In this document: positions 1 through 64,000 of the stretch, in pieces
Layout: the number at the start of each line of letters is the position of its first letter
Numbering within the stretch: the first letter of the stretch is position 1
Source of the DNA: an uncultured Chthoniobacterales bacterium
GTDB lineage: Bacteria; Verrucomicrobiota; Verrucomicrobiia; Chthoniobacterales; UBA10450
Assembly (NCBI GenBank): GCA_964235895.1
Contig: CAXSCV010000001.1
Span: forward strand, 20,880-84,879
Reading direction: 5' to 3'
Length of the DNA stretch: 64,000 nucleotides
Notes under the pieces: generated by a model
The model's database searches: none
Seen by the model: the letters and a program-made list of their open reading frames with translations, nothing else
What the model was told of the DNA's origin: nothing
Program-made: the position numbers and the translations under genes

Positions 1-1804
<1,804 letters not shown>

Positions 1805-1861
1805 TCATACGTTTGTCATCGACGCGGGCAATTCGTCGACGCTGCGAAATTTCGCGAGCGA

Positions 1862-2395
1862 CTAACGCGCCACGCTCACCAGCATGAGCGTCTGCGTTCT
1901 ATGCGGTGTCCTTTTTGCCAGGCGAACCGGGTGCTTTTTTGCTGGCGCGGTGGCGATGCGTTTGGCGACGGGCTGTTGAGATTTCGCAGCCGGCGCGGCA
2001 ACACGAGACGCGGCCGGAATTGGCGCCGCGTTCACTAAATGAAGCGTCGTGATCGTGAGCGGCGCGCGGGCGAGTTGCGCGATTCGTTCGGCCCGAAGAT
2101 GCATGCTCGTGGCCTGCATGTCTTTGTAATCGGGGGCGCGCTCTTCGCGTGTGGCGGCCGGTTGCTGATCATTGAAATACTGACCGACCGCGTAGCGATC
2201 GAAAACTTCCGCGCTGACTAATTGCCGATGCATCGAGCCGGCGCGATCCCGCAAAATAAAGGCGTAGGACCCGTCGACACCGATCGTTTCGTAGAACGGA
2301 AGCGGGCCGGAATCTTTGCGAACAATGACACCTTCATTCGCGCAACCGGCGAAAAGTAAGGGAACGAGCAAACTGAGAATGGAATAGAAACGCAT
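1862..2395 (-). CDS. Hypothetical lipoprotein
   Basis: 177-aa ORF with a signal peptide and lipobox (LLFAGC). No recognisable domain. Confidence 0.7.
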   Translation of the reverse strand: MRFYSILSLLVPLLFAGCANEGVIVRKDSGPLPFYETIGVDGSYAFILRDRAGSMHRQLVSAEVFDRYAVGQYFNDQQPAATREERAPDYKDMQATSMHLRAERIAQLARAPLTITTLHLVNAAPIPAASRVAAPAAKSQQPVAKRIATAPAKKHPVRLAKRTPHRTQTLMLVSVAR

Positions 2396-2589
2396 AGAGG
2401 AAAATGGGGTACGGTTGAGTGAGTTCGTTCTATGCGGTTCGGCGAACGGCGGCCAGCAAAAATGTGCGAATCTATGTTAATCGCGGTCAGGTCGAGAAAA
2501 GTCTGGCAAATCAAAAAACGCGATGGATAAGCGCAAGCGCGTGCCCGCGCACGAAGCAGCAAGTAAACCTCAACCCAAAAGGATTAAAT

Positions 2590-2739
2590 ATGCTCTGGAC
2601 TATCTTCGTAATTTTGTTGGTGCTCTGGCTGCTCGGCCTCGTCAGCGGTTACGCTCTCGGCGGCTTCATTCACATTCTCCTCGTTATCGCGGTGGTCGTG
2701 CTGATCATCAATTTGATCCAGGGACGGCGCACACTTTAG
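2590..2739 (+). CDS. lmo0937-family small membrane protein
   Basis: Internal ATG at 2590 of ORF 2419..2739. MLWTIFVILLVLWLLGLVSGYALGGFIHILLVIAVVVLIINLIQGRR fits the typical pattern of this ~50-aa family. Confidence 0.75.
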   Translation: MLWTIFVILLVLWLLGLVSGYALGGFIHILLVIAVVVLIINLIQGRRTL

Positions 2740-2751
2740 TCACTCCATTCT

Positions 2752-2982
2752 ATGAAACCTTTAGGCATCCTCGGCATCATTCTCATCGCGGTCGGCATCA
2801 TCGCGCTCGCTTACGGCGGTTACGCCAGCTTCACCACGAAAGAAAACGTGGCGAAAGTGGGTCCGCTCGAAATTAACAAACACGAAGAACATCCGGTGCC
2901 GATCGGTCCGATTGTTGGCGGCATTTGTCTCGTCGGCGGGATCATCTTGCTCGTCAGCGGAAATCGCGGCTCCAGCGCGTAG
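2752..2982 (+). CDS. Small two-TM membrane protein (hypothetical)
   Basis: 76 aa with two hydrophobic helices (GILGIILIAVGIIALAYGG, IVGGICLVGGIILLV). Confidence 0.65.
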   Translation: MKPLGILGIILIAVGIIALAYGGYASFTTKENVAKVGPLEINKHEEHPVPIGPIVGGICLVGGIILLVSGNRGSSA

Positions 2983-2995
2983 GCGTTCCGCAACG

Positions 2996-3059
2996 GCGCG
3001 CATTTTGCGCGCTTAAATTTCCTCGCAACGCGCGCGGTTCAGGTGAATCGGCGCGCGTT
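2996..3059. terminator. Putative bidirectional terminator region between convergent genes
   Basis: Two GC-rich hairpins: GCGCGC-ATTTT-GCGCGC (2996-3012) followed by TTAAATTT, and AACGCGCGC-15 nt-GCGCGCGTT (3027-3059) followed by a T-containing run. Confidence 0.35.
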
Positions 3060-3075
3060 TGTGTTCAAAGCGCCA

Positions 3076-3085
3076 CTCGTTAGGC
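3076..3085 (+). repeat. Copy of over-represented 10-mer CTCGTTAGGC
   Basis: Exact match. The coding strand of htrA reads GCC TAA, so the motif supplies the stop codon. Confidence 0.9.
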
Positions 3086-4567
3086 GCCGGCTTTCAGGAC
3101 GGCGAAGGTTTTGCTTCCTTTGCGATCGAGATAAAGGAGAACGCCTTTGCGCGGATCCGCTTTCGTCAGAGCATCGCGAAACGTCTGCACGTTCGTGACC
3201 GGTTTGCCATCCACTTCGGTGATGACGTCTTCGCGTTCGATGCCTTGCGCGGAAGCGAGGCTGTCGTCGGCCACATCGGTCACGATAACGCCCTGCGTCG
3301 TTTCGATTTTCAAACGGGCCGCGACCTCCTTGGTTATTTCCTGCACCTGCAAACCGAACTTGTTCGTGTCTTCCTGCTTCTGCGGGCCCGGGCCGGGCGC
3401 GTTCGCGACGCGGCCGATTTCCCCAGGCAACTCTCCGGCCGTCACGGGAATTTTCAGCGTCTGACCTTTGCGCCAAACGGTCAGGTCGACACTTTGCCCG
3501 ACTTTCTTTTTGAGAATTTCGCGCTGCAATTGCGTGTCGCTCGCGACCGGCGCGCCATCGACTTGCGTGATGACATCGAAGGGCCGCAGGTCGCTTTTGT
3601 AAGCAGGCGCGTCGGCTTCGATCGTGCGCACGACCACGCCTTTCTCAAGGCCTTTGAAGAGATCGCGAATCGATTGGTCGTCGCCCAGCGTTTCGATGCG
3701 AATGCCGAGCCACGGCCGAATGATTCGCTGACCGGAAATTAATTGCTGGCCGATTTCGTTGACCAGATTGCTCGGAATGGCGAAGCCGAGTCCGCGATTC
3801 AATCCATTGATCAGCGTGTTCATGCCGATCACTTTTCCATCGATGTCGCAGAGCGGGCCGCCGCTGTTTCCGGGATTAATCGACGCGTCGGTCTGCAAAT
3901 AATCCGAGATCGAATAGCCGCTGTTCGAGATTAATTTGCTTCGGCCTTTTCCGCTGATCACGCCGTAGGTGAAGGTGTAATCAAGCTTGAAGGGCGCACC
4001 GATTGCGAAAGCGAATTGGCCCACGCGGATCGCATCGCTGTCGCCGATCTGCACCGTCGGCAAATTGTTCGCGTCGATTTTGATTACGGCCACGTCGGTT
4101 TTCTCATCCGTGCCCGCGACCTTGGCCTGAAATTCGCGGCCATCTTTCAATTTCACATCGATGCGGTCGGCGCCGTCGAGCACGTGATAATTCGTGAAGA
4201 TATATCCATCCGGCCTAACGATGAATCCGGAGCCTTCGCTTTGCAGCGGCGGCGCGCTGCGCGGATTGCGGCGCGAGTTGTTCTCGTCGGGCTGTGGTTG
4301 ATTTGGGAAAAACAAATCGTCGAGGCTGGACCCATCGCCGCCGTCGTTTTTCTTTGTCACTTCAATAATGACTACGCTTGGCGCGACGATCTCGAAGACT
4401 TTGGCGAAGGCGTTGTTTAATTGATGGACGACATCTTTGCCGGACTCGGCCGCGGCTGGCGGCACCGTCGGCGTCGGGCTGGTCTCTGCTTGCGAAAGCG
4501 GCGCGGCGGCGCGCAACGTCGCGATAAAAATGAGCGAGCAGCAGATCGAACTGGCGAAGCGGATCAT
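3080..4567 (-). CDS. htrA: Do/DegP/HtrA-family periplasmic serine endopeptidase with two PDZ domains
   Basis: Trypsin-like catalytic region including GNSGGPL, followed by two PDZ-like segments. The signal peptide MIRFASSICCSLIFIATLRAAAP begins at an internal ATG (4565-4567). The longer 617-aa ORF would run into the divergent kamA promoter region. Confidence 0.85.
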   Translation of the reverse strand: MIRFASSICCSLIFIATLRAAAPLSQAETSPTPTVPPAAAESGKDVVHQLNNAFAKVFEIVAPSVVIIEVTKKNDGGDGSSLDDLFFPNQPQPDENNSRRNPRSAPPLQSEGSGFIVRPDGYIFTNYHVLDGADRIDVKLKDGREFQAKVAGTDEKTDVAVIKIDANNLPTVQIGDSDAIRVGQFAFAIGAPFKLDYTFTYGVISGKGRSKLISNSGYSISDYLQTDASINPGNSGGPLCDIDGKVIGMNTLINGLNRGLGFAIPSNLVNEIGQQLISGQRIIRPWLGIRIETLGDDQSIRDLFKGLEKGVVVRTIEADAPAYKSDLRPFDVITQVDGAPVASDTQLQREILKKKVGQSVDLTVWRKGQTLKIPVTAGELPGEIGRVANAPGPGPQKQEDTNKFGLQVQEITKEVAARLKIETTQGVIVTDVADDSLASAQGIEREDVITEVDGKPVTNVQTFRDALTKADPRKGVLLYLDRKGSKTFAVLKAGA

Positions 4568-4662
4568 GAAAAACTTGGACACGAGACGAGCATAGCTGTT
4601 CAACGTGTTTTTGCGATGGACCTCGCTCTTTCGCCTGCGGCGCGCACCGAAAAGTGCCTGCA

Positions 4663-4690
4663 TTGACTTGATTGTTAAGGCTCTTAACTT
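4663..4690 (+). promoter_or_regulatory. Possible sigma70-like promoter for kamA
   Basis: TTGACT (4663-4668), 16-nt spacer, TAACTT (4685-4690), about 19 nt upstream of the ATG at 4709. Sequence resemblance only. Confidence 0.3.
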
Positions 4691-4708
4691 TTCGCCTAAC
4701 AACACAAA

Positions 4709-5917
4709 ATGCTCACTCTTGCCGCAGGCAAAAAGGATGGGAAAGAGTTTGTCTCTCACGCGCCGGGCTATTGGCCAAATGTCAGCGCGGAACTCTGGAA
4801 CGATTGGAAATGGCAGCTGAAAAATCGGGTCACGACACTGGCCCAGCTCGAGCAGCATCTCGAACTTTCCGATGACGAACGCAACGGCGTTTTGCTTTCG
4901 GGAACGAAGCTCGCGCTCGCGGTCACGCCGCATTTTTTTAACCTGATCGAACGCGATAATCCGAATTGTCCGATTCGGCGGCAGGTTGTTCCGCGCGTCG
5001 AAGAATCATGGGCCTCGCCTTATGATATGGCGGATCCGTGCGGGGAAGATTCGCACATGCCGGTGCCGGGTTTGGTGCATCGTTATCCGGATCGCGTTTT
5101 GTTTTTGGTAACGGATCGCTGCGCGAGTTACTGCCGTTATTGCACGCGCAGTCGTGTGGTCAGCGGCGTGGGCGAACAGGAATTGCACACAGAATTCGAC
5201 GCGATCTATAAGTATCTGGAAGAGCACACCGAAGTGCGCGACGTGCTTTTGTCCGGCGGCGACGCGCTTTTGTTCAGCGACGATAAGTTGGAGAAAATCC
5301 TCAGCCGGTTGCGCGCGATTCCGCACATCGAATTTCTCCGCATCGGAACGCGCGTTCCGATTTTTCTGCCGCAACGCATCACGCCGGCGCTTTGCCAGAT
5401 GCTGCAAAAATATCATCCGCTCTGGATGAGCGTGCACGTCAATCATCCGCGCGAGCTAACCATCGAAGTGAAGGAAGCGCTCGAGCATCTGGCCAATCAC
5501 GGCATCCCGCTGGGCAACCAGAGCGTGCTGCTCGCCGACGTGAACGACAATCTCGAGACGATGAAAACGCTCGTGCAAAAACTGCTCATGTGCCGCGTGC
5601 GTCCCTATTATATCTACCAGTGCGATTTGATTAACGGCTCGTCGCATCTGCGCACGTCGGTCGCGAAAGGCATCGAGATCATCGAGGGTTTGCGCGGACA
5701 CACGACCGGTTATGGCGTGCCGCAATTTGTCATCGATGCGCCTGGCGGCGGCGGCAAAGTTCCGATCAATCCCGGTTACATTCTCTATCACGACAACGAA
5801 AAAATCGTCATTCGGAATTACGAAGGCCAGATCTTCGAGTATCCGGAAGTTGGCGAAAACAAAGACGCGCAGTTTGCGCCGGCGCGTGAATACCACGACG
5901 AATATTTGTATTCCTGA
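4709..5917 (+). CDS. kamA: KamA-family radical SAM protein (lysine 2,3-aminomutase-like)
   Basis: CASYCRYCTRS radical-SAM cluster motif, N-terminal WNDWKWQLKNRV signature, 402 aa. Confidence 0.85.
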   Translation: MLTLAAGKKDGKEFVSHAPGYWPNVSAELWNDWKWQLKNRVTTLAQLEQHLELSDDERNGVLLSGTKLALAVTPHFFNLIERDNPNCPIRRQVVPRVEESWASPYDMADPCGEDSHMPVPGLVHRYPDRVLFLVTDRCASYCRYCTRSRVVSGVGEQELHTEFDAIYKYLEEHTEVRDVLLSGGDALLFSDDKLEKILSRLRAIPHIEFLRIGTRVPIFLPQRITPALCQMLQKYHPLWMSVHVNHPRELTIEVKEALEHLANHGIPLGNQSVLLADVNDNLETMKTLVQKLLMCRVRPYYIYQCDLINGSSHLRTSVAKGIEIIEGLRGHTTGYGVPQFVIDAPGGGGKVPINPGYILYHDNEKIVIRNYEGQIFEYPEVGENKDAQFAPAREYHDEYLYS

Positions 5918-5923
5918 TCGCCG

Positions 5924-6334
5924 ATGAATCGCAGCGCGCCAATCTTCCGAAGCCTGATCGCCGCGCTGGCCATGCTGGCTTGGTTCGTCGCTTCGAATCA
6001 TTGTTCGTTTGCCGCATCGTTCGAAACCGCGCCGCAGCCATCGGAATGTCCGATGCACACGTCGGCCAAACATTTGCCGGTGAAGAAGAGCGGCGCGGAT
6101 TTCCTTTGCTGCAAGAATTTGCCGGCGACTGCGGCCCTGGCGGCGAAGGCGATTGCGAAACCCATTTATATTGCGGCGCCGCCAGAGCTTTTCGCGGCGC
6201 TTGTTTTGGAAATCGAAGACGGCTCGCGGGAAAACGCGATCGTCTGTGACACCGGACCGCCCGGCGCGAACAATTTCGCCGAGTCCGTTCTGCAGCGGAG
6301 CATTCTCGCTCACGCTCCGCCGTTTCTGGCCTAA
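5924..6334 (+). CDS. Hypothetical Cys/His-rich membrane-anchored or secreted protein
   Basis: 136 aa with an N-terminal hydrophobic anchor and HC..., ECPMH and CC motifs. Starts 7 nt after the kamA stop. Its TAA stop lies inside a copy of the repeated 10-mer. Confidence 0.6.
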   Translation: MNRSAPIFRSLIAALAMLAWFVASNHCSFAASFETAPQPSECPMHTSAKHLPVKKSGADFLCCKNLPATAALAAKAIAKPIYIAAPPELFAALVLEIEDGSRENAIVCDTGPPGANNFAESVLQRSILAHAPPFLA

Positions 6335-6338
6335 CGAG
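6329..6338 (-). repeat. Copy of over-represented 10-mer (GCCTAACGAG on + strand)
   Basis: Exact match. Supplies the Ala-TAA end of ORF 5924..6334. Confidence 0.9.
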
Positions 6339-6405
6339 TAGTAGCCCGCAGGCGCGGGTTGTCTCGTTTTCTTCGTTTTGTCGCGCGGCGCGCCATCGCG
6401 GCCGC

Positions 6406-7905
6406 GTGCGTCCATTCGTTTTTCAACTCAGGCAATTTTATTTTTTGAAATCATATATTCTTTTTTTAACGATCAGTTTCGCTCTGCTCGCTGGGATTCC
6501 AGTCGTGGCGGAATCCGATCACACTCAGCACGCCGCGCATCAGGAATTCACCTGCGCGATGCATCCCGAAGTGCGGCAGGCCAAGCCGGGCAAATGTCCG
6601 AAATGCGGGATGACTCTGCAGCCCGCGAAAACCAAATCTTCACCGCCTGCGATGTCGATGAAGCAGAAGGGCGCGCCCATGCAACACATGGCGATGGCAA
6701 TGCAATCATCGGTCAACCTCGCCGACCCGATGAGCCGCGAAAGTTCCGGGACCGCGTGGGTGCCGGATTCGACCCCGACGTATGGCAAAATGCTCATGCT
6801 CGGCGACGACATGCTCATGCTCCACGGCGCGGCTTTTCCGCGTTACACAAACGTGAGCACGCGGCGCGGGGACGATCGCATCGATGCGCCGAATTGGTTT
6901 ATGGGGATGTATTCGCACTCGTTAGGCGAAGATGCGCAAATCGGCGCGCGCCTGATGATGAGCCTCGATCCGCTAACCGAAGGCGGCCGCGGGTATCCCT
7001 TGCTTTTGCAATCGGGCGAATCGTGGCAGGGCCAGGCGCTGCACGACCGGCAGCATCCGCACGATTTGTTCGATGAAGTTTCGCTGGCTTATTCGCGCCG
7101 CCTAACGAGTGATTTCTCCGGTTTTCTTTACGTCGGCTATCCCGGCGAACCGGCTCTGGGCGCGCCCACTTTCATGCATCGATTGAGCGCGATGGACAAT
7201 CCGGACGCTCCTATTTCGCATCACTGGCAGGATTCGACGCACATCACTTTTGGCGTGGCCACGCTCGGGATGGTTTGGCGAAATGTGAAACTCGAGGGCA
7301 GCATTTTCACCGGCCGCGAGCCGGACGAAAACCGCTACGATTTCGATCGGCCGCGCTTCGATTCCTACAGCGGCCGGCTTTCCTGGAATCCGACGACGAA
7401 CCTGGCGCTACAGGTTTCGCATGGATATTTGAAAAGCCCGGAGGAACTCGAGCCGAACGAGAAGCAACATCGCACGACCGCCTCGGCCATTTACAACTAC
7501 TCGTTAGGCGCGGACTCGAATTGGGCGAACTCGTTTGTCTGGGGTCAGGACAACGTGACCAAGGAAGGCAAGACGCAGTCGTTTCTGTTCGAGACAAATT
7601 ATCAGCGCGGACGCGACACCGTTTATGCGCGGATCGAGCGCGTTGAGAAATCTGCGCACGAGCTGGTTCTGGCGGAAGCGGATCGTGGCCGCGTATTTCC
7701 GGTCTCGGCTTACACGCTTGGTTACGTGCGCGATCTCACGCACGGAAGAGGGCTCGACGTCGGGCTGGGCACGCAATTCACGCTGAACGATTTACCGGAT
7801 CGGCTCGATCAATATTACGGGAACGATCTGCCGTATTCGTTTCAAGTTTTCCTGCGCGTCCGGCTCTCACGCGAAAAATCGATGAGCGGGATGATGGCGA
7901 AGTGA
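6406..7905 (+). CDS. Secreted protein with an N-terminal heavy-metal-binding domain, a Met-rich stretch and a large C-terminal (possibly beta-barrel) domain
   Basis: FTCAMHPEVRQAKPGKCPKCGMTLQP matches the HMBD motif seen on CusB/CopA-type proteins. It is followed by MSMKQKGAPMQHMAMAMQ. The start (GTG 6406 or a downstream TTG) is uncertain. Confidence 0.7.
   Translation: MRPFVFQLRQFYFLKSYILFLTISFALLAGIPVVAESDHTQHAAHQEFTCAMHPEVRQAKPGKCPKCGMTLQPAKTKSSPPAMSMKQKGAPMQHMAMAMQSSVNLADPMSRESSGTAWVPDSTPTYGKMLMLGDDMLMLHGAAFPRYTNVSTRRGDDRIDAPNWFMGMYSHSLGEDAQIGARLMMSLDPLTEGGRGYPLLLQSGESWQGQALHDRQHPHDLFDEVSLAYSRRLTSDFSGFLYVGYPGEPALGAPTFMHRLSAMDNPDAPISHHWQDSTHITFGVATLGMVWRNVKLEGSIFTGREPDENRYDFDRPRFDSYSGRLSWNPTTNLALQVSHGYLKSPEELEPNEKQHRTTASAIYNYSLGADSNWANSFVWGQDNVTKEGKTQSFLFETNYQRGRDTVYARIERVEKSAHELVLAEADRGRVFPVSAYTLGYVRDLTHGRGLDVGLGTQFTLNDLPDRLDQYYGNDLPYSFQVFLRVRLSREKSMSGMMAK
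6918..6927 (+). repeat. Copy of over-represented 10-mer CTCGTTAGGC
   Basis: Exact match in gene 6406..7905. Read as S-L-G. Confidence 0.9.
7100..7109 (-). repeat. Copy of over-represented 10-mer (GCCTAACGAG on + strand)
   Basis: Exact match in gene 6406..7905. Read as L-T-S. Confidence 0.9.
7500..7509 (+). repeat. Copy of over-represented 10-mer CTCGTTAGGC
   Basis: Exact match in gene 6406..7905. Read as S-L-G. Confidence 0.9.
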
Positions 7906-8736
7906 ATGCTTTTCAGGAGCAACTTGCACGCTGATCGTGCTGAAGGTGCTGATCCATTCCGGATCGCGCCTAACGAGTTGAACGGCGAAGAACAAGGCCG
8001 GTCCTTCATGCGGGAGGACGAAATTTGCGCGGCCCGCGTCATCGGTTTTTTGAAAGACGCGTTTGCTTCCAGACGCGTCGATTAAGCCGATGGTTGCGCG
8101 GGCCAGCGGCTGATCAAGGGCGCGCAATTGGACGGTGAAATTGTCACCGCGATGCAGTGCGGTCGGGTTGCTCATCGGAATAATTTCCAACGGCAAACCC
8201 ACCGCTTCTTTCCATGAAGCATCCGCGTCCGCGTTGCCCAGGGCGACGAAAGTCTTGGCGCATTTCGTATAGGTTTCGCGCCACTTGTGCTGCGCTTTCA
8301 ATCGCGCCCAAAGTTCGCGAACTCCCGGCGAAGCGGAGATTTCCTCGAAGTATTCCGCGACCTTTTTTTCGCTCAACTCCAGCGTCTTTGGATGCAGTTG
8401 AATGAAGGCGGTGACCAGGCCCGCGTCGAAAAATCTTTGCCGGAACTGAAGAGAGGTTGTGGTGGAAATGGGCCTGCCGAAATCGTGTGTCTTTTTGTTT
8501 TGGCGGAAGAGTGCGTTGCGGACGCGTTCCGGCCGAATGGAATATTCGAGCGCGGGGAATTTCATTCCACTCGTTAGGCGAAATTGAATTTCTTCTCCGG
8601 GCGCCGCGCGGAAAGGGGAGGGCGCGAGCCAGGTTTCGTGCGCGTGGCACTCGGCCGACGCGCAGAAATTCAAGACGACAAACGAGAGGACGAGGCCGCG
8701 AACTTGCGGCCGCGATTTGAAAAATGATTTAGCCAT
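7867..8736 (-). CDS. DUF4198-like periplasmic protein (metal-uptake-associated family)
   Basis: Signal peptide followed by AHETWLAPSPF..., which is typical of DUF4198. Its 3' end overlaps the convergent gene by 39 nt. Confidence 0.7.
   Translation of the reverse strand: MAKSFFKSRPQVRGLVLSFVVLNFCASAECHAHETWLAPSPFRAAPGEEIQFRLTSGMKFPALEYSIRPERVRNALFRQNKKTHDFGRPISTTTSLQFRQRFFDAGLVTAFIQLHPKTLELSEKKVAEYFEEISASPGVRELWARLKAQHKWRETYTKCAKTFVALGNADADASWKEAVGLPLEIIPMSNPTALHRGDNFTVQLRALDQPLARATIGLIDASGSKRVFQKTDDAGRANFVLPHEGPALFFAVQLVRRDPEWISTFSTISVQVAPEKHSLRHHPAHRFFA
7968..7977 (-). repeat. Copy of over-represented 10-mer (GCCTAACGAG on + strand)
   Basis: Exact match in the minus-strand DUF4198-like gene. 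Read as L-V-R. Confidence 0.9.
8570..8579 (+). repeat. Copy of over-represented 10-mer CTCGTTAGGC
   Basis: Exact match in the minus-strand DUF4198-like gene. Read as L-T-S. Confidence 0.9.
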
Positions 8737-9043
8737 CGCTCGAGAGGAATAGACAATTTCCTTTCGCTCGAGGCTCGGAAAAAGATTCGTCGTTAATCGT
8801 TTTTACATCTGCGAAAAAGCTCTCTATGGAAAGGTCGATGCGAGAGCGCGCGCGAGAATCCAACCGATCCGCAGAAAATTCTTTTGCCAAGGCGATGTCG
8901 ATTTATAGAGTGGGCGCTTCCGTGGCCGCGCATCATCTCACTCAACTTTTTTCGGAACGATGCGCCGCACATCCTAACCGCCGCGCGCGGCCGTTTGTAG
9001 ACGAGCGGATGCGCTTTGCAGATTCAGCGCCTCGCTAGTTTGT

Positions 9044-9772
9044 ATGGCCAATTTTTTCCCCCGCTGGTCCAACTGGCTGCCACTGAAAATCGCGATCTGC
9101 GGTGGCGCGCTCGTCTCCGGATTAACCGCGGCGACTTGGTATTATGTGACGCCAAAATATACGCGTGTCGGTTACGAGCCGGTGCAGCCGGTGCCGTTCC
9201 CGCATGATCTTCACGTGACGCAGCTCGGGATGGATTGCCGTTATTGCCACAGCTTTGTGGAAGTGGCGGCGCATTCGAATTTGCCGAATACGCAAACGTG
9301 CATGGCCTGTCATACGCAAGTGCAGAAGGATAATCCGAAGCTCGAGCCGATTCGCGCGAGCTGGAAATCGGGCCTGCCGGTGGAGTGGGTGCAGATTCAT
9401 CGCACGCCGGATTACGTTTTTTACAATCACTCCGCGCATGTGAATCGCGGAATCAGTTGCGCGGTTTGCCACGGGCAGGTGAATCACATGTCCGAGGTTT
9501 ATCACGCCAAGCCGCACAGCATGGCTTGGTGTCTCGAGTGCCATCGCAATCCGGAAAAGTATCTGCGCCCGGAAGATCAGATCACGAATCTGGATTGGAA
9601 ACCGGAAGACGTGAAGCCGGCCGAGTTCGTTGCGAAATACGGGAAACCGCAGGGCGCGGCGAACGAAGATTGGAGCAAGAAGCAAACGCTCACGCAACGT
9701 GAGATCGGCCAGACTTTAAAGGAACGTTGGAATATTCAGCCGCCGCTGAATTGCCAGGGATGCCATCGATGA
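9044..9772 (+). CDS. actA: Alternative complex III subunit ActA (pentaheme cytochrome c)
   Basis: Five CxxCH motifs (CRYCH, CMACH, CAVCH, CLECH, CQGCH), an N-terminal TM anchor, and first position in an act-like operon. Confidence 0.85.
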   Translation: MANFFPRWSNWLPLKIAICGGALVSGLTAATWYYVTPKYTRVGYEPVQPVPFPHDLHVTQLGMDCRYCHSFVEVAAHSNLPNTQTCMACHTQVQKDNPKLEPIRASWKSGLPVEWVQIHRTPDYVFYNHSAHVNRGISCAVCHGQVNHMSEVYHAKPHSMAWCLECHRNPEKYLRPEDQITNLDWKPEDVKPAEFVAKYGKPQGAANEDWSKKQTLTQREIGQTLKERWNIQPPLNCQGCHR

Positions 9773-12700
9773 AACACGTTTTCGAACATCCGCCCGAAAC
9801 CACCAGCGGCCGTCAATATTGGCGGAGCGTCGGCGAGCTAAGCGACACGCCGGAATTTCGTGGCTGGCTCGAGCGCGAATTTCCCGCCGGCGCCGCGCAA
9901 TTGGAAGGCGACGAATGGTCGCGCCGCGGTTTCTTGAAATTGATGGGCGCGTCGATGGCGCTGGCCGGTCTCGGCATGAGCAGTTGTCGCCGGCCGGAGA
10001 TGCATCTGGTTCCGTTTTCCAAGAGCGTCGAGTGGGCCATTCCGGGCAAGCCTCTCTATTATGCGACGGCGATGCCGCGCCGCACAGGCGCCTTGCCGCT
10101 GGTCGTCTCAACGGTCGACGGCCGCCCGATTAAAATCGAAGGCAACCCGCTTCATCCGGCGAGCGGCGGAGCGACCGACGCATTCGCGCAAGCGTCCGTG
10201 CTCGATCTTTACGATCCGACGCGCTCGAAGCGTTTCGTGCAAAACGGCAAGACAAGCGATCGTGAAACCTTCGAAAAATATCTGGCCGATTTGCGGCCGC
10301 GATTGGCCGCGGAGGGCGGCGCGGGTTTCGCTGTTCTCGCGGAGGAAACGCTTTCGCCGACGCGTGAGCGTTTGCGCGCGCAACTCGAAAAAGCGCTGCC
10401 GCGCATGCGCTGGTGTCAGTACGATCCGCTGCTGAGCGACGCGCAGAATTTCGGAACGCAAATTAGCTTCGGCGACAATTCGCGGCTCGTGCCGCGCTTC
10501 GATCGCGCGGATGTGGTGCTCTCGTTAGGCGCGGATTTTCTGGATTGCGGCGAAGGCGACATCGCTTCTTCGCGCGCCTTCTCCTCGCGGCGCCGGCTGA
10601 CTTCCTCGAAGGACACGATGAACCGCCTCTACGTGGTCGAGAATCATTACACACTGACCGGTGCGATGGCCGATCATCGGCTGCGCGTCCCGGCGAGTCA
10701 GATTCCTGCTTTCACGCGCGCGCTCGCGGGAAAAATCGCCGCCGCCACGCAAAGCGCGGAGCTTGGTTCGGTCATCGCCACTCTCCAACCGCAGCCCGGG
10801 ACGATGCAGTTCGACGATAAATGGATGACGGAATGCGCGAACGATTTAATCGCGAAATCCGGGGCAAGTTTGGTCGTGCCCGGACCACATCAGCCGGTCG
10901 TGGTGCAATTGATGGCCTACGGGATCAACGTCGCGCTGAAAAATGTCGGCGCCACATTACTCGTTAGGGAATTTCCGCGGAATCCGCGCACGAACAGCAT
11001 CCTGCAATTGGCCACGGAAATAAGCGCCGGCCGGATCAAGCAGCTTTTCATTCTCGGTGGCGACCCTGTTTATAATGCGCCGTGCGGCCTGGCTGAAGAT
11101 CGCGAAACGAAGCAGATGCTCGATTGGTCCGATCTGCAGAAGAAGGTGCCCGAAGTCGTGCGCCTCGGTTATTATGAAGATGCGACTTCGGCGCTGAGTC
11201 AGTGGCACGTGCCGGCCGCACATTACCTGGAATCCTGGGGCGACGGGCTCACTTCCGAGGGCGCATATCTGACGATTCAACCGATGATCCTGCCGCTCTT
11301 CGGCGGCGTTTCGGATCTCGAGGTGCTGAACGGTTTGCTGGCCGGCCCGAAAATCGACGGACCGGAATTAGTGCAGGAAACTTTTCGCGCGTCCGCGCCT
11401 CCGGGCGATTTCGCGACCGCGTGGTCGCAGCTTTTGCGCGACGGTTTCGCGACGCATCTTCCACAAAACGATCGGCCGCCGAAGTTCAACTCGAATGCCG
11501 CGGGCGGAATCGCGCACAACTTGTGGTCGTCCGCGCCGGCGCCCACGGCTGATTCTCCCGAGGTCGTGCTCGTGCGCAGTTATGCGGTCGATGACGGTCG
11601 TTACGCGAACAATGGCTGGCTCCAGGAAATGCCGGACCCGATCACGAAACTGACTTGGGACAACGCGGCGCTGATCAGTCCCGCGTATGCGAAACATTTG
11701 AATGTGACCAGTGGCGACCTGCTGCAAATCACCGTCATGGAATCGGCGCTGGGCGCGAATCAGAAACCGTTGCAGCGGCAGTTGGTCATCGCGGCCTTAA
11801 TCGAACCGGGACACGTGGACAATTCGGTCACAGTCTCGTTAGGCTACGGGCGTAACCTCGGAACGAGCGGCGCGCTGCCGTATGCGGGCGCGGCTTCGGG
11901 TGATAATCCTTCGGCCGGCGATGGCGCTGGATTCAACGGCTACCTGTTGCGCACGACCAGCAATCCGCATTTTATCGTCGCCGATGGCAAAGGCGTGACC
12001 GGCGTGAGGGTGGCGAAAGCGGGCGGCACTTATGTGCTGGCGACCACGCAGGAACATTGGAGCATCGAGGGCCGCGGGCTGGTGCGGGAAGCGACGCTCG
12101 ATCGTTATCGCGCGAAGCCGGATTTCGTCGAAGACATCGCGGGCGACGACGAATTGCCACCGCGTTTGCCGACCATCTACAGCCATCCGCCGTTGAACGC
12201 GCCGCAGCAATGGGGCATGTCGGTCGACCTGAATGTCTGCACCGGTTGCAGCGCCTGCGTCATCGCCTGCCAAGCGGAAAACAACATTCCGATTGTCGGA
12301 AAATTGCAGGTCACGCACGGGCGCGCAATGCACTGGATGCGGATCGATCGCTATTACGCGAGCGATAAAAAGTTCAACCAGGATCGCGGGCAATATCCGG
12401 AAAATCCCGAGATCATTCACGAGCCGATGATGTGCCAGCATTGCGAGAACGCGCCGTGCGAGACGGTCTGTCCGGTGAACGCGACTGTGCACAGCGAAGA
12501 CGGCCTCAACGTCATGGCTTACAACCGCTGCATCGGCACGCGCTATTGCGCGAACAACTGCCCATTCAAAGTGCGCCGGTTTAATTTCTTCGATTACAAT
12601 CAGCGGCCGGTCGGCAAGAAAAAGGTCGCGGGCGCGGTCGGCGTTTATCAAGAATATCTTGGGCCGCTCACGAAAAAAGGTGCGCCAGATACGACGAAGT

Positions 12701-13149
12701 TGCAGAAGAATCCGAACGTGACCGTGCGCATGCGCGGCGTGATGGAGAAGTGCACTTATTGCGTGCAGCGGATCGAGGAAGCGAAGATCGCCGCGCATGT
12801 CAAAGCCGGCGCATCGGACAAAACGCTCATCGCGCGCGACTCATTTACCAGCGCTTGCGCACAGGCTTGTCCGACGGAAGCGATCGTCTTTGGCGATATC
12901 GCCGATCCAGAAACTCGCGTCTCGAAGTTGAAAGCGCAGGAACGGAATTATCGCCTGCTCGCGTATCTCAATGTGAACACGCGCACGAGTTATCTCGCGC
13001 GCATTCGCAATCCGAATCCGAAAATGCCGGACGCGAAATACATCGGCGTCGCGAGTTTGCAGCCCGCGGGTCAGCACGAGGAAAAGGGCGAGCATAATTT
13101 CAACGAGCATGACCAGGGCACCTTGCATCCGACGGAGGCGCGGCCATGA
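9769..13149 (+). CDS. actB: Alternative complex III subunit ActB (molybdopterin-oxidoreductase-like plus Fe-S domains, Tat signal)
   Basis: Tat motif [20 protein letters not shown]-terminal ferredoxin-like Cys clusters ([38 protein letters not shown]). The ATG at 9769 overlaps the actA stop (ATGA). Confidence 0.9.
10521..10530 (+). repeat. Copy of over-represented 10-mer CTCGTTAGGC
   Basis: Exact match in actB. Read as S-L-G. Confidence 0.9.
11835..11844 (+). repeat. Copy of over-represented 10-mer CTCGTTAGGC
   Basis: Exact match in actB. Read as S-L-G. Confidence 0.9.
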
Positions 13150-13257
13150 CCGGCGTGATTTATTCGCGCGCTCGGTCTGCGCAGAGTATTCGCTCTGCGC
13201 GCAATCATTGTCCTGTACACGAATGTCGTGCTGCGCAGAGTTTTCGTTTTGCGCGCC

Positions 13258-13378
13258 GTTGTCATCCTAAGCGTAGCGAAGGATCTCTCATCGGCGCGGC
13301 TGTTCACGCTCATCGAGAAGCGATGATCTTCGGCTATATGCGAGATCCTTCGCCGTCTGCGCGACTCAGGATGACAAC
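13258..13378. repeat. REP/MITE-like imperfect inverted repeat (structured intergenic element) between actB and actC
   Basis: The left arm GTTGTCATCCTAAGCGTAGCGAAGGATCTC (13258-13287) pairs with the right arm GAGATCCTTCGCCGTCTGCGCGACTCAGGATGACAAC (13342-13378). CTGCGCAG-type palindromes lie upstream at about 13176 and 13231. Confidence 0.7.
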
Positions 13379-13450
13379 CTTCACACGTGCGATGACATGC
13401 GTGACTCGGAATGCGAGGACGCGTTCGATACGGGGCCAGATAACGGAGAG

Positions 13451-14923
13451 ATGGCGGTCATGAACGGCGCGACCACTGCACCCGATGTGATTCAAGGCGA
13501 GGCTTCGTCCTCGGTTGAGCGGCCGCTCGCGCGCGTGCCATTGGTCCTGAACAAGCGCAATTTCAACTGGATCACCGAACGCATCGCAGGGGTGATTGAA
13601 GGTCCGGCGCCACGCTGGTGGTGGGTCGCGTTCGCGCTCACTTCGATGGTTGCGGCGATCGGCCTCTTCTGCCTCGGCTATCAAATTTCCACTGGCGTCG
13701 GCACATGGGGATTGAATCATCCCGTCGGTTGGGCCTGGGACATCACCAACTTCGTTTTCTGGATCGGTATCGGACACGCCGGCACTTTGATTTCGGCGAT
13801 TCTCTTTTTGCTTCGCCAAAAATGGCGCACGTCCATCAACCGTTCCGCGGAAGCGATGACGCTTTTCGCGGTCATTTGTGCGGCCATTTTCCCGGGCGTG
13901 CACGTGGGCCGCGTTTGGATGGCGTGGTTCTTGGCGCCGTTGCCTAACAACTACGGCATCTGGCCAAATTTCCGCAGCCCGCTCTTGTGGGACGTCTTTG
14001 CGGTCTCGACTTACTTCACCGTTTCCGTGCTCTTTTGGTACACTGGATTAATCCCGGATCTCGGGACGTTGCGCGATCGCGCGACGACCAAGATCAAGAA
14101 GTTGCTCTACGGAATTTTCGCGCTCGGCTGGCGCGGCTCGAATCGCAACTGGCGCCATTACGAAATGGCTTACCTCTTGTTAGCCGGCCTTTCCACACCG
14201 CTGGTTTTGTCGGTGCATAGCGTTGTCTCCTTCGACTTCGCGACCTCCGTGATTCCGACCTGGCACACGACGATTTTCCCACCCTACTTTGTCGCGGGCG
14301 CGATCTTCGGCGGATTCGCCATGGTCCTGACGCTGCTCATTCCGGCGCGCGCCATTTACGGGCTGCAAGACATCATCACGCCGCAACACATCGACAAAAT
14401 GGCTAAGATCATTTTGTTAACCGGCTCGATCGTCGGCTACGCCTACGCCATGGAATTTTTCGTCGCCTGGTACAGCGGCAATACCTACGAGCGTTACGCG
14501 TTCTACAATCGCGTGCTCGGTCCTTACTGGTGGTACTGGTGGGTCGGCATGCTTTTCTGCAACTCGGTTGCGCCGCAGTTGATGTGGTTCAAAAAACTGC
14601 GCTTCAACATTTACGTCGTCTACTTCGTCTGCATGTGCGTGAACGCCGGCATGTGGTTCGAGCGTTTCATCATCATCGTCGGTGGAATTCATCGCGATTT
14701 CCTGCCCTCATCCTGGGGCATGTTTTATCCGACGTGGGTCGATATCTGGACCTTCGTTGGCACCTTTGGAATTTTCCTTTCGCTCTTCCTTCTTTTCATC
14801 CGTTTCCTTCCGATGATCGCCATGTCGGAAGTGAAAATTGTTCTGCCGGAAGCTGATCCGCATTTTGGCGCGACCGCGGCCGAACATCATCCAGTCGCGG
14901 CTGGCGGAAAGGAGCGCAATTGA
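13451..14923 (+). CDS. actC: Alternative complex III subunit ActC (NrfD/PsrC-like polytopic membrane quinol-binding subunit)
   Basis: Polytopic membrane protein with NrfD-like sequence in the conserved operon position. The start is taken at MAVMNGATT (13451); the ORF track start at 13397 lies just after the repeat element. Confidence 0.85.
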
Positions 14924-15474
14924 GAACGCCTTCCGGAAATAAAGTCTACGGAATGGGCGCGGAATATCCGAGCGCGGCCGCATTATATGAAGCGGCCAAA
15001 CGCGTGCGCGACGCTGGGTTCAAACGCTGGGATGTGCATTCGCCATTTCCCATTCACGGAATGGATGACGCGATGGGCTTGGGCAAATCGTGGCTGAGCG
15101 CGGTCGTGCTTTGCGGCGGAATCACGGGACTTTTGACTGCGGTGGTGCTGGAGTTTGGGCCCTCGACCTTTATTTATCCGTTGGTCGTTCACGGAAAGCC
15201 GTTCGATTGGCGGACGGTGCCAGCGTTTTTCCCGATCATGTTTGAGCTGACGATTTTGTTCTCGGCCTTTTTCGCGTTCTTCGCGGTCTTGATCATGAAC
15301 GGATTGCCGCGCTGGTATCATCCGGTCTTTAACTGGGAACGATTCAGTCGCGCGACGAACGACGGATTTTTTCTCGTGATCGAAGCGCGTGATCCGCGTT
15401 TTACGGAAACCGAAGCGCAACAGCTTTTAGAGCAAACCGGCGGTCAGCATCTGACCGTCATTCACGAAGATTAG
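14920..15474 (+). CDS. actD: Alternative complex III subunit ActD (DUF3341-like)
   Basis: [44 protein letters not shown] is typical of ActD, followed by two TM helices. The TTG start overlaps the actC stop; an ATG at 14953 is an alternative. Confidence 0.8.
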
Positions 15475-15475
15475 T

Positions 15476-16177
15476 ATGTTGCGCGGCTTCTTCCTCATCT
15501 TCGTTCTCACCGGAATCGCGCTGGTGGCGTTTCTTGGTTTTCGCGGCCAGCGCAGCACTGGTTCGCCGATCGAATTATTTCCCGACATGGTCCGCCAACC
15601 AAAAGTGCGCGCACAGGCGCCGCTGGGATTTTTTGCCGATGACCGAGGCGCGCGCGTGCCGGTGAACGGAACGGTGCCGATCGGTTACGACATGCCGGAG
15701 GCATCGGCCAAAGCGAGTCCCGGTGCGGCGGCCGCGCCGAGCAGTTATCGCGAAGATCATCCGCGGGTTTCTTTCAGCGCTGGGACTGATTACGTCGACA
15801 CCGGCAAGATGGGTGCGAATTGGGGAACGGGCATTCCGTTGGAAGTGACGCCGCAATTAATGGCGCGCGGCGAACAGCGCTTCAATATCAACTGCGCGGT
15901 TTGTCATGGCGGGGCCGCGGCCGGGAACGGCATCACGAAACAATTTGGCCTAACGACGGTGGTCAGCTTGCAGGACGACCGCATTCGCAGCATGGCCGAC
16001 GGCGAGATTTTCAACACGATCACGCACGGCAAAAACACCATGATGGCCTACGGCCCGAACGTCACGGTGAACGATCGCTGGGCGATCATCACTTATCTGC
16101 GCGCTTTGCAGCGAAGCCAGAATTCCACGATCGCGGATGTGCCGCCGGAAGCGCGCGCAGGATTGGAGAAGCCATGA
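15476..16177 (+). CDS. actE: Alternative complex III subunit ActE (monoheme cytochrome c)
   Basis: N-terminal anchor, a single CAVCHG haem motif, and the conserved operon position. Confidence 0.85.
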   Translation: MLRGFFLIFVLTGIALVAFLGFRGQRSTGSPIELFPDMVRQPKVRAQAPLGFFADDRGARVPVNGTVPIGYDMPEASAKASPGAAAAPSSYREDHPRVSFSAGTDYVDTGKMGANWGTGIPLEVTPQLMARGEQRFNINCAVCHGGAAAGNGITKQFGLTTVVSLQDDRIRSMADGEIFNTITHGKNTMMAYGPNVTVNDRWAIITYLRALQRSQNSTIADVPPEARAGLEKP

Positions 16178-17376
16178 GCGAGCGATCTCAAGTCGAGCCA
16201 AAACCGGAAGGCGAATATTTCGAGAACAGCCGGTTCTCGGGTCTATCGCTTTTGCTGGCCATTGTCGCGCTGGTCGGTCTGGCGCTGAGCGCGCTCGGCG
16301 CGATTTTTTGGCCGCAACAATTTGCCTACTCGTGGCTCTTTGGCTGGGCCTTTTGTTTTACGCTCTGCGCCGGCGCTTATTTTTGGATCATCGTCCATCA
16401 CGCGGTCGACGCCGAATGGTCGGTGGTGGTGCGTCGGCAACAGGAAAACATTGCGATGCTGTTGCCGCTGGTGGCGTTGTTCTTTATCCCGGTCTTTTTC
16501 TTCCGCCATTATCTCTACGAATGGATGATCATTCCGCGCGGCGCCGATCAATTGCTCGATAGCAAACGGCTTTACTTGAACCTGCCGTTTTGGGTCGTGC
16601 GCACGATTTTCTTTTTCTGCTACTTCACGCTCTTCGCTTTTCTTTTTCGCAAACTTTCCGTCGGCCAGGATCGCGACGGTAATCCGGCGCGGACTTTGTC
16701 GATGCGCCGGCTGGCCTTCATCGGCCTGCCGCTCTTCGCGCTTTCGCTGACCTTTGGGGCCTACGATTGGTTCGCGGGAATGAACTACAAATGGTTCTCG
16801 ACCATGTGGGGCGTTTATATTTTCGCCGGCGCTTGTGGCAGCTCGATGGCGCTGATTGTTTTGGTGACCGCGGCGCTGCGCAAAGCCGGTTATTTGCAGG
16901 AAGTCGTCAACGTCGAGCACTTCCACATCATGGGAAAATGGCTTCTCGCTTTCACCGTTTTCTGGGCCTACATCGGCTTCAGCCAATACATGCTCATTTG
17001 GTACGCCAACATCCCGGAGGAGACGCAGTATTTCATTCTGCGAAACACGGAATCGTGGAATTTGATGAGCTTGCTCCTGGTCATCGGACGCTTCTTTATT
17101 CCTTTCGCCCTGCTGCTCATGCGCTCGAGCAAGACGAAGGTCAGCCGGCTCTGCAAAATCGCGGGATGGATCATCTTCATGCAGGCGCTCGATATGTATG
17201 TGGTCGTGATGCCGGAACTGCATCGCGCTGGTGTTCATCTCAGTTTGCTCGATTTCGGTCCGATCATTGGCATCGCCGCCTCACTCGCGTTCGTTTATCT
17301 GCGCTTGCTCGGTAAGACCTCGATTTTTCCCGTGCGCGATCCGCGCCTCCTGGAATCACTTCGGATTTTGAATTAA
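16174..17376 (+). CDS. actF: Alternative complex III subunit ActF (second polytopic membrane subunit)
   Basis: The internal ATG at 16174 (MSERSQVEPK...) overlaps the actE stop (ATGA). About 400 aa, multi-TM. The N-terminal extension of listed ORF 15820..17376 overlaps actE and is R/H-rich, i.e. non-coding-like. Confidence 0.8.
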   Translation: MSERSQVEPKPEGEYFENSRFSGLSLLLAIVALVGLALSALGAIFWPQQFAYSWLFGWAFCFTLCAGAYFWIIVHHAVDAEWSVVVRRQQENIAMLLPLVALFFIPVFFFRHYLYEWMIIPRGADQLLDSKRLYLNLPFWVVRTIFFFCYFTLFAFLFRKLSVGQDRDGNPARTLSMRRLAFIGLPLFALSLTFGAYDWFAGMNYKWFSTMWGVYIFAGACGSSMALIVLVTAALRKAGYLQEVVNVEHFHIMGKWLLAFTVFWAYIGFSQYMLIWYANIPEETQYFILRNTESWNLMSLLLVIGRFFIPFALLLMRSSKTKVSRLCKIAGWIIFMQALDMYVVVMPELHRAGVHLSLLDFGPIIGIAASLAFVYLRLLGKTSIFPVRDPRLLESLRILN

Positions 17377-17379
17377 CCC

Positions 17380-18033
17380 GTGGCCGCCGACGAAACATCT
17401 CTCAACTTCGAACAGCCGCGCTCCATGTTTGGAACATGGCTGGGCGTCATTCTTCTCTTTGGATTTTTCGCGCTGGTCGTGTGGGTGGTGATGAGCTTGA
17501 TGCCGCGGGGCAACGATTACGAACAGAAGCGCGCGACGGCGCGTTTTGAAAAACTCAAAACCGTGCGCGAAGAAGCGAATGGCGCGTTGAACGGCTACGC
17601 CTGGATTGATAAAACGAAAGGAAGCGTGCGGGTGCCGATTGCGCGCGCGATGGAGTTGAGCGTTCCGGAGTTGGCCAGGAAAAAACCAGCGCCGGCCAAT
17701 CCGATCGGCGATTCCGCTTCGCATCCAGGACCGCAGGCGGCCGCGACGGTGACCGCTGCGCCCGCGCCCAGCGCAGCGATCAGCCCGGCTCCGAATTCCA
17801 CGCCGGCGGCAACCGAAGTTGAAGGAGTTAACTCCGAGAACCGCGGCCAAAAAGTAGGCGAAAATAATCCTCCGAACGCGCCCGCCGGAACGCAGCCCGG
17901 CGCAAATGCTACGCCGGTCGCGACGCCGCCGGCCGGCGCGAATCAACCGCATCCCGGTCCTGGCCAACCGACCGCGACGCCGATGCAAGTTCCGCCGGGA
18001 ACACCGATCCCAGTCCCTGGAAAAAAACCATGA
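17380..18033 (+). CDS. Hypothetical single-TM protein with an Ala/Pro-rich C-terminal tail
   Basis: GTG start 4 nt after the actF stop. One TM helix (WLGVILLFGFFALVVWVVMSL) followed by a low-complexity P/A/T tail. Its stop overlaps the next start (ATGA). Confidence 0.6.
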   Translation: MAADETSLNFEQPRSMFGTWLGVILLFGFFALVVWVVMSLMPRGNDYEQKRATARFEKLKTVREEANGALNGYAWIDKTKGSVRVPIARAMELSVPELARKKPAPANPIGDSASHPGPQAAATVTAAPAPSAAISPAPNSTPAATEVEGVNSENRGQKVGENNPPNAPAGTQPGANATPVATPPAGANQPHPGPGQPTATPMQVPPGTPIPVPGKKP

Positions 18034-19535
18034 CGCCCGCTGAGTTACCAATGATTCCGCCGAGCACCGCTCTCGTTAGTCGAGGCGAAATCGACGTGAC
18101 TGGCGATGATTTCGACCAGGTGGAACGAGCCTTGATCGACGCTTCGACGCGCGTGCCGGTCCTGATGTTTTATACGTCGGCGATCGTCTGGCTCCTGCTC
18201 GGAACTCTGCTGGCCCTGCTGAATTCTTTTAAGCTACACATGCCGGATCTCCTTGGCGGCGTGAGCTTTTTGACCTGGGGCCGCATTCATCCGGCTTACA
18301 TGGACACGATGCTTTACGGCTGGGCTTCGATGGCTGGCGTTGGCACTTCCATTTGGTTAATGGCCCGTCTTTCGCGAACGACTTTGCGGCATCCCTTGTT
18401 GCTCGTGGCCGGCGCGGCTTTTTGGAATCTCGGCGTGCTTCTCGGCGTGGGTGGGATTCTCGTCGGGAGCAGCACCGGTTATGAATGGCTCGAGTTTCCG
18501 AACTATGCCGCGCTCGTTCTTTTCGTGGCTTACTCGCTTGTGATGTCGTGGGCCATCCTGATGTTCCGTTTCCGCCGCGGCGGCCACATTTACATCACGC
18601 AATGGTACTTGTTAGGCGCGTTCCTCTGGTTCCCTTGGCTTTACGGCGCCGCGCAAATCATGCTTTTCGTCACGCCGGTGCAAGGCGTCATGCAAGCGGC
18701 GGTGAACTGGTGGTTCGCAAATAATCTTCTCTTCCTTTGGTTTGGCGCGATCGCGCTCGGCACCGCTTATTACATGATTCCGAAAGTGATCGGCCGGCCG
18801 GTTTACAGTTATCATTTGGCGGCGATTGGATTCTGGACCTATGCGTTCTTCGCCAGCTGGACGGGAATGCAACGCCTGGTCGATGGGCCGTTCCCGGCTT
18901 GGATGATCACGGCCAGCATCGCCGCGGCCATTCTCACGATCATTCCCGTCGCGACGGTCGGACTGAATCATCACATGACCATGCGCGGTTATTTTTCCTT
19001 AATGCGATATAGCCCGACGCTGCGCTTCACCGTTTTCGGCGCGATCGCTTACACCATTTTCAGTCTTGTCGGCGTTTTGATTTCCTTGCGATCGATTGCC
19101 AGTTACGTGCATTTCACCGAGGCGAGCGTGGCTTACACGCACCTTGGGATTTATGCTTTCTTCACCATGATCATGTTCGGCTCGATGTATTACATTGTGC
19201 CGCGGTTGGTCGGTCGCGAATGGCGTTACGCCAGCCTGATTAAACTTCACTTCTGGGCCTCGGCCTACGGGATCATGTTATTGGTTCTGATGCTCTTTGT
19301 CGGTGGCGTCGTGCAAGGATCGAGCCTGAACGATTCCGCGCTTTCCTTTAGCGAAACGACGCAATCCGTCCTGCCTTATTTGCGCGGCCGAAGCGTCGCG
19401 TGCCTTTTGCTCACGGCCGCCCACGGCATCTTTGCTTTCCACTTTGGCTTGATGCTCCTTGGTCTGGGTCGCACCGCCAGCGTTCCGACATTTTTGAACC
19501 CGCAGGAAGAGGAGGCGCTCGCATCGCACATATGA
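18030..19535 (+). CDS. CcoN-like haem-copper-oxidase subunit I homolog with a non-canonical (apparently ligand-deficient) active site
   Basis: Clear similarity to cbb3 CcoN (YYMIPK..GRPVYSY, LRF, MYYIVPRLVGRE). However, the canonical motifs WWYGHN, GPHH and GHVHxG read WWFANN, GMQR and AYTHLG here. Confidence 0.8.
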   Translation: MTPAELPMIPPSTALVSRGEIDVTGDDFDQVERALIDASTRVPVLMFYTSAIVWLLLGTLLALLNSFKLHMPDLLGGVSFLTWGRIHPAYMDTMLYGWASMAGVGTSIWLMARLSRTTLRHPLLLVAGAAFWNLGVLLGVGGILVGSSTGYEWLEFPNYAALVLFVAYSLVMSWAILMFRFRRGGHIYITQWYLLGAFLWFPWLYGAAQIMLFVTPVQGVMQAAVNWWFANNLLFLWFGAIALGTAYYMIPKVIGRPVYSYHLAAIGFWTYAFFASWTGMQRLVDGPFPAWMITASIAAAILTIIPVATVGLNHHMTMRGYFSLMRYSPTLRFTVFGAIAYTIFSLVGVLISLRSIASYVHFTEASVAYTHLGIYAFFTMIMFGSMYYIVPRLVGREWRYASLIKLHFWASAYGIMLLVLMLFVGGVVQGSSLNDSALSFSETTQSVLPYLRGRSVACLLLTAAHGIFAFHFGLMLLGLGRTASVPTFLNPQEEEALASHI

Positions 19536-20509
19536 AGGGTTTCCTTCCGCTCATCCTCGGCATCTTCGGAACCTTTGCCTTTTCCTGGCTTGGCCTAACC
19601 GTTGTTCCGAACTCCCAGATCGGTCATCTCGATCCACAAACGGACGAGGACGGCAACGATCCTTATCCCGCGCCGAAATCCGGGATGGCCGAGCGCGGCC
19701 GGCAGATTTATGCGGCGAACGGTTGCGTCTATTGTCACAGCCAACAGGTACGCGCGGATTACGCCGCCTCGGATATCGAGCGGAAATGGGGCGATCGCCG
19801 AAGCGCCCCGCGCGATTACATTTTCGATCGTCCGACGTTGCTCGGAAAAATGCGCATGGGTCCGGACCTTTCGAACGTCGGCAAGCGCGCACCCTCAGTC
19901 GACGAAAACGCGCCGACTCCCGATGCGACAGCGATCGCTCCGGCCGCGCCCGCGCCTGTGGCCAGCGCACCAACAAATTCTGCGCCCGCTCCCACAACCG
20001 TCGCCCCTGCCGAAGCAGCGCCGGCTGGTGCGAGAGCTCCCGCGGCCAGCGCTTCGACTGCCGTTGCCGTCACCACCGCCAGCGCAAAAACCGCGACGGC
20101 AATGTCAGCTCCATCGGCCGCCCCCACCGCGGCTAGCCAGGCTTCCGCGCCCGGGGTCAGCGCGCAGACAGCCGAAGTTTCCTCGGTTGGAAAGAATGGC
20201 GCACCGTTGCCTTACTCGGCCGCGTGGCATCATCTCCACCTTTACGCGCCGCGAACGGTCTCTCCGGATTCCAATATGCCGGCCTATCGTTTTCTTTATG
20301 AGAACCGGCGCGTCGGCGGTCAGCGCGCTGCCGATGCGGTCGCGCTCAGCGGCGAAGACGCTCCCGCCGCGGGTTGGGAAATTGTCCCGACTTACGACGC
20401 GAAATGTCTCGTGGCGTATCTCATGTCGCTCGATCAGTCACATGCTTTGAAGGAAGTGAAATCAACCGCGCCCGCTTCGCCGCCGGCGCCTGGAAAGGCG
20501 GTCAAATGA
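19532..20509 (+). CDS. CcoO-like monoheme cytochrome c subunit carrying a ~105-aa Ala/Pro-rich insertion
   Basis: GCVYCHSQQVR, GPDLSNVG and WHHLHLYAPRTVSPDSNMPAY match FixO/CcoO motifs. The low-complexity insertion lies between them. The ATG at 19532 overlaps the upstream stop (ATGA). Confidence 0.8.
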   Translation: MKGFLPLILGIFGTFAFSWLGLTVVPNSQIGHLDPQTDEDGNDPYPAPKSGMAERGRQIYAANGCVYCHSQQVRADYAASDIERKWGDRRSAPRDYIFDRPTLLGKMRMGPDLSNVGKRAPSVDENAPTPDATAIAPAAPAPVASAPTNSAPAPTTVAPAEAAPAGARAPAASASTAVAVTTASAKTATAMSAPSAAPTAASQASAPGVSAQTAEVSSVGKNGAPLPYSAAWHHLHLYAPRTVSPDSNMPAYRFLYENRRVGGQRAADAVALSGEDAPAAGWEIVPTYDAKCLVAYLMSLDQSHALKEVKSTAPASPPAPGKAVK

Positions 20510-21258
20510 ACGAGCGCACTCCTTCACCTGATCATCGGGCGCGCCAGGGAATGGATTATGGCGAAACCGAAGACGTGCAGAAAACGCACGCCGCGATTCA
20601 GCGCGAAAAAACCGAACCGCGCGCCGGTCTTGAGCCGCTTTCCATTTGGCTCATCGCCGTCTATGGGCTCGCGATTTTCTGCGGCGGCGCATATCTCGGC
20701 CGATACTCCGGCAGCTTCAGCGGCGATGGTTTGGATCCGTTAGGCGGCGCGCCGCGCGCGGCGAAAAACGGCGCTGCGGGCGCGCCCGGTGCGACGCAGG
20801 TTGCCGAGCTCACGCCAGCCGAACGTGGTAAGAAAATCTTCTCCGCCAATTGCGCCACCTGCCACCAGGCCACCGGTCTCGGAGTTGCCGGACAATATCC
20901 ACCGCTCGCTGGATCGGAGTACGTCAACGGCGGAACGCGACGCCTCGGGATGATTGTGCTCAAAGGGCTCGAAGGTCCGGTCACGGTGAAGGGCGCGCAG
21001 TTTGGCGCCGCCGTCATGCAACCGTGGGAGAAGACTTTGACCGACGCGAAAATTTCGGACGTGCTCACTTACATTCGTCAGGAATGGGGAAACAACTCGC
21101 CGGCCGTCTCGCCCGAAGGCATCGCGGCTTTGCGCAAGGATCTCGCCGGACATGCCGCTTCCTTCCACGAACCCGATCTCAAAGCCGTTCCCGAGGATGC
21201 GATGCTTCCCGGTGGCGAGGCCGCGGCTCCTCCGGGTGGCGCTCCACCGAAGCCGTAG
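20506..21258 (+). CDS. Membrane-anchored monoheme cytochrome c
   Basis: Internal ATG at 20506 (MNERTPSP...) overlapping the upstream stop. One TM helix, CATCHQ haem motif, Pro-rich C-terminus. Confidence 0.8.
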   Translation: MNERTPSPDHRARQGMDYGETEDVQKTHAAIQREKTEPRAGLEPLSIWLIAVYGLAIFCGGAYLGRYSGSFSGDGLDPLGGAPRAAKNGAAGAPGATQVAELTPAERGKKIFSANCATCHQATGLGVAGQYPPLAGSEYVNGGTRRLGMIVLKGLEGPVTVKGAQFGAAVMQPWEKTLTDAKISDVLTYIRQEWGNNSPAVSPEGIAALRKDLAGHAASFHEPDLKAVPEDAMLPGGEAAAPPGGAPPKP

Positions 21259-21334
21259 TCTAACGAGACGTCGGGCGCGGCGCGCCGGTTTCGCGCAGGA
21301 ATTATTTGTCGCCGAAGCGAAGCATTCGTAGCTA

Positions 21335-22360
21335 ATGCTTACTGCACAGGCGTATTCACTGCTGATGATTCAACACAAAGACCTGGATGATTCCGAAGCC
21401 CGCGAAGTGATCGTCGTCGGCGGCGGGATCGCGGGTTTGTCGGCCGCGATTTATCTCGGGCGCGCCGCGCGTGACACTTTGGTGATCGATTCCGGTCACT
21501 CGATGGCGAAATGGGAACCCGAGGTGCAAAATTATCTCGGCTTTCCGCAAGGCGTTGGCGGGGAAGAGTTGCTCAAGTTTGGCCGCCGACAGGCCAAGCG
21601 TTACTCGGTCGAATTTGCGCGCGACGAAATCAAAAGCGTCTCGAAACGTAAGCGCGGCTTCACGCTGCGCGGCCGGCACCGCAGCTATTGGACGAACCGG
21701 CTTTTGGTCACGACCGGAATTTTTCATCTGCCGCCGAAGATTCCCGGCGTCAAAGAATGCCTCGGGCACAGCATGTTTTTTTGCAAAGACTGCGACGGAT
21801 TCCGTGTCCGCGGAAAACGGATCGCCATCTGCGGCGCGAACGATGAAGCGGTCGAATACGCGCTCGGCATGCTGGCTTATTCAGCCTGCGTGGTCGTGGC
21901 CACGAACTCGGAGAAGCCGCGCTGGAATCGCCGACATGCCAGACTTTTGCGAGAATATGAGATTCCCGTTTACCAAAAGAGAATCACGGGCGTGGATCAT
22001 CGTGGTTGTCAGGTGAGGGGATTGCGTTTGATGGGCGGCGACGAGATTTGCATCGATTATATTTTCACGACGCGCGGCGATATTTTTCACACGCGCCTGG
22101 CAGAGTCGTTAGGCGCGCGACTCGATGTTGATGGCCAGATCGAGGTCGACCATTGCATGCGCACAAATGTTCCGCGGCTTTACGCCGCAGGCTGTGTGAC
22201 GCCGGCAAATTGCCAGATGATCATCGCCGCCGGCCAGGGCGCGGCGGCGGCGCAGGCGATCAATCGCGATCTTTTTCAGGAAAGTTTGAAGACGCGCTCG
22301 CTGCGACGTTTCCGCGAAGTGCAGTTGGTGGAAGAACGAACGGTGCCCGAGATCACATGA
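21335..22360 (+). CDS. FAD/NAD(P)-dependent oxidoreductase, thioredoxin-reductase-like
   Basis: Dinucleotide-binding motif VIVVGGGIAGLSAAIYLGRA and a CKDCDG redox-type CxxC. The start could instead be 21365. Confidence 0.8.
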   Translation: MLTAQAYSLLMIQHKDLDDSEAREVIVVGGGIAGLSAAIYLGRAARDTLVIDSGHSMAKWEPEVQNYLGFPQGVGGEELLKFGRRQAKRYSVEFARDEIKSVSKRKRGFTLRGRHRSYWTNRLLVTTGIFHLPPKIPGVKECLGHSMFFCKDCDGFRVRGKRIAICGANDEAVEYALGMLAYSACVVVATNSEKPRWNRRHARLLREYEIPVYQKRITGVDHRGCQVRGLRLMGGDEICIDYIFTTRGDIFHTRLAESLGARLDVDGQIEVDHCMRTNVPRLYAAGCVTPANCQMIIAAGQGAAAAQAINRDLFQESLKTRSLRRFREVQLVEERTVPEIT

Positions 22361-22590
22361 ACCTGCTCGCGATCAGTGGGAATGCGGCCGGGCTGCGCGT
22401 ATTTTTTGGCGTGCTGCTTTGTTTGTTGCTCGCGGCCGGCGTTTACATTTTTCGAAATCGAAAACAGTTTTTCAGTTACAGCGGCGATCCGGGCGACAGT
22501 TATGCATCGGCCAATCTTCGCATGTGGCTGATCGTGCTCGTCTGGATTCACGCCGTCGCGGTGACGACGTTGATGATCTTCGAAGTTTGA
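22357..22590 (+). CDS. Small hypothetical membrane protein
   Basis: The ATG at 22357 overlaps the upstream stop (ATGA). 77 aa with two hydrophobic helices. Confidence 0.5.
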   Translation: MNLLAISGNAAGLRVFFGVLLCLLLAAGVYIFRNRKQFFSYSGDPGDSYASANLRMWLIVLVWIHAVAVTTLMIFEV

Positions 22591-22602
22591 GTTTGGACCG
22601 GC

Positions 22603-22614
22603 GACAAATTTGTC
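22603..22614. promoter_or_regulatory. Perfect 12-bp palindrome GACAAATTTGTC upstream of the aa3 oxidase operon (candidate operator)
   Basis: Self-complementary 12-mer located 72 nt upstream of the ctaD ATG in the 95-nt intergenic region. Confidence 0.3.
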
Positions 22615-22685
22615 TACGCCTCGCAGAATTTGGCGCTTTGCTCTTGAAATCTTATCCGTGATATTCAGTTTCAGCTTGCACCTCT

Positions 22686-24575
22686 ATGGACGCCTCCACT
22701 GACCTCGCCGCTCACTCTCAGACCGCGCACGATCCGCATCATCATCACGATGAACACGAGCATCACGAGCTCGGCTTTTGGCGAAAATGGGTTTTCTCGA
22801 CCGATCACAAAATGATCGGCATTCAGTACGGCGTGACCGGTTTGGTTTTCCTCTTCTTCGGTTTCTCGCTCATGATGTTGATGCGCTGGCAGCTCGCTTT
22901 CCCGGGCGAATCCCTCCCGATCATCGGTAATGCGCTCGGCCATCTCTTCGGTCCCGGGAGTATGCCGGATGGGAAGATGACGCCGGAATTTTATAACTCG
23001 TTAGGCGCGATGCATGGCACGATCATGATCTTTCTTGGAATCGTCCCGGTCGCCTTCGCCGCCTTCGGCAACTTCGTCGTCCCGCTGCAAATCGGCGCGC
23101 CTGACATGACCTTTCCGAAAATTAACGCCGCCAGTTTTTGGGCGTTTTTCGCCGGCGGCTTGGTCATGCTCTTCAGCTTTTTCGTTCCCGGCGGCGCGGC
23201 CAAAGGCGGCTGGACTTCTTACACGCCACTCGCCGTCATCTCGGATAAAGGCGAAACCTACGGCGCGTTTTTCAATGGCCAGACGCTCTGGCTGGTTGGT
23301 TTTATCTTGCTGATCACCTCGTCGCTCCTCGGCGCGGTCAATTTCATTACCACCATCATTCAGTTGCGCGCCAAAGGACTGACCTGGATGCGCCTGCCGT
23401 TTTTTGTTTGGGCGCAATTCGTGACCGCGTTCCTTTTGTTGCTCGCCTTCCCGCCACTCGAAGCGGCGGTTGTTATGCAACTAATGGATCGCACGGCCGC
23501 GACCAGTTTCTTTATGCCGAGCGGTTTAGTCCTCAACGGCGCGCCGCTTCACATCAGCGGCGGCGGCAGTCCGCTGCTTTGGCAGCATTTGTTTTGGTTC
23601 CTCGGGCATCCGGAAGTTTACGTGCTCATCCTGCCAGGCATGGGCATCGTCGCGGAAGTGATCGCGAACAATTCGCGCAAGCCGCTCTGGGGTTACAAGT
23701 CGTTAGTCTTCTCCGTCCTCGTCCTTGGTTTTCTCTCCTTCATCGTTTGGGCGCACCACATGTGGTTGACCGGAATGGGCACCACGGTCAGCGCATTTTT
23801 TCAAACGACAACGATGATCATCTCGATTCCGTCGGTCATTATTTTAAGCGCATTTTTCATTTCGCTCTGGGGCGGGTCGATTCGATTTACCGTGCCGATG
23901 TTGTTCGCGACCGCCTTCCTTCCGATGTTCGGCATCGGCGGCCTAACGGGCATCCCGCTCGCCTTTAATTCGGCCGATCTTTACCTGCACGACACCTATT
24001 ACGTGATCGCGCATTTCCATTACATCGTCGCGCCGGGAACGATCTTCGCCCTCTTCGCCGGCGTCTATTATTGGTTCCCGAAAGCGACCGGCCGCAAGAT
24101 GAACGACTTCTGGGGCAAGGTGCATTTTTGGCCTTCGCTCATCTGCATGAACGTCATTTTCCTGCCGATGTTTTTGCAGGGCATGCTCGGAATGCATCGC
24201 CGTTGGTACGACGGCGGACAGGGCTGGAATTTAGCGAACGAGAAAGCCTGGGGCGTCTCCGGGTTTCACTGGAACACACCGATTTCCATCGCCGCCTGGT
24301 GCATGGGTTTGGCGCAGATTCCGTTCATCATTAATTTTTTCTACAGCATTCGCTGGGGCCAAAAGGTGAATGACAATCCCTGGGAAGCGACCACGCTCGA
24401 ATGGACCGCGCCATCGCCGCCGCCGCATGGGAATTTCCTCACCCCGCCGGTCGCTTATCGCGGCCCTTACGAATATAGCGTGCCCGGACGCGAAGCTGAT
24501 TTCACCATGCAGAACGATCCGATTCAGCCGAGCGAGCGCGCGCTTCCGCAAACGCCCGAGCCGATCCACGCCTAA
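22686..24575 (+). CDS. ctaD: Cytochrome c oxidase subunit I (A-family, aa3-type)
   Basis: All canonical ligand motifs are present: GAMHGTIM, WFLGHPEVYVLILPG, VWAHHMW, IAHFHYIV. Confidence 0.95.
   Translation: MDASTDLAAHSQTAHDPHHHHDEHEHHELGFWRKWVFSTDHKMIGIQYGVTGLVFLFFGFSLMMLMRWQLAFPGESLPIIGNALGHLFGPGSMPDGKMTPEFYNSLGAMHGTIMIFLGIVPVAFAAFGNFVVPLQIGAPDMTFPKINAASFWAFFAGGLVMLFSFFVPGGAAKGGWTSYTPLAVISDKGETYGAFFNGQTLWLVGFILLITSSLLGAVNFITTIIQLRAKGLTWMRLPFFVWAQFVTAFLLLLAFPPLEAAVVMQLMDRTAATSFFMPSGLVLNGAPLHISGGGSPLLWQHLFWFLGHPEVYVLILPGMGIVAEVIANNSRKPLWGYKSLVFSVLVLGFLSFIVWAHHMWLTGMGTTVSAFFQTTTMIISIPSVIILSAFFISLWGGSIRFTVPMLFATAFLPMFGIGGLTGIPLAFNSADLYLHDTYYVIAHFHYIVAPGTIFALFAGVYYWFPKATGRKMNDFWGKVHFWPSLICMNVIFLPMFLQGMLGMHRRWYDGGQGWNLANEKAWGVSGFHWNTPISIAAWCMGLAQIPFIINFFYSIRWGQKVNDNPWEATTLEWTAPSPPPHGNFLTPPVAYRGPYEYSVPGREADFTMQNDPIQPSERALPQTPEPIHA
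22997..23006 (+). repeat. Copy of over-represented 10-mer CTCGTTAGGC
   Basis: Exact match in ctaD. Read as S-L-G. Confidence 0.9.
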
Positions 24576-24579
24576 CGAG
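24570..24579 (-). repeat. Copy of over-represented 10-mer (GCCTAACGAG on + strand)
   Basis: Exact match. Supplies the Ala-TAA end of ctaD. Confidence 0.9.
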
Positions 24580-24588
24580 TCGTAAGAA

Positions 24589-25464
24589 ATGGAAATTCCC
24601 TACACCGTCGCCTCGCGTCCCGACACGGGACTTTGGAACGCCAAGATCGGCATTTGGCTCTTTCTCGCCTCCGAAGTCATGCTCTTCGGCGGTTTGTTCT
24701 CCGCTTATATTTTTCTCCGGCTCGATGCCGAACCCGGTTTTTGGCCGCATGGGTTATTGAACGTGCCGGTCGGGACGATGAACACGGCGATCCTGATCGC
24801 TTCGTCCGTCACGGTCGTGCTCGCGTGGGCTGCGCTGAAGATGCGCCAGTTCACCAAATACAAAATCTACATGGGCATCACGATCCTCTGCGGCATCCTG
24901 TTCCTCGTGGTGAAGTTGGCCTACGAATGGCCGCAAAAATTCGAGCACTTCGGCGCCTTCATCAAAACCGAAGCGCTCGAGAAGTACGAGCCGCTCTTAG
25001 GGAATCATCACTTACTCGCGGAAGGTTTGCCGCCGCGCGTCGAGATCACGGGACATCTGCATAATCACGAGGCCTTGAACGATCCGAACATCAAGGAATT
25101 CGAAGTCGGGCTCGATCCGATTTACACCGATCCAACCAATCCAAGTATGGATCGGCCGCATTTCCTCTATGTCCCGCCGACGGAAAAGGTGGCGACGATT
25201 GAGAAAGCGGATGTCGAGCGCGCGACCATGTTCCTCCCGACGCACAGCACGTATTTCGCGACCTATTTTACCATCACCGGCCTGCACGGTTTGCACGTGC
25301 TCGGCGGCGTGATCGTCTTCACTTATTTTTGGCTGCCGTTCGGCGCGAATCTCTACAAGCGCAATCCCGAACATCTCGCGAACCGCGTCGAAGTCGCCGG
25401 CTTGTTCTGGCACTTCGTCGACCTGGTTTGGATCTTCGTCTTCCCGCTTTTTTACCTGCTCTAA
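24589..25464 (+). CDS. ctaE: Cytochrome c oxidase subunit III (with a long inserted loop)
   Basis: FATYFTITGLHGLHVLGGVIV and WHFVDLVWIFVFPLFYLL motifs. A ~95-aa hydrophilic insertion lies between TM segments. Confidence 0.85.
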   Translation: MEIPYTVASRPDTGLWNAKIGIWLFLASEVMLFGGLFSAYIFLRLDAEPGFWPHGLLNVPVGTMNTAILIASSVTVVLAWAALKMRQFTKYKIYMGITILCGILFLVVKLAYEWPQKFEHFGAFIKTEALEKYEPLLGNHHLLAEGLPPRVEITGHLHNHEALNDPNIKEFEVGLDPIYTDPTNPSMDRPHFLYVPPTEKVATIEKADVERATMFLPTHSTYFATYFTITGLHGLHVLGGVIVFTYFWLPFGANLYKRNPEHLANRVEVAGLFWHFVDLVWIFVFPLFYLL

Positions 25465-25467
25465 ATC

Positions 25468-25809
25468 ATGAACAATCCGCCCGACGTAACGCAGGATCCG
25501 AGCGAGCACGAACAGTACGCGCACGACGTCGCGCATCATGTGAAGAAGTACATGATGGTCGGCGGCGCGCTTCTCGGCTGCACGGCGCTGACCGTTTTCC
25601 TCTCTTATGTGAACTTCGGCACGCAAAAGGCGAACGTCGCGGTCGCCATGCTGGTTGCGACTTTTAAAGCCGCGCTGGTCGCGGCGATTTTCATGCACTT
25701 GTCGGCCGAGAAAAAATTGATCTATCGCATTCTGGTTTTCACCGGCCTCTTTGTCTTCGCGCTTTTCTGGCTCACCTACCTGGCTTGGTACGATCCGATT
25801 CACCACTGA
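25468..25809 (+). CDS. Prokaryotic cytochrome c oxidase subunit IV family protein
   Basis: 113 aa with HHVKKYMMVGGALL... and KAALVAAIFMHL patterns typical of bacterial subunit IV, in the position after ctaE. Confidence 0.75.
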   Translation: MNNPPDVTQDPSEHEQYAHDVAHHVKKYMMVGGALLGCTALTVFLSYVNFGTQKANVAVAMLVATFKAALVAAIFMHLSAEKKLIYRILVFTGLFVFALFWLTYLAWYDPIHH

Positions 25810-26018
25810 TGTCGCTCAAGGCTTTCCATTTTGTTTTCATCACCTTCTCCATTCTGCTCGCGCTCGGTTGCGGGTGTTGGTGCGTTTGGATTGACCTCCA
25901 GACCGGCCTTTCCAATTATTTTCTTGGCGCGATTGGATCGTATCTCGCGGCGATCGTTCTCTTCATTTACGGCATGTGGTTTTACCGAAAAATGAAACGG
26001 CTTAGATTGATCACATGA
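25809..26018 (+). CDS. Small hypothetical membrane protein
   Basis: The ATG at 25809 overlaps the upstream stop (TGATG). 69 aa with two TM helices. Confidence 0.5.
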   Translation: MSLKAFHFVFITFSILLALGCGCWCVWIDLQTGLSNYFLGAIGSYLAAIVLFIYGMWFYRKMKRLRLIT

Positions 26019-26275
26019 AAACGCGATTACTGGCAGTTCTTGTTGTCTTCCTCGGCACACAAATCGGACAGGCCATGGCGTGTTCGGTTTGCTTCGGCGC
26101 GGCCGGTTCCAAAGTGAACGATCACATGGCGACCGCCATTTGGGTCTTGTTAGGCGCGGTCATGTCGGTGCTCGGTGGAGTGGGGGCCTTTAGTTTTCAT
26201 CTCTGGCGCCACGCGCAAATGCCGCTCGAGCCGCATCAGGAACTGACCGAGGAAGATTTCGCGGAATATGATTAA
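26015..26275 (+). CDS. Small hypothetical secreted or membrane protein with a CxxC motif
   Basis: 86 aa with a signal-like N-terminus, CSVCFG, one further TM helix and an acidic tail. ATGA overlap with the previous ORF. Confidence 0.5.
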   Translation: MKTRLLAVLVVFLGTQIGQAMACSVCFGAAGSKVNDHMATAIWVLLGAVMSVLGGVGAFSFHLWRHAQMPLEPHQELTEEDFAEYD

Positions 26276-27161
26276 TACGCTCGCGTTGATTAACGAATTT
26301 CTCGGGCAACCGCCGAATGTTTCCGAGCATGGTTTCCAGATCGATCACATCATCGAGTTCTGCCATTGGTTCATGGGCGCACTCTTCGTCGGATGGTCGG
26401 CCTATTTCATTTACGTCCTCTTTCGTTTTCGCAAAGGCCGCCATCCCGTGGCTGATCACGAAGGTGTAAAAAGCGGAATCTCCACGCACCTCGAGTTCGC
26501 CGTCGTCCTCATCGAAGCGGTTTTACTCGTCGGCTTCGCGGTTCCTTTATGGGCGAAACGCGTCAATCAATTTCCCGCCGATAAAGATGCCATCCTCGTG
26601 CACGCGATTGGCCAGCAGTTTAACTGGAACTTCCATATGCCCGGACCGGATGGCCAGTTCGGCAAACGCAGCATCGACCTCGTGACGAACTCAAATCCGC
26701 TCGGGCTCGATCCAAATGATCCGGCGGGGAAAGACGATCTCGTGGTGCTCGGCGAATTGCACGTGCCGGTCGATCGACCGGTGATCATCGAAGTTTCCTC
26801 GAAGGACGTGATTCATAATTTCGATTTGCCGAGCATGCGCATCGCGCAGGATGCGATTCCCGGACAGATCATTCCGATGTGGTTCCAGCCAATCAAGACC
26901 GGCAGTTACGAAGTGGTTTGCGGACAACTTTGCGGACTTGGGCATTACGGAATGAAAGGCATGCTCGTCGTCGACACGCCGGCTGATTATCAGGCGTGGT
27001 TGAAAGAACGCGTCGAGCTTTCCGGCACACAGACCGCTCCGGCGCCGCTCGATCGTCCGCCCGGCGAACCGGGTCCTGGCCCGACGCCCGGCACCGTTCC
27101 ACCCCCGGGTGGACCGAAGACGACCAACCCGGAAGCGAGCATTCCGCCGGGGACGCACTAA
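26268..27161 (+). CDS. coxB: Cytochrome c oxidase subunit II (CuA domain)
   Basis: Two N-terminal TM helices, VIHNFDLPS and CGQLCGLGHYGM (CuA ligands), and a Pro-rich C-terminal tail. Confidence 0.9.
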   Translation: MINTLALINEFLGQPPNVSEHGFQIDHIIEFCHWFMGALFVGWSAYFIYVLFRFRKGRHPVADHEGVKSGISTHLEFAVVLIEAVLLVGFAVPLWAKRVNQFPADKDAILVHAIGQQFNWNFHMPGPDGQFGKRSIDLVTNSNPLGLDPNDPAGKDDLVVLGELHVPVDRPVIIEVSSKDVIHNFDLPSMRIAQDAIPGQIIPMWFQPIKTGSYEVVCGQLCGLGHYGMKGMLVVDTPADYQAWLKERVELSGTQTAPAPLDRPPGEPGPGPTPGTVPPPGGPKTTNPEASIPPGTH

Positions 27162-27170
27162 AAGCGATCA

Positions 27171-27180
27171 CTCGTTAGGC
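27171..27180 (+). repeat. Copy of over-represented 10-mer CTCGTTAGGC
   Basis: Exact match, intergenic, 10 nt after the coxB stop. Confidence 0.9.
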
Positions 27181-27269
27181 CGCGCCGGTGGCGCAAAGCA
27201 TTTTTGCGAAAGACGAACCGCAAAACCTTTCCGCGTGTCGCGCGTTTCCGCTTCGCTATATTGGAAGCG

Positions 27270-28292
27270 ATGTCTTTGCCGCAGGCGAACCGCTGGCTCA
27301 ATCGCTTCATCTGGCTGACCGCTGTCGCCACACTCCTGCTCATTTGCAGCGGCGGAATGGTCACGAGCAAGAACGCTGGCCTGGCCGTGCCGGATTGGCC
27401 GACCACCTTCGGTTACAACATGTTTCTCTTTCCCTTTTCACAATGGGTCGGCGGAATTTTCTTTGAGCACACGCATCGCCTGGCCGCGTCGACGGTCGGT
27501 TTTCTCACGATCATCCTCGCAGTCTGGTTATGGCGGAGCGACTCGCGCCGTTGGGTGCGAAGGCTGGGCGTCATCGCGCTCGGCGCGGTCATCTTGCAGG
27601 GAATCTTGGGAGGCCTGCGCGTGACCATGTTGAAAGATGAAATCGGCATCTTCCACGCCTGCCTGGCTCAGGCCTTTTTCGGTTTGCTGGTATTTCTTGG
27701 CCTAACGACCAGTTCTTTTTGGAACCAACTGCGCATGCGTCGCATGCCGGCGACGCTTCTTTGGTGTCCGATCGCCATCACCTTGCTCATCTATTTTCAG
27801 CTTGGTCTTGGCGCGACCATGCGTCACCAACATCGCGATCTGGCCATTCTCGATTTCCCGGCGGCTTACGGCAGAATCATTCCGGACGTGAGCGGCGAAA
27901 ACCTTGCGCGGATCAATCAGTGGCGCGATGGGCGCGCGCTTTCCGACGTCACTGCGGGACAGATTTGGTTGCAGATGGCGCATCGCATGATGGCCGCGTT
28001 CATCGGCCTCGGCGTTCTCGCAAACTGGATTGCCGTCCGCCGCCAGCGTGGAAGCGCGGACGAGAAACTCCTGACCCTTTCCACTTGGTGGCTCGTTCTT
28101 GTCGCGTGTCAGATTACGCTCGGAGCGTGGACGATCTGGAGCAACAAAGCTGCGGATATCGCCACCGCGCATGTTGCCGTTGGCGCAACCCTGCTCGCGT
28201 TCGGCATTAGCATCTCGGCTATCGCGGTAAAATTGCGCGTCTCCGATCCAATCTTTGCAGGAGCGATCTTGCCGGAACAGGCGCACGCATGA
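27270..28292 (+). CDS. ctaA: Heme A synthase (COX15/CtaA family)
   Basis: LLICSGGMVTSKNAGLAVPDWPTTFG signature and a polytopic membrane profile. Internal ATG at 27270 chosen. Confidence 0.85.
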   Translation: MSLPQANRWLNRFIWLTAVATLLLICSGGMVTSKNAGLAVPDWPTTFGYNMFLFPFSQWVGGIFFEHTHRLAASTVGFLTIILAVWLWRSDSRRWVRRLGVIALGAVILQGILGGLRVTMLKDEIGIFHACLAQAFFGLLVFLGLTTSSFWNQLRMRRMPATLLWCPIAITLLIYFQLGLGATMRHQHRDLAILDFPAAYGRIIPDVSGENLARINQWRDGRALSDVTAGQIWLQMAHRMMAAFIGLGVLANWIAVRRQRGSADEKLLTLSTWWLVLVACQITLGAWTIWSNKAADIATAHVAVGATLLAFGISISAIAVKLRVSDPIFAGAILPEQAHA

Positions 28293-29206
28293 TGAAAACT
28301 GCGACCGTCGAAACAGCAGACGGAACGCTGCTCGCGAAAGGCAGCCCGCACGGCGGTCTCTTCGGAGATTTAGCGGAGTTGGTGAAGGCGCGGTTAACGC
28401 TTCTTGTTTTGCTGACGACCGCCGTGGGATTTTACCTCGGCGCGGATGGGCCGGTCGATGGATGGGCCTTGTTTCACGCGGTCTTCGGCACGGCTCTGGC
28501 CGCGGCCGGCGCCGCCGCGCTCAATCAATGGTGGGAACGTCCACTCGATGCGCTTATGCAACGCACCAAGGAGCGCCCAATTCCTTCCGGCCGCATGCTG
28601 CCGCGGAGTGGATTGATCATCGGCGCGTTGCTTTCCCTCGCGGGCATCGTTTATCTCACGCTCATTTGTAACGGCCTCTCCGCTTTCCTCGCCGCCGCCA
28701 CCATCGGCATTTATGTTTTCGCTTACACGCCGCTGAAAAGAATTAGTACAACCAATACTTTAGTCGGCGCAATTCCGGGAGCGCTTCCGCCTGTGATCGG
28801 ATGGACTGCGGCGACCGGCCACATCGAGGGCGCGGCCTGGAGTCTCTTTGCGATTATGTTCTGCTGGCAGATGCCGCACTTCTTCGCCATCGCCTGGATG
28901 TATCGCGAAGATTACGCGCGCGGCGGTTTTCGCATGTTGTCGCTCGATGACGACAGCGGCGCGCGCAGCGCCAGCCAGGGCGTTTTGTTTAGCATGTTGC
29001 TTCTGATCATTACCGGCGTGCCGACCTACATTGGCCTAACGAGTGAGATTTATCTCCCCTTCGCGCTCGCGCTCGGCGCCTGGTTCATCATCATGGCCAT
29101 GCACTTCCACCGGCGCAAAACGCGGGCTTCCGCGCGTGCCTTATTTCTTACCTCCATCATTTATCTACCGCTCCTCTTACTCGTCCTCGTTCTGACCAAA
29201 TCATGA
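28289..29206 (+). CDS. ctaB: Protoheme IX farnesyltransferase (heme O synthase)
   Basis: UbiA-family polytopic protein with NQWWERPLDALMQRTKERP... in the position after ctaA. ATGA overlap. Confidence 0.9.
   Translation: MMKTATVETADGTLLAKGSPHGGLFGDLAELVKARLTLLVLLTTAVGFYLGADGPVDGWALFHAVFGTALAAAGAAALNQWWERPLDALMQRTKERPIPSGRMLPRSGLIIGALLSLAGIVYLTLICNGLSAFLAAATIGIYVFAYTPLKRISTTNTLVGAIPGALPPVIGWTAATGHIEGAAWSLFAIMFCWQMPHFFAIAWMYREDYARGGFRMLSLDDDSGARSASQGVLFSMLLLIITGVPTYIGLTSEIYLPFALALGAWFIIMAMHFHRRKTRASARALFLTSIIYLPLLLLVLVLTKS
29034..29043 (-). repeat. Copy of over-represented 10-mer (GCCTAACGAG on + strand)
   Basis: Exact match in ctaB. Read as L-T-S. Confidence 0.9.
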
Positions 29207-29856
29207 ATGCTGCTTCCGTTCCCGTGCGCCGCCCGGTTTCCGCCGGCGCTGCTGTTTGGCGTGCGCTTCTTCTGGCGCTTCCCCTATTGATCGCGACGAT
29301 TTTTTTCTTCGTCTGGCGCAGTCAGGTCAATCAACTCGCGCAACGTCCCTTGGACTCGTTAGGCACGGTGCCGCCTTTTCAGCTGGTGAACCAGAGCGAC
29401 AACGTTTTTGGATCGGCGGAGCTTCAGGGAAAAATTTGGATCGCCGATTTCGTTTTTACTACTTGCCGCGGGCCATGTCCGATGATCAGCAGCCGCATGA
29501 GCGAATTGCAGCGGCCTCTGGAAAAATCGGACGTGCATCTGGTTTCTTTCACCGTCGATCCAAAGACGGATACGCCAGCAGTTTTGCGCGATTATGCCGA
29601 GCGCGTTCACGCGCAACCTGGCCGTTGGGATTTCTTAACCGGCTCCGTTAGCGCGATCTACGATCTGACGCGGAACGGATTCAAACTCGCAGTGGCCGAT
29701 GGCGCGGATGAGCTCGGCGTGCCGGTGCACAGCACGCGCGCGGTTTTGGTGGATCGACAAGGAACCATCCGCGGCTACTACGATATGACGGCGCCGGATG
29801 CGGTGACGAAGTTGCTCGCCGACACGAGTCATCTGCTGCGCGAAGAGCCGCGCTGA
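29203..29856 (+). CDS. SCO1/SenC-family copper chaperone
   Basis: N-terminal anchor, FVFTTCRGPCP (CxxxC) motif, thioredoxin-like fold pattern. ATGA overlap with ctaB. Confidence 0.85.
   Translation: MNAASVPVRRPVSAGAAVWRALLLALPLLIATIFFFVWRSQVNQLAQRPLDSLGTVPPFQLVNQSDNVFGSAELQGKIWIADFVFTTCRGPCPMISSRMSELQRPLEKSDVHLVSFTVDPKTDTPAVLRDYAERVHAQPGRWDFLTGSVSAIYDLTRNGFKLAVADGADELGVPVHSTRAVLVDRQGTIRGYYDMTAPDAVTKLLADTSHLLREEPR
29355..29364 (+). repeat. Copy of over-represented 10-mer CTCGTTAGGC
   Basis: Exact match in the SCO gene. Read as S-L-G. Confidence 0.9.
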
Positions 29857-29868
29857 GCACGGAACGAT

Positions 29869-30765
29869 TTACGATTCCGCGGTTGGCCGAACGGTCGGGC
29901 CTTCGTCGGCGGCAAGACGAAGATATTCGCGGTATTCGCCTATCGGCAGCCGGTCGATGATTTGCTCGAGCGCGGGTTGATCGATAAAGCCGGCGCGAAA
30001 CGCAACCTCTTCCAGGCACGCGATCTTCAAGCCCTGCCGATGCTCGATCGTGGCGATGTAGTTGCCCGCTTCCAACAAACTGGTTTGCGTGCCGGTATCG
30101 AGCCAGGCCATGCCGCGCGTGAGGACTTTTACATGCAGTTCATTGCGCTCGAGATAAACCCGATTCAAATCCGTGATCTCTAACTCACCGCGCGCGGATG
30201 GTTTTAACTCGCGACAAAAATCGACCACGCGCTCGTCGTAAACGTAGAGACCGGGAATCGCGAAATGGCTTTTCGGCTTCTGCGGTTTCTCCTCGAGGCT
30301 GAGCGCTTTTCCATCCGGTCCGAACTCCACCACGCCGTAACGCTCGGGATCGCGCACTTGATAACCAAAAATGCACGCGCCCTTCTCCACCGCGAGAGCG
30401 GCGCGATAGAAATCGAGTTTCCCGTAGAAAATATTGTCGCCGAGAATGAGCGACGTGCCGGTGCCATCGAGAAATTTCGCGCCGATTAAAAACGCCTGCG
30501 CGATGCCTTCCGGTTTCGCTTGCTCGGCGTATTCGATGCGCACGCCGAGGCGCGATCCGTCCCCCAGAAAATCCTGCAACATCGGCAGATCCTTCGGCGT
30601 CGAGATGATTAAAATTTCGCGCAGCCCGCCGAGCATGAGCGTGGCGAGCGGATAACAAATCATCGGCTTGTCGTAGACCGGCAGAAGCTGTTTGCAGACG
30701 ATGCGGGTGAGCGGATAAAGACGAGTGCCCGCGCCGCCGGCGAGAAGGATGGCTTTCTTGTTCAT
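29869..30765 (-). CDS. rfbA: Glucose-1-phosphate thymidylyltransferase
   Basis: MNKKAILLAGGAGTRLYPLTRIVCKQLLPVYDKPMICYPL is a canonical RmlA N-terminus. Confidence 0.95.
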   Translation of the reverse strand: MNKKAILLAGGAGTRLYPLTRIVCKQLLPVYDKPMICYPLATLMLGGLREILIISTPKDLPMLQDFLGDGSRLGVRIEYAEQAKPEGIAQAFLIGAKFLDGTGTSLILGDNIFYGKLDFYRAALAVEKGACIFGYQVRDPERYGVVEFGPDGKALSLEEKPQKPKSHFAIPGLYVYDERVVDFCRELKPSARGELEITDLNRVYLERNELHVKVLTRGMAWLDTGTQTSLLEAGNYIATIEHRQGLKIACLEEVAFRAGFIDQPALEQIIDRLPIGEYREYLRLAADEGPTVRPTAES

Positions 30766-31988
30766 CGAGTTGCAGCGGCAGGCTTATGGCTGGTCGGGAG
30801 ATGTTGCAACAGCGACTCGATTGTTTGCTCGATCGCAAACTTGTTCTGCACGCGCGCGCGGCCGGCACGGCCGAAAGTTTCGCGTAGCGACGGATCATTG
30901 ATCAAAGTCGCAATCGCCGTCGCCAAGGCCGACGGATCATTCGGCCTAACGAGTAATCCAGTTTTGTTTTGCGCGATCAATTCCGGAATGCCGGCGACCG
31001 TGGTCGAGACGACCGGTTTGCCGCTGGCCATCGCTTCGGCGATAACCGTGGGAAACACATCGCTCGCGCCACGGTCATCGACCACCGCCGCGAGGACAAA
31101 GACGTCGCAGTTGCGTAGCGCCTCTAAAACGTAATCCTGTGCCTGTTCGCCGGAAAAACAGACGTGATCGCCAAGATCATTTTGTGCAACCCGTCGCTGC
31201 AATTCCTCGCGCAACTCGCCGTCGCCGATGATTTCGCAAGAGAATTCCACACCGTCGCGACGAAGCTGCGCGCAGGCGTCGATGACGACATCGAATCCTT
31301 TGAACGCGACCAATCGACCTACGCTCAGGAGACGGATGCGATCATGCGACGGCATCACGTTTTCATTCGCAGGCGCAAATTTTTCCAAGTTCATCCCATT
31401 ATAAACGCGAAACATTTTGTGCGCGGAAGCGGGACATTGCGCCGCCAGAAGGTCGCGACTGTAATCGGTTTCCGCGGCGACAAATTCCGCGCCCGCGCAA
31501 ATTTCACAAAGCAATTCTGCGTTGCCGAGATCGGTCATGAAATCCTGGCCGTGCGCGGTCATGCTGAACGGGATGCCGCTGATCGCTTTCACGAAAAGCG
31601 CGGTGTACGCGGCGCGATTGGCGAAGTGCACATGAAAATGTCGGACGCGGTGGCGCTCGAAAAGGTCGACGAAGAAGAGCGCGTTCCGCGCGCGCAGGGC
31701 CGCTTTGTAAGCGGGGCCGTATTTTTGCTCATGTTGCGCGATCAATTTCTCCGGCCAACGACCGGCGCGTTTCGCCTGGAGGACGAGTTTTTCCAGGTCC
31801 GATTTTTCCGGCGCGTAATGCACGGGCGCGCGGAAACGCGCGAGGTATTCGTGGCGCACGGGCGTCTTCGGCGGATACATCGAGGCGATGACTAACTCGA
31901 AGTCGCGCCGTTCCAGTTCCAGCATCTCGGTGTCACAGAAAGTCTGCGAGAGCACCGGATAGCGCGAGTAGAGATAGGCCAGCTGCAT
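30762..31988 (-). CDS. Glycosyltransferase family 4 (GT-B fold)
   Basis: C-terminal GT1/GT4 pattern (FPTVIAEAMASGKPVVSTTVAGIPELI). Overlaps the rfbA start by 4 nt. Confidence 0.8.
   Translation of the reverse strand: MQLAYLYSRYPVLSQTFCDTEMLELERRDFELVIASMYPPKTPVRHEYLARFRAPVHYAPEKSDLEKLVLQAKRAGRWPEKLIAQHEQKYGPAYKAALRARNALFFVDLFERHRVRHFHVHFANRAAYTALFVKAISGIPFSMTAHGQDFMTDLGNAELLCEICAGAEFVAAETDYSRDLLAAQCPASAHKMFRVYNGMNLEKFAPANENVMPSHDRIRLLSVGRLVAFKGFDVVIDACAQLRRDGVEFSCEIIGDGELREELQRRVAQNDLGDHVCFSGEQAQDYVLEALRNCDVFVLAAVVDDRGASDVFPTVIAEAMASGKPVVSTTVAGIPELIAQNKTGLLVRPNDPSALATAIATLINDPSLRETFGRAGRARVQNKFAIEQTIESLLQHLPTSHKPAAATR
30944..30953 (-). repeat. Copy of over-represented 10-mer (GCCTAACGAG on + strand)
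   Basis: Exact match in the minus-strand GT4 gene. Read as L-V-R. Confidence 0.9.
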
Positions 31989-32034
31989 GCGTTGATTTTG
32001 GGAACGCGCGCTTCCCGCATCCGAGTTCTGACGT

Positions 32035-32352
32035 TCAGGAAAACTGCACGTCTTTGCCTGGATCCATTTCGAAATCCAAATCGAGAATCTCCGCCACGTT
32101 CGGCTTGATCACTTCCTCGACGAACTTCACGTAAATCGGGTCCTGGCAAAAGACGTCGTATTTGTCCATCGACTCAAAATCGATCGCGATGAAGAAGGGC
32201 CAGGCCATTTCGCTCTTAATGCGCTTGCCGCATTTAATGCTCAGCACTTCCTGGATTTTCAGAAGCTGCATGCGCGCGTTCATCATCATCTCTTCCACGC
32301 GCGCCGGCGTCACCTCGGGCTTGAGCTTGAACAACGCGATGTGGTGGACCAT
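32035..32352 (-). CDS. Dabb (stress-responsive alpha/beta barrel) family protein
   Basis: MVHHIALFKLKPEVTPARVEEMM... pattern, 105 aa. Confidence 0.75.
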   Translation of the reverse strand: MVHHIALFKLKPEVTPARVEEMMMNARMQLLKIQEVLSIKCGKRIKSEMAWPFFIAIDFESMDKYDVFCQDPIYVKFVEEVIKPNVAEILDLDFEMDPGKDVQFS

Positions 32353-32436
32353 GGCGCTAGGATTAGGCGGGAGGCTGACGCGCGCAAGCCTGAAGCAGCC
32401 CCGAAGAGGCGGCGGAAATTTCGCGCTGCGCGTCCG

Positions 32437-32808
32437 CTATTTTTTCCAGTCGAGCGCGCCTTTTTTCAGCGCGTAAACATACCCGACCATGAGGATGGAA
32501 ACGAAGCTGAACATGCTCCAAAGAATGGTCATGCCATGCGTGATCGATTCCTTATAAACGACGGCCCACGGATACATGAAAACGATCTCCAGATCGAAAA
32601 GAATGAAGAGCATCGCCACGAGATAGAACTTCACGCTGAAGCGCGGTTGCGCTTCGCCCTGCGGGACCATGCCGCATTCGTAAGCGGTATCTTTCACGCG
32701 ATTCCGGCGGCCGGCTTTGCCGAGAAGCACGCTGAAGAGCAACGCGGAAACGGCAAAGCCGATTGCCACGATGATGTGGAGGAGGACCGGGAGATATTCT
32801 CGAATCAT
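32437..32808 (-). CDS. nuoA: NADH-quinone oxidoreductase subunit A
   Basis: YECGMVPQGEAQPRFSVKFYLVAMLFILFDLEIVFMYPWAVV is a canonical NuoA core. Confidence 0.9.
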   Translation of the reverse strand: MIREYLPVLLHIIVAIGFAVSALLFSVLLGKAGRRNRVKDTAYECGMVPQGEAQPRFSVKFYLVAMLFILFDLEIVFMYPWAVVYKESITHGMTILWSMFSFVSILMVGYVYALKKGALDWKK

Positions 32809-32838
32809 TCGGGGAAACCGAACGCTGTTCGCGCAACG

Positions 32839-33183
32839 CTACTTCGTGGTCGTCGTGGTCCCGACCGGCTTCGTCATGGGCGGTGGAAAATGGCCGTTCT
32901 GCGGCGCGATGGCCGCGGCGAGGGCAGAGGGCAATCCCTTATATTTCTTGCCGGTTTTTTTGACCGCGCCCCGCGAGACCAGGTTCTGAAGTTTTTCATA
33001 CGCACGCAGGCGAAGCATTTCCTCTCCGCCGCTGGCCGCATTCCGCGCGCGCAAATTTTCATGCACGACATCGAAAAGTTGTTTGAACTCGAACGAAGCG
33101 CGGCGGGAAAGAACCGCGACCAATTCCTCGGTCACAAGGTCAGGGACTCTGCGGGAGAATGCGTTTTTCTTCAGGATGGCCAT
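32839..33183 (-). CDS. Hypothetical protein
   Basis: Internal ATG (MAILKKNAFSRRVPDLVTEEL...), 114 aa. The upstream part of the listed 211-aa ORF overlaps the neighbouring gene and is R/P-rich. Confidence 0.5.
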   Translation of the reverse strand: MAILKKNAFSRRVPDLVTEELVAVLSRRASFEFKQLFDVVHENLRARNAASGGEEMLRLRAYEKLQNLVSRGAVKKTGKKYKGLPSALAAAIAPQNGHFPPPMTKPVGTTTTTK

Positions 33184-33268
33184 AAGGCGCAGACGATAAC
33201 ATATTCGTCCAAAATCGCAGCAGATTTCTCTCTGTTGCGAGGCAAAATCAGGTCGCGTGACGGCGCGA

Positions 33269-35083
33269 TTATTCCTGCGAATCCGGCGTCTCGTCCGGCT
33301 CGGGAGAATCCTCGGAATCGGGGGATGGCGCGGCCATGATCGCGGGCGCGGATGGCGCGCCGAAAGGCATGCGCATCTGATTTCCGTAGAAGCTCGCGCC
33401 CATGGAAATGGCCGCCGCGCCGATGCCGATTTGATAAAGGGAAAGTGGTCCGACCGATTCCACGCGATAACCATTGTCCTGATAAATCTGCGACAAAACG
33501 AATGGACTAAGATGTCGCGTGATCACTTCCGCGGCCGGCAATTTCCCGAGGTCGACCGTGTCCGCGACGCTCGGCATAAACGCGGCCGCCATGATCAACA
33601 TCGGCCGCACCGCGGCGTCGAGTCGAGTGTAAAAAAGCGCGGTATCGAAATAACCAAACGCATTTTTCGGCGCGGGCACGAGCGCTTCCGCGCTTTTGAA
33701 AGCGGACGCCGCGGCCAATCCGGAGCTGGTCGCGCTCGCGCGTTGCATGGCGGATTCGACCGAAGAGAGATCGAGCCCCGCGATGAACAATTGATTCGAA
33801 AGAGCGATCGTGGGACCGATCGGCACCATCGGATTCGCGGGCGGTTTGGTGAAATATTGCACGCCATCTTTCTCCGATGTCGTCCAAGCCGTTTCGTTCG
33901 CGGTCGCGGCAGTGATCGTGGCCATGATCTCGCGCGCTTTCGTTGCGTCTTTCACCGGCAAGGTCGCGAAGAGCGATGGCATCCGCGCGCTCTGCGCCCA
34001 TTCACCAACGACACCGAACTCCGGCGCGAATGCGCTTTTCCAATATTCGGGCGTGATGCCTTTGACCGCTAAGGCGCTCAGCAAACCTTGCATCGCGGGC
34101 GGGAAACCGTTCGCGTTCGTCCTTTGCGCGGCGGGCATTTGCTGGGGCAAATTCAAAAAGCTCGCGAGATAAAGAAACGAATCCGCCGTGGCGAGCGAGA
34201 GCGACGAGCGCGTCAGATTCTCCGGTTCATCCATCTTCGGCATCGACACGAAAAGGAGGTCGCGCATCTTCCCGCCCTCGAAACTTGTCGCCGCGCAAAC
34301 GCTGTGGATTTGTCGGAGCATCGACGCTTGTTCGTTCGCGCTCCCGTCCTGCGGCAACTTCGCCGCGAGCCGCGCGAAATATTGGTCGAGCCGTCCGTAA
34401 GCGACCGCCGCATAACTGGCCGGCATTTGCTTGAAGGCGCTCGCGAAATTTTCCTCCGTGGTCAAAGTGCCGGCCGCGTCTTTTGAACGTCTATCCGCGC
34501 GGTCGAGCAATGTCTTCAGCGCGGGCAAATCATTCGCGGCGAAGAACCAATCGCCATCGTAAACCGTCGCGAAGATCACGGCCTCATGCGTCGCGACCTC
34601 GATGGAATGTTTCTCGTATGCGATCGTTTCGTGTTTCAAATCCGGCGTTGCCTGCGAAAGATGCGCGCGCCATTGACCGACGACTTTCTCCGCGTCGTCG
34701 CTCGTTCCGTTGAAGCGAAAACCGCCGAGGATTTTCGGCTGCTCATTTTCCAGCGCGACCAGCGCGAAAAAAGCGTCCTTCATCTGCAACGCTTCCAGCC
34801 GCTGCAAATTCTGGCGGACCCCATCGCTTTCCGGCGATTTCGCGAGCGGCTTTTGCAGGAAATCCTGCATCGCCGGTTCGCGCCACAATTTATAAATATC
34901 CGTTTCGTGCCATTTCGCGCGCGCGCCGTTCACATCCGGCACGTGGACGAAAGCGATCGTTTCTTTGGGCAACAACGCCGTCACGCTCGCGCTCGACGTT
35001 CGCAACCCGCCGCTGCGCATGGCGAACCAAATGCCCAACGCCGCCAGCACAACCACGACGAGGAACAGAAAAAATCTTTTCAT
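33269..35083 (-). CDS. Hypothetical N-terminally anchored protein (possibly DUF3352-like)
   Basis: 604 aa with an N-terminal TM helix (FFLFLVVVVLAALGIWFAM), a large extracytoplasmic region and an acidic Pro-rich tail. The family guess comes from memory only. Confidence 0.6.
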   Translation of the reverse strand: MKRFFLFLVVVVLAALGIWFAMRSGGLRTSSASVTALLPKETIAFVHVPDVNGARAKWHETDIYKLWREPAMQDFLQKPLAKSPESDGVRQNLQRLEALQMKDAFFALVALENEQPKILGGFRFNGTSDDAEKVVGQWRAHLSQATPDLKHETIAYEKHSIEVATHEAVIFATVYDGDWFFAANDLPALKTLLDRADRRSKDAAGTLTTEENFASAFKQMPASYAAVAYGRLDQYFARLAAKLPQDGSANEQASMLRQIHSVCAATSFEGGKMRDLLFVSMPKMDEPENLTRSSLSLATADSFLYLASFLNLPQQMPAAQRTNANGFPPAMQGLLSALAVKGITPEYWKSAFAPEFGVVGEWAQSARMPSLFATLPVKDATKAREIMATITAATANETAWTTSEKDGVQYFTKPPANPMVPIGPTIALSNQLFIAGLDLSSVESAMQRASATSSGLAAASAFKSAEALVPAPKNAFGYFDTALFYTRLDAAVRPMLIMAAAFMPSVADTVDLGKLPAAEVITRHLSPFVLSQIYQDNGYRVESVGPLSLYQIGIGAAAISMGASFYGNQMRMPFGAPSAPAIMAAPSPDSEDSPEPDETPDSQE

Positions 35084-35135
35084 GGTGCCGAGCAGTTTAG
35101 CGGGCGGCGCGCAGCCGCCAACGCCTAAACCACCG

Positions 35136-36083
35136 TCACGCGCGCGGATGAAATTTACGATGAACCGCCTTCAGTCGCTGCTGGTCGACGTGCGTGTAAA
35201 CCTGCGTGGTCGAGATGTCGGCGTGCCCGAGCATTTCCTGGATGATCCGCAGATCGGCCCCGTTGCTTAACAAGTGCGTGGCGAAACTGTGCCGGAGCAA
35301 ATGCGGATAAATATTCGCTTCCAGGCCGGATTGGCGCGCGCGTTCCTTGACGATTTGCCAGAGGCGCACGGTGCTGAGTTTTGTCCCCCGCGCGGAAAGA
35401 AAAATCTCACTGCTCGAGCGCGCTTTCACCAGCTTCGGACGCTCCGCGGAAAGATATGCGGCCAGCGCGGCGCAGGCTTTTGCGCCCACTGGCACGAGCC
35501 GCATTTTGTTTCCTTTGCCGGTGACGCGCAGGATTCGCTCTTCGAAATTCAGATTCTCCAGGCGCGCGTTGGCCAGTTCCGAAATGCGCAAACCGCTCGC
35601 GTAAAGCAGTTCGATTATTGCGCGATCGCGCAGGCCGCGCGGCTGCGTGGTCTGGATGCTTTCGATGAGTTGTTCCACCTGCAGCTCGTTCAACGTTTCC
35701 GGCAGATAACGCTCTATTCGCGGAAGCGTGAGCGTTTCGGTCGGATCGCGCTCGATCTTCCCTTTCGCGAGGAGGAATCGAAAAAATATCTTCAGCGCCA
35801 CCACCACAAGCTTGATCGACGACGCAGACAGGCCGCGTTTTTTTTGCGAAGCGAGATAATCCGTGATCAGCGGTTGCGTTACTTCGTTCATCGCGGCGAT
35901 TTGGCGCGCGCGCGAAGCCCACGTGGCGAACTCCGTCAGCGAACGACGCGTGGAAAGTTGATAATTTTCCGAGAGCCCGCGCTCCGTCGCGAGGAATCGA
36001 ATGAATTGATCGATCGCCTCTTCCATCGGGAGCAAGCTTCCAACTTGCTCCCGCCCCGCAAGCGCAACCGTCACGGCCTGCAT
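35136..36083 (-). CDS. Tyrosine recombinase of the XerC/XerD type
   Basis: C-terminal catalytic region HLLRHSFATHLLSNGADLRIIQEMLGHADISTTQVYTHV. Start uncertain (36083 or 36026). Confidence 0.85.
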   Translation of the reverse strand: MQAVTVALAGREQVGSLLPMEEAIDQFIRFLATERGLSENYQLSTRRSLTEFATWASRARQIAAMNEVTQPLITDYLASQKKRGLSASSIKLVVVALKIFFRFLLAKGKIERDPTETLTLPRIERYLPETLNELQVEQLIESIQTTQPRGLRDRAIIELLYASGLRISELANARLENLNFEERILRVTGKGNKMRLVPVGAKACAALAAYLSAERPKLVKARSSSEIFLSARGTKLSTVRLWQIVKERARQSGLEANIYPHLLRHSFATHLLSNGADLRIIQEMLGHADISTTQVYTHVDQQRLKAVHRKFHPRA

Positions 36084-36186
36084 CGTGGCAGGTATCCTGC
36101 TCGAATTATTATGCTGCGGGGCATCGGCTAAAATCCCCAGCCGCGATTGACAGATACAGAATGAATGTCCGAACGTTAAAGAGAAG

Positions 36187-36945
36187 ATGAGCCTCGACCT
36201 GAATAGCCTGCTGAACGATTGGCCGCACGAAAGCGGCTCGATCAAAGTGCGCAAGATTCTCGGCCTCGATGGTCGCGAAAAACTGCAACTGCGCATCGAC
36301 CTTGGGATGCTGCAGATGGAAATGACTGGCCGCCCCGACGGCGTGCGCCCGCATAACAGCGATTCGCTCCTGCAATATCATCAGCGTCGCGCGGCCCGCG
36401 CAGAAGCGCGCGGCGACACCTACGAGTTGAACGCCGAGCAATGCGCCGAGCTTCAGCAGGAAGGCATTCAGTATTATCACCGCTATCTCAGCCTGTTTCA
36501 GATCAACGATTTCCACGCGGTCATCCGCGACACGCAACGCAATCTCGATCTCTTCGAATTCGTCGCGACCCATGCGGAGCGCGACGAGGTGGCTTGGAGC
36601 TTCCAGCAATTTCGGCCTTACGTGCTAATGATGAACACGCGCGCCAAGGCTTCGATTTTTCTGGCCGACGGCAAATTTGCCGAAGCGATGCGCGAGATCG
36701 AGCGCGGCCGCGACGCGATTCAGGAGTTTTTCAATCAATCGAACTTTCCCGAGCTCGCGCAGAAAAGTTCCGAGTTGGCTTTTCTCGAAGAATGGCTCGA
36801 AGAAGTCAGCTCGAAGCGCCCGCTTTCCAAGCTCGAGATCATGCAGCGCGAGATGGAAGTCGCGATCGCGAGCGAGCTCTACGAACGCGCCGCGGAGCTG
36901 CGCGACGCGATCAAACTTCTGCAGACTTCGCAGACGCGGGCCTAA
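36187..36945 (+). CDS. UvrB/UvrC-motif (UVR domain) containing protein
   Basis: C-terminal ELYERAAELRDAIKLLQ UVR motif, 252 aa. Confidence 0.7.
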   Translation: MSLDLNSLLNDWPHESGSIKVRKILGLDGREKLQLRIDLGMLQMEMTGRPDGVRPHNSDSLLQYHQRRAARAEARGDTYELNAEQCAELQQEGIQYYHRYLSLFQINDFHAVIRDTQRNLDLFEFVATHAERDEVAWSFQQFRPYVLMMNTRAKASIFLADGKFAEAMREIERGRDAIQEFFNQSNFPELAQKSSELAFLEEWLEEVSSKRPLSKLEIMQREMEVAIASELYERAAELRDAIKLLQTSQTRA

Positions 36946-37025
36946 TTTTCGACCACTTCGCGAGTCGAATCGAATTCGCAATCGTCAGCGATTCTCAGTG
37001 AGGAAATCGCCGAATCCGCGAGTCG

Positions 37026-37181
37026 TTAGGCGTCAGGCTTGGTCTTAGGCAGACCGACGACTTTCGTGCCGTCTTTCCACAGGCCGCGCTTTTTCAGGAG
37101 CTCGACGCGCTCGAAACGTTTCAGAACATTCCGCTTGGCGGTGATGGTGCTGGCTCCTTTTAGACTGCGATGCTGCGACAT
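37026..37181 (-). CDS. Small basic protein (PVC-type)
   Basis: 51 aa: MSQHRSLKGASTITAKRNVLKRFERVELLKKRGLWKDG.... The stop lies in a one-mismatch copy of the repeated 10-mer. Confidence 0.6.
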   Translation of the reverse strand: MSQHRSLKGASTITAKRNVLKRFERVELLKKRGLWKDGTKVVGLPKTKPDA

Positions 37182-37274
37182 AAATGCTCCTGTGTTCCGG
37201 GGAAAGTGAGCGGCAACAGTAGAGGGCACGCCCGCTTTTTCAACTGCTTATCGTGTCCGCGCCCGCGGGGAAAG

Positions 37275-38879
37275 TTACGGCTGGTTACTCACGATCACGT
37301 AAGAGCCGCAGGTCGTTTCCTGATGGTAAAAATGAAACTGCGCGGTCAGGCGTTCCTGCCAAAAAGAGGAGCGATCCTTGTCGATCACCAAATAAACCGG
37401 ATGCGATGCGCTGAGTTTTTCCACGATCGCATCCTGCTCTCCTGCGGGCGCGAGAATGCGCGGCGGTCGATCGAGATAAAAATCGAGACTGCTTCCAGCG
37501 AGCGCCGATCCTTCGAACAAAACCTCGCCGGTCTGGCCGAGTTGCGGTTGCAGGAAACGCGCGGCGTTGGCTAACGAGAAGTAGGAACCGAAGCGCGCCA
37601 TCCCTTCGGCCACGCTCATGCCGATCGGTACCATCCCGAGCATGAGCACGGCGATGGCGAGCGTCTCGCGATCCCGCGCGGAAAAATGCGCCGCCACAAT
37701 CGCGAAAAGCACGACGGAGAATCCAGCCAGAACCAACGCTGTTCGGATCCCCGGCCCGGCGATCGGCATCGGCCCGGTGAATCCCGCGGCGCCGGCGATC
37801 GCGAGCATGGCGCCAACCGCTGCGGTAAGAACGATTCCGCCGCTGCGCAACTTTGCCGGTGTTCGTTCCCAAGCGGTCGCGGCGAAGAGCGCGAAGGCGC
37901 TGCTTATTGCGATCGAATCGACGTAGCCGCGTTCCGCCTGAAAAAGTAACGGAGCAAACCCAACCGCTATCCAGCAGAGCGGCAACGCATCCGAAAAATC
38001 GAATTCGTTAGGCCGAAAAACTTTCCGCCAGGCCAAGAAGATCCCGGGCAAGATCAGCGAGGTCGCGGGAAACCAAATCGCCAGATGCGCGCTCAGAAAG
38101 CGCAGAAGCGAAACGCCGTCGTTCGGATTTTGTTCCGGCGGAAAGGCCATCCCGAAGGAATGACGCCAGGCGAGCCATGGCCCGGTCAACGCGAGGAAAA
38201 GAAGAATATTCGGCCAATAGAAAAGCGCGCAAAAGCGAAGGCGCGCCTCGCGAAAAAAGATGGCCAGCAAAAGAAAGATGATCGCGGGAAACAGGAGCGC
38301 GGCCAGACCTTTCGTTAGGCAAAGACCGCCGGCGCAGGCCCACGCGGCCGCGAACCAAAAACGTCGCGTGCTTTGGCGTTGATATCCGCAAACAGCACAA
38401 AAAACAGTCGCGCCGAGGCAGGCGGCGAAGAGCGGTTCCGGTGTGGCCAGGCGCGCCCAAATAAATGAGCCAAGACTGCAAAGGTGAATCAATCCGGCGA
38501 CAAAACCGCGCCAGTAACCGCCGAGCCGTTCGCCGATTAGAAAAGTGAGCGCGATCGCGGAGATCATCGCAAGGGCGCTCGGCACGCGCGTCGCGGCCGC
38601 GTTCAGGCCGAACATTTTGTAGGAAATGACGTTCAGCCAATAAGGCAACGGCGGCCGCGGCGTCGCCCAAGTTTGCGCGCGCGCCATGCTTCGCGCACTG
38701 CTCGCGAAATCACCTTCGGCGCCATTCTGAATTTCGCTCCAGCCCGCGGTGCCGAGTTGCAGAATGGCGGCCAGGACAATGAGGAAAGCGAGGAGCGCGT
38801 GGCGCGTCGGCGGCGGCGGGAGGACTTGCGGCTCGATCAGGATTTCGCCAAATCCGAAAGTGCGAGTGCCGGCAACCAT
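37275..38879 (-). CDS. ArnT/PMT-like (GT39/GT83-type) membrane glycosyltransferase
   Basis: 534 aa, polytopic, with an N-terminal region resembling dolichyl-phosphate-mannose / 4-amino-arabinose transferases. Confidence 0.7.
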   Translation of the reverse strand: MVAGTRTFGFGEILIEPQVLPPPPTRHALLAFLIVLAAILQLGTAGWSEIQNGAEGDFASSARSMARAQTWATPRPPLPYWLNVISYKMFGLNAAATRVPSALAMISAIALTFLIGERLGGYWRGFVAGLIHLCSLGSFIWARLATPEPLFAACLGATVFCAVCGYQRQSTRRFWFAAAWACAGGLCLTKGLAALLFPAIIFLLLAIFFREARLRFCALFYWPNILLFLALTGPWLAWRHSFGMAFPPEQNPNDGVSLLRFLSAHLAIWFPATSLILPGIFLAWRKVFRPNEFDFSDALPLCWIAVGFAPLLFQAERGYVDSIAISSAFALFAATAWERTPAKLRSGGIVLTAAVGAMLAIAGAAGFTGPMPIAGPGIRTALVLAGFSVVLFAIVAAHFSARDRETLAIAVLMLGMVPIGMSVAEGMARFGSYFSLANAARFLQPQLGQTGEVLFEGSALAGSSLDFYLDRPPRILAPAGEQDAIVEKLSASHPVYLVIDKDRSSFWQERLTAQFHFYHQETTCGSYVIVSNQP

Positions 38880-38893
38880 GGGTTCCTGAATAA

Positions 38894-38903
38894 CTCGTTA
38901 GGC
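38894..38903 (+). repeat. Copy of over-represented 10-mer CTCGTTAGGC
   Basis: Exact match. Supplies the Ala-TAA end of the thioesterase gene (minus strand). Confidence 0.9.
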
Positions 38904-39335
38904 GGAGTTGTTCGCGGCCAGGCGATAACGATCCCAATTTTCCGGCAAGCGCTGCAATTTTGCCGAGGGCATTTCGATGATGGCGAGGCTTTGCCGGCAG
39001 TCGGCGATGAGCGTTCCATCCGCGGGGCGCGTCACTTGAAAAGCGCACCAAAAACGCACGCGCTCGACACGCTCGAGCCAGCCTTCGATTAATAAACGAT
39101 CGCCGAGCTTCGCGGCGCGCCGGTAATTGATTTCGGTGCGCACAACCACCGGATACGTCTTCGCTTCGGTCATTTGCACGAGTGGCAAACCGAGATCTTC
39201 CGCGAGCAAAGTGCGCGCTGTTTCGATGAAACGAAGGTAAGCGATGTTGTGCACGACCGCCGCGCAATCGGTATCGAAAAACATCACCTGCACTTCAGTG
39301 CGAATGCGCGGCGCGTCGGAATCCATCGTTAGCAA
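38898..39335 (-). CDS. Acyl-CoA thioesterase (4HBT/YbgC-like hotdog fold)
   Basis: VMFFDTDCAAVVHNIAYLRFIETAR... pattern, 145 aa. Confidence 0.75.
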   Translation of the reverse strand: MLTMDSDAPRIRTEVQVMFFDTDCAAVVHNIAYLRFIETARTLLAEDLGLPLVQMTEAKTYPVVVRTEINYRRAAKLGDRLLIEGWLERVERVRFWCAFQVTRPADGTLIADCRQSLAIIEMPSAKLQRLPENWDRYRLAANNSA

Positions 39336-39336
39336 G

Positions 39337-41232
39337 CTACAGCATTCGCAGGATTGCGGCGGTGACTTCTTCAGACGTGACCGAGTTCATGCAGCGAAAA
39401 TCGATCGGGCATTCGCGCAGAAAACAGGGACTGCAGGCGACGTGACGACGGATGACGACGTTGCCGCCACCGAGCGGTCCGGTAAGACGATCCTCAGTCG
39501 AACCGAAAATCGCGACCACGGGCACGCCGAGCAAGGTCGCGAGATGCATCGTGCCAGTGTCGTTAGTCAGAAGCAGGCGGCATTCGCGCAACTCGTCCGC
39601 GAGTTGATCGAGTGTCGTTAGGCCAATGCGATTCGTGCAACGATCGCCCAATGTTTGACCGATGAGATCGCCAACTTCGCGGTCGGTTTCTGTTCCGAAA
39701 AGCATCCAATGCGCCGGCAGTTTTGCCGCGACGGCTGCGGCCACTTCGGCAAAGCGTTCGGGCAACCAGCGTTTCGCTGGGCCGTATTCCGCTCCGGGAC
39801 AAAGGGCGAGCTTGAACTCGTTAGGCGCATCTCTTGTCGGTGGCGCGGCCAGCGGTTGGAACGGTTCCACTGCTCCGCCGAGATCGCGCACGATTCGCAA
39901 ATAATGACGAACCTGATGTTCGATCGGGCCGGGTCGAACGCGCTCGGGCACGACCTGATTCAAAAGCCAGGAACGCTGATGCCCGCGATAGCCGACGCGT
40001 CGCGGAATTCCGGCGAGCCACACTTCCAGCGCGCTGCGGAGCGAGTTGGGAAACAGAATCGCCACATCGAAGGCGCGTTGCTTTCGGAACAATGTCGCCG
40101 TCGCGAATAACGACTTGTTAGGCAACGAAAGCACTTCATCGACTTCCGGGATCAATTTCCAAACCGGCGCCGTTTTTGCGGGCGCGGCCACGATCACCTG
40201 CGCATCGGGCCGGCCGTGTTTGATTGCGCGAACGGCGGCGGAACTGATCACGCTGTCGCCGAGCCAGTTGGTGCCGCGAATGAGAATTCGAAACGGCTGC
40301 AGGTTCGCGGTCGAACATTCCGGCGGCAGAAAAATTCCGCGTTTGTAATGCGTGAGGAGAAAATTCGGCTTCGGAGTTTTCCAGCGATTGTGCACCCAAA
40401 ACCAATCCTCCGGCGCGCGTCGAATCTGATTGGCGATAGTCTCGTTAGTCTGCGCCGTGATCGTCTCGACGGATTGCTCGGTTTGATCGATCGGAGCGGT
40501 GAAAACCATTCGCCAACGCGCCGCGCCGTCGGTGTAAATCGCCGCGCTCATGACGCTGGCTTTGGTTCGTTTAGCGAGCAATGCCGGCAGCGTGGTAGTG
40601 GAGGCGAGCCGACCGAAGAACGGCGTCCAAAGGCCATGATCGCCCGCGTGTTGATCGCTCAAAATCCCGATGACGCCGCCGCTTCGCAGAAGCGCCACGG
40701 CCCGGTGAAAGCCTTCGCTGCGATCGAATAATTGCACGCCGGCGCGCGCGCGTTTCTCCCGAACATCGGCGTCGATGAAACGATTTCCGAGCGCCTGATA
40801 AACCGTGCCGAGCGGAACGGTTCCGAAATGTTTTGGGAAGACTTGCGCGAAAATTTCCCAGCTCCCGAGATGGCTCAATGCGACTACGGCCGGCCGACCG
40901 CCGCGCATGGCAGCATGCATGATTTCGGGATTCTCCAGCGTGACGCGTTTCGTAACTTCCTCGACCGGCATGGCGCCGAGTTTGAGGCTGGAAAGCAGGT
41001 TGGCGCCGAGTCGTTGGAAATGACGTCTCGTTAGGCTGCGCAATTCCGCGCGCGATTTTTCCTGGCCGAAAGCGATCGTGAGATTGGCGCGCGCCAGTCG
41101 ACGATATCTTCCGAGGAGAAGCCAGGCGCAGAGCCCGAGGATCTCGCCTAACGAGTAAACGAGGCGCAACGGGAGCGCGCGCAGGATTCCCGAGCCGGCG
41201 CGATACAAGAGGTAAAGACTGAAATCGAGCAT
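39337..41232 (-). CDS. Fusion protein: LpxL/HtrB-type lipid A late acyltransferase (N-terminal) plus GT9 heptosyltransferase (C-terminal)
   Basis: N-terminal half has SHLGSWEI (HxGxWE), ILSDQHAG and PEDWFWVHNRWK. C-terminal half has FRILIRGTNWLGDSVISSAAVRAIK and TNDTGTMHLA (GT9). Start taken at MLDFSLY. Confidence 0.8.
   Translation of the reverse strand: MLDFSLYLLYRAGSGILRALPLRLVYSLGEILGLCAWLLLGRYRRLARANLTIAFGQEKSRAELRSLTRRHFQRLGANLLSSLKLGAMPVEEVTKRVTLENPEIMHAAMRGGRPAVVALSHLGSWEIFAQVFPKHFGTVPLGTVYQALGNRFIDADVREKRARAGVQLFDRSEGFHRAVALLRSGGVIGILSDQHAGDHGLWTPFFGRLASTTTLPALLAKRTKASVMSAAIYTDGAARWRMVFTAPIDQTEQSVETITAQTNETIANQIRRAPEDWFWVHNRWKTPKPNFLLTHYKRGIFLPPECSTANLQPFRILIRGTNWLGDSVISSAAVRAIKHGRPDAQVIVAAPAKTAPVWKLIPEVDEVLSLPNKSLFATATLFRKQRAFDVAILFPNSLRSALEVWLAGIPRRVGYRGHQRSWLLNQVVPERVRPGPIEHQVRHYLRIVRDLGGAVEPFQPLAAPPTRDAPNEFKLALCPGAEYGPAKRWLPERFAEVAAAVAAKLPAHWMLFGTETDREVGDLIGQTLGDRCTNRIGLTTLDQLADELRECRLLLTNDTGTMHLATLLGVPVVAIFGSTEDRLTGPLGGGNVVIRRHVACSPCFLRECPIDFRCMNSVTSEEVTAAILRML
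39817..39826 (+). repeat. Copy of over-represented 10-mer CTCGTTAGGC
   Basis: Exact match in the LpxL-GT9 fusion gene (minus strand). Read as P-N-E. Confidence 0.85.
41027..41036 (+). repeat. Copy of over-represented 10-mer CTCGTTAGGC
   Basis: Exact match in the LpxL-GT9 fusion gene. Read as L-T-R. Confidence 0.85.
41146..41155 (-). repeat. Copy of over-represented 10-mer (GCCTAACGAG on + strand)
   Basis: Exact match in the LpxL-GT9 fusion gene. Read as S-L-G. Confidence 0.9.
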
Positions 41233-41345
41233 GCGGAAGCAGCGGTCGGCGCGCGCGGCGGGAGCGTAAATTTGCCTGCGCCTGCCATCAATCAATATAA
41301 TGTCCTGCTGTGCCGGGCTCCGCTCATTCTCTGCGCTCGAATTTC

Positions 41346-43733
41346 ATGCGCTTGCTCACGCAAAAACTCGGCACGCGCGGACTGGTCGTGGTCGGAATCG
41401 CGCGCGCGGAAATTGAAGATCAATTGCAGGCGCTCGGCGCGGACGTGATTGTTTCTCCGTCAGCGAAAGAGTTGCGCGATCTGCTCCCGCAGAATGGCCG
41501 GACGCCGCGGGCAGAGGCGGCGGTTTGGATTTATCCGAAGAGCGGGAGCGATGACAACGCGCAAATCGCCGAGCTCGCGCAGATGACTAACGAGCTCGTG
41601 CTTCTGCCATCGCCAGGTGCGGAACTCGCGAAGCGGCGGCCGCATTTAGTCGAGTGTTTTCGCGAGCTGGGTTTTGTGCCGGATTACGATTTCGATTTGA
41701 GCGAACTGGACAGTGCGGCGCTTCGTTTGGTCCGCTGCGGGAACGGCGCCGTCGCGGAAAATAATGGGGCGATCGAGAACGCGGTCGCGCGTTTGCATGA
41801 GCGCATTCATGGGCTGGAGCGAACCTTGCGCACGCGCATGTCGGAGCTGGAAATGGCCGACCAGCACATCGCGATTCTCGAGGAGAAAGTGCTCAACCTG
41901 AAGGAAGCGAAACGCGCGCTAAAGCAGCTCAAGCAGGAGAAACAGGCGCTGCGAAAATCGCCCGAGCGCAAAGTCGGACAGGTCTTGCTCGCGCCCTATC
42001 GATTGCCGCAAAAATTGTATCGCGAAGTGAGTAAGCGATTGCAGCGAACCGCGCCTAACGAGCAATCGACCAAGGTGGTATCGGCGCGCGCATATCAAGC
42101 ATGGCTCGAGCGGCATCGCGTGATCCCGGCGCAGTTGGAAGCGATGCGCGCGGCCGCGGCGAAGTTCGTGCAAGCGCCGCTGATCAGCATCATCACGCCG
42201 GTCTTCAACACGCCGGTTGACTGGCTGGAACAGGCGATCGCATCGGTGCTGGCGCAGGTTTACCAGAAGTGGGAACTGATCCTGATCGACGATGCTTCAA
42301 CCGATGGAGCGACCCTGGCCGCGCTCCCTGGCCTAACGACACGTGACCCGCGCATTCGAATAATCCGGCGCGAAAAAACCGGCGGCATTTCCGCGGCGTC
42401 GAATGACGGTTTGAAGATCGCGACGGGCGAGTGGATCGGCTTGCTCGATCACGACGATTTCCTGGAACCGGATGCGCTTTTTCGCACGGCCGAAGTGCTG
42501 CAAACAAAACCGGAAACCGATCTGATTTATTCCGATGAAGACAAACTGACCGAGCAGGGTTTCGACGCGCCGATGTTCAAACCGGATTGGTCCCCAGATT
42601 TTTTTCTTTCGTATAATTATCTCTGCCACTTCACCACCTTGCGTCGCTCTTTAGTCGAGGAAGTGGGCGGGTTTCGCCCGGCGTTCGATGGCGCGCAGGA
42701 TTACGATCTTTTCCTGCGCGTAATCGAAAAGACGCAGCGCATTCATCATGTCCCGCGCGTGCTTTATCATTGGCGGCGCAGCGCGAATTCCACTTCCGAT
42801 AACATCCGCCGCAAACCGAAAGCGCTCGAGGCAGGCAAGAAGGCGATCGACGAATATCTGCAACGCCGCGGCGAGCCCGGCTATGTCGCGGTCGATTGGC
42901 GGACGCACGCTTATTGGGTGAAACGCGAGATCGTCCGGCCGCGCAAAATCAGCATCATCATTCCGGCGCGCGATGGCATTCCGCTGCTCGAGCGCTGCAT
43001 CGCAAGCGTGGTAGCGAAGACGAGCTACGACGATTACGAAATCGTGATCGTCGATAACGACAGCCAGAGCGCGGAGGCGCGCGATTATTTTGCACGCACG
43101 CCGCATCGGCTGCTGCATTATCCGGGACCGTTCAACTTTTCGGCCATGAACAATTTCGCGGTCGAACAAACCGACAGCCCGTGGCTGCTTTTTTTGAATA
43201 ACGACGTCGAAGTGATCGAGAGCGAATGGCTGACCGCGATGGCCGAGCACGTGCAACGTCCGGAAGTCGGCGCGGTCGGCGCGCGTTTGCTTTATCCGAA
43301 CGACACCGTGCAGCACGCCGGTGTCGTGCTCGGCGTTGGCGGGATTGCGGAACATGCCTTCCGCGGACTGGGCGCGGAAGAGCCGGGCGTTTGCCGGCAA
43401 CTGCAAGTCACGCGCAATTATAGCGCGGTCACGGGCGCGTGTTTGCTGACGCGCCGCGAGGTCTTTGACGAGATGGGTGGATTCGACGAAGAGCGGCTGC
43501 CCGTGACTTTTAACGACGTCGATCTTTGTCTGAAAATGAGGCGCGCCGGATATCTCGTGGTCTACACGCCGTTCGCGAAATTGTATCATCACGAATCGGC
43601 CACGCGCCGTCGCAGCGAGGAAGCGCGCGAGACGGGCGTGATGCGGGAACGCTGGTCGGATTTTCTTGCGCGCGATCCTTGCTACAATCCAAATCTCTCA
43701 CGCGAGCAGGCCGACTTCTCGTTAGGCAATTGA
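41346..43733 (+). CDS. Large glycosyltransferase with an N-terminal coiled-coil region and two GT2 domains
   Basis: Two GT2 cores (ISIITPVFNT...DDASTDG and ISIIIPARDG...VDNDS) and a coiled-coil around aa 150-220. Start at 41346 or 41310. Confidence 0.8.
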   Translation: MRLLTQKLGTRGLVVVGIARAEIEDQLQALGADVIVSPSAKELRDLLPQNGRTPRAEAAVWIYPKSGSDDNAQIAELAQMTNELVLLPSPGAELAKRRPHLVECFRELGFVPDYDFDLSELDSAALRLVRCGNGAVAENNGAIENAVARLHERIHGLERTLRTRMSELEMADQHIAILEEKVLNLKEAKRALKQLKQEKQALRKSPERKVGQVLLAPYRLPQKLYREVSKRLQRTAPNEQSTKVVSARAYQAWLERHRVIPAQLEAMRAAAAKFVQAPLISIITPVFNTPVDWLEQAIASVLAQVYQKWELILIDDASTDGATLAALPGLTTRDPRIRIIRREKTGGISAASNDGLKIATGEWIGLLDHDDFLEPDALFRTAEVLQTKPETDLIYSDEDKLTEQGFDAPMFKPDWSPDFFLSYNYLCHFTTLRRSLVEEVGGFRPAFDGAQDYDLFLRVIEKTQRIHHVPRVLYHWRRSANSTSDNIRRKPKALEAGKKAIDEYLQRRGEPGYVAVDWRTHAYWVKREIVRPRKISIIIPARDGIPLLERCIASVVAKTSYDDYEIVIVDNDSQSAEARDYFARTPHRLLHYPGPFNFSAMNNFAVEQTDSPWLLFLNNDVEVIESEWLTAMAEHVQRPEVGAVGARLLYPNDTVQHAGVVLGVGGIAEHAFRGLGAEEPGVCRQLQVTRNYSAVTGACLLTRREVFDEMGGFDEERLPVTFNDVDLCLKMRRAGYLVVYTPFAKLYHHESATRRRSEEARETGVMRERWSDFLARDPCYNPNLSREQADFSLGN
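42053..42062 (-). repeat. Copy of over-represented 10-mer (GCCTAACGAG on + strand)
   Basis: Exact match in the GT2 gene. Read as P-N-E. Confidence 0.9.
43718..43727 (+). repeat. Copy of over-represented 10-mer CTCGTTAGGC
   Basis: Exact match in the GT2 gene. Read as S-L-G, immediately before the final Asn codon and the TGA stop. Confidence 0.9.
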
Positions 43734-43740
43734 AGGTTTT

Positions 43741-44487
43741 ATGAAGCAGCCCGATGGCAAACTCTGGAGTGGACTCTCCCCGGAAGCGCAGGCCGCATTA
43801 GTGATGCGCGATTACAGCGCGCCCGATTTTGGGCGGCAAATCGCGGAGGTCGGCGTGGAAGTCAGCAAGTTGATCACGGCCGATCGCAAAGCGGCGGACG
43901 TGCATGCGGCCTGGATTCCGGGGGTGGAAATTTTCAAACGCGCCATCTATCCGCAGCGGCATCGCGGATCGTTCGGCGAGTTCGCGCGGCGCGATGAAGG
44001 CGCGCTCAAGCAGATCGGATTCTGGCCGGCGCAATGGGCGGCCGCGCGGATGTTCGCGCAAACCGCGAAAGGTTTTCACATTCATCCGCCGAGCATTCCG
44101 GAAGGAACGGAAGCGGCGAATTGGTCCCGCCGTCTCTTCGTGGACGAGCCGGAGAATTATTCGCTTCGCCGCTACGACCGCGAGCAATGGGACGTGATGT
44201 TCATCGTGCAGGGCGTGGCGGAAATGATCCTGCGCGATGTGCGCGCGGGCATGCCGACGCGGACGATGCGTTTCATTGTCGATGGCGACGATCATCGTGG
44301 CGCGAACAACGCCGGCATCGTCATTCCGCCGGGCGTGGCGCATGCGATTCGCGTCGAAGGTTCGTCCGATCTGATCATGGTTTACGGCACGAGCACTTCG
44401 TTTCAGCCGGAGTTCGAAGGCCGCATCGCCAGCGAAATCGAGACCGCGACTTTGCCGGAATCCTGGCAGCGTTTTCTTTCCGCTTAA
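43741..44487 (+). CDS. RmlC-like cupin (dTDP-4-dehydrorhamnose 3,5-epimerase-related)
   Basis: GSFGEFAR...AKGFHIHPP...VIPPGVAHAIR cupin pattern. The assignment is moderate. Confidence 0.55.
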   Translation: MKQPDGKLWSGLSPEAQAALVMRDYSAPDFGRQIAEVGVEVSKLITADRKAADVHAAWIPGVEIFKRAIYPQRHRGSFGEFARRDEGALKQIGFWPAQWAAARMFAQTAKGFHIHPPSIPEGTEAANWSRRLFVDEPENYSLRRYDREQWDVMFIVQGVAEMILRDVRAGMPTRTMRFIVDGDDHRGANNAGIVIPPGVAHAIRVEGSSDLIMVYGTSTSFQPEFEGRIASEIETATLPESWQRFLSA

Positions 44488-44499
44488 ATTTTCGCCGCC

Positions 44500-45207
44500 A
44501 TGAAAAAGCGGCAATTCGAGCCGGCCGAGCCGGAGTGGATGGATCGGCCCGACGCCGCGCCCGCGGAACTAGAAGCGGCGCTGAAAAGTTTGCGCGGGCT
44601 CAATCGTTACTTTGGCAGCTACCGCGTGGTGGCGCATTTTATCGAGCGCTGGATCAAGCCTGGCGACCATCTGCGCGTGCTCGATCTGGCCACGGGCTCA
44701 GCCGACATTCCGCGTTTGATCGCGGACCATGCGCGGCGCGTCGGCGCGAAAGTTGAGATTGTGGCGGTGGATTTTCAGCCTTCGACCGTGGAAACCGCGC
44801 GGCGTTTGAGCGCCGGTTATCCGGAGATTGTTTGTGAATGCGCGGACGTCCTGACTTTTCGGTCTAACGAGTCGTTTGATATCGTGATCTGCTCGCTCGC
44901 GCTGCATCATTTTAGCGAGGAAGATGCGGTCCGTTTGTTGCGGCGTTGTCGCGAGGTGTCGCGGCGCTTCGTGCTCGTTTCCGATTTGCGGCGCGGCGTT
45001 CTCCTTTCCGGCGGCGTATATCTTTTAACCCTGTCGATCTTTCGCGATCCGATGACGCGGAATGACGGCCGTGCTTCCGCGCAACGAGCGTTTTCTTTTG
45101 GCGAGCTGCGTGGTTTGGCTTTGCGCGCAGGCTGGCAAAATTATCACTCCGGCCGATTTCGTTTTGCGCGACAAGCGATCTGGCTCGAACCGCAGGATAA
45201 TAAATGA
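44500..45207 (+). CDS. Class I SAM-dependent methyltransferase
   Basis: VLDLATGSADIP (motif I) and DIVICSLALHHF. Confidence 0.8.
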   Translation: MKKRQFEPAEPEWMDRPDAAPAELEAALKSLRGLNRYFGSYRVVAHFIERWIKPGDHLRVLDLATGSADIPRLIADHARRVGAKVEIVAVDFQPSTVETARRLSAGYPEIVCECADVLTFRSNESFDIVICSLALHHFSEEDAVRLLRRCREVSRRFVLVSDLRRGVLLSGGVYLLTLSIFRDPMTRNDGRASAQRAFSFGELRGLALRAGWQNYHSGRFRFARQAIWLEPQDNK

Positions 45208-46037
45208 TGCAAATCATCACCAGCGCGCGGGAAGCGCGGGCGCACGTTGCGCGCGATCAACGGCGACGCGTGCTGGTGCCCACAATGGGGGCGCTCCATC
45301 GCGGGCATCTGGAATTGATTCGCCAGGCGCGCGCGGCTGCGGGCGCTGATGGCGAAGTGACGGTGAGCATTTTTGTGAACCCGCTGCAGTTCGAGCCGGG
45401 CTCGGATTACGAACGTTACCCGCGGCCGGAAAAGGAGGACGAGGAGCTTTGTCGCGCGGCGGGCGTGGATCTGATTTTTCGTCCGTCGCCTAACGAGTTA
45501 TATTTTTCCGATCGTTCGGTGGCGGTGGAGGAAACGGAATTATCGCGCGTCCTGGAAGGCGCTTCGCGGCCCGGGCATTTTCGCGGGGTCTGCACGGTGG
45601 TGACGAAATTATTTCACTTGTTAGGCCCGAGTGCGGCGGTTTTTGGGGAAAAGGATTTTCAACAACTTGCGATCATCCGCCGCATGGTGCGCGACCTGAA
45701 TTTTCCCATCGAGATCGTCGCGGCGCCGACGGTGCGCGAGGACGACGGCCTGGCTTGCAGTTCGCGCAATCGTTACTTGAGCGCGGAAGAACGCGCGCAG
45801 GCGCCGGTCCTGCGCAAGGCGCTGTTGGCGGCGACGCAAAGAAAGGGAAGCGCGGAGGAGTTGGTGAATTTTGCGCGTGCGACGATTGAGGAAGAGCCGT
45901 TGGCGCGGATTGATTATGTTGAGTTGGTGGACGCGGAAAATTTGCGGCGCATCGATCGCGTGAGGCCAAATGCGTTGATCGCGCTCGCGGTTTTCTTCGG
46001 CAAGACTCGCTTGATCGACAACATTCGCCTCCCATGA
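45204..46037 (+). CDS. panC: Pantoate--beta-alanine ligase
   Basis: VPTMGALHRGHLELIRQAR, FVNPLQF and RPGHFRGVCTVV motifs. Confidence 0.95.
   Translation: MMQIITSAREARAHVARDQRRRVLVPTMGALHRGHLELIRQARAAAGADGEVTVSIFVNPLQFEPGSDYERYPRPEKEDEELCRAAGVDLIFRPSPNELYFSDRSVAVEETELSRVLEGASRPGHFRGVCTVVTKLFHLLGPSAAVFGEKDFQQLAIIRRMVRDLNFPIEIVAAPTVREDDGLACSSRNRYLSAEERAQAPVLRKALLAATQRKGSAEELVNFARATIEEEPLARIDYVELVDAENLRRIDRVRPNALIALAVFFGKTRLIDNIRLP
45488..45497 (-). repeat. Copy of over-represented 10-mer (GCCTAACGAG on + strand)
   Basis: Exact match in panC. Read as P-N-E. Confidence 0.9.
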
Positions 46038-47632
46038 AGGAATACGATTTCGTGGTGATCGGCAGCGGGATCGCGGGCCTGAGTTTTGCGCTGAAAGCGG
46101 CGAAGCACGGCTCGGTCGCCGTCATCACCAAACGCAAGGGCGCAGACTCGAATACCGCGTGGGCGCAGGGCGGTGTGGCTTGCGTGACCAGCGATGAAGA
46201 TTCCTTCGCGTTGCATGTGCGCGATACGCTCGAGGCGGGCGCGGGTCTTTGCGACGAGGAAACTGTGCGTGTCATTGTTACAGAAGGTCCGGCGCGGATT
46301 GAGGAGCTGATGCAAATCGGTTTGCATTTCGACGAGCGCGAAGTGTCCGGTCATCGCGAGCTGGATCTCGGCCGCGAAGGCGGACATTCGAAACGTCGCG
46401 TGCTTCATGTCCACGACATGACTGGCGCGGAAATCGAGAAGACGCTCCTGGCCGAACTGGCGCGCTCGCCGCGAGTGCAGTTAATGGAGAATCACATGGC
46501 GGTCGATTTGATCACCGCCGGCAAGCTTGGTTTCGCGACGGAGGAACGATGCCTCGGCGTTTATGTGCTCGATGAGAAAACGACCGAAGTCGAAACGATT
46601 CGCACCGATCGGCTGGTGTTGGCGACCGGCGGCTGCGGAAAAGTTTATCTCTACACAACCAATCCCGACGTCGCGACCGGCGACGGCGTAGCCATGGCCT
46701 GGCGCGCGGGCGCGACGATCGCGAACATGGAGTTCATCCAATTTCATCCCACGTGTTTGTTTCACGCAGACGCGAAATCATTCCTCATCTCGGAAGCGGT
46801 CCGCGGCGAAGGCGGGATTTTGCGGAACAGCCGCGGCGAAGATTTCATGGCGCGCTATCATCCGCAGAAATCGCTCGCCCCGCGGGACATCGTCGCGCGC
46901 GCGATCGATTCGGAGATCAAACGTTCCGGCGCGAAGTGCGTTTATCTCGACATCACGCAGCAATCGCCTGAGTTCCTGCGCGAACGTTTTCCGCACATTT
47001 ACGAGACGTGTTTGCGGTTCGGAATCGACATGACGAAGGAGCCGATTCCGGTCGTGCCGGCGGCTCATTATCAGTGCGGCGGAATCAAAACTGACGCGAA
47101 TGGCGCGACCTCGTTGCCCGGCCTTTACGCGATCGGCGAAGTTGCGTGCACCGGATTGCACGGAGCGAATCGGCTCGCGAGTAATTCGTTACTCGAGGGC
47201 TTGGTCGTGGCGCATCGCGCTTGCGAGGCTTTGCTGCACGAACAGCCGCCGACGCATCCCGCGCGGCAAATTCACTTGCCGGAATGGCAACCGGGCGACG
47301 TGCAGGATGTGGACGAGTTGGTCGTGATCTACCACAACTGGGGCGAAATCCGCCGCCTGATGTGGGACTACGTCGGGATCGTGCGGACGGACAAGCGACT
47401 GCAGCGGGCGAGCGCGCGACTGCGGAATTTGCAGCGCGAGATCCGGGAGTTTTATTGGAATTTCAAGGTTACAGTCGATCTGCTGGAATTGCGCAACCTG
47501 GCGACGGTGGCGGCGTTGATCGTCGATTCCGCGCTCAGCCGCAAAGAAAGTCGCGGTCTGCATTTTACGCTCGACCATCCGGAGACTGACGATAAAGATT
47601 TCAAACGCGACACGCTTGTCAGCCGGACGTAG
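46034..47632 (+). CDS. nadB: L-aspartate oxidase
   Basis: DFVVIGSGIAGLSFAL, NTAWAQGGVA, HPTCL, GEVACTGLHGANRLASNSLLE. Confidence 0.95.
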   Translation: MKEYDFVVIGSGIAGLSFALKAAKHGSVAVITKRKGADSNTAWAQGGVACVTSDEDSFALHVRDTLEAGAGLCDEETVRVIVTEGPARIEELMQIGLHFDEREVSGHRELDLGREGGHSKRRVLHVHDMTGAEIEKTLLAELARSPRVQLMENHMAVDLITAGKLGFATEERCLGVYVLDEKTTEVETIRTDRLVLATGGCGKVYLYTTNPDVATGDGVAMAWRAGATIANMEFIQFHPTCLFHADAKSFLISEAVRGEGGILRNSRGEDFMARYHPQKSLAPRDIVARAIDSEIKRSGAKCVYLDITQQSPEFLRERFPHIYETCLRFGIDMTKEPIPVVPAAHYQCGGIKTDANGATSLPGLYAIGEVACTGLHGANRLASNSLLEGLVVAHRACEALLHEQPPTHPARQIHLPEWQPGDVQDVDELVVIYHNWGEIRRLMWDYVGIVRTDKRLQRASARLRNLQREIREFYWNFKVTVDLLELRNLATVAALIVDSALSRKESRGLHFTLDHPETDDKDFKRDTLVSRT

Positions 47633-47751
47633 CGACTTGGAATAGATAGTGCTTTGGCAGAATGCGAGCGGGGCCGCAAGCGCTTCGCTCCGAGGCTAAA
47701 GGCTTGCCACGAAGATGAATTTTAGATAATGGAAGCCCGGCATCTGGTTCA

Positions 47752-48585
47752 ATGAGAAGCACTTTTGCATATTTCGTTTTGCTCCTGAGCGCGGCCGCTT
47801 TCGCCCGCGCGCAGTCGCCTTACGAAAGCAGCGCCGACTTCGCGAAATACGCCATGAAGTTACGCGAGCAAGCGATGATGAAGGTCGAGCCGCAGGTCTT
47901 CGTCCCGACTTCCTCGCGCACCAGCACGCAGCGTTATCCGTGGAAAACGAACATCGTCACGACGGTTTTTTGGGTGGGCGAGCAGCCGACGGAAAATAAT
48001 CCGGTGCCGAATAACAAGAGCTCGTGGGACGCAAACTGGACTTCCAGTTACGGCGGCTACGACACCCCCGATACTTCGAATCGCCGCAATTACATTCCGG
48101 TTTCGTTCACTCCGCGGCAGAACCCGTTTTACGTCGCGCTGCCTTACAACGACGTCACGCATGGCCAATTCAAACCTGAGGCCGCGCTGGTCATTCCGTG
48201 GTTCAAACAATCATTCACCGAGCAGGGAAAATCGGTCTGCAAAGATCGCTGGATCGCGGTGCGCAAAGGCAACCGCGTTTGTTATGCGCAATGGGAAGAT
48301 TGCGGGCCGTTTCGCACCGATCATTTCCAATACGTTTTCCAAAACGAGCGACCGAAACCGAATCTGAACCACGGCGCCGGCCTCGATGTTTCGCCGGCGG
48401 TGCGCGATTATCTTAGCCTGCAAAATACCGACGTGACCGATTGGCAATTCGTCGAAGTGCGCGACGTCGCGCCGGGACCGTGGCGAAACTTCGGCGACAA
48501 TAATCATTTCGTCATCGCGCAGCGGCAGTCGCAGATGAATCAGCAGCGCGTCGTGCAGGAAACGACGGACAAAAAGAAGAAGTAA
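47752..48585 (+). CDS. Secreted hypothetical protein (possible RlpA-like double-psi beta-barrel)
   Basis: Signal peptide ending in ...AAAFARAQ. The C-terminal part (RWIAVRKGNRVCYAQWEDCGPF...GLDVSPAVRDYL) weakly resembles the DPBB pattern. Confidence 0.6.
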   Translation: MRSTFAYFVLLLSAAAFARAQSPYESSADFAKYAMKLREQAMMKVEPQVFVPTSSRTSTQRYPWKTNIVTTVFWVGEQPTENNPVPNNKSSWDANWTSSYGGYDTPDTSNRRNYIPVSFTPRQNPFYVALPYNDVTHGQFKPEAALVIPWFKQSFTEQGKSVCKDRWIAVRKGNRVCYAQWEDCGPFRTDHFQYVFQNERPKPNLNHGAGLDVSPAVRDYLSLQNTDVTDWQFVEVRDVAPGPWRNFGDNNHFVIAQRQSQMNQQRVVQETTDKKKK

Positions 48586-48603
48586 GGCGCGTCCTGCGCG
48601 CGA

Positions 48604-48613
48604 CTCGTTAGGC
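48604..48613 (+). repeat. Copy of over-represented 10-mer CTCGTTAGGC
   Basis: Exact match. Supplies the Ala-TAA end of the dynamin-like gene. An inverted partial copy (GCCTAACC) lies 3 nt downstream. Confidence 0.9.
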
Positions 48614-48623
48614 GTGGCCTAAC
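48607..48623. terminator. Short hairpin formed by an inverted pair of the repeated motif core between convergent genes
   Basis: GTTAGGC-GTG-GCCTAAC (7-bp stem, 3-nt loop) spanning the stop codon of the dynamin-like gene and lying 22 nt after the stop of 47752..48585. There is no clear U-tract. Confidence 0.3.
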
Positions 48624-50332
48624 CGATTCTTCAAGGGCGCGAAGATCTTCTTCAGTTCTTCCACGCGGTCGAGCAACGGCTGGTAACGCTCTCGTTCGGT
48701 CGTGCAAAAGATGACGAGCGGCTGAAAGGCCGTGGCCACTTCGTTGTAGAAAAGGTCGATGGCGTGTTCCATTTGCTGCTCGATCGCGCGCACCAACTCG
48801 TTGCGCTTGGCTTCCATTTCCTTGTCGTAAGCGTTCAGAATTTTCCGCCGCTGGCCGAAGGCAAAAACAGTTCCAAGCACAAGCGCGGAACTGGCGATGA
48901 TGCCGGTCACGTCCGCTACTGAAGCACTGATCATCGCCGCAAGAATGGTCGCGATTCCGCCGGCGGCTGCGACTCCGGCGGGCAGGCGGAGCCAGGCCGC
49001 GCTCTCGCGGAACATACGTCCGAGTTGTTCTTCCACGCCCTTGCCCGCGACGCGTTCGACCAGGGTTAGCTGGATCGATTGCAGGAGCGCGCGACGTTGC
49101 TGGGCAAAATCCGGAATGGTTTTGTTCACGCGATTTTTTCCTTCGGAAGCAAACTTCGCTTCGAGCATGTCCTGCAACTGCGGCCAGAGTCCGCGCAGAT
49201 CGGCCTCGAGTAATTGCACCGCGTTCTCGACCTGCGGTTGCACGGTTTCGCGCAACTTCTTTTCCACTTCGTCCTGGAAATCGTGCTGCCATTTCTCGCG
49301 GCTAAAGATCAGCCGCCAAGTTTTGAAAAACGAAAGACGATCCTCGAGCAATTTCGTTCCGTGCTCCGCGCAATCGCGGCAAGCGCGCTCGACGCCGCGG
49401 AGAAATCCCGCGATCTGCCGCAGCGTTTGCTCTTTGCGCGTCTGCAAAAATGCGTTGACCCGCGCGAGATTTTCTTCGTCGCGCAAAATCATCTCGAAAC
49501 TTCCGCGCACTTCCTCCGCCACTTCTCCGAGCACCAAATCCGCGGTGCGCCCGGTCGATTGCAGCTTCAAGATGCGCGCGCCGGTTTCCGTGACCATGTG
49601 ATTGATCTGCGCTTCCAGCGGAGCGAATCCGCTCTCCTTCCAAAGCTGGTCGTTGCCAATCTCGGTCGTGCGCGCGAGCAAGGCCTTGCGCGCGGAGACG
49701 GCAAAAATCGGCGGCGTGAATCCGAGTTTTTGCAACGCCGTATCCGCCAGATGATTGCGCACGGTTTCGATCTCCGTCGCGTCGCGCAGGTCCGCTTGTT
49801 GCAAGACGAAGACGACATTCTTCAGCCATTTTTTTTGCACAAGATCGAGCAACGCCCAGGCCGATTTCGTCCACGGATTGGTCACGGAAAAAACGAAGAG
49901 CACGAGATCGGCGCGCGGGATGAATGTTTCCGTGATCGTCTGATGCTGCGGCACCATCGTGTTCGTGCCCGGCGTGTCGACAACATTGAAGTCGCGCAGG
50001 AACGCGATCGGCTCGTAGCGCTCGGTCAGTTGCGGCGAGACTTCGACTGATTTTGCTTCGTCGCCGTAACGGAAAATGTAAACGCGATCGGTCGCGGGCA
50101 GCACGTCGACGCGGGCAAATTCCTGACCGAAAAGTCCGTTGAGCAGCGACGACTTGCCGGCTTTCACTTCGCCGACGACGACGAAAAGAATCGGCTCGCG
50201 AATGTCGCTGAGCAGGCCTTGCAGAATTTCGAGACTGGCCGGATCGCGACGCATTTCCGTGCTCAATTTGAGCAAACCGGCCAGCGCGCTTTCCAGGTCG
50301 GTGCGGAGCTGCAGATAACTATCGGCCAGCAT
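48608..50332 (-). CDS. Dynamin-family GTPase (bacterial dynamin-like protein) with a C-terminal membrane hairpin
   Basis: P-loop GEVKAGKSSLLNGLFG, DTPG and VLQQAD motifs, long helical stalk, hydrophobic segment near the C-terminus. Confidence 0.8.
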   Translation of the reverse strand: MLADSYLQLRTDLESALAGLLKLSTEMRRDPASLEILQGLLSDIREPILFVVVGEVKAGKSSLLNGLFGQEFARVDVLPATDRVYIFRYGDEAKSVEVSPQLTERYEPIAFLRDFNVVDTPGTNTMVPQHQTITETFIPRADLVLFVFSVTNPWTKSAWALLDLVQKKWLKNVVFVLQQADLRDATEIETVRNHLADTALQKLGFTPPIFAVSARKALLARTTEIGNDQLWKESGFAPLEAQINHMVTETGARILKLQSTGRTADLVLGEVAEEVRGSFEMILRDEENLARVNAFLQTRKEQTLRQIAGFLRGVERACRDCAEHGTKLLEDRLSFFKTWRLIFSREKWQHDFQDEVEKKLRETVQPQVENAVQLLEADLRGLWPQLQDMLEAKFASEGKNRVNKTIPDFAQQRRALLQSIQLTLVERVAGKGVEEQLGRMFRESAAWLRLPAGVAAAGGIATILAAMISASVADVTGIIASSALVLGTVFAFGQRRKILNAYDKEMEAKRNELVRAIEQQMEHAIDLFYNEVATAFQPLVIFCTTERERYQPLLDRVEELKKIFAPLKNRLGHA

Positions 50333-50341
50333 GCCGCGCCT

Positions 50342-51187
50342 CTACTTCGCGATGGTCGCGGAAGGCGCTGCGACTGGCGGCGTCGCCGGATTCGCCGGCG
50401 TCGCGGCTTCGACAGTCGCCGACGGTCGCGGCGTGGACGCGGGTTTTGGCGGCAGCGGTTTTGCCATGGCGATCAACTCCGAGACGGTGACGAATTTAAA
50501 TCCTTTCGCTTCCAATTGATCGAAGGTTGCGGGCATCGCTTCGATCGTTCCCGGATGAATGTCGTGCGAAAGAATAATCGAGCCGGGCCGCGTTTCGCTG
50601 ACGATGCGATGCGTCACCACGCTCGGGCCGGGCCGCTTCCAATCCAGCGGATCGACGTCCCAAATAATGATGCGATAACCGAATTCGTTGTGGATCCAAT
50701 TCTTCTGCCGCGCGGTGATTGAACCGTAAGGCGGCCGCAAAAATATCGGACGGGTGCCGATGGCCGCTTTGATCGCGTCGTCGGTTTTTTGCAATTCGCG
50801 GCGCACGGCTTCGTCGCTCATCTTCGCGAGGTTCGGATGCGACCAGGAATGGTTCGCGATCTCGTGACCTTCGCGCGCCGCGCGTTTCAGGATTTCCGGA
50901 TGATCGGCGGCATTTTGTCCGACGACGAAAAAGGTCGCTTTGATATGATGCGCGGCCAGAAGGTCGAGCAGTTTCGGCGTTAAGGTGGCGTTCGGTCCGT
51001 CGTCAAAAGTCATTGCGATATACGGACCGTCGACGTGCACGGAATCGAAAGTGATCTGCGGCCCGTTCGCGGCCGGCGGCGCGGTCTTGATCGGTTCAGG
51101 AATAGGCGAGGGCGTGGTCTGCGCGGGAGCAAATCGAGCGGGAAAAAAGCAAAGCGCGACGAGCGCGAGCAACCGTAAAACAGGCAT
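50342..51187 (-). CDS. Polysaccharide deacetylase (NodB homology) family protein, secreted
   Basis: Signal peptide MPVLRLLALVALCFFPARFAPAQ, TFDDGP motif, HSWSHP. Confidence 0.85.
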   Translation of the reverse strand: MPVLRLLALVALCFFPARFAPAQTTPSPIPEPIKTAPPAANGPQITFDSVHVDGPYIAMTFDDGPNATLTPKLLDLLAAHHIKATFFVVGQNAADHPEILKRAAREGHEIANHSWSHPNLAKMSDEAVRRELQKTDDAIKAAIGTRPIFLRPPYGSITARQKNWIHNEFGYRIIIWDVDPLDWKRPGPSVVTHRIVSETRPGSIILSHDIHPGTIEAMPATFDQLEAKGFKFVTVSELIAMAKPLPPKPASTPRPSATVEAATPANPATPPVAAPSATIAK

Positions 51188-51377
51188 GGCGATGCGGGTA
51201 AACCGAAACTCCGCTGTATGTAGCAGAGCGAATACGCAACGCAACAAACGCGCCATCGCGCCGGTTTCTTTCCGGTCCCCCTCGGGGCGGTCTTCGTTCT
51301 GACAAAGCCGCAACCTTGGCAGTCATTCTGCTATTTCAGGAGCGGGACCTTCGCTGAAGGGGATTCGCCGTCGAAAA

Positions 51378-53288
51378 ATGAAAACCTTGCTCGTCGAAAA
51401 TCACGCGGAGAGCCGTGGCAATTTACAACGGTCGCTCGAGCATCGTGGCCACGAAGTGGTCGCGGTCGGAAGCGCGGAAGAAGGCAAACTTGCGCTCGCG
51501 GCGCAACGCTTCGATCTGCTCATGCTCGATGCGATGTTGCCGGGGAAGAGCGGTCGCCAATTCTGTCGCGAAGTTCGTGAGCAAGCGCGCGGCGATGAAA
51601 TATTTATCCTGTTGCTGACCGCGCGCGCCGAGGTGGAAGATTTGCCGGAAGCGCTGGCAGCGGGCGCGAATGATTATTTGGCGAAGCCGGTCGATCTTGG
51701 ATTACTCAACGTCCGGCTGGCTTTGGCGGAGCGGCAGATCCGCGACTTGGCGGAGCGCAATCGCGCGCGCCTGGCCGCGCAGGAATCCGCGCGCGCGCTC
51801 GAGAGCATTCTCGAGAATATGACCGACGGTTTCATTTCGCTCGATGCCGATTGGCGATTCATTCACGTGAATCCGCGCGCGGAAGAACAGCTCGGGCAGA
51901 GCCGCGAAAATTTGGAAGGCGCGGTCCTGTGGGAAAGATTTCCGCAACTGCTCGGTTCGGCTTTTGAGACCAGTTATCGGCGGGTGAAAGCGGAGCGCAT
52001 CTCGCTCGATTTCGAATCGATGGGGCTGGAGGACAAACGCTGGTACGAAGCCCACGCCTATCCGAGCACGGGCGGCGGCATCTCGGTTTTTTTTCGCGAC
52101 ATCACCGAGCGCCGACGAGCCGAGGATGAGCGTTTGACCACGAGTAAATTAGAGTCGTTAGGCACGCTCGCCGGTGGCATCGCGCACGACCTGAATAATA
52201 TTCTCACGGTCATCTCCGGTAACATCGGCCTCGCGCAAATGGAAGCGCCGCGCGATGGCGGAGGCAACGTCCTTTCGTTCCTGACCAAAGCCGGCCAGGC
52301 CGCGGAACACGCGGCTCATCTTTCCAGCCAGCTGCTCACTTTCTCGAAAGGCGGCACGCCGGTGATGAAGGCGGCTTCTGTCGCGGACTTGCTCGCGCAG
52401 GCTGCGGAGTTTTCCCTCTACGGCTCGAATCTTCGACTCGATCTCGATCTTGCGGAGGAGCTTTGGCATGCGGAGGTCGATGCCGGTCAGATCGAACAAG
52501 TGGTCAACGCGCTGGTTATGAATGCGCGCGAAGCGATGCCGCAAGGCGGCGTCATTCGGCTGAGCGCGCACAATGTGGAACTCGCTGCGGAAGCGATGGC
52601 GATTTTGCCCGCGGGTTCTTATTTAAAAATCACCATCGCCGATAATGGAGACGGAATATCTGACGAGATGGCGACGAAGATTTTCGATCCTTATTTCACG
52701 ACCAAATCTTCCTCGAGCGGTCTGGGGCTTTCGATCAGTTATTCGATTGTGCGCAAACATGGCGGCCTCCTGCATTTGGAGCAGACTTCGCCGGAAGGAT
52801 CGACCTTCGCATTTTATCTGCGCGCGACTCCTCGCGTGGAAGTGGCGCCGGAGAAAAGCGTTGGTGAACGCGTTTACAGTTTTGGGCACCAACGCATTCT
52901 TGTGATGGACGACGAAGCCGCCATTCGCGAGCTCACTTCGCAGCTTCTCGGCACCCTCGGTTACGAAGTAACAACGGTGCCCGACGGCGAGGAGGCGATC
53001 AAAACTTACGAGTGCGCGATGGAACGCGGCGAAGCATTTCAGGCAGTGATTTTGGATGCGACCATCCGCGGCGGCTTGGGCGGATTGGCTACAATCGAAC
53101 AGCTGCGTGGGTTGGATCCGGAAGTGAACGCACTCATTTGCAGCGGCTATTCCGATGAAGCGGCGCTGGCGGAATTTCTCGCCTACGGTTTTCGCGGCGC
53201 ATTGCCGAAGCCGTTTACGCGCGGCCAATTGGCCGAAGCGCTACAGAGAACGTTGCAGGGCGGACAACCCGCGGAAGTCTGTGCTTAG
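51378..53288 (+). CDS. Hybrid sensor histidine kinase (REC-PAS-HisKA-HATPase-REC)
   Basis: N-terminal receiver (LLMLDAMLPGKSG), PAS region, H-box LAGGIAHDLNNIL, N/G-box ATPase motifs, and a C-terminal receiver (ILVMDDE). Confidence 0.9.
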   Translation: MKTLLVENHAESRGNLQRSLEHRGHEVVAVGSAEEGKLALAAQRFDLLMLDAMLPGKSGRQFCREVREQARGDEIFILLLTARAEVEDLPEALAAGANDYLAKPVDLGLLNVRLALAERQIRDLAERNRARLAAQESARALESILENMTDGFISLDADWRFIHVNPRAEEQLGQSRENLEGAVLWERFPQLLGSAFETSYRRVKAERISLDFESMGLEDKRWYEAHAYPSTGGGISVFFRDITERRRAEDERLTTSKLESLGTLAGGIAHDLNNILTVISGNIGLAQMEAPRDGGGNVLSFLTKAGQAAEHAAHLSSQLLTFSKGGTPVMKAASVADLLAQAAEFSLYGSNLRLDLDLAEELWHAEVDAGQIEQVVNALVMNAREAMPQGGVIRLSAHNVELAAEAMAILPAGSYLKITIADNGDGISDEMATKIFDPYFTTKSSSSGLGLSISYSIVRKHGGLLHLEQTSPEGSTFAFYLRATPRVEVAPEKSVGERVYSFGHQRILVMDDEAAIRELTSQLLGTLGYEVTTVPDGEEAIKTYECAMERGEAFQAVILDATIRGGLGGLATIEQLRGLDPEVNALICSGYSDEAALAEFLAYGFRGALPKPFTRGQLAEALQRTLQGGQPAEVCA

Positions 53289-53297
53289 TCGCGCGGA

Positions 53298-53741
53298 CTA
53301 GCTCTTCCGAAGTTTTTCCAACTCGGCGATAAACGCGGCCGGCCCGCCCGGCGTGTAGCCGATTTCGCCAACCACTTTACCCTCGGCATTGAGGACGACG
53401 ATGGTCGGGAAACCTTCAATCTGAAATTGCTGCGCGAGCTGCTGGTTTTGGATTTTCTCTGCGTCGCTCAGTTCCTTGCGGCGCGGAAAATCGAGCTCCA
53501 CCAGGACGAGATTATCCTTGGCGTATTTTTGGAACTCGGGCTGGGAAAAAACTTCGCGATCCAACTTGATGCACCAGCCGCACCAATCCGAACCGGTGAA
53601 ATCGAGCAAGACGAGTTTCTTGTTCGACTTCGCTTCCGATTGCGCCTGCTTGAAATCGGTCAGCCAGCCGTCCTTCGCGAAAGCCGAGGAAGCGAGCATG
53701 AAAGAAGCAAATGCGAGAAGAACAAGACGGAAATTTTTCAC
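53298..53741 (-). CDS. Thioredoxin-fold protein, secreted
   Basis: GTG start giving the signal peptide VKNFRLVLLAFASFMLASSAFA. WCGWC active-site motif. Confidence 0.75.
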   Translation of the reverse strand: MKNFRLVLLAFASFMLASSAFAKDGWLTDFKQAQSEAKSNKKLVLLDFTGSDWCGWCIKLDREVFSQPEFQKYAKDNLVLVELDFPRRKELSDAEKIQNQQLAQQFQIEGFPTIVVLNAEGKVVGEIGYTPGGPAAFIAELEKLRKS

Positions 53742-53861
53742 GCGTTTAGTTTCTCGCAGCTTCGGTTTGGCGCAAGCGACTTCGCTCGTCACAGACGATG
53801 CCTGTACAAAGTTAGCCCGGCGTCGAAACGCCGGGCCACCAAACAAACAAAAAAGGATTCG

Positions 53862-54152
53862 TTAGGCTTTAATGTGTCCCGAGACCAGCTTGGTCATCTC
53901 GAACATGCTGACCTGGGTTTTGCCATTGAAGACCGGCTTGAGCGCGTCATCGGCATTGATGAGGGTGCGCTTCTTTTTATCCTGGCACCCATTCTTCTTG
54001 ATGTAGTCCCAGAGTTTCTTGGTGAGCTCGGAACGAGGAAGTGGTTTGGAGCCAACGATAGCAGCGAGCTTGTCGTCAGGTTGAACCGGCTTCATGAAAG
54101 CGGCATTCGGTTTACGTTTAGCGGGAGACTTGGTGGAAGTGGTTTTCGGCAT
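53862..54152 (-). CDS. SWIB/MDM2 domain-containing protein
   Basis: LAAIVGSKPLPRSELTKKLWDYIKKNGCQDKKKRTLINADDALKPVF is a typical SWIB core preceded by a basic N-terminus. Confidence 0.85.
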   Translation of the reverse strand: MPKTTSTKSPAKRKPNAAFMKPVQPDDKLAAIVGSKPLPRSELTKKLWDYIKKNGCQDKKKRTLINADDALKPVFNGKTQVSMFEMTKLVSGHIKA

Positions 54153-54224
54153 AAGGGCTGATTAATCTCTCCCTAGGGGCAGGGCAATAATAAACTTCGA
54201 CCTAGAAAAAATTTCGTGCCTGCT

Positions 54225-55391
54225 TTAATCCGCGCGCTTTACCGCGATCGCGGCCACGTCATCAGGCAGCGGTTTGTCGCCGCTGCTCGAGTCGGCCTGA
54301 TCAATAACAATATCGAGCAGCGCTTGCGCGTTTCGTCCCGCGGGCTGTAACGCTTCTGCCAGCCGCGCGGGAGTAAGCCGAGGCGCGCTCCCGTTTTCAC
54401 CGCCGAACAATCCATCGGTATAGAGAATGAAGGCGTCGCCGCGTGCGAGATCGAATTCGCTTTCGCTAAACTCCGTCCGCTCGACTAAACCGAGCGGCGG
54501 CGCGGAGGAAGAAATCGTTTCCGTTGCGCCTTCGCGTCGCGTGATCAGCAATGACGGATGTCCCGCGCCCACGACCGTCGCGTGACCGCTCACGGGATCG
54601 AGCGCCACACACATCGCAGTCATAAAAGAACGCGCGCCGAAGATGCTGCGGAAATCCTGATTAACCGCGCGCATGATCGCCGCCGGCCGGGTGTGTTCGT
54701 CGCTGCCGTGATGGAAAAGGAGCTTGGCTAAAGTGGTAATCAAAGCGGCCGAGGCGCCATGGCCAGTAGCATCGGCGATCCAGAAAAGCGTGCGCCCGTC
54801 CGCCATGCGCAGCCATCCATAAATGTCGCCGCCGACCTGAATGACCGGACGATAAATCGCCGCTACATCCCAGCCTTCCAGCGCGGGCGGTTTCTGCGGG
54901 ATGAGCGATTGCTGGGTCAGCCGCGCCGCTTCCAGATCGCGCTCGAGATTGGTGCGCCACGCTTCCAGCTCATCATTTTGCTGCTGCAATTGTGCGCGCA
55001 TCGAGCGCAGTCGCAGATGGGTTTCGATACGCGCGCGCAAGACCGCCTGGTTGATCGGCTTGGTCACGAAATCATCCGCGCCCGCTTCCAAACAAAGCAC
55101 CTCGCTATCTTCGCCGCCGTGCCCGGTCAGCATGATCGTAGGCAACTGCGCGACCGCGGGATCGTGATCGGCGCGGAGCTTTTTCAAAACCTCATCGCCG
55201 TTCATTCCCGGCATGTCGAAATCGAGCAGCAACAACGACGGAACTTCCTCATGCAACATCGCGAGCGCCTGCGTGCCGTCGGCCGCTTCGCGACAATCGT
55301 AGCCTGCGGAGGAAAGCGAGCGCACCAGCAAACGCCGGCTCATCGCATCGTCATCTGCAACCAAAACTTGTTCGGCGTCGTTACTTGCCAT
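54225..55391 (-). CDS. Response-regulator receiver fused to a PP2C/SpoIIE-type phosphatase
   Basis: The REC domain (VLVADDDAMSRRLL...LLLLDFDMPGMNG) is followed by a PP2C-like region (GGDIYGW...DATGHGASAAL...YTDGL). Internal ATG at 55391. Confidence 0.85.
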   Translation of the reverse strand: MASNDAEQVLVADDDAMSRRLLVRSLSSAGYDCREAADGTQALAMLHEEVPSLLLLDFDMPGMNGDEVLKKLRADHDPAVAQLPTIMLTGHGGEDSEVLCLEAGADDFVTKPINQAVLRARIETHLRLRSMRAQLQQQNDELEAWRTNLERDLEAARLTQQSLIPQKPPALEGWDVAAIYRPVIQVGGDIYGWLRMADGRTLFWIADATGHGASAALITTLAKLLFHHGSDEHTRPAAIMRAVNQDFRSIFGARSFMTAMCVALDPVSGHATVVGAGHPSLLITRREGATETISSSAPPLGLVERTEFSESEFDLARGDAFILYTDGLFGGENGSAPRLTPARLAEALQPAGRNAQALLDIVIDQADSSSGDKPLPDDVAAIAVKRAD

Positions 55392-55548
55392 GCGATGTTT
55401 TTTGATCCGAAAAAATACCTGCCCGCGAGGTGCATCTCGCGATGAGCACGGCCTGCCCGTCAAGCTATATACACACGCGCGCGCGGCATTTAAAAATTGT
55501 CAGTCGCGGGACATTGAATTAGAACGAACCCACTTCGTCGTAACGCCT

Positions 55549-55947
55549 ATGAAATTTTCCATCAGCCTCGCGCTCCTCGCAGTTTTTGTCCTGACCTCGT
55601 GCGAGATTGATGAGCCGCCTCCGCGGAAGCGACGGCCGGTTTCGCGCTATCCCGCGCCACAAACAAGCCAGTATCCGCCGGCGCCGCAGCCTTTCGCCAC
55701 CGAAGGCGGAACTCCCGGAAACGTGCCCCCGCCGCAACCGGAGGCGACCCAGGAAACTGCCGCCGCCGCTCCGCCGCCCGCCACCTCTGCGCCCAAGGGT
55801 GATTATCCTTACGGCGTGCCGGTTCCGGGAAAACCCGGCTTCGTCCGCAGCCCTTATTCGCCGGATAAAATGACGGACGTGCGCGGCTACGCGCCGGGGA
55901 CCGAAGTGAAAGATCCTTACACGCAAAAGATCTTTCTGGTTCCGTAA
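55549..55947 (+). CDS. Pro-rich lipoprotein (hypothetical)
   Basis: MKFSISLALLAVFVLTSC lipobox followed by P/A-rich low complexity, 132 aa. Confidence 0.6.
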   Translation: MKFSISLALLAVFVLTSCEIDEPPPRKRRPVSRYPAPQTSQYPPAPQPFATEGGTPGNVPPPQPEATQETAAAAPPPATSAPKGDYPYGVPVPGKPGFVRSPYSPDKMTDVRGYAPGTEVKDPYTQKIFLVP

Positions 55948-56106
55948 CGAAATCGCGCACGCGCGCGCCGGCTTGTCGGCGGAATGTCGGCGGCGGACTT
56001 CTCCGAAGCTGGACAAGCCGGATGATTATCCGATGCTGCGCTTCCCCCGCGACTTCCAACGCGTGCCACGCGCGCCGGCAAAGACAAAAACGAACACATT
56101 CGCCAC

Positions 56107-57459
56107 ATGGAATTTCGCGTAAAGCGGGCGCCGCGCATCGACACCGAGATCACCGTCCCGGGCGACAAAAGCATCTCGCATCGCGCGGTCATTCTCGCTT
56201 CGCTTTCCAACGGCGTCTGCGTCCTGCGCGGATTTTTGCCGAGCGAAGATTGCATGCGCACGGTCCAGGCCATGCGCGCGCTCGGGATCAAGATCGAGCA
56301 ACCCGAACCCGAGATGCTCGTGGTTCACGGAAAGAAACGGCTGCTCACGCCACCAGCCGGCGAAATCGATTGCGGAAACTCCGCCACCACCATGCGTTTG
56401 CTCGCTGGATTGTTGGCCGGCCAAGCGTTCGATAGCCGGCTCGTCGGAGGTTCGAATCTTTCGAAACGCCCGATGGATCGCGTGATTTTCCCGTTGCGCG
56501 AAATGGGCGCGAACATCGCCGCGGAAGGGCCTAACGACACTCCGCCTTTGCGCATTACCGGCGGGAAATTGCATGGCATCGAATACACTTCGCCGATCGC
56601 CAGCGCGCAGGTGAAGAGCGCGCTCCTTTTGGCCGGCTTGTTCGCCAAAGGCAAAACGACCGTGAACGAGCCGATGGCCAGCCGCAATCACACCGAGCTC
56701 ATGCTCAATTATTTTCTGGTGCGCACGATCAAGGAAGAAGGCGGCGGGATCAGCGTCTTCGGCGATTCCGTTCCCGAATCGCGTGACTTCACCATTCCCG
56801 GCGATATTTCTTCCGCGGCCTTTTGGTTGGTCGCGGCCGGAGCGCAACCGGGCGGTCATCTACTCGTTAGGGACGCGGGCCTGAACGACACGCGCACCGC
56901 GCTCCTCGGAGTTTTGATTCGCATGGGCGCGCAGGTGCGCGAAGCGGTCGAGGACGTCGATCAAATCGAGCCGCGCGGCATTGTCGAAATCACCGGCGCG
57001 TCGCTTCGCGGCACGGTTATTCAAGGAAAGGAAATTCCGCAACTGATCGACGAGCTGCCCATTCTCGCGGTCGCGGGCGCGCTCGCCAGCGGCACCACCA
57101 CCATTCGGCAAGCCGCGGAATTGCGCGTGAAAGAAACCGATCGCATCGCCGCCATCGCGCACAATCTCCGCGCCATGGGCGCGCAAGTGATTGAGCTGAA
57201 CGACGGTCTCGAGATTCATGGTCGCGGCACGTTGCGCGGCGCGCGCGTGGCCAGTTTTGGCGATCATCGCATTGCCATGGCCTTCGCGGTCGCGGGACTT
57301 TTCGCGGAGGGTGAAACGGTCGTGCAGGATGCGCAATGCGTGCACGAGTCGTATCCGGAATTCGGCAAAGCGCTCGAGGATTTCATGAATCCGAAACGCA
57401 TGCGCGCGACCACGCCGGTGATTAGTTCGCTCAGTCCCTCGAAGAGCGATGACGACTAG
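56107..57459 (+). CDS. aroA: 3-phosphoshikimate 1-carboxyvinyltransferase (EPSP synthase)
   Basis: VPGDKSISHRAVILASL, CGNSATTMRLLAGLLAG, KETDRIAAI, DHRIAMAFAVAGL. Confidence 0.95.
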   Translation: MEFRVKRAPRIDTEITVPGDKSISHRAVILASLSNGVCVLRGFLPSEDCMRTVQAMRALGIKIEQPEPEMLVVHGKKRLLTPPAGEIDCGNSATTMRLLAGLLAGQAFDSRLVGGSNLSKRPMDRVIFPLREMGANIAAEGPNDTPPLRITGGKLHGIEYTSPIASAQVKSALLLAGLFAKGKTTVNEPMASRNHTELMLNYFLVRTIKEEGGGISVFGDSVPESRDFTIPGDISSAAFWLVAAGAQPGGHLLVRDAGLNDTRTALLGVLIRMGAQVREAVEDVDQIEPRGIVEITGASLRGTVIQGKEIPQLIDELPILAVAGALASGTTTIRQAAELRVKETDRIAAIAHNLRAMGAQVIELNDGLEIHGRGTLRGARVASFGDHRIAMAFAVAGLFAEGETVVQDAQCVHESYPEFGKALEDFMNPKRMRATTPVISSLSPSKSDDD

Positions 57460-58120
57460 CGCGCATCGCGTCATCGCCATCGACGGCCCGGCTGCTTCCG
57501 GCAAAAGTAGCGTCGCGCGCGCGCTCGCGCGCCAACTCGGTTTCGCTTACGTGAACTCCGGCGCGATGTATCGCGCGCTCACCTGGCATGTGCTCGATCG
57601 CGGCGTCGATCCGCGCGACGCCGATGCGGTTGTTCGTTTAACCGAAACGACGCCGCTCGAATGCGATTTGCAGAACGGCGAATCGCGCATTCTCATCGAT
57701 CGACTCGATCCCACGTCGCATCTGCGCGACCCGCGCGTGAACGAAAACGTCTCGTTAGTCAGCAGCGTTCCGCGCTTGCGCGAAATCCTCGTCGCACAGA
57801 TGCGCGCCTATGCGCTCGCGCACGATCTCGTCATGGAAGGACGCGACATCGGCTCGGTTGTATTCCCCGATACGCCTTACAAATTTTACATCGACGCTTC
57901 GCAGGAAATTCGTTCGCAACGCCGCGCCGCGCAGGGCCAGACCGACCAAATCGCCGCGCGCGACCGCGCGGATTCCTCGCGCCGCGATTCGCCGCTGACC
58001 ATCGCGAGCGACGCGCATGTGATTGACAGTTCGCATCTTTCCATCGACGGCGTGGTCGACGAAATCATCGCGCAGCTGCGCACGCAAAATTTTCGCGCCG
58101 CAGCCAGCGTTTCGCCCTAA
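57449..58120 (+). CDS. cmk: (d)CMP kinase
   Basis: IAIDGPAASGKSSVARALA P-loop, GRDIGSVVFPD. Confidence 0.9.
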   Translation: MTTSAHRVIAIDGPAASGKSSVARALARQLGFAYVNSGAMYRALTWHVLDRGVDPRDADAVVRLTETTPLECDLQNGESRILIDRLDPTSHLRDPRVNENVSLVSSVPRLREILVAQMRAYALAHDLVMEGRDIGSVVFPDTPYKFYIDASQEIRSQRRAAQGQTDQIAARDRADSSRRDSPLTIASDAHVIDSSHLSIDGVVDEIIAQLRTQNFRAAASVSP

Positions 58121-58123
58121 CGA

Positions 58124-58753
58124 GTGGCTGCCTCGCGCGCTTTCAATCCAGTTTATTGGGGCGGTTATTATCTGACCGTCATCCTGGCGCGTTTGTTTTT
58201 TCGCTTCCGCGTCGTTCATCGCGAACGCCGGATTTTGAAAGGTCCGGTCATTCTCGCGCTCAATCACCAAAGTTATCTCGATCCGCCGCTCGCCGGCATT
58301 TCGTCAGGCCGCGAAGTTTATTTTCTCGCGCGCAAAACATTGCTCAACGTGCCTGTCCTGAGTTGGCTGCTGCCGCGTATGAATGTCATTCCGGTGGACC
58401 AGGAAGGAACCGATCGCAGCGCCTTGAAAGCGTTGATTCGAATCCTGAAAGCCGGCGAGGGAACGGTCGTTTTTCCCGAGGGCGCGCGGACGCTCGATGG
58501 CAACTTGCAACCCGCATTGCCCGGCCTCGGTTTCGTCATCGCGAAAACGCTCGCGCCGGTTTTGCCGATGCGAATTTTCGGCGCGCACGAAGCGTTGCCG
58601 CGCGGCGGCGGCCGCTTGCGTTTTCATCGCATTACGCTGGTCATCGGCGAGCCGATGTATTTCACCGAAGCGGATCTGGAACCGCGCGGCAAAGAAACTT
58701 TTCAACGCCTGAGCGATCGCGTGATGGCAGCGATCGCCGCGCTCGAAATCTAG
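58124..58753 (+). CDS. plsC: 1-acyl-sn-glycerol-3-phosphate acyltransferase family protein
   Basis: NHQSYLD (HX4D) and VFPEGART motifs. GTG start. Confidence 0.85.
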   Translation: MAASRAFNPVYWGGYYLTVILARLFFRFRVVHRERRILKGPVILALNHQSYLDPPLAGISSGREVYFLARKTLLNVPVLSWLLPRMNVIPVDQEGTDRSALKALIRILKAGEGTVVFPEGARTLDGNLQPALPGLGFVIAKTLAPVLPMRIFGAHEALPRGGGRLRFHRITLVIGEPMYFTEADLEPRGKETFQRLSDRVMAAIAALEI

Positions 58754-58755
58754 GA

Positions 58756-58765
58756 CTCGTTAGGC
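58756..58765 (+). repeat. Copy of over-represented 10-mer CTCGTTAGGC
   Basis: Exact match, intergenic, 3 nt after the plsC stop. Confidence 0.9.
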
Positions 58766-58819
58766 GATTGATTTGCTTGCATTTGTTGCGGGCGAAAGCG
58801 CGCCGTCGATATTCCGCGC

Positions 58820-59026
58820 ATGAATTCCGAGGATGCGCCGCCGTCGTCGCCCGCGCCGCGGAGCGGTTTGTGGTTGATGGCGTTCATCCTTCTCGTGATG
58901 GCGGCGGTGGCCATTTTTTCGAATGTGCAAAAAGCGCGGCGCGCGCAAATCGAGACGGTCACAATCAAGCCCATCGCTTCGCCGACTTCCTCGCTCTCGC
59001 CCACGCCGTCCTCGGCCGCGCCCTGA
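58820..59026 (+). CDS. Small hypothetical single-TM protein
   Basis: 68 aa with one TM helix (LWLMAFILLVMAAVAIF) and an S/P-rich tail. Coding status is uncertain. Confidence 0.4.
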   Translation: MNSEDAPPSSPAPRSGLWLMAFILLVMAAVAIFSNVQKARRAQIETVTIKPIASPTSSLSPTPSSAAP

Positions 59027-59104
59027 TTTTTTCTTTCGCGTCGCAGACGGCCTCGCTCGTTCTTTGCTTCGAATAACCTGCGACCGTCCTGGTCTAACCA
59101 CACG

Positions 59105-60931
59105 ATGAAAAAATTCAGTCTCTTCCCCCTTCTTGCCGCGTTCGCGTTGATTGTTTCGTGCGAAAAACCCCAAAGCGAGGCCGACAAAAACGCCGAGATC
59201 GACCGACAGGTGCAGCAGCGTCTCGACGCGCAAAAGCAAGCTGACGATCAAACCAAACTGGCGCAACAACAGGCGGATCTGAGCGCGCGCGAACAGGCTT
59301 TGGCCGATCGCGAAGCTGCCGCGTCGGCGACCGCGACTGCGACCGCAACGCCGCGCCAGGTTGCGAGGACGGAAGACGATTCCGATTCATCCGCGCGCGT
59401 GAGTTCGTCGAATCGCGAAACGAGCAGTTCCTACGACACATTTTATCGCAAGCTCGAACCGTACGGCGCATGGCGCGAGACCGATGATTACGGTTTCGTT
59501 TGGCAACCGCGTCAGGCGCAATCGCGCGACTGGCGCCCTTACACCAACGGCCGCTGGGCTTACACTGACGCGGGCTGGACCTGGGTTTCGGAAGAGCCGT
59601 TTGGCTGGGCCACTTATCACTACGGACGTTGGACGCGGCTGCGCAACGTCGGCTGGGTTTGGGTGCCGGGTGAAGAATGGGCGCCGGCTTGGGTTTCGTG
59701 GCGCAAAGGCGATCAAAATGTCGGCTGGGCGCCGCTTCCGCCGGAAGCGCGTTTCGATCGCAAGACCGGCATTAAGAAATGGGCCGACAGTTATTACGAC
59801 ATCAGCGCCGATGAGTACGTCTTTATTCCGAACGAAGACATCGGTTCCGAGCGCCTCGAGCGCGATATCATTCCGGTCGAGCGCAACGTCAGCATCGTGA
59901 ACCAAACGAGCAACGTGACCGACATCACTTACAACAACACCACGGTCGTGAATGAAGGACCGAACTTCGACGAACTACGCGGTCGCAGTCATCGACCGAT
60001 CGAACGGATGCGTTTGGAACGGCAATCGAACATCGAGCAAAATGGCGAACCGCGCGCGGTTGTGCGTGGTGGAATTCTTTCGATGGTCGCGCCCGCCTTC
60101 ACCGGTCGCGCAACCGAGCGGCCGAGGAATATTGGCGAACCGATCCACGGCTCGCAGGTCGATCGGAACTGGACGCACAACGCGAATCAGCCCGAGGCCG
60201 AGCGCGCGCGTGCCAAGATGAAATCCGAAGCGACGCCGCCGCCGAACGCGCCGCCGAAGCGCTTTGAAAAACCGGTCGCGCCCTCGGGTGGGAATATGCC
60301 AACGCCAGCCGCGACCGCGAGTGCTACGGCAACCGCCGCGCCGATCGTCGCGCCGACCGCAATTCCGCGACCAACCGCCGCGCCGCGAATTGCGCCCACT
60401 CCGCGCGCCATTGCAACACCGGCCTCGACCGCGACGCCTGTCGCGGCTCCGACAGCGGCAGCCGCGCCGAGCGCCCCGTTCAATCGCCGCGAAGATCAAC
60501 TTCGCCGGACCGAAGAAGCGATGGAGAAGAAGCGTCAGATGGATTCGCAACGAAAAGGAAATCGGCCACCGAATATTCCCGCCGCTTCACCGGCCGCGGA
60601 GAATTCTCCGGAAGCTAATCAGGCAACGACTCCAATTGTCGCGCCGCGAGTGGTGGCGCCGCGCCCGATCTCGACCGCGAATTCGCCGGAACAAGCGACG
60701 ATTCCGCCGCGCGAAGGAAAGACGAATCCGAGGCGAAATATTCCGCCCGCGGCCGTCGCGCCGACGGCAACTGCGGTTCCGGCAGAAACCGCCGCCGCAA
60801 ATGCGAATGCACCCGCGACCGCCGAACCCAATTCCGCGCGCCACGGAAACGATCGCAAAGATCACAAAGGAAAACGGCCGCCGGAAAAACCGGACGCGAG
60901 TGCGAATCCGAGCGGAAGTCCGGAGCCGTAA
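59105..60931 (+). CDS. Lipoprotein with a coiled-coil N-terminal region, a Trp-rich central domain and a long Ala/Pro-rich tail (hypothetical)
   Basis: Lipobox ALIVSC. The central region is rich in W/Y/G repeats (YGAWRETDDYGFVWQP...GWTWVSEEPFGWATYHYGRWT...GWVWVPG). The C-terminal ~230 aa are low complexity. Confidence 0.75.
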   Translation: MKKFSLFPLLAAFALIVSCEKPQSEADKNAEIDRQVQQRLDAQKQADDQTKLAQQQADLSAREQALADREAAASATATATATPRQVARTEDDSDSSARVSSSNRETSSSYDTFYRKLEPYGAWRETDDYGFVWQPRQAQSRDWRPYTNGRWAYTDAGWTWVSEEPFGWATYHYGRWTRLRNVGWVWVPGEEWAPAWVSWRKGDQNVGWAPLPPEARFDRKTGIKKWADSYYDISADEYVFIPNEDIGSERLERDIIPVERNVSIVNQTSNVTDITYNNTTVVNEGPNFDELRGRSHRPIERMRLERQSNIEQNGEPRAVVRGGILSMVAPAFTGRATERPRNIGEPIHGSQVDRNWTHNANQPEAERARAKMKSEATPPPNAPPKRFEKPVAPSGGNMPTPAATASATATAAPIVAPTAIPRPTAAPRIAPTPRAIATPASTATPVAAPTAAAAPSAPFNRREDQLRRTEEAMEKKRQMDSQRKGNRPPNIPAASPAAENSPEANQATTPIVAPRVVAPRPISTANSPEQATIPPREGKTNPRRNIPPAAVAPTATAVPAETAAANANAPATAEPNSARHGNDRKDHKGKRPPEKPDASANPSGSPEP

Positions 60932-60935
60932 AATC

Positions 60936-60945
60936 GCCTAACGAG
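60936..60945 (-). repeat. Copy of over-represented 10-mer (GCCTAACGAG on + strand)
   Basis: Exact match between convergent genes. On the minus strand it reads ACT CGT TAG and gives the TAG stop of the exonuclease-ligase gene. It lies 5 nt after the stop of 59105..60931. Coordinates are anchored on the ORF ends. Confidence 0.85.
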
Positions 60946-63646
60946 TCGTCGCCGGCGCGGCGGAATGGAGATGCGCGCCCGCGAGTTGTCGCGCATAAGA
61001 AAGCGTATCGATCGCGTCCACCGTCTTGTCGCGGCGGATCGCTTTGATGCGCGGAAATCGCAACGCCAAACCACTCGCGTGCCGCGTGCTCGGCTGCACC
61101 GAATCAAAGGCGATCTCCAGCACGACATCGGGTTTCACTTCGCGATAACGACCGCGTTCCGCGACCGTGTTCGCTTTAAAATGCTCGGTCAATTCCGCGA
61201 TCTCGACATCCGTCAGGCCGCTGTAGGCTTTGCCGATCGGCAGCAATTGGCCGTTCGCGTCGTCGCGCACCGCGAAGGTGTAATCGCTCAAAACGTGATT
61301 GCGTTTTCCGTGTCCGAGCTCGGCCGCGACGACCACAACATCGAGCGTGGCGAGTTCCTTTTTGAGTTTGAACCAAAACATTCCGCGCCGGCCCGGCGAA
61401 TAAAAACTCTCGGGATCTTTCACCATCAAACCTTCATTCATGCGACGGCGCGCGAGCTGAAACGCGTTCTCGATTTCATCCGCGGAATGCGCCGGAAAAA
61501 CTTCCGAGATTTGAAATTGCGGCGGCAACTCGAGACGGCGCAAAAGTTCGCGGCGATCGCGCAAAGGCGTTTTCAAAAGCGAGCGGCCGGCGAGGAAAAG
61601 CAAATCGAAAGCAACGAAGACGACGGGCACATCGGCCGAGGCGGCATCGAATAAATCCGCGCCTTCGTGTTTGCGGCCGAGACGTTTTTGCAAATCGAAG
61701 AAGGTAAGTTTGCGCCTATGCTCGAAGGCCATGATCTCGCCATCGAGAATGACTTCCGCGGCGAATCCGCGCGCGCGTTCCGCGATCTCGTGAAATTGAT
61801 TCGTCATCGGCCGGAGATCGCGGGAGAAAATTTCCACGCGCTCCGCACCGCGATGCAGTTGCGCGCGGATGCCATCGAACTTGTCCTCGACGAAAATCGT
61901 CTGCTCGTTAGGCGATTCTTCGGCGAAGCGCGCCCAGATCGCTTCCGCGGTCGGCTCGGGACTGGCCAGCATGCATTTGATCGGACGAAAAAGAGAAAGC
62001 TCAACCGCACCTAACGAGTCATTTTTTGCGAGAAGCGCGCTTTCGCCGATGTCGCCTAACAACATGTTCGCTTCCTTCACTTCGTCGAGCGGCGCGGCGA
62101 AGGCGCTGGCAATCGCTTCTTCGACCAGGCCTTCGCGCAAGCCGATTCGCAGATCGCCGGTGAGAATTTTCACGACGTATTGGCCTTCGCGCGGCGTCAG
62201 TTGGGCGAGGCGCGCTTGCAACAAATCCGTCTTGGCGATCGGACCGCGCGCCTTCTGCAGTTGATCGAAAAACTCTTTCGATTCGATCAGCGAAAATGGC
62301 GCGGGCGCGGTGCGATTTTCCAATGCTTCGAGCGCGCTCTTGCCCGCGTCGCCGTAGCTGCGACCAATTCTTCGCAGCTCGGCTTCGGTCAATTTCGTGG
62401 CGGCGAGGAGCGCACGAAAGATGACCGCCCAGCCAACTTGCAGGGTGCGCGGGTCGCTTTGCGCAAAAGCTTTGCCGGTCAGGTAACGCGTGGCGATCGG
62501 CAACTGTTCCTGGTCTAACGAGTGCAAATATTGCGCGAGCAAACGCACTTTCTCGAGCTTGCCCGGAGTGGCGGCGATTGCTTCGCCGACTTCCGCGAAG
62601 GTGGCGAACTCGGAGGAAATCTTTTCGCGCGCAACGGGCGCGAGGACCGGAGCGGTCGCTCGCGCATTAGTCGGCAAGATGAGCTCGAGCTGGTTTTGTT
62701 CGCTGAGCGCCCAAGCTTCGATGCCGCGGTCGCGCAGGTCGCGCGCGAATTCGGCCGCAAACCCGTGCAACGTGAGCACGCGTTTTGGTTGCACGAGCTC
62801 GACGTAACGAAGCAGGTCGGGGTAATCGGCGTGATCGGAAAGTGGAAAGGCGGCATCGGTTTGATAACGAAAACGCGCGCCTGGATCGACCGCCCAACCG
62901 CTGATCATGGCGACGCGTTTGTTCGGAATTTTCTCGAGCATGCGTGAGCGATTCGCACTCGGCGGACAGATGAGAACTTTGCCCGCGACGTCTTTGGCAT
63001 CGTAGCGTTGGTATTCGCAAAACGATTGCCCGAACTGCTCGTAGATGCGCGTCATCCGATAAACCGAGCCGTGCAACATCGGCGTCAAACCAGCGCCGGC
63101 GAGCGCGCAAAGAATCTCCTGCGCTTTGCCTAACGAGTAACCGAGCAGCACCGGGACCGCGCCTTCTTCGAGCGCATCGCGACTGAAGGCGACGATCTGC
63201 GCGACCACGTCGTCGGTCGGCGGAAAGCGATATCGCGGCAGACCGAAGGTGGTCTCCATGATGAGGGTGTCGGCTTGCCGCCATTCCGTGGCCTCGGCGG
63301 ATTTGCCGGGGCGCAATTTGAAATCGCCGGTGTAGAGAAGCGAGCCGGCGTCGCTTTGCAGGAAAAATTGCGCGGAGCCGAAGATGTGACCGGCCGGTAA
63401 AAGCATGACATCGAGCCCGCGGATATTTGTTAATTCGCCAAAGGGAACGACGTGCTCGTTGCGTTCACCCGGCATGCGGGCCTGCATCAAACGCGCGGTC
63501 CGCGCGGAGACGATAATTTCCTGATGGGGCGCGATGTGATCGCTGTGCGCGTGCGAAACGAAAGCGAGCGGTTTCGCGTCCCACGGATCGAGCCAGAGAT
63601 CCTGCTCGGGCAAGTAAATGCCGCGCTCGTAGCGAACTTGAATCAC
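60938..63646 (-). CDS. Fusion: metallo-beta-lactamase/beta-CASP-type (ligase-associated) exonuclease plus ATP-dependent DNA ligase
   Basis: The N-terminal ~335 aa contain HAHSDH and DHAD motifs (MBL fold). The C-terminal ~550 aa contain the ligase DNA-binding domain, adenylation motif I EDKFDGIRAQ and an OB-fold region. Confidence 0.85.
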   Translation of the reverse strand: MIQVRYERGIYLPEQDLWLDPWDAKPLAFVSHAHSDHIAPHQEIIVSARTARLMQARMPGERNEHVVPFGELTNIRGLDVMLLPAGHIFGSAQFFLQSDAGSLLYTGDFKLRPGKSAEATEWRQADTLIMETTFGLPRYRFPPTDDVVAQIVAFSRDALEEGAVPVLLGYSLGKAQEILCALAGAGLTPMLHGSVYRMTRIYEQFGQSFCEYQRYDAKDVAGKVLICPPSANRSRMLEKIPNKRVAMISGWAVDPGARFRYQTDAAFPLSDHADYPDLLRYVELVQPKRVLTLHGFAAEFARDLRDRGIEAWALSEQNQLELILPTNARATAPVLAPVAREKISSEFATFAEVGEAIAATPGKLEKVRLLAQYLHSLDQEQLPIATRYLTGKAFAQSDPRTLQVGWAVIFRALLAATKLTEAELRRIGRSYGDAGKSALEALENRTAPAPFSLIESKEFFDQLQKARGPIAKTDLLQARLAQLTPREGQYVVKILTGDLRIGLREGLVEEAIASAFAAPLDEVKEANMLLGDIGESALLAKNDSLGAVELSLFRPIKCMLASPEPTAEAIWARFAEESPNEQTIFVEDKFDGIRAQLHRGAERVEIFSRDLRPMTNQFHEIAERARGFAAEVILDGEIMAFEHRRKLTFFDLQKRLGRKHEGADLFDAASADVPVVFVAFDLLFLAGRSLLKTPLRDRRELLRRLELPPQFQISEVFPAHSADEIENAFQLARRRMNEGLMVKDPESFYSPGRRGMFWFKLKKELATLDVVVVAAELGHGKRNHVLSDYTFAVRDDANGQLLPIGKAYSGLTDVEIAELTEHFKANTVAERGRYREVKPDVVLEIAFDSVQPSTRHASGLALRFPRIKAIRRDKTVDAIDTLSYARQLAGAHLHSAAPATTR
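61904..61913 (+). repeat. Copy of over-represented 10-mer CTCGTTAGGC
   Basis: Exact match in the exonuclease-ligase gene (minus strand). Read as P-N-E. Confidence 0.85.
63128..63137 (-). repeat. Copy of over-represented 10-mer (GCCTAACGAG on + strand)
   Basis: Exact match in the exonuclease-ligase gene. Read as S-L-G. Confidence 0.9.
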
Positions 63647-63753
63647 GCGCTTATCTACGCTCGGAATGGCGATGGAGAAACTTCCGCCGCTGGGTCTCGT
63701 GAGGCGCGGCCGATGGATTGACAGTTTTCGATGCAGCCCGTTTGCTTAACGCC

Positions 63754-64000
63754 ATGAAATTTTGCGCGCTCGTTTACGCGGCGGTGTTTTTCGCGATGGG
63801 ATCGGCGCGCGCGGCGGAGGAATATCGGCAGCTTCTCAAAGTGGAGCCGCTGCCGGTGGCGCTCGATCCCAATTTTCAATTTCGGAAGGTCAAACAATTT
63901 CTCCTGGCCGATATCGTTGTGGCGAAAAAGGGCGCGGGAAAATTTAGCAGCACCGGCGTGGTGCGCGATCCGTCGATCGGCTTCGAGCGCACGTATCATC
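63754..64000 (+). CDS. Secreted hypothetical protein (5' part; runs off the window end)
   Basis: Manual translation from the ATG at 63754: MKFCALVYAAVFFAMGSARAAEEYRQLLKVEPLPVALDPNF.... It has a signal peptide and stays open to the window end. Confidence 0.55.
   Translation, partial: MKFCALVYAAVFFAMGSARAAEEYRQLLKVEPLPVALDPNFQFRKVKQFLLADIVVAKKGAGKFSSTGVVRDPSIGFERTYH

Follow-up and report, generated by a model that had tools for sequence, protein, structure and literature searches.

The motif at gene ends of the window

The window, a stretch of 64,000 nucleotides from an uncultured Chthoniobacterales bacterium, carries 28 copies of the word GCCTAACGAG, compared with 0.04 expected. A sequence-only reading of this DNA had drawn attention to copies lying on or beside gene ends, and all of the sites it named are present as described. 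The copies at gene ends, either exact or with one mismatch, are listed below, and the gene identities checked against Pfam are marked.

3076..3085, minus strand: exact motif, supplies the TAA stop of the HtrA-like protease gene 3080..4933 (Pfam-checked)
6329..6338, plus strand: exact motif, supplies the TAA stop of ORF 5924..6334
21258..21267, plus strand: one-mismatch copy GTCTAACGAG; its first G doubles as the last base of gene 20374..21258, which ends in TAG
24570..24579, plus strand: exact motif, supplies the TAA stop of the COX1 (ctaD) gene 22686..24575 (Pfam-checked)
27171..27180, minus strand: exact motif, 9 nt past the stop of the COX2 gene 26268..27161, in the post-stop hot zone described below (Pfam-checked)
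37022..37031, minus strand: one-mismatch copy GCCTAACGAC, supplies the TAA stop of a 67-aa basic protein
38894..38903, minus strand: exact motif, supplies the TAA stop of the thioesterase gene 38898..39335 (Pfam-checked)
43718..43727, minus strand: exact motif within the glycosyltransferase gene 41310..43733, ending one codon ahead of its TGA stop
48604..48613, minus strand: exact motif, supplies the TAA stop of the dynamin-family gene 48608..50332 (Pfam-checked)
53858..53867, minus strand: one-mismatch copy, supplies the TAA stop of the SWIB-domain gene 53862..54152 (Pfam-checked)
58115..58124, plus strand: one-mismatch copy CCCTAACGAG, supplies the TAA stop of the cytidylate kinase gene 57449..58120 (Pfam-checked)
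58756..58765, minus strand: exact motif, 2 nt past the TAG stop of gene 58124..58753 (the '+5' register)
60936..60945, plus strand: exact motif, supplies the TAG stop of the ATP-dependent DNA ligase fusion gene 60938..63646 (minus strand, 902 aa; Pfam-checked)

The cytidylate kinase copy is a third one-mismatch stop, missing from the list in the sequence-only reading. The copy at 60936..60945 reads ACT-CGT-TAG on the opposite strand and also lies 4 nt past the stop of gene 59105..60931. At the COX1 gene, the motif closes a C-terminal tail whose length and sequence differ from one relative to the next. The Ala-stop end of the 67-aa basic protein, on the other hand, is kept in 22 of the 24 species compared, and therefore this end has not been remodelled.

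The same reading had placed about 40% of the copies within 10 nt of a stop codon, which is too high: nine of the 28 exact copies in the window (32%) lie that close, or 13 of 59 (22%) if one-mismatch copies are included. Over the whole genome the share is 15.1%, compared with the 2.9% of positions that would qualify under uniform placement. Approximately 85% of the copies are thus more than 10 nt away from any stop.

Distribution in the genome and the genus

Genome-wide, GCCTAACGAG occurs 1,549 times in 3.39 Mb and is the top 10-mer by a wide margin. Its orientations are balanced (765 forward and 784 reverse): same-orientation neighbours make up 51% of neighbouring copies, the forward:reverse counts per contig (27:28, 16:24, 14:21, 26:20, 30:33 and similar) show no skew, and runs tests on the eight largest contigs match expectation. 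A Chi/KOPS-type polar motif is ruled out by this absence of skew per contig and by the 51% of same-orientation neighbours. One 1.18 Mb contig of G008, another motif-rich species, is mildly asymmetric (162:118).

The motif consists of a rigid core, CTAACGA, with weaker flanks (t-Y-[motif]-T-S-S-T) and no conservation past about 4 nt. With a simple codon-usage caller, which called 2,922 genes and 83% of the genome as coding, 1,171 of the 1,549 copies (about 75%) lie inside or overlap genes, and the motif is found in frame within conserved genes. Given the unconserved flanks and these in-frame copies, a REP/MITE-type mobile repeat can also be discarded. Motif deserts of at least 10 kb number 13, compared with 0.9 expected, and overlap in part with regions of atypical G+C.

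The motif is abundant only within one genus of soil/peat Verrucomicrobiota: across 24 species of that genus its copy number ranges from 51 to 1,404, and in other families of the same order it is 0-14. We also searched for another hyper-abundant word in motif-poor members of the genus; neither the 400 kb examined in G002 nor the 800 kb in G005 contained one, so that the idea of a different 'dialect' in these species was dropped. A search for published work on GCCTAACGAG or on uptake sequences in Verrucomicrobia returned nothing relevant.

Copies that supply the stop codon

Genome-wide, 134-145 copies act as the stop codon, providing TAA in one orientation and TAG in the other; taking the higher count, the stops of 145 of the 2,922 called genes (about 5%) come from the motif, which accounts for about 9% of its copies. 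The claim that the motif concentrates on or just after stops and often supplies them is thereby borne out. When copies lying wholly within 30 nt downstream are included, about 10% of gene ends carry an exact motif. These are not spurious short ORFs, as genes with motif stops have a median length of 295 aa (262 aa overall), and the enrichment is robust when limited to long, high-scoring genes. Nor does the motif account for how often TAA is used (42%, a high value): without the 95 motif stops the figure is still 40.6%, and TAA usage in motif-poor relatives is 27-33%.

Most of the spike at the stop is due to the TAA/TAG within the rigid core. Registers that overlap the stop codon hold 182 of the 234 stop-proximal copies, and the motif-poor G005 and G002 already have near-matches (8/10 or better) in the stop register far above their intergenic rate, by 32-37 times in sense and 16-26 times in antisense; the corresponding values for the exact motif in its own genome are 99 and 52 times. 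Fine-scale peaks also appear where the T or A of the stop fills a preferred flank position, at -13, -10 and +2 in the sense orientation and at +3, +5 and +6 in antisense, with a TAG stop in 9/9 cases of the +5 register and TAA/TGA in 13/13 of the +6 register.

A genuine gene-end preference is nevertheless left after conditioning on TAA/TAG, the control that the sequence-only reading had proposed. TAA stops carry the motif 1.9-fold more often than intergenic TAA (p 6e-7), whereas for TAG stops the ratio is 1.05 and not significant (6.0% vs 5.7%, p 0.73). In G008, TAA and TAG stops are both about 2-fold over far-intergenic DNA (p 0.03).

A hot zone behind the stop codon

After stops, motif density per kb-strand is 1.85 in the first 10 nt (0-9), falls to 1.07 over the following ten (10-19 nt) and to 0.49 over 20-39 nt, and is about 0.25 farther out. 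The proportion of TAA/TAG triplets that belong to the motif declines in the same way, from 12.9/17.3% in the first post-stop bin and 11.3/14.7% in the next to about 3/5% at greater distance; over the first 20 nt it is about 11-17%, compared with about 2-5% farther away. Conditional on TAA/TAG, the first 20 nt are 3-5-fold above the remaining intergenic DNA, and the excess there is put at 3-7-fold overall, although the fold-enrichments may be inflated up to about 2-fold by genes that the caller missed in 'far intergenic' DNA. The enrichment is present at every spacer length and was replicated on the G008 contig (odds ratio 4.6, p 1e-4), while near-matches in motif-poor genomes show no such gradient.

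Hot-zone copies outside the anchored registers are orientation-neutral (38 vs 40). In-frame copies are depleted in the zone (14/85, p 7e-4), and this rules out a role for downstream copies as in-frame tandem stops. We also asked whether decayed copies at the stop tend to be followed closely by a fresh one, and they do not (odds ratio 0.97).

C-termini and the origin of the copies

We compared the ends of motif-stop genes with those of their orthologues, since the sequence-only reading had asked whether the motif has remodelled C-termini. The end coincides with that of the orthologue in 40% of motif-stop genes and in 50% of other genes. Motif-stop genes were longer than, the same as and shorter than their orthologues in 32, 31 and 15 cases, and other genes in 343, 715 and 365; the resulting bias towards longer ends has an odds ratio of 2.3 (p 0.01, an optimistic value because some genes were reused against several relatives). 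Judging from these comparisons, remodelling is modest, and where ends differ the bias is towards short extensions. That the differing motif-stop genes are more often slightly longer suggests a 'stop capture', in which an in-frame copy in the hot zone would become the stop once the original is lost and the protein would gain a few residues.

In motif-poor relatives, the sequence aligned to coding copies of the motif is only 52% identical, compared with 70-72% for random 10-mers of the same genes. With the motif-rich G008, 26% of the coding copies are exactly shared, compared with 8.5% of controls. The copies are therefore derived, sit at poorly conserved sites and arose directionally.

Why copies accumulate at gene ends

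We consider it probable that GCCTAACGAG is a drive-amplified word that accumulates where constraint is lowest, and that it does not serve a function at gene ends. A directional, genome-wide process would write this genus-specific word into the chromosome; the driver is most likely biased DNA uptake and recombination, as for the DUS and USS uptake sequences. ComEC, DprA and three secretins are present in the genome, but these are near-universal in bacteria, and no sequence-specific receptor was found. Local constraint would then decide where copies persist. At a stop codon, three of the ten motif bases are fixed beforehand by selection, and the remaining seven are shared between the last codon and the start of the 3' flank; the stop register is also the only way for the word to occur in that frame. 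From the stop codon onwards, fading within 20-40 nt, there is a sharply bounded permissive zone that may be the least constrained DNA of the genome, possibly the stretch under the terminating ribosome, upstream of whatever terminator, promoter or start signals there are. Stop capture would be a third contributor to the association with stop codons. Relaxed constraint may thus be the reason for the excess in the first 20 nt, a region in which the intergenic DNA of relatives (about 70% identity) is unalignable. The word probably crowds behind stops as these spots tolerate it, rather than as a means of ending transcripts.

It is unlikely, in our view, that the word is positively selected as a DNA-level mark of gene boundaries, covering the stop and the first 20 nt or so after it and organising DNA uptake, recombination or the binding of a protein gene by gene. 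The hot zone does begin exactly at the stop codon, and it is asymmetric: 3' flanks hold 2.7 motifs per kb and 5' flanks, next to starts, only 0.45 per kb, with no enrichment near starts. About one gene end in ten carries the exact motif, and the thioesterase stop comes from an exact motif in six species of the genus (its own and five others) and from a one-mismatch copy in three more, despite a tail beyond the conserved ...KYR that differs in length among species. However, most stop-anchored copies are not common to the two motif-rich species compared (an exact motif at the stop was found in 0/9 of the orthologue pairs examined in G008), and the great majority of copies lie away from any stop. 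If such a mark did exist, the stop codon and C-terminal residues would have been rewritten in 5-10% of all genes.

A functional 3'-end element like the paired DUS/USS of Neisseriaceae and Pasteurellaceae seems quite improbable, whether as a terminator component, as a structure that stabilises the RNA or as a protein roadblock setting the transcript end. Such an element would agree with a real and sharply bounded enrichment after stops in two species and with convergent spacers being the densest intergenic class (0.93 per kb), and, among the known DUS/USS, half fall within terminators that have been predicted (bioRxiv 10.1101/2025.10.24.684340). One small inverted pair does exist between convergent genes of the window, where the motif at 48604..48613 and a partial copy, GCCTAAC, at 48618-48624 form a 7-bp stem. 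The sequence-only reading had likened this hairpin to paired DUS in Neisseria; the hairpin is real but not statistically unusual (z = -0.95), and the likeness does not hold genome-wide. Inverted neighbour pairs within 30 nt are at chance (16/632, 2.5% vs 2.3% expected). Folding energy at motif stops is -21.0 vs -19.2 kcal/mol, a gap that matches the G+C difference, the paired fraction of motif bases is 0.52 vs 0.52, and T5 runs near motif stops show no excess (9-12% vs 9%). No terminator-like site overlapping a motif copy was found, nor was the G+C-rich hairpin with T/U tract of an intrinsic (Rho-independent) terminator at the gene 3' ends. No terminator signature thus emerged, and a paired-hairpin terminator is ruled out by the chance-level pairs and the lack of extra folding and T-runs. 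Density is also equal or higher in operon-type tandem spacers of 10-39 nt (5.1 per kb), where termination would harm, both orientations are in use, and most copies lie within or overlap genes.

Finally, a pure bookkeeping artefact, in which the TAA/TAG within the word forces it into the stop role in that frame without any true preference for gene ends, would account for the TAG result, for the near-match excess in motif-poor relatives and for the dominance of stop-overlapping registers, but it is largely refuted by the excess at TAA stops, by the stops of G008 and by a 20-nt post-stop excess that involves no stop overlap and that near-matches in motif-poor genomes lack, and we regard it as very unlikely.

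Comparison with known repeat systems

The drive-amplified word that we favour has its closest counterparts among uptake sequences. Like the Neisseriaceae DUS (GCCGTCTGAA and dialects; 10-12 nt), it is short and non-palindromic, occurs about once per 1-2 kb, equally on both strands and in genes as well as spacers, is clade-specific, contains a stop triplet in one frame and is enriched just downstream of genes. Both are found at poorly conserved protein positions and are missing from foreign-looking DNA (PMC2817400; bioRxiv 10.1101/2025.10.24.684340), and the motif is consistent with published uptake-sequence biology in its poorly conserved positions and its absence from recently acquired genes (PMC2817400). 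Unlike the DUS, it shows no inverted-pair excess and no terminator features, and its stop frame is heavily used (9% of copies, 5% of genes). In N. meningitidis, the 'AV-stop' frame holds 0/653 of the in-ORF DUS (PMC2817400, Table 2) and stop-frame DUS are rarely seen (bioRxiv 10.1101/2025.10.24.684340), although the counting rules may differ from ours. The host phylum is also different, namely Verrucomicrobiota, where an uptake role is putative.

The Pasteurellaceae USS (AAGTGCGGT / ACAAGCGGT) resemble the word in that about two thirds to three quarters of copies are intragenic, and in a reading-frame bias and a placement explained by molecular drive plus constraint. A modest bias of USS to gene termini is attributed to van Passel 2008 in PMC2817400. 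Unlike our word, the USS core has no stop triplet and therefore cannot supply stops, and USS pairs form terminators whereas pairs of this word do not. Thus, the word agrees with DUS/USS-type signals in copy number, orientation balance, clade limit and poorly conserved sites; the inverted-repeat terminator pairs that are typical of such signals, but not strictly defining, were not found, as close pairs are at chance genome-wide.

The REP/BIME repeats of Enterobacteria are likewise concentrated directly 3' of genes. REPs are imperfect palindromes of 20-40 nt that fold, occur in non-coding DNA only and are tied to RAYT transposases. The present word, unlike REP/BIME, is 10-14 nt long and unstructured, has unconserved flanks and lies mostly inside genes.

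Implications

In Neisseria and Haemophilus, where the words form hairpin pairs, gene-end enrichment and terminator function are confounded; here the two are separated. The recurrent 'GCC-TAA-CGAG' ends and small C-terminal length differences in this genus are best annotated as by-products of the word and not as functional motifs. If the word is an uptake-type signal, it would provide a clean natural experiment on molecular drive versus purifying selection, in which word density would act as a constraint map at single-register resolution and would expose a 'free zone' of roughly 20 nt behind stop codons. It would also mean that 5% of the stop codons in a genome can come from a word that is selfish or neutral, with a C-terminal Ala or Thr/Ser-Arg imposed on the proteins concerned.

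A stop-containing word and its range

Dinucleotide-preserving shuffles of the 64-kb window predict 0.04 copies of the word GCCTAACGAG; the window has 28, and the whole assembly (3.39 Mb, 143 contigs) has 1,549 (765 forward and 784 reverse), where the word is by a wide margin the commonest 10-mer. Its one-mismatch copies (1,748 in the assembly) showed that positions C3-T-A-A-C7 and A9 are rigid and positions 1, 2, 8 and 10 tolerant, so that the most rigid part of the word includes its TAA, read as TAG on the opposite strand. Weak base preferences flank the word at -2 (T), +10 (T, 62%), +11 and +12 (anything but T) and +13 (T, 50%). Nothing is conserved farther out, so the word does not belong to a longer mobile element.

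The host lineage is a genus of about 34 species of uncultured soil and peat Verrucomicrobiota; among named records, MAGs labelled 'Spartobacteria', 'Verrucomicrobiae' and 'Chthoniobacterales' come closest. Many of its species, though not all, carry the word in abundance (51 to 1,404 copies; 24 genomes), and other families of the order have it at background level (0-14 copies). Our literature search found no paper on the word or on uptake sequences in Verrucomicrobiota. Chi/KOPS-type polarity was excluded from the orientation of copies along the contigs of our genome. The two orientations are balanced there, unlike on contig C3 (1.18 Mb) of the motif-rich relative G008, a stretch with negative GC skew on which they are mildly skewed (162 forward versus 118 reverse). 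The motif-poor relative G005 carries on contig C4 a very abundant hexamer-periodic repeat, (CGACAC)n, with the 10-mer CGACACCGAC present about 200 times in 800 kb; these may be coding low-complexity repeats.

Copies at stop codons

Genes were called with a self-written, self-trained codon-usage caller (2,922 genes, 83% coding). All window sites at gene ends named in the sequence-only reading were as described in these calls, and Pfam confirmed the gene identities. The word itself supplies the stop codon in six of the 28 exact copies (five as TAA, one in the opposite orientation as TAG), and three further copies, at 27171, 58756 and 43718, lie within 10 nt of a stop. The share near stops is therefore 9/28 (32%), not the 'about 40%' first estimated. 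One-mismatch copies supply three stops in the window, including those already recognized and an additional one at 58115 (cytidylate kinase).

Genome-wide, the proposed proximity to stops held at a smaller size: 234 copies (15.1%) are at most 10 nt from a stop or overlap it, versus 2.9% of genome positions. Assigned to the nearest stop, 95 copies form TAA and 39 form TAG; a count by gene gives 95 TAA and 50 TAG motif stops, or 5.0% of genes. The offsets adjoining these registers hold just 0-2 copies each. We then conditioned on the triplet. The motif contains 7.4% of TAA stops versus 4.0% of intergenic TAA (odds ratio 1.92, p = 6e-7) and 2.3-6.9% of out-of-frame coding TAA; for TAG, the values are 6.0% of stops versus 5.7% of intergenic triplets (p = 0.73).

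The motif-poor relatives G005 and G002 stood in for a genome that lacks the word. In the anchored register, where the TAA or TAG of the word is the stop, matches of at least 8/10 in these genomes already reach 32-37 times the intergenic rate in sense orientation and 16-26 times in antisense; the stop fixes three of the ten bases. The exact motif reaches 99 times (sense) and 52 times (antisense) in our genome. Given the excess of near-matches in G005 and G002, the spike at the stop is mostly an anchoring effect. Secondary peaks lie at -13, -10 and +2 (sense) and at +3, +5 (TAG in 9/9) and +6 (TAA or TGA in 13/13) (antisense), precisely where a T or A from the stop codon coincides with one of the flank preferences of the extended, 14-nt word. 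This fine structure agrees with anchoring, and 182 of the 234 stop-proximal copies are in registers that overlap the stop. In our genome and these relatives, stop usage is unusually TAA/TAG-rich for genomes of 58-64% G+C, independently of the motif: our genome has TAA 42%, TGA 33% and TAG 25%, G002 uses about one third of each, and TAG is commonest in G008.

A hot zone behind the stop codon

The word is also concentrated in the first 20 nt or so after the stop, as measured with copies wholly inside intergenic DNA.

Density of the word by distance after the stop (copies per kb-strand)
0-9 nt: 1.85
10-19 nt: 1.07
20-39 nt: 0.49
more than 39 nt: about 0.25

The coding-sequence mean is 0.19 per kb-strand. 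Within 0-9 nt of the stop, 12.9% of TAA and 17.3% of TAG triplets are inside the motif, at 10-19 nt 11.3% and 14.7%, and farther out about 2-3% and 3-5%. The gradient thus stays in place under conditioning, and the internal stop triplet does not remove the hot zone. Near-matches in motif-poor genomes showed no comparable post-stop gradient, so that base composition is not the explanation. The zone begins at the stop; the last 13 codons are at coding-average density except in the two anchored registers. Enrichment was seen at every spacer length, was densest in spacers of 10-39 nt (tandem 5.1 per kb, convergent 9.5 per kb) and persisted with long, high-scoring genes only. No enrichment was found beside start codons (divergent spacers 0.45 per kb versus 2.7 per kb after stops).

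The pattern recurred in the replication sample, one 1.18 Mb contig of G008, a second motif-rich species. There, 31 of 280 copies supply stops. The motif contains 5.0% of TAA stops, 4.8% of TAG stops and 2.4% of the triplets in far-intergenic DNA (stops versus far-intergenic: odds ratio about 2.05, p = 0.03); in the first 20 nt after the stop its share is 10.3% (odds ratio 4.6, p = 1e-4). Since the hot-zone excess survives TAA/TAG conditioning and replicates in G008, a preference for gene 3' ends exists, and the enrichment is not wholly an artifact of the internal triplet, the alternative that the sequence-only reading had set against its own claim.

Effects on C-termini

The question whether the motif has remodelled C-termini had a mixed answer. 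Orthologues in G002 and G005 end at the same residue about as often for motif-stop genes (14/30) as for others (205/399; p = 0.71), and typical changes at motif stops keep the stop position (K-K-S to K-K-A, or TGA to TAA). A length bias was seen in a pooled test of six pairwise comparisons, in which the comparator was always without a motif stop.

Gene ends compared with orthologues
Motif-stop genes: longer 32, same 31, shorter 15
Other genes: longer 343, same 715, shorter 365

The same end was kept by 40% of motif-stop versus 50% of other genes (p = 0.08), and motif-stop genes were more often longer than shorter (odds ratio 2.3, p = 0.01), in tests that reuse some genes across comparisons and are suggestive only. 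Extensions were mostly of 1-7 residues among the pairs listed for the motif-poor comparisons. Of 85 hot-zone copies, 14 have their stop triplet in the frame of the gene upstream, which is fewer than expected (p = 7e-4). Together with the length bias, this suggests 'stop capture', in which an in-frame hot-zone copy becomes the stop after loss of the original one.

In six species, our own included, the conserved ...KYR of the thioesterase leads into a tail of 1-8 residues that closes with the Ala-stop of the motif; three more species have one-mismatch copies at the stop, and G014 has the core CCTAACGAG (P-N-E) in another reading frame directly before TGA. Many motif-poor species already end in ...KYR-A-stop via GCC-TAA or GCC-TGA. 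Among the 24 species compared, 22 have an Ala-stop end in the 67-aa basic protein, where anchoring alone accounts for the motif-like stop. The C-terminal tail of COX1 is hypervariable. The sense stop register places a terminal Ala on 95 genes, and the antisense register, through the extended word ACGACTCGTTAGGC, repeatedly produces C-termini of the form ...(T/S)-(T/S)-R (60938-60946 in the window). A separate conserved box, ...CAGTTGAAAAA / ...CCGGTTGAAAAA, is found in most species of the genus 15-30 nt downstream of a stop (window 37230-37275, downstream of the 534-aa gene at 37275..38879). Where the gene order differs, it is present behind the thioesterase stop as well. The box is probably a -35-like promoter element that serves the next gene.

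Tests of a terminator role

The inverted pair at 48604-48624, which had been likened to paired uptake sequences in terminators, exists but is not unusual (z = -0.95). Close pairs are at chance genome-wide: pairs within 30 nt were found in 16 of 632 convergent neighbour pairs (2.5% versus 2.3% expected). Folding around motif stops (-21.0 versus -19.2 kcal/mol in controls) is consistent with the higher G+C of these windows (0.593 versus 0.565), the paired fraction is 0.52 for motif bases and control positions alike, and T5 runs are no commoner at motif stops (9-12% versus 9%). A consensus terminator scan of 20 kb gave 41 sites versus 32.8 ± 6.1 in shuffles, none at copies of the word. The high density in short operon-type spacers and the neutral orientation outside anchored registers (38 versus 40) also argue against a transcript-level role. 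TAA-C and TAG-G, the stop contexts that the word produces, are not known to be strong termination contexts. The word is very probably not a terminator.

Origin of the copies

The genome comparisons covered samples of three relatives, and relatives are about 70% identical to our genome at the DNA level. We aligned the coding copies of our genome to such sequence. Against motif-poor relatives the aligned sequence is 52% identical, versus 70-72% for random 10-mers of the same genes. Against G008 the distribution is bimodal, with 26% exactly shared (controls 8.5%) and the remainder matching at about 5/10 positions. The low identity and the bimodal sharing show that the copies are derived. Each arises where conservation is poor, through several substitutions in the direction of the word, and copies turn over between species. 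We also found 13 gaps of at least 10 kb without even the 8-mer core, versus 0.9 expected; the largest (contig C14:27703-54277, outside the window) spans 26.6 kb at 51.4% G+C, versus 58% for the genome. These gaps are probably recently acquired islands. Copies at poorly conserved sites and their lack in such gaps are published as typical of uptake sequences that evolve by molecular drive (PMC2817400), and an uptake process may likewise drive the word. ComEC, DprA and three secretins are encoded in the genome, and their presence does not discriminate.

There are differences from known systems. The DUS contains TGA. Its AV-stop frame holds 0/653 in-ORF copies (PMC2817400, Table 2) and is 'rarely seen' (bioRxiv 10.1101/2025.10.24.684340), whereas the stop frame is heavily used here, although the counting rules may differ. 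Published DUS and USS also have hairpin pairs, of which the word shows no excess.

The stop codon acts as an anchor for the rigid, A/T-containing core of the word, and we suggest that the 20 nt behind it are the most permissive DNA of the genome, possibly covered by the terminating ribosome so that no signal is able to sit there. The stop-codon association of the word is real, and the best reading is that it was left by a directional process acting genome-wide, subject to constraint that varies from place to place.

Follow-up and report, generated by a model that had tools for sequence, protein, structure and literature searches.

A cbb3 oxidase subunit I homologue without its catalytic ligands is conserved beside ACIII in Chthoniobacterales

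The described families of the haem-copper oxidase (HCO) superfamily conserve their active-site histidines, except for one Asp in gNOR, which was described as the first HCO family to replace even one of these residues (PMC11214002). The NOD, gNOR and putative N2O reductase families (Murali et al. 2024), which have no cross-linked Tyr and for which O2 reduction is inferred to be absent, retain the haem ligands and at least two of the three active-site His (PMC11214002). In the supercomplexes of F. johnsoniae and R. marinus, the c-haems of ACIII deliver electrons directly to an oxidase via an extra membrane-tethered c-haem domain (PMC5928083). In those systems it is ActA or oxidase subunit II that contains the domain with the extra haem. 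The nearest canonical operon that we have found is that of Telmatocola sphagniphila (Planctomycetota), in which actA–F, an ActG-like ORF, CcoN (WP_213498146, locus L081), FixO and a mono-haem cytochrome c follow one another, with FixS immediately upstream and a P-type (FixI-like) ATPase immediately downstream. This CcoN retains all seven catalytic residues.

The window analysed here, a stretch of 64,000 nucleotides from an uncultured Chthoniobacterales bacterium, has the same operon skeleton (Table 1). The genes actABCDEFG are followed by a cbb3 subunit I homologue, which we call CcoN', and by the genes of two cytochromes c, CcoO' and CcoP'. This resembles the order in cbb3 operons, where a FixO-type mono-haem subunit and then a further c-type cytochrome follow CcoN, and, as in F. 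johnsoniae and R. marinus, oxidase genes lie after those of ACIII. The catalytic residues of the Telmatocola protein are not retained in CcoN', and neither FixS nor the P-type ATPase accompanies it; no FixS, FixI, FixG or FixH gene (the ccoGHIS maturation genes) was found in the window. A gene of the pyridine-nucleotide disulphide oxidoreductase family sits between the CcoN'O'P' module and the A-family oxidase genes, and a scan for promoters and terminators gave nothing informative except a weak terminator-like hairpin after this gene, at 22383–22414.

Table 1 Genes of the ACIII–CcoN' region and of the A-family oxidase cluster, in window coordinates
Feature	Coordinates	Strand	Basis and remarks
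actA	9044–9772	+	Pfam Cytochrome_C7 and c3 matches; opens the conserved cluster in related loci
actB, molybdopterin-like + 4Fe-4S	9727–13149	+	Fer4, TAT signal TIGR04519, QrcB/QrcC-like; true start probably the ATG near 9769, overlapping the actA stop
actC, NrfD-like quinol-binding membrane subunit	13397–14923	+	Pfam NrfD 4.5e-23
actD	14920–15474	+	Pfam ActD 4.2e-57
actE, mono-haem cytochrome c	15476–16177	+	Pfam Cytochrome_CBB3, Cytochrom_C
actF, second NrfD-like membrane subunit	16174–17376	+	phmmer to PDB 6f0k_F ActF, 4.9e-70
actG homologue	17380–18033	+	10-ORF syntenic profile to PDB 8k9e_G 'ActG', E 4.7e-5
CcoN', ligand-less cbb3 subunit I homologue	18030–19535	+	501 aa; Pfam, NCBIfam, alignments, AF2 model
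CcoO', FixO-type mono-haem c	19532–20509	+	Pfam FixO 1.1e-23
CcoP', CcoP-like membrane-anchored mono-haem cytochrome c (CATCH)	20506–21258	+	Pfam Cytochrom_C 5.2e-14
Pyridine-nucleotide disulphide oxidoreductase family gene	21335–22360	+	Pfam Pyr_redox_2 2.7e-29
A-family oxidase cluster	22686–29856	+	Pfam; ligand motifs
COX1 (CtaD)	22686–24575	+	
COX3	24589–25464	+	
COX4_pro	25468–25809	+	
COX2	26268–27161	+	
CtaA	27204–28292	+	
CtaB	28289–29206	+	
SCO1	29203–29856	+	

CcoN' matches Pfam COX1 (PF00115) with 182.7 bits and the ccoN equivalog TIGR00780 with 167.9 bits, which, unlike P. stutzeri CcoN, leaves it below the curated cut-off of 583.15. It is 23–25% identical to P. stutzeri CcoN (3MK7 chain A), and the loop motifs YYxxPK..GRPxYSY, PxLRF and YYxVP..GRE are common to CcoN' and cbb3 CcoN. 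The ligand columns were read from HMMER alignments against three cbb3 CcoN chains of known structure, from a MAFFT family alignment and from a BLASTP comparison with the canonical Telmatocola CcoN, to which CcoN' is 47% identical over 483 residues with the ligand motifs ungapped. The three readings agree, and they bear out residue by residue an earlier sequence-only reading in which the CuB His, the cross-linked Tyr and the high-spin haem ligand were reported missing. In P. stutzeri numbering, the CuB ligands H207, H257 and H258 correspond to N231, Q281 and R282, the proximal His of the high-spin haem b3, H345, to Y369, and the cross-linked Tyr of helix VII, Y251, to A275 (Ala or Ser across the clade). 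The axial His of the low-spin haem b are H60, which is lost (Y90), and H347, which is kept (H371). Of the six invariant His, H371 alone survives; the other five, like the cross-linked Tyr, have given way to different residues. The same substitutions occur in two database proteins, one identical (P0001) and one, encoded in another assembly, with 91% identity (P0002), and in the MAFFT family alignment N231 and R282 are invariant among 120 close homologues and Q281 is present in 118 of them; they are not sequencing errors. The identical database protein has 494 residues, and the start codon of CcoN' may be M8 rather than M1.

The AF2 model of CcoN' (pLDDT 92.8, pTM 0.92) superposes closely on P. 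stutzeri CcoN (3mk7_A; TM 0.85/0.92, rmsd 2.1 Å in Foldseek), and the 12-helix fold is therefore intact, with no His at a canonical position other than H371. There are 13 His in total, and the helix positions in the model place only four of them (H70, H87, H361 and H371) in the periplasmic half, at the level of the cofactors, so that the protein has no alternative ligand set; none made up of His, Cys or Met was found in the periplasmic half of the helices from model and composition. The N-H-H at 313–315, which, like H87, the sequence-only reading had placed correctly, was called unusual there. It is not, since the identical GLNHHMTM is found in the canonical Telmatocola oxidase, which also has the N-terminal IDxSxR motif of CcoN', and it is ancestral. 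As a replacement metal site it was rejected because of its presence in Telmatocola and because alignment and model topology put it where TM8 meets the cytoplasmic side, well away from the level of the cofactors. Membership of the NOR (cNOR/qNOR) or putative HCO N2O reductase families was rejected as well. The closest matches are CcoN chains (3mk7_A at 5.4e-39 in phmmer, CcoN chains at 1e-22 in Foldseek), and NorB is reached by fold only, at 1e-11; of the NOR signature (three His and a Glu for Fe_B, retained haem ligands and NorB as nearest relative), the His are missing.

Loss of the ligands is general in the family. Among the full-length relatives retrieved, 241 of 246 are ligand-poor. Bona fide relatives in PVC genomes, such as that of Telmatocola, have all of the ligands, with FixS and FixI adjacent. 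The canonical ligand set is missing from 144 of the best 150 representatives (50% identity) and from all of 117 additional family members. At the former ligand columns nearly any residue is found, most commonly Ala, Gly, Gln or Pro, and the family alignments contain no family-wide invariant His, Cys or Met. Unlike the NOD, gNOR and N2O reductase families, the CcoN' family has thus lost all of the active-site His, with no conserved replacement. In an NJ tree, which is crude, the canonical PVC sequences are basal and the ligand-less ones all fall within one derived clade. The ligand-less family occurs in Verrucomicrobiota, including Candidatus Udaeobacter, one of the most abundant soil bacterial genera. 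A few of its distant members are named, the names being Opitutales, Verrucomicrobiales, Verrucomicrobiae and, as the NCBI label of one protein, 'Candidatus Acidoferrum', which we take to be acidobacterial.

The genetic setting is equally constant. ATGA overlaps were verified at 18030 (actG/CcoN'), 19532 (CcoN'/CcoO') and 20506 (CcoO'/CcoP'), the first two being the coupling on both sides of the CcoN' gene that had been noticed from the sequence, and the ORF following actF, unnamed in that reading, can now be identified as actG. Its product has one TM helix, the motif YAWID..G.VRVPIARAMEL and a Pro/Ala-rich tail, and actG was found in the loci of sufficient length, apart from two misses by tblastn. 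The order actABCDEFG–CcoN'–CcoO'–mono-haem c is present in 80 of 80 Chthoniobacterales/Udaeobacter loci that extend far enough, all of them from a genome scan and belonging to the close clade, and in all of the ten distant ligand-less loci examined individually. What lies downstream of the module varies, and may be an aa3 cluster as in the window, a lone COX2, a genuine cbb3 cluster (ccoNO-ccoP-ccoG-ccoI) or nothing at all. Linkage to the act genes and ATGA coupling suggest, indirectly, that CcoN' may be physically associated with ACIII.

The two cytochromes that follow CcoN' have kept their haem motifs. CcoO', taken for intact in the sequence-only reading as well, has CVYCH and the His...SNMPAY Met-ligand motif, together with an Ala/Pro-rich insert of ~100 aa. 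The CxxCH is found in 84 of 84 of its relatives. Pattern matching recovers the Met motif in 70 of 78, and inspection by eye adds 2; in five of the others the ORF is broken downstream of the haem motif, and in the last (L082) the Met motif is genuinely absent. Relatives of CcoP' have exactly one CxxCH (73 of 73). The third subunit of the module is therefore mono-haem, where that of P. stutzeri cbb3 is di-haem, and no ccoGHIS genes adjoin it. CtaD of the A-family cluster, by contrast, keeps every ligand, in HPEVY (308), AHHMW (357) and AHFHY (443), as had been read earlier, and the A-family enzyme is the sole bona fide oxidase in the window.

The CcoN' ORF is undisrupted in 77 species. Its median dN/dS is 0.10 (NG86, 2435 pairs from the 77 species, median dS 1.4), essentially that of ActC (0.088) and ActD (0.10), with CtaD at 0.073, and is 0.135 in lineages that have lost both haem-b ligands. 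The family persists down to 30–35% identity with its synteny conserved, and 76 polar residues are invariant within the clade. CcoN' is under strong purifying selection, comparable to that on the ACIII subunits.

Taken together, the ligand loss, the selection and the synteny with ACIII support the suggestion of the sequence-only reading that this is a repurposed, non-oxidase member of the superfamily, probably expressed together with ACIII, and CcoN' is almost certainly not an oxidase. We think it rather probable that it is a catalytically dead descendant of cbb3 subunit I, kept as a structural membrane platform for c-haems beside ACIII. A PVC ancestor would have had an operon uniting actABCDEFG with a working cbb3 oxidase (ccoN, ccoO and a mono-haem c, with FixS and FixI), the arrangement that Telmatocola retains. 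In one descendant lineage, CcoN would then have lost CuB, the cross-linked Tyr and the high-spin haem, a single origin for which the evidence is the crude NJ tree, and the low-spin haem would have been lost afterwards, repeatedly. The 12-helix protein has been retained under strong selection alongside two c-type cytochromes with intact haem motifs, and its role would be to let the CcoO-like and CcoP-like subunits fold and sit next to ACIII. Electrons would pass from ActA/ActE to the c-haems of CcoO' and CcoP' and on to the organism's acceptor, which in the window would be the downstream aa3-type oxidase; both this relay and the missing cofactors we infer from the genes. The F. johnsoniae and R. 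marinus supercomplexes set a precedent for direct wiring of ACIII to an oxidase by added c-haems; here these would come instead from two separate cytochromes on a dead CcoN. With only H371 left, facing Y90, the protein of the window is probably free of haem or, at most, carries a single haem b with abnormal ligation. A conceptual parallel, in which fold and complex are unrelated, is provided by Core 1 and Core 2 of mitochondrial complex III, members of the MPP peptidase family retained structurally after loss of the active site.

We regard it as rather unlikely that CcoN' is still a redox protein, with a low-spin haem b that takes electrons from the haem c of CcoO' and acts as a buffer or branch point, the haem being held by two His in most of the clade and by His371/Tyr90 or, with a one-turn shift, His371/His87 in the window. 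In its favour, the haem c of CcoO' is intact, and in genuine cbb3 oxidases this haem is the electron donor to haem b. Of 120 close homologues, 110 have both low-spin His (H90 and H371), as do 55 of 76 species-level loci of the Chthoniobacterales clade; among the 120 the two are jointly lost in 8 and the half-state is confined to the window lineage, which is how a functional pair behaves. At the species level, however, at least one is lost in 21 of the 76 loci (28%) with dN/dS still ~0.13, and half-states are frequent (11, against 10 double losses). In the wider family, Ala, Gly or Phe predominate at column 90 and Gln or Leu at column 371, so that haem b cannot explain the conservation, and it would have no known downstream partner once haem b3 and CuB are gone. 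H87 is unlikely to be a migrated haem ligand; it occurs in relatives beside Q90/Q371 (P0039) and beside H90 (L015, L075) and looks like a polymorphism rather than a compensating ligand. The earlier statement that only the low-spin haem His is kept holds in that H371 is the sole survivor, but the half-state is peculiar to this lineage, most close relatives keeping both His and many neither. Most members of the Chthoniobacterales clade retain the bis-His low-spin site, and some of them may still do redox chemistry.

Distinctly unlikely, in our view, is a pocket that was emptied and then rebuilt from N231, Q281, R282 and Y369 as a proton or ion path or as a new substrate or metal site, which would make CcoN' an active energy-coupling component of ACIII. 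These residues, which are polar or charged, fill the former binuclear pocket within the membrane core and are conserved in the clade (N231 and R282 invariantly, Q281 and Y369 nearly so), and instead of plugging the pocket they could form a new polar site; proton pumping by ACIII is itself unsettled in the literature (PMC8498564). Such a site is not family-wide, given the residues most common at these columns, and the cbb3 proton path is partly gone (S240 to A264 and H243 to G267 in the alignment to solved CcoN). Also in favour of a new site, in a different subclade an acidic residue at the H207 column co-occurs with Arg or Lys at the H345 column, with an odds ratio of 11.8 that treats sequences as independent and ignores their shared ancestry. 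It is highly improbable that CcoN' is a working O2 or NO reductase whose metals are held by unconventional ligands. The fold, the CcoO partner and the respiratory operon are all in place for one, but only one of the six His is left and the Tyr is gone, the periplasmic helix halves offer no other His/Cys/Met set, the ccoGHIS maturation genes found by the canonical relative are not in the window, and the described HCO families keep their active-site His save for the Asp of gNOR (PMC11214002). Decay into a pseudogene that merely happens to be undisrupted might be read from the loss of the catalytic residues and the erosion of the haem-b ligands in some lineages; this was rejected on the dN/dS values and is hardly credible for an ORF intact in so many species with so low a dN/dS at a median dS of 1.4, with its clade-invariant polar residues, its survival with conserved synteny at great divergence, and a confident model built on a co-evolving alignment. 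Since the former ligand columns take almost any residue and no His, Cys or Met is invariant in the family, the evidence favours a scaffold or electron-transfer module over a new catalytic metal site; of the options listed in the sequence-only reading, the former would stand and the latter is disfavoured.

We give about an even chance to the broader proposal that this is an unrecognised 'fossil' cbb3 family, in which CcoN', once stripped of every cofactor ligand, has served permanently, over hundreds of millions of years, as a non-catalytic part of an extended ACIII complex (actABCDEFG-ccoN'O'P') with a two-haem c relay to a terminal oxidase. Full-text literature searching found no published description of a ligand-less ACIII-linked CcoN, although an earlier mention is possible; a COX1 tree by Muntyan et al. 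in 2015 is said to have been drawn with an 'unknown group'. If true, CcoN' would be the first case of a haem-copper oxidase turned pseudoenzyme; the superfamily is described as keeping its active-site His in all families but one (PMC11214002). For enzyme evolution, a large clade without any of the active-site His and under selection similar to that on the ACIII subunits would be a clear example of a former enzyme serving as a structural subunit. The hand-off of electrons from ACIII to oxidases and the accessory subunits involved are unsettled, and the CcoN' family would predict a new supercomplex architecture, searches of the PDB by sequence and by fold having found no COX1-fold chain in the solved ACIII structures. 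As the sequence-only reading expected of automatic annotation, every source name retrieved is 'cbb3-type cytochrome c oxidase subunit I', and the presence of cbb3 is routinely taken as a marker of high-affinity, microaerobic respiration (e.g. PMC8407424). The 'cbb3' encoded beside ACIII in Methylacidiphilum and the Opitutaceae is likewise treated as an oxidase in the literature (PMC8498564). Many annotations of a 'high-affinity cbb3 oxidase', and the microaerobic lifestyles inferred from them, would then be wrong, and for Chthoniobacterales/Udaeobacter and many other lineages the inference of microaerobic respiration from cbb3 would be false.

The residues of CcoN', the 501-residue homologue of cbb3 subunit I in the window, that occupy the ligand positions of the C-family oxidases were read from three independent alignments: HMMER against three solved CcoN chains, MAFFT of 272 sequences, and BLASTP against the canonical CcoN of Telmatocola sphagniphila, which is linked to alternative complex III (ACIII), is 47% identical and aligns without gaps at the ligand motifs. 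All three agree, and every substitution proposed in the sequence-only reading lies where it was placed (see table). In the HMMER alignment A264 and G267 stand in place of S240 and H243 of the cbb3 proton path. The periplasmic half of the helices holds only four of the 13 His (H70, H87, H361 and H371), and no substitute ligand set is predicted among the 13 by their position in the helices. The reading was also right that the A-family CtaD keeps its ligand motifs and that the CcoN' gene is ATGA-coupled, three such overlaps being found. It had called the N-H-H of CcoN' unusual, which does not hold: the motif is at the cytoplasmic end of TM8 and the Telmatocola oxidase has an identical GLNHHMTM, so we reject it as a new site and regard it as a lineage motif.

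Features of the window and of related loci, and ligand positions of P. stutzeri cbb3 subunit N with their equivalents in CcoN'
Feature	Location	Description
HMBD protein	6406-7905 (+)	Heavy-metal-binding domain; near actA on its upstream side
DUF4198 protein	7867-8736 (-)	With the HMBD gene, immediately upstream of actA
ActG homologue	17380-18033	Unannotated 217-aa ORF after actF
CcoN'	18030-19535 (+)	cbb3 subunit I homologue
CcoO'	19532-20509	FixO-type mono-haem c subunit
Pyr_redox_2	21335-22360	Pyridine-nucleotide disulphide oxidoreductase, between the CcoP-like gene and COX1
Hairpin	22383-22414	Terminator-like, after the Pyr_redox_2 gene
COX3 homologue	24589-25464	N-terminal half matches DUF420 below threshold (27.4 bits, cut-off 30.5); may be extra helices fused to subunit III
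Integrase	35136-36296 (-)	Tyrosine (phage-type)
DNA ligase	60938-63646 (-)	ATP-dependent, 902 aa, fused to metallo-beta-lactamase RNA-specificity (RMMBL) domain
CcoO' of L082	11501-12286	CxxCH kept, His...Met ligand segment lost
COX2 of L087	12814-13659	Lone; COX1 absent
Module and cbb3 cluster of L084, a distant member	10001-21096	CcoN'O'P' module, then fused ccoNO, FixP (ccoP), ccoG, DsbD_2 protein, CcoI-type ATPase (ccoI)
H60, low-spin haem b	Y90	
H207, CuB	N231	
Y251, cross-linked Tyr	A275	
H257, CuB	Q281	
H258, CuB	R282	
H345, high-spin haem b3	Y369	
H347, low-spin haem b	H371	Kept

The Pfam COX1 profile matches CcoN' strongly (1.5e-53), but with the NCBIfam equivalog of cbb3 subunit I, whose cut-off is 583 bits, the protein reaches only 168. 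The AlphaFold2 model, calculated from a 94-sequence alignment, is of very high confidence (pLDDT 92.8, pTM 0.92) and, in the structural comparison that had been suggested, retains the CcoN fold, superimposing on Pseudomonas stutzeri subunit N with TM scores of 0.85/0.92 and an rmsd of 2.1 Å; matches to NorB and to A/B-family subunits are much weaker. On these grounds, CcoN' is an intact 12-helix protein of the C-family branch.

The 120 closest database proteins (76–100% identity) belong to MAGs of Chthoniobacterales and Verrucomicrobiota, and all those with a source name are called cbb3 subunit I, as anticipated. N231 and R282 are invariant among them in the MAFFT alignment, and Q281, Y369, H314 and H315 nearly so. 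A genome scan gave 80 species-level loci, many of them Candidatus Udaeobacter. Over 77 of these, the median pairwise Nei–Gojobori dN/dS of CcoN' is 0.10, indistinguishable from ActC (0.088) and ActD (0.10) and near CtaD (0.073), so the objection that the gene is a pseudogene fails. Copies 75–77% identical to that of the window also lie on two contigs assigned to Candidatus Dormiibacterota and Bryobacteraceae (L060, L068), which are probably misbinned Chthoniobacterales.

At columns 90 and 371, the low-spin haem positions, both His are present in 110 of the 120 close homologues and absent in 8, the Y90/H371 state being confined to three sequences of the window's own lineage. By species-level locus, 55 of 77 retain both, 11 one and 10 none (one has a gap at position 90). 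H87 is found alongside Q90/Q371 and alongside H90 as well; it therefore looks like a polymorphism and is unlikely to be a migrated ligand. The low-spin site appears to be eroding, and haem b would be dispensable for whatever conserves the protein, since its ligands are lost in several lineages and dN/dS is still 0.135 where neither is left. The window protein probably binds no haem, or one that is abnormally ligated.

The haem-c partners are intact. The window CcoO' carries CVYCH and the Met motif SNMPAY, intact as the sequence-only reading had it. CxxCH is found in 84/84 CcoO' sequences and the Met motif, by pattern match, in 70/78; of the eight misses two keep it on inspection, five are MAG loci with the ORF broken past the haem motif, probably by assembly frameshifts, and only L082 truly lacks it. 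The third subunit, a CcoP-like cytochrome c, has exactly one CxxCH in 73/73. A large Ala/Pro/Thr-rich low-complexity insert (residues ~125–225) splits the FixO domain of the window CcoO' between its two motifs, and in relatives the length of the ORF varies between about 215 and 550 aa.

The window order is actA–F, the 217-aa ORF, CcoN', CcoO', mono-haem cytochrome c, Pyr_redox_2, COX1, COX3, COX4, COX2, CtaA, CtaB and SCO1. A profile of ten small syntenic ORFs matches the 217-aa ORF to ActG (8k9e_G in PDB 8k9e, E 4.7e-5) through the motif YG..D..G.V.IPI.RAM.L; its long Pro/Ala-rich C-terminal tail is absent or of other length in relatives (79–217 aa). The order actA–G, CcoN', CcoO', cytochrome c is found in all of the 80 close loci of sufficient length and in 10/10 distant ligand-less loci fetched. 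Downstream, a full A-family cluster follows in the window, L082 and L088, a lone COX2 in L087, and unrelated genes in L085, L089, L090 and the contig of P0421; in L084 the module directly precedes a genuine ccoNO cluster, so that dead and live cbb3 genes are adjacent downstream of ACIII. What stays constant in gene order is thus the combination of ACIII with the CcoN'O'P' module; the module is not tied to any particular oxidase. The canonical oxidase of Telmatocola is linked to ACIII in the same way, and its locus also has FixS just before it and a P-type ATPase gene after it; one other canonical relative lacks the ACIII linkage. No FixS, FixI, FixG or FixH is found in the 64-kb window. A Pyr_redox_2 gene also lies downstream of the module, at variable distance, in ~20 related loci (tblastn).

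The survey of ACIII-linked homologues recommended at the outset found ligand loss to be widespread under this constant order. An exhaustive HMMER search with CcoN' of 1.84 billion cluster representatives gave 476 matches at E <= 1e-30; the best 150 score 244–518 bits, against 138 for P. stutzeri CcoN, at 32–86% identity (the top values being fragments of close homologues). Only 6 of these 150 have canonical ligand residues, the seven columns holding almost any residue in the others. A further 117 full-length members, 0/117 canonical, came from a profile search that started from the most distant subclade. Overall, 241 of 246 full-length sequences are ligand-poor. Ala, Gly, Gln and Pro are commonest at the former ligand columns; the residues invariant family-wide are Trp, Gly, Pro and Arg, and no invariant His, Cys or Met was found in the family alignment. 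In a neighbour-joining tree the canonical PVC sequences are basal and the ligand-less ones all fall into a single derived clade, which, the method being crude, is only suggestive of a single origin.

CcoN' is almost certainly not an oxidase, as the sequence-only reading held: the ligands are absent and the gene is under purifying selection, and it can effectively be excluded that the protein is an unconventional oxidase or the gene a pseudogene. In members with both His, the low-spin haem b could possibly keep a residual redox role, but this fails to explain conservation where the ligands are lost. The emptied pocket may instead have been rebuilt as a polar site. N231, Q281, R282 and Y369 occupy it in the window's clade, and in another subclade members with Asp/Glu at the H207 column tend to have Arg/Lys at that of H345 (acid/base counts over 241 ligand-poor members 52/14/42/133; odds ratio 11.8 and p 9e-15 by Fisher's test, uncorrected for phylogeny), which may represent a buried ion pair filling the pocket; no such site is, however, conserved across the whole family.

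We favour, with moderate confidence, a scaffold or relay role. The periplasmic face of CcoN is where CcoO docks in genuine cbb3 oxidases (3MK7), so that CcoO' would still require CcoN' as its platform even if the latter is dead. Judged by sequence, the part of the module still functional is its pair of membrane-anchored c-haems, a two-haem relay that CcoN' would hold beside ACIII and through which, in the window, the aa3 oxidase would receive electrons from ActA/ActE. Direct wiring to an oxidase through extra c-haem domains has a precedent in the ACIII of Flavobacterium and Rhodothermus (PMC5928083). In the simplest history, an ancestral operon would have joined ACIII and cbb3, as in Telmatocola, and subunit I would later have lost its catalytic centre, the protein being kept.

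Murali et al. 2024 (PMC11214002) list twelve haem–copper oxidase families, with gNOR the first to replace even one active-site His, and describe none that lacks them all. No description of a ligand-less ACIII-linked CcoN was found in the full texts searched, which cover part of the possibly relevant sources, and in reviews of respiration in Verrucomicrobia the genes next to ACIII are taken for a cbb3 oxidase (PMC8498564). We rate the family a pseudoenzyme branch of the C-family, one that affects both annotation and the inference of oxygen affinity for very abundant soil bacteria.
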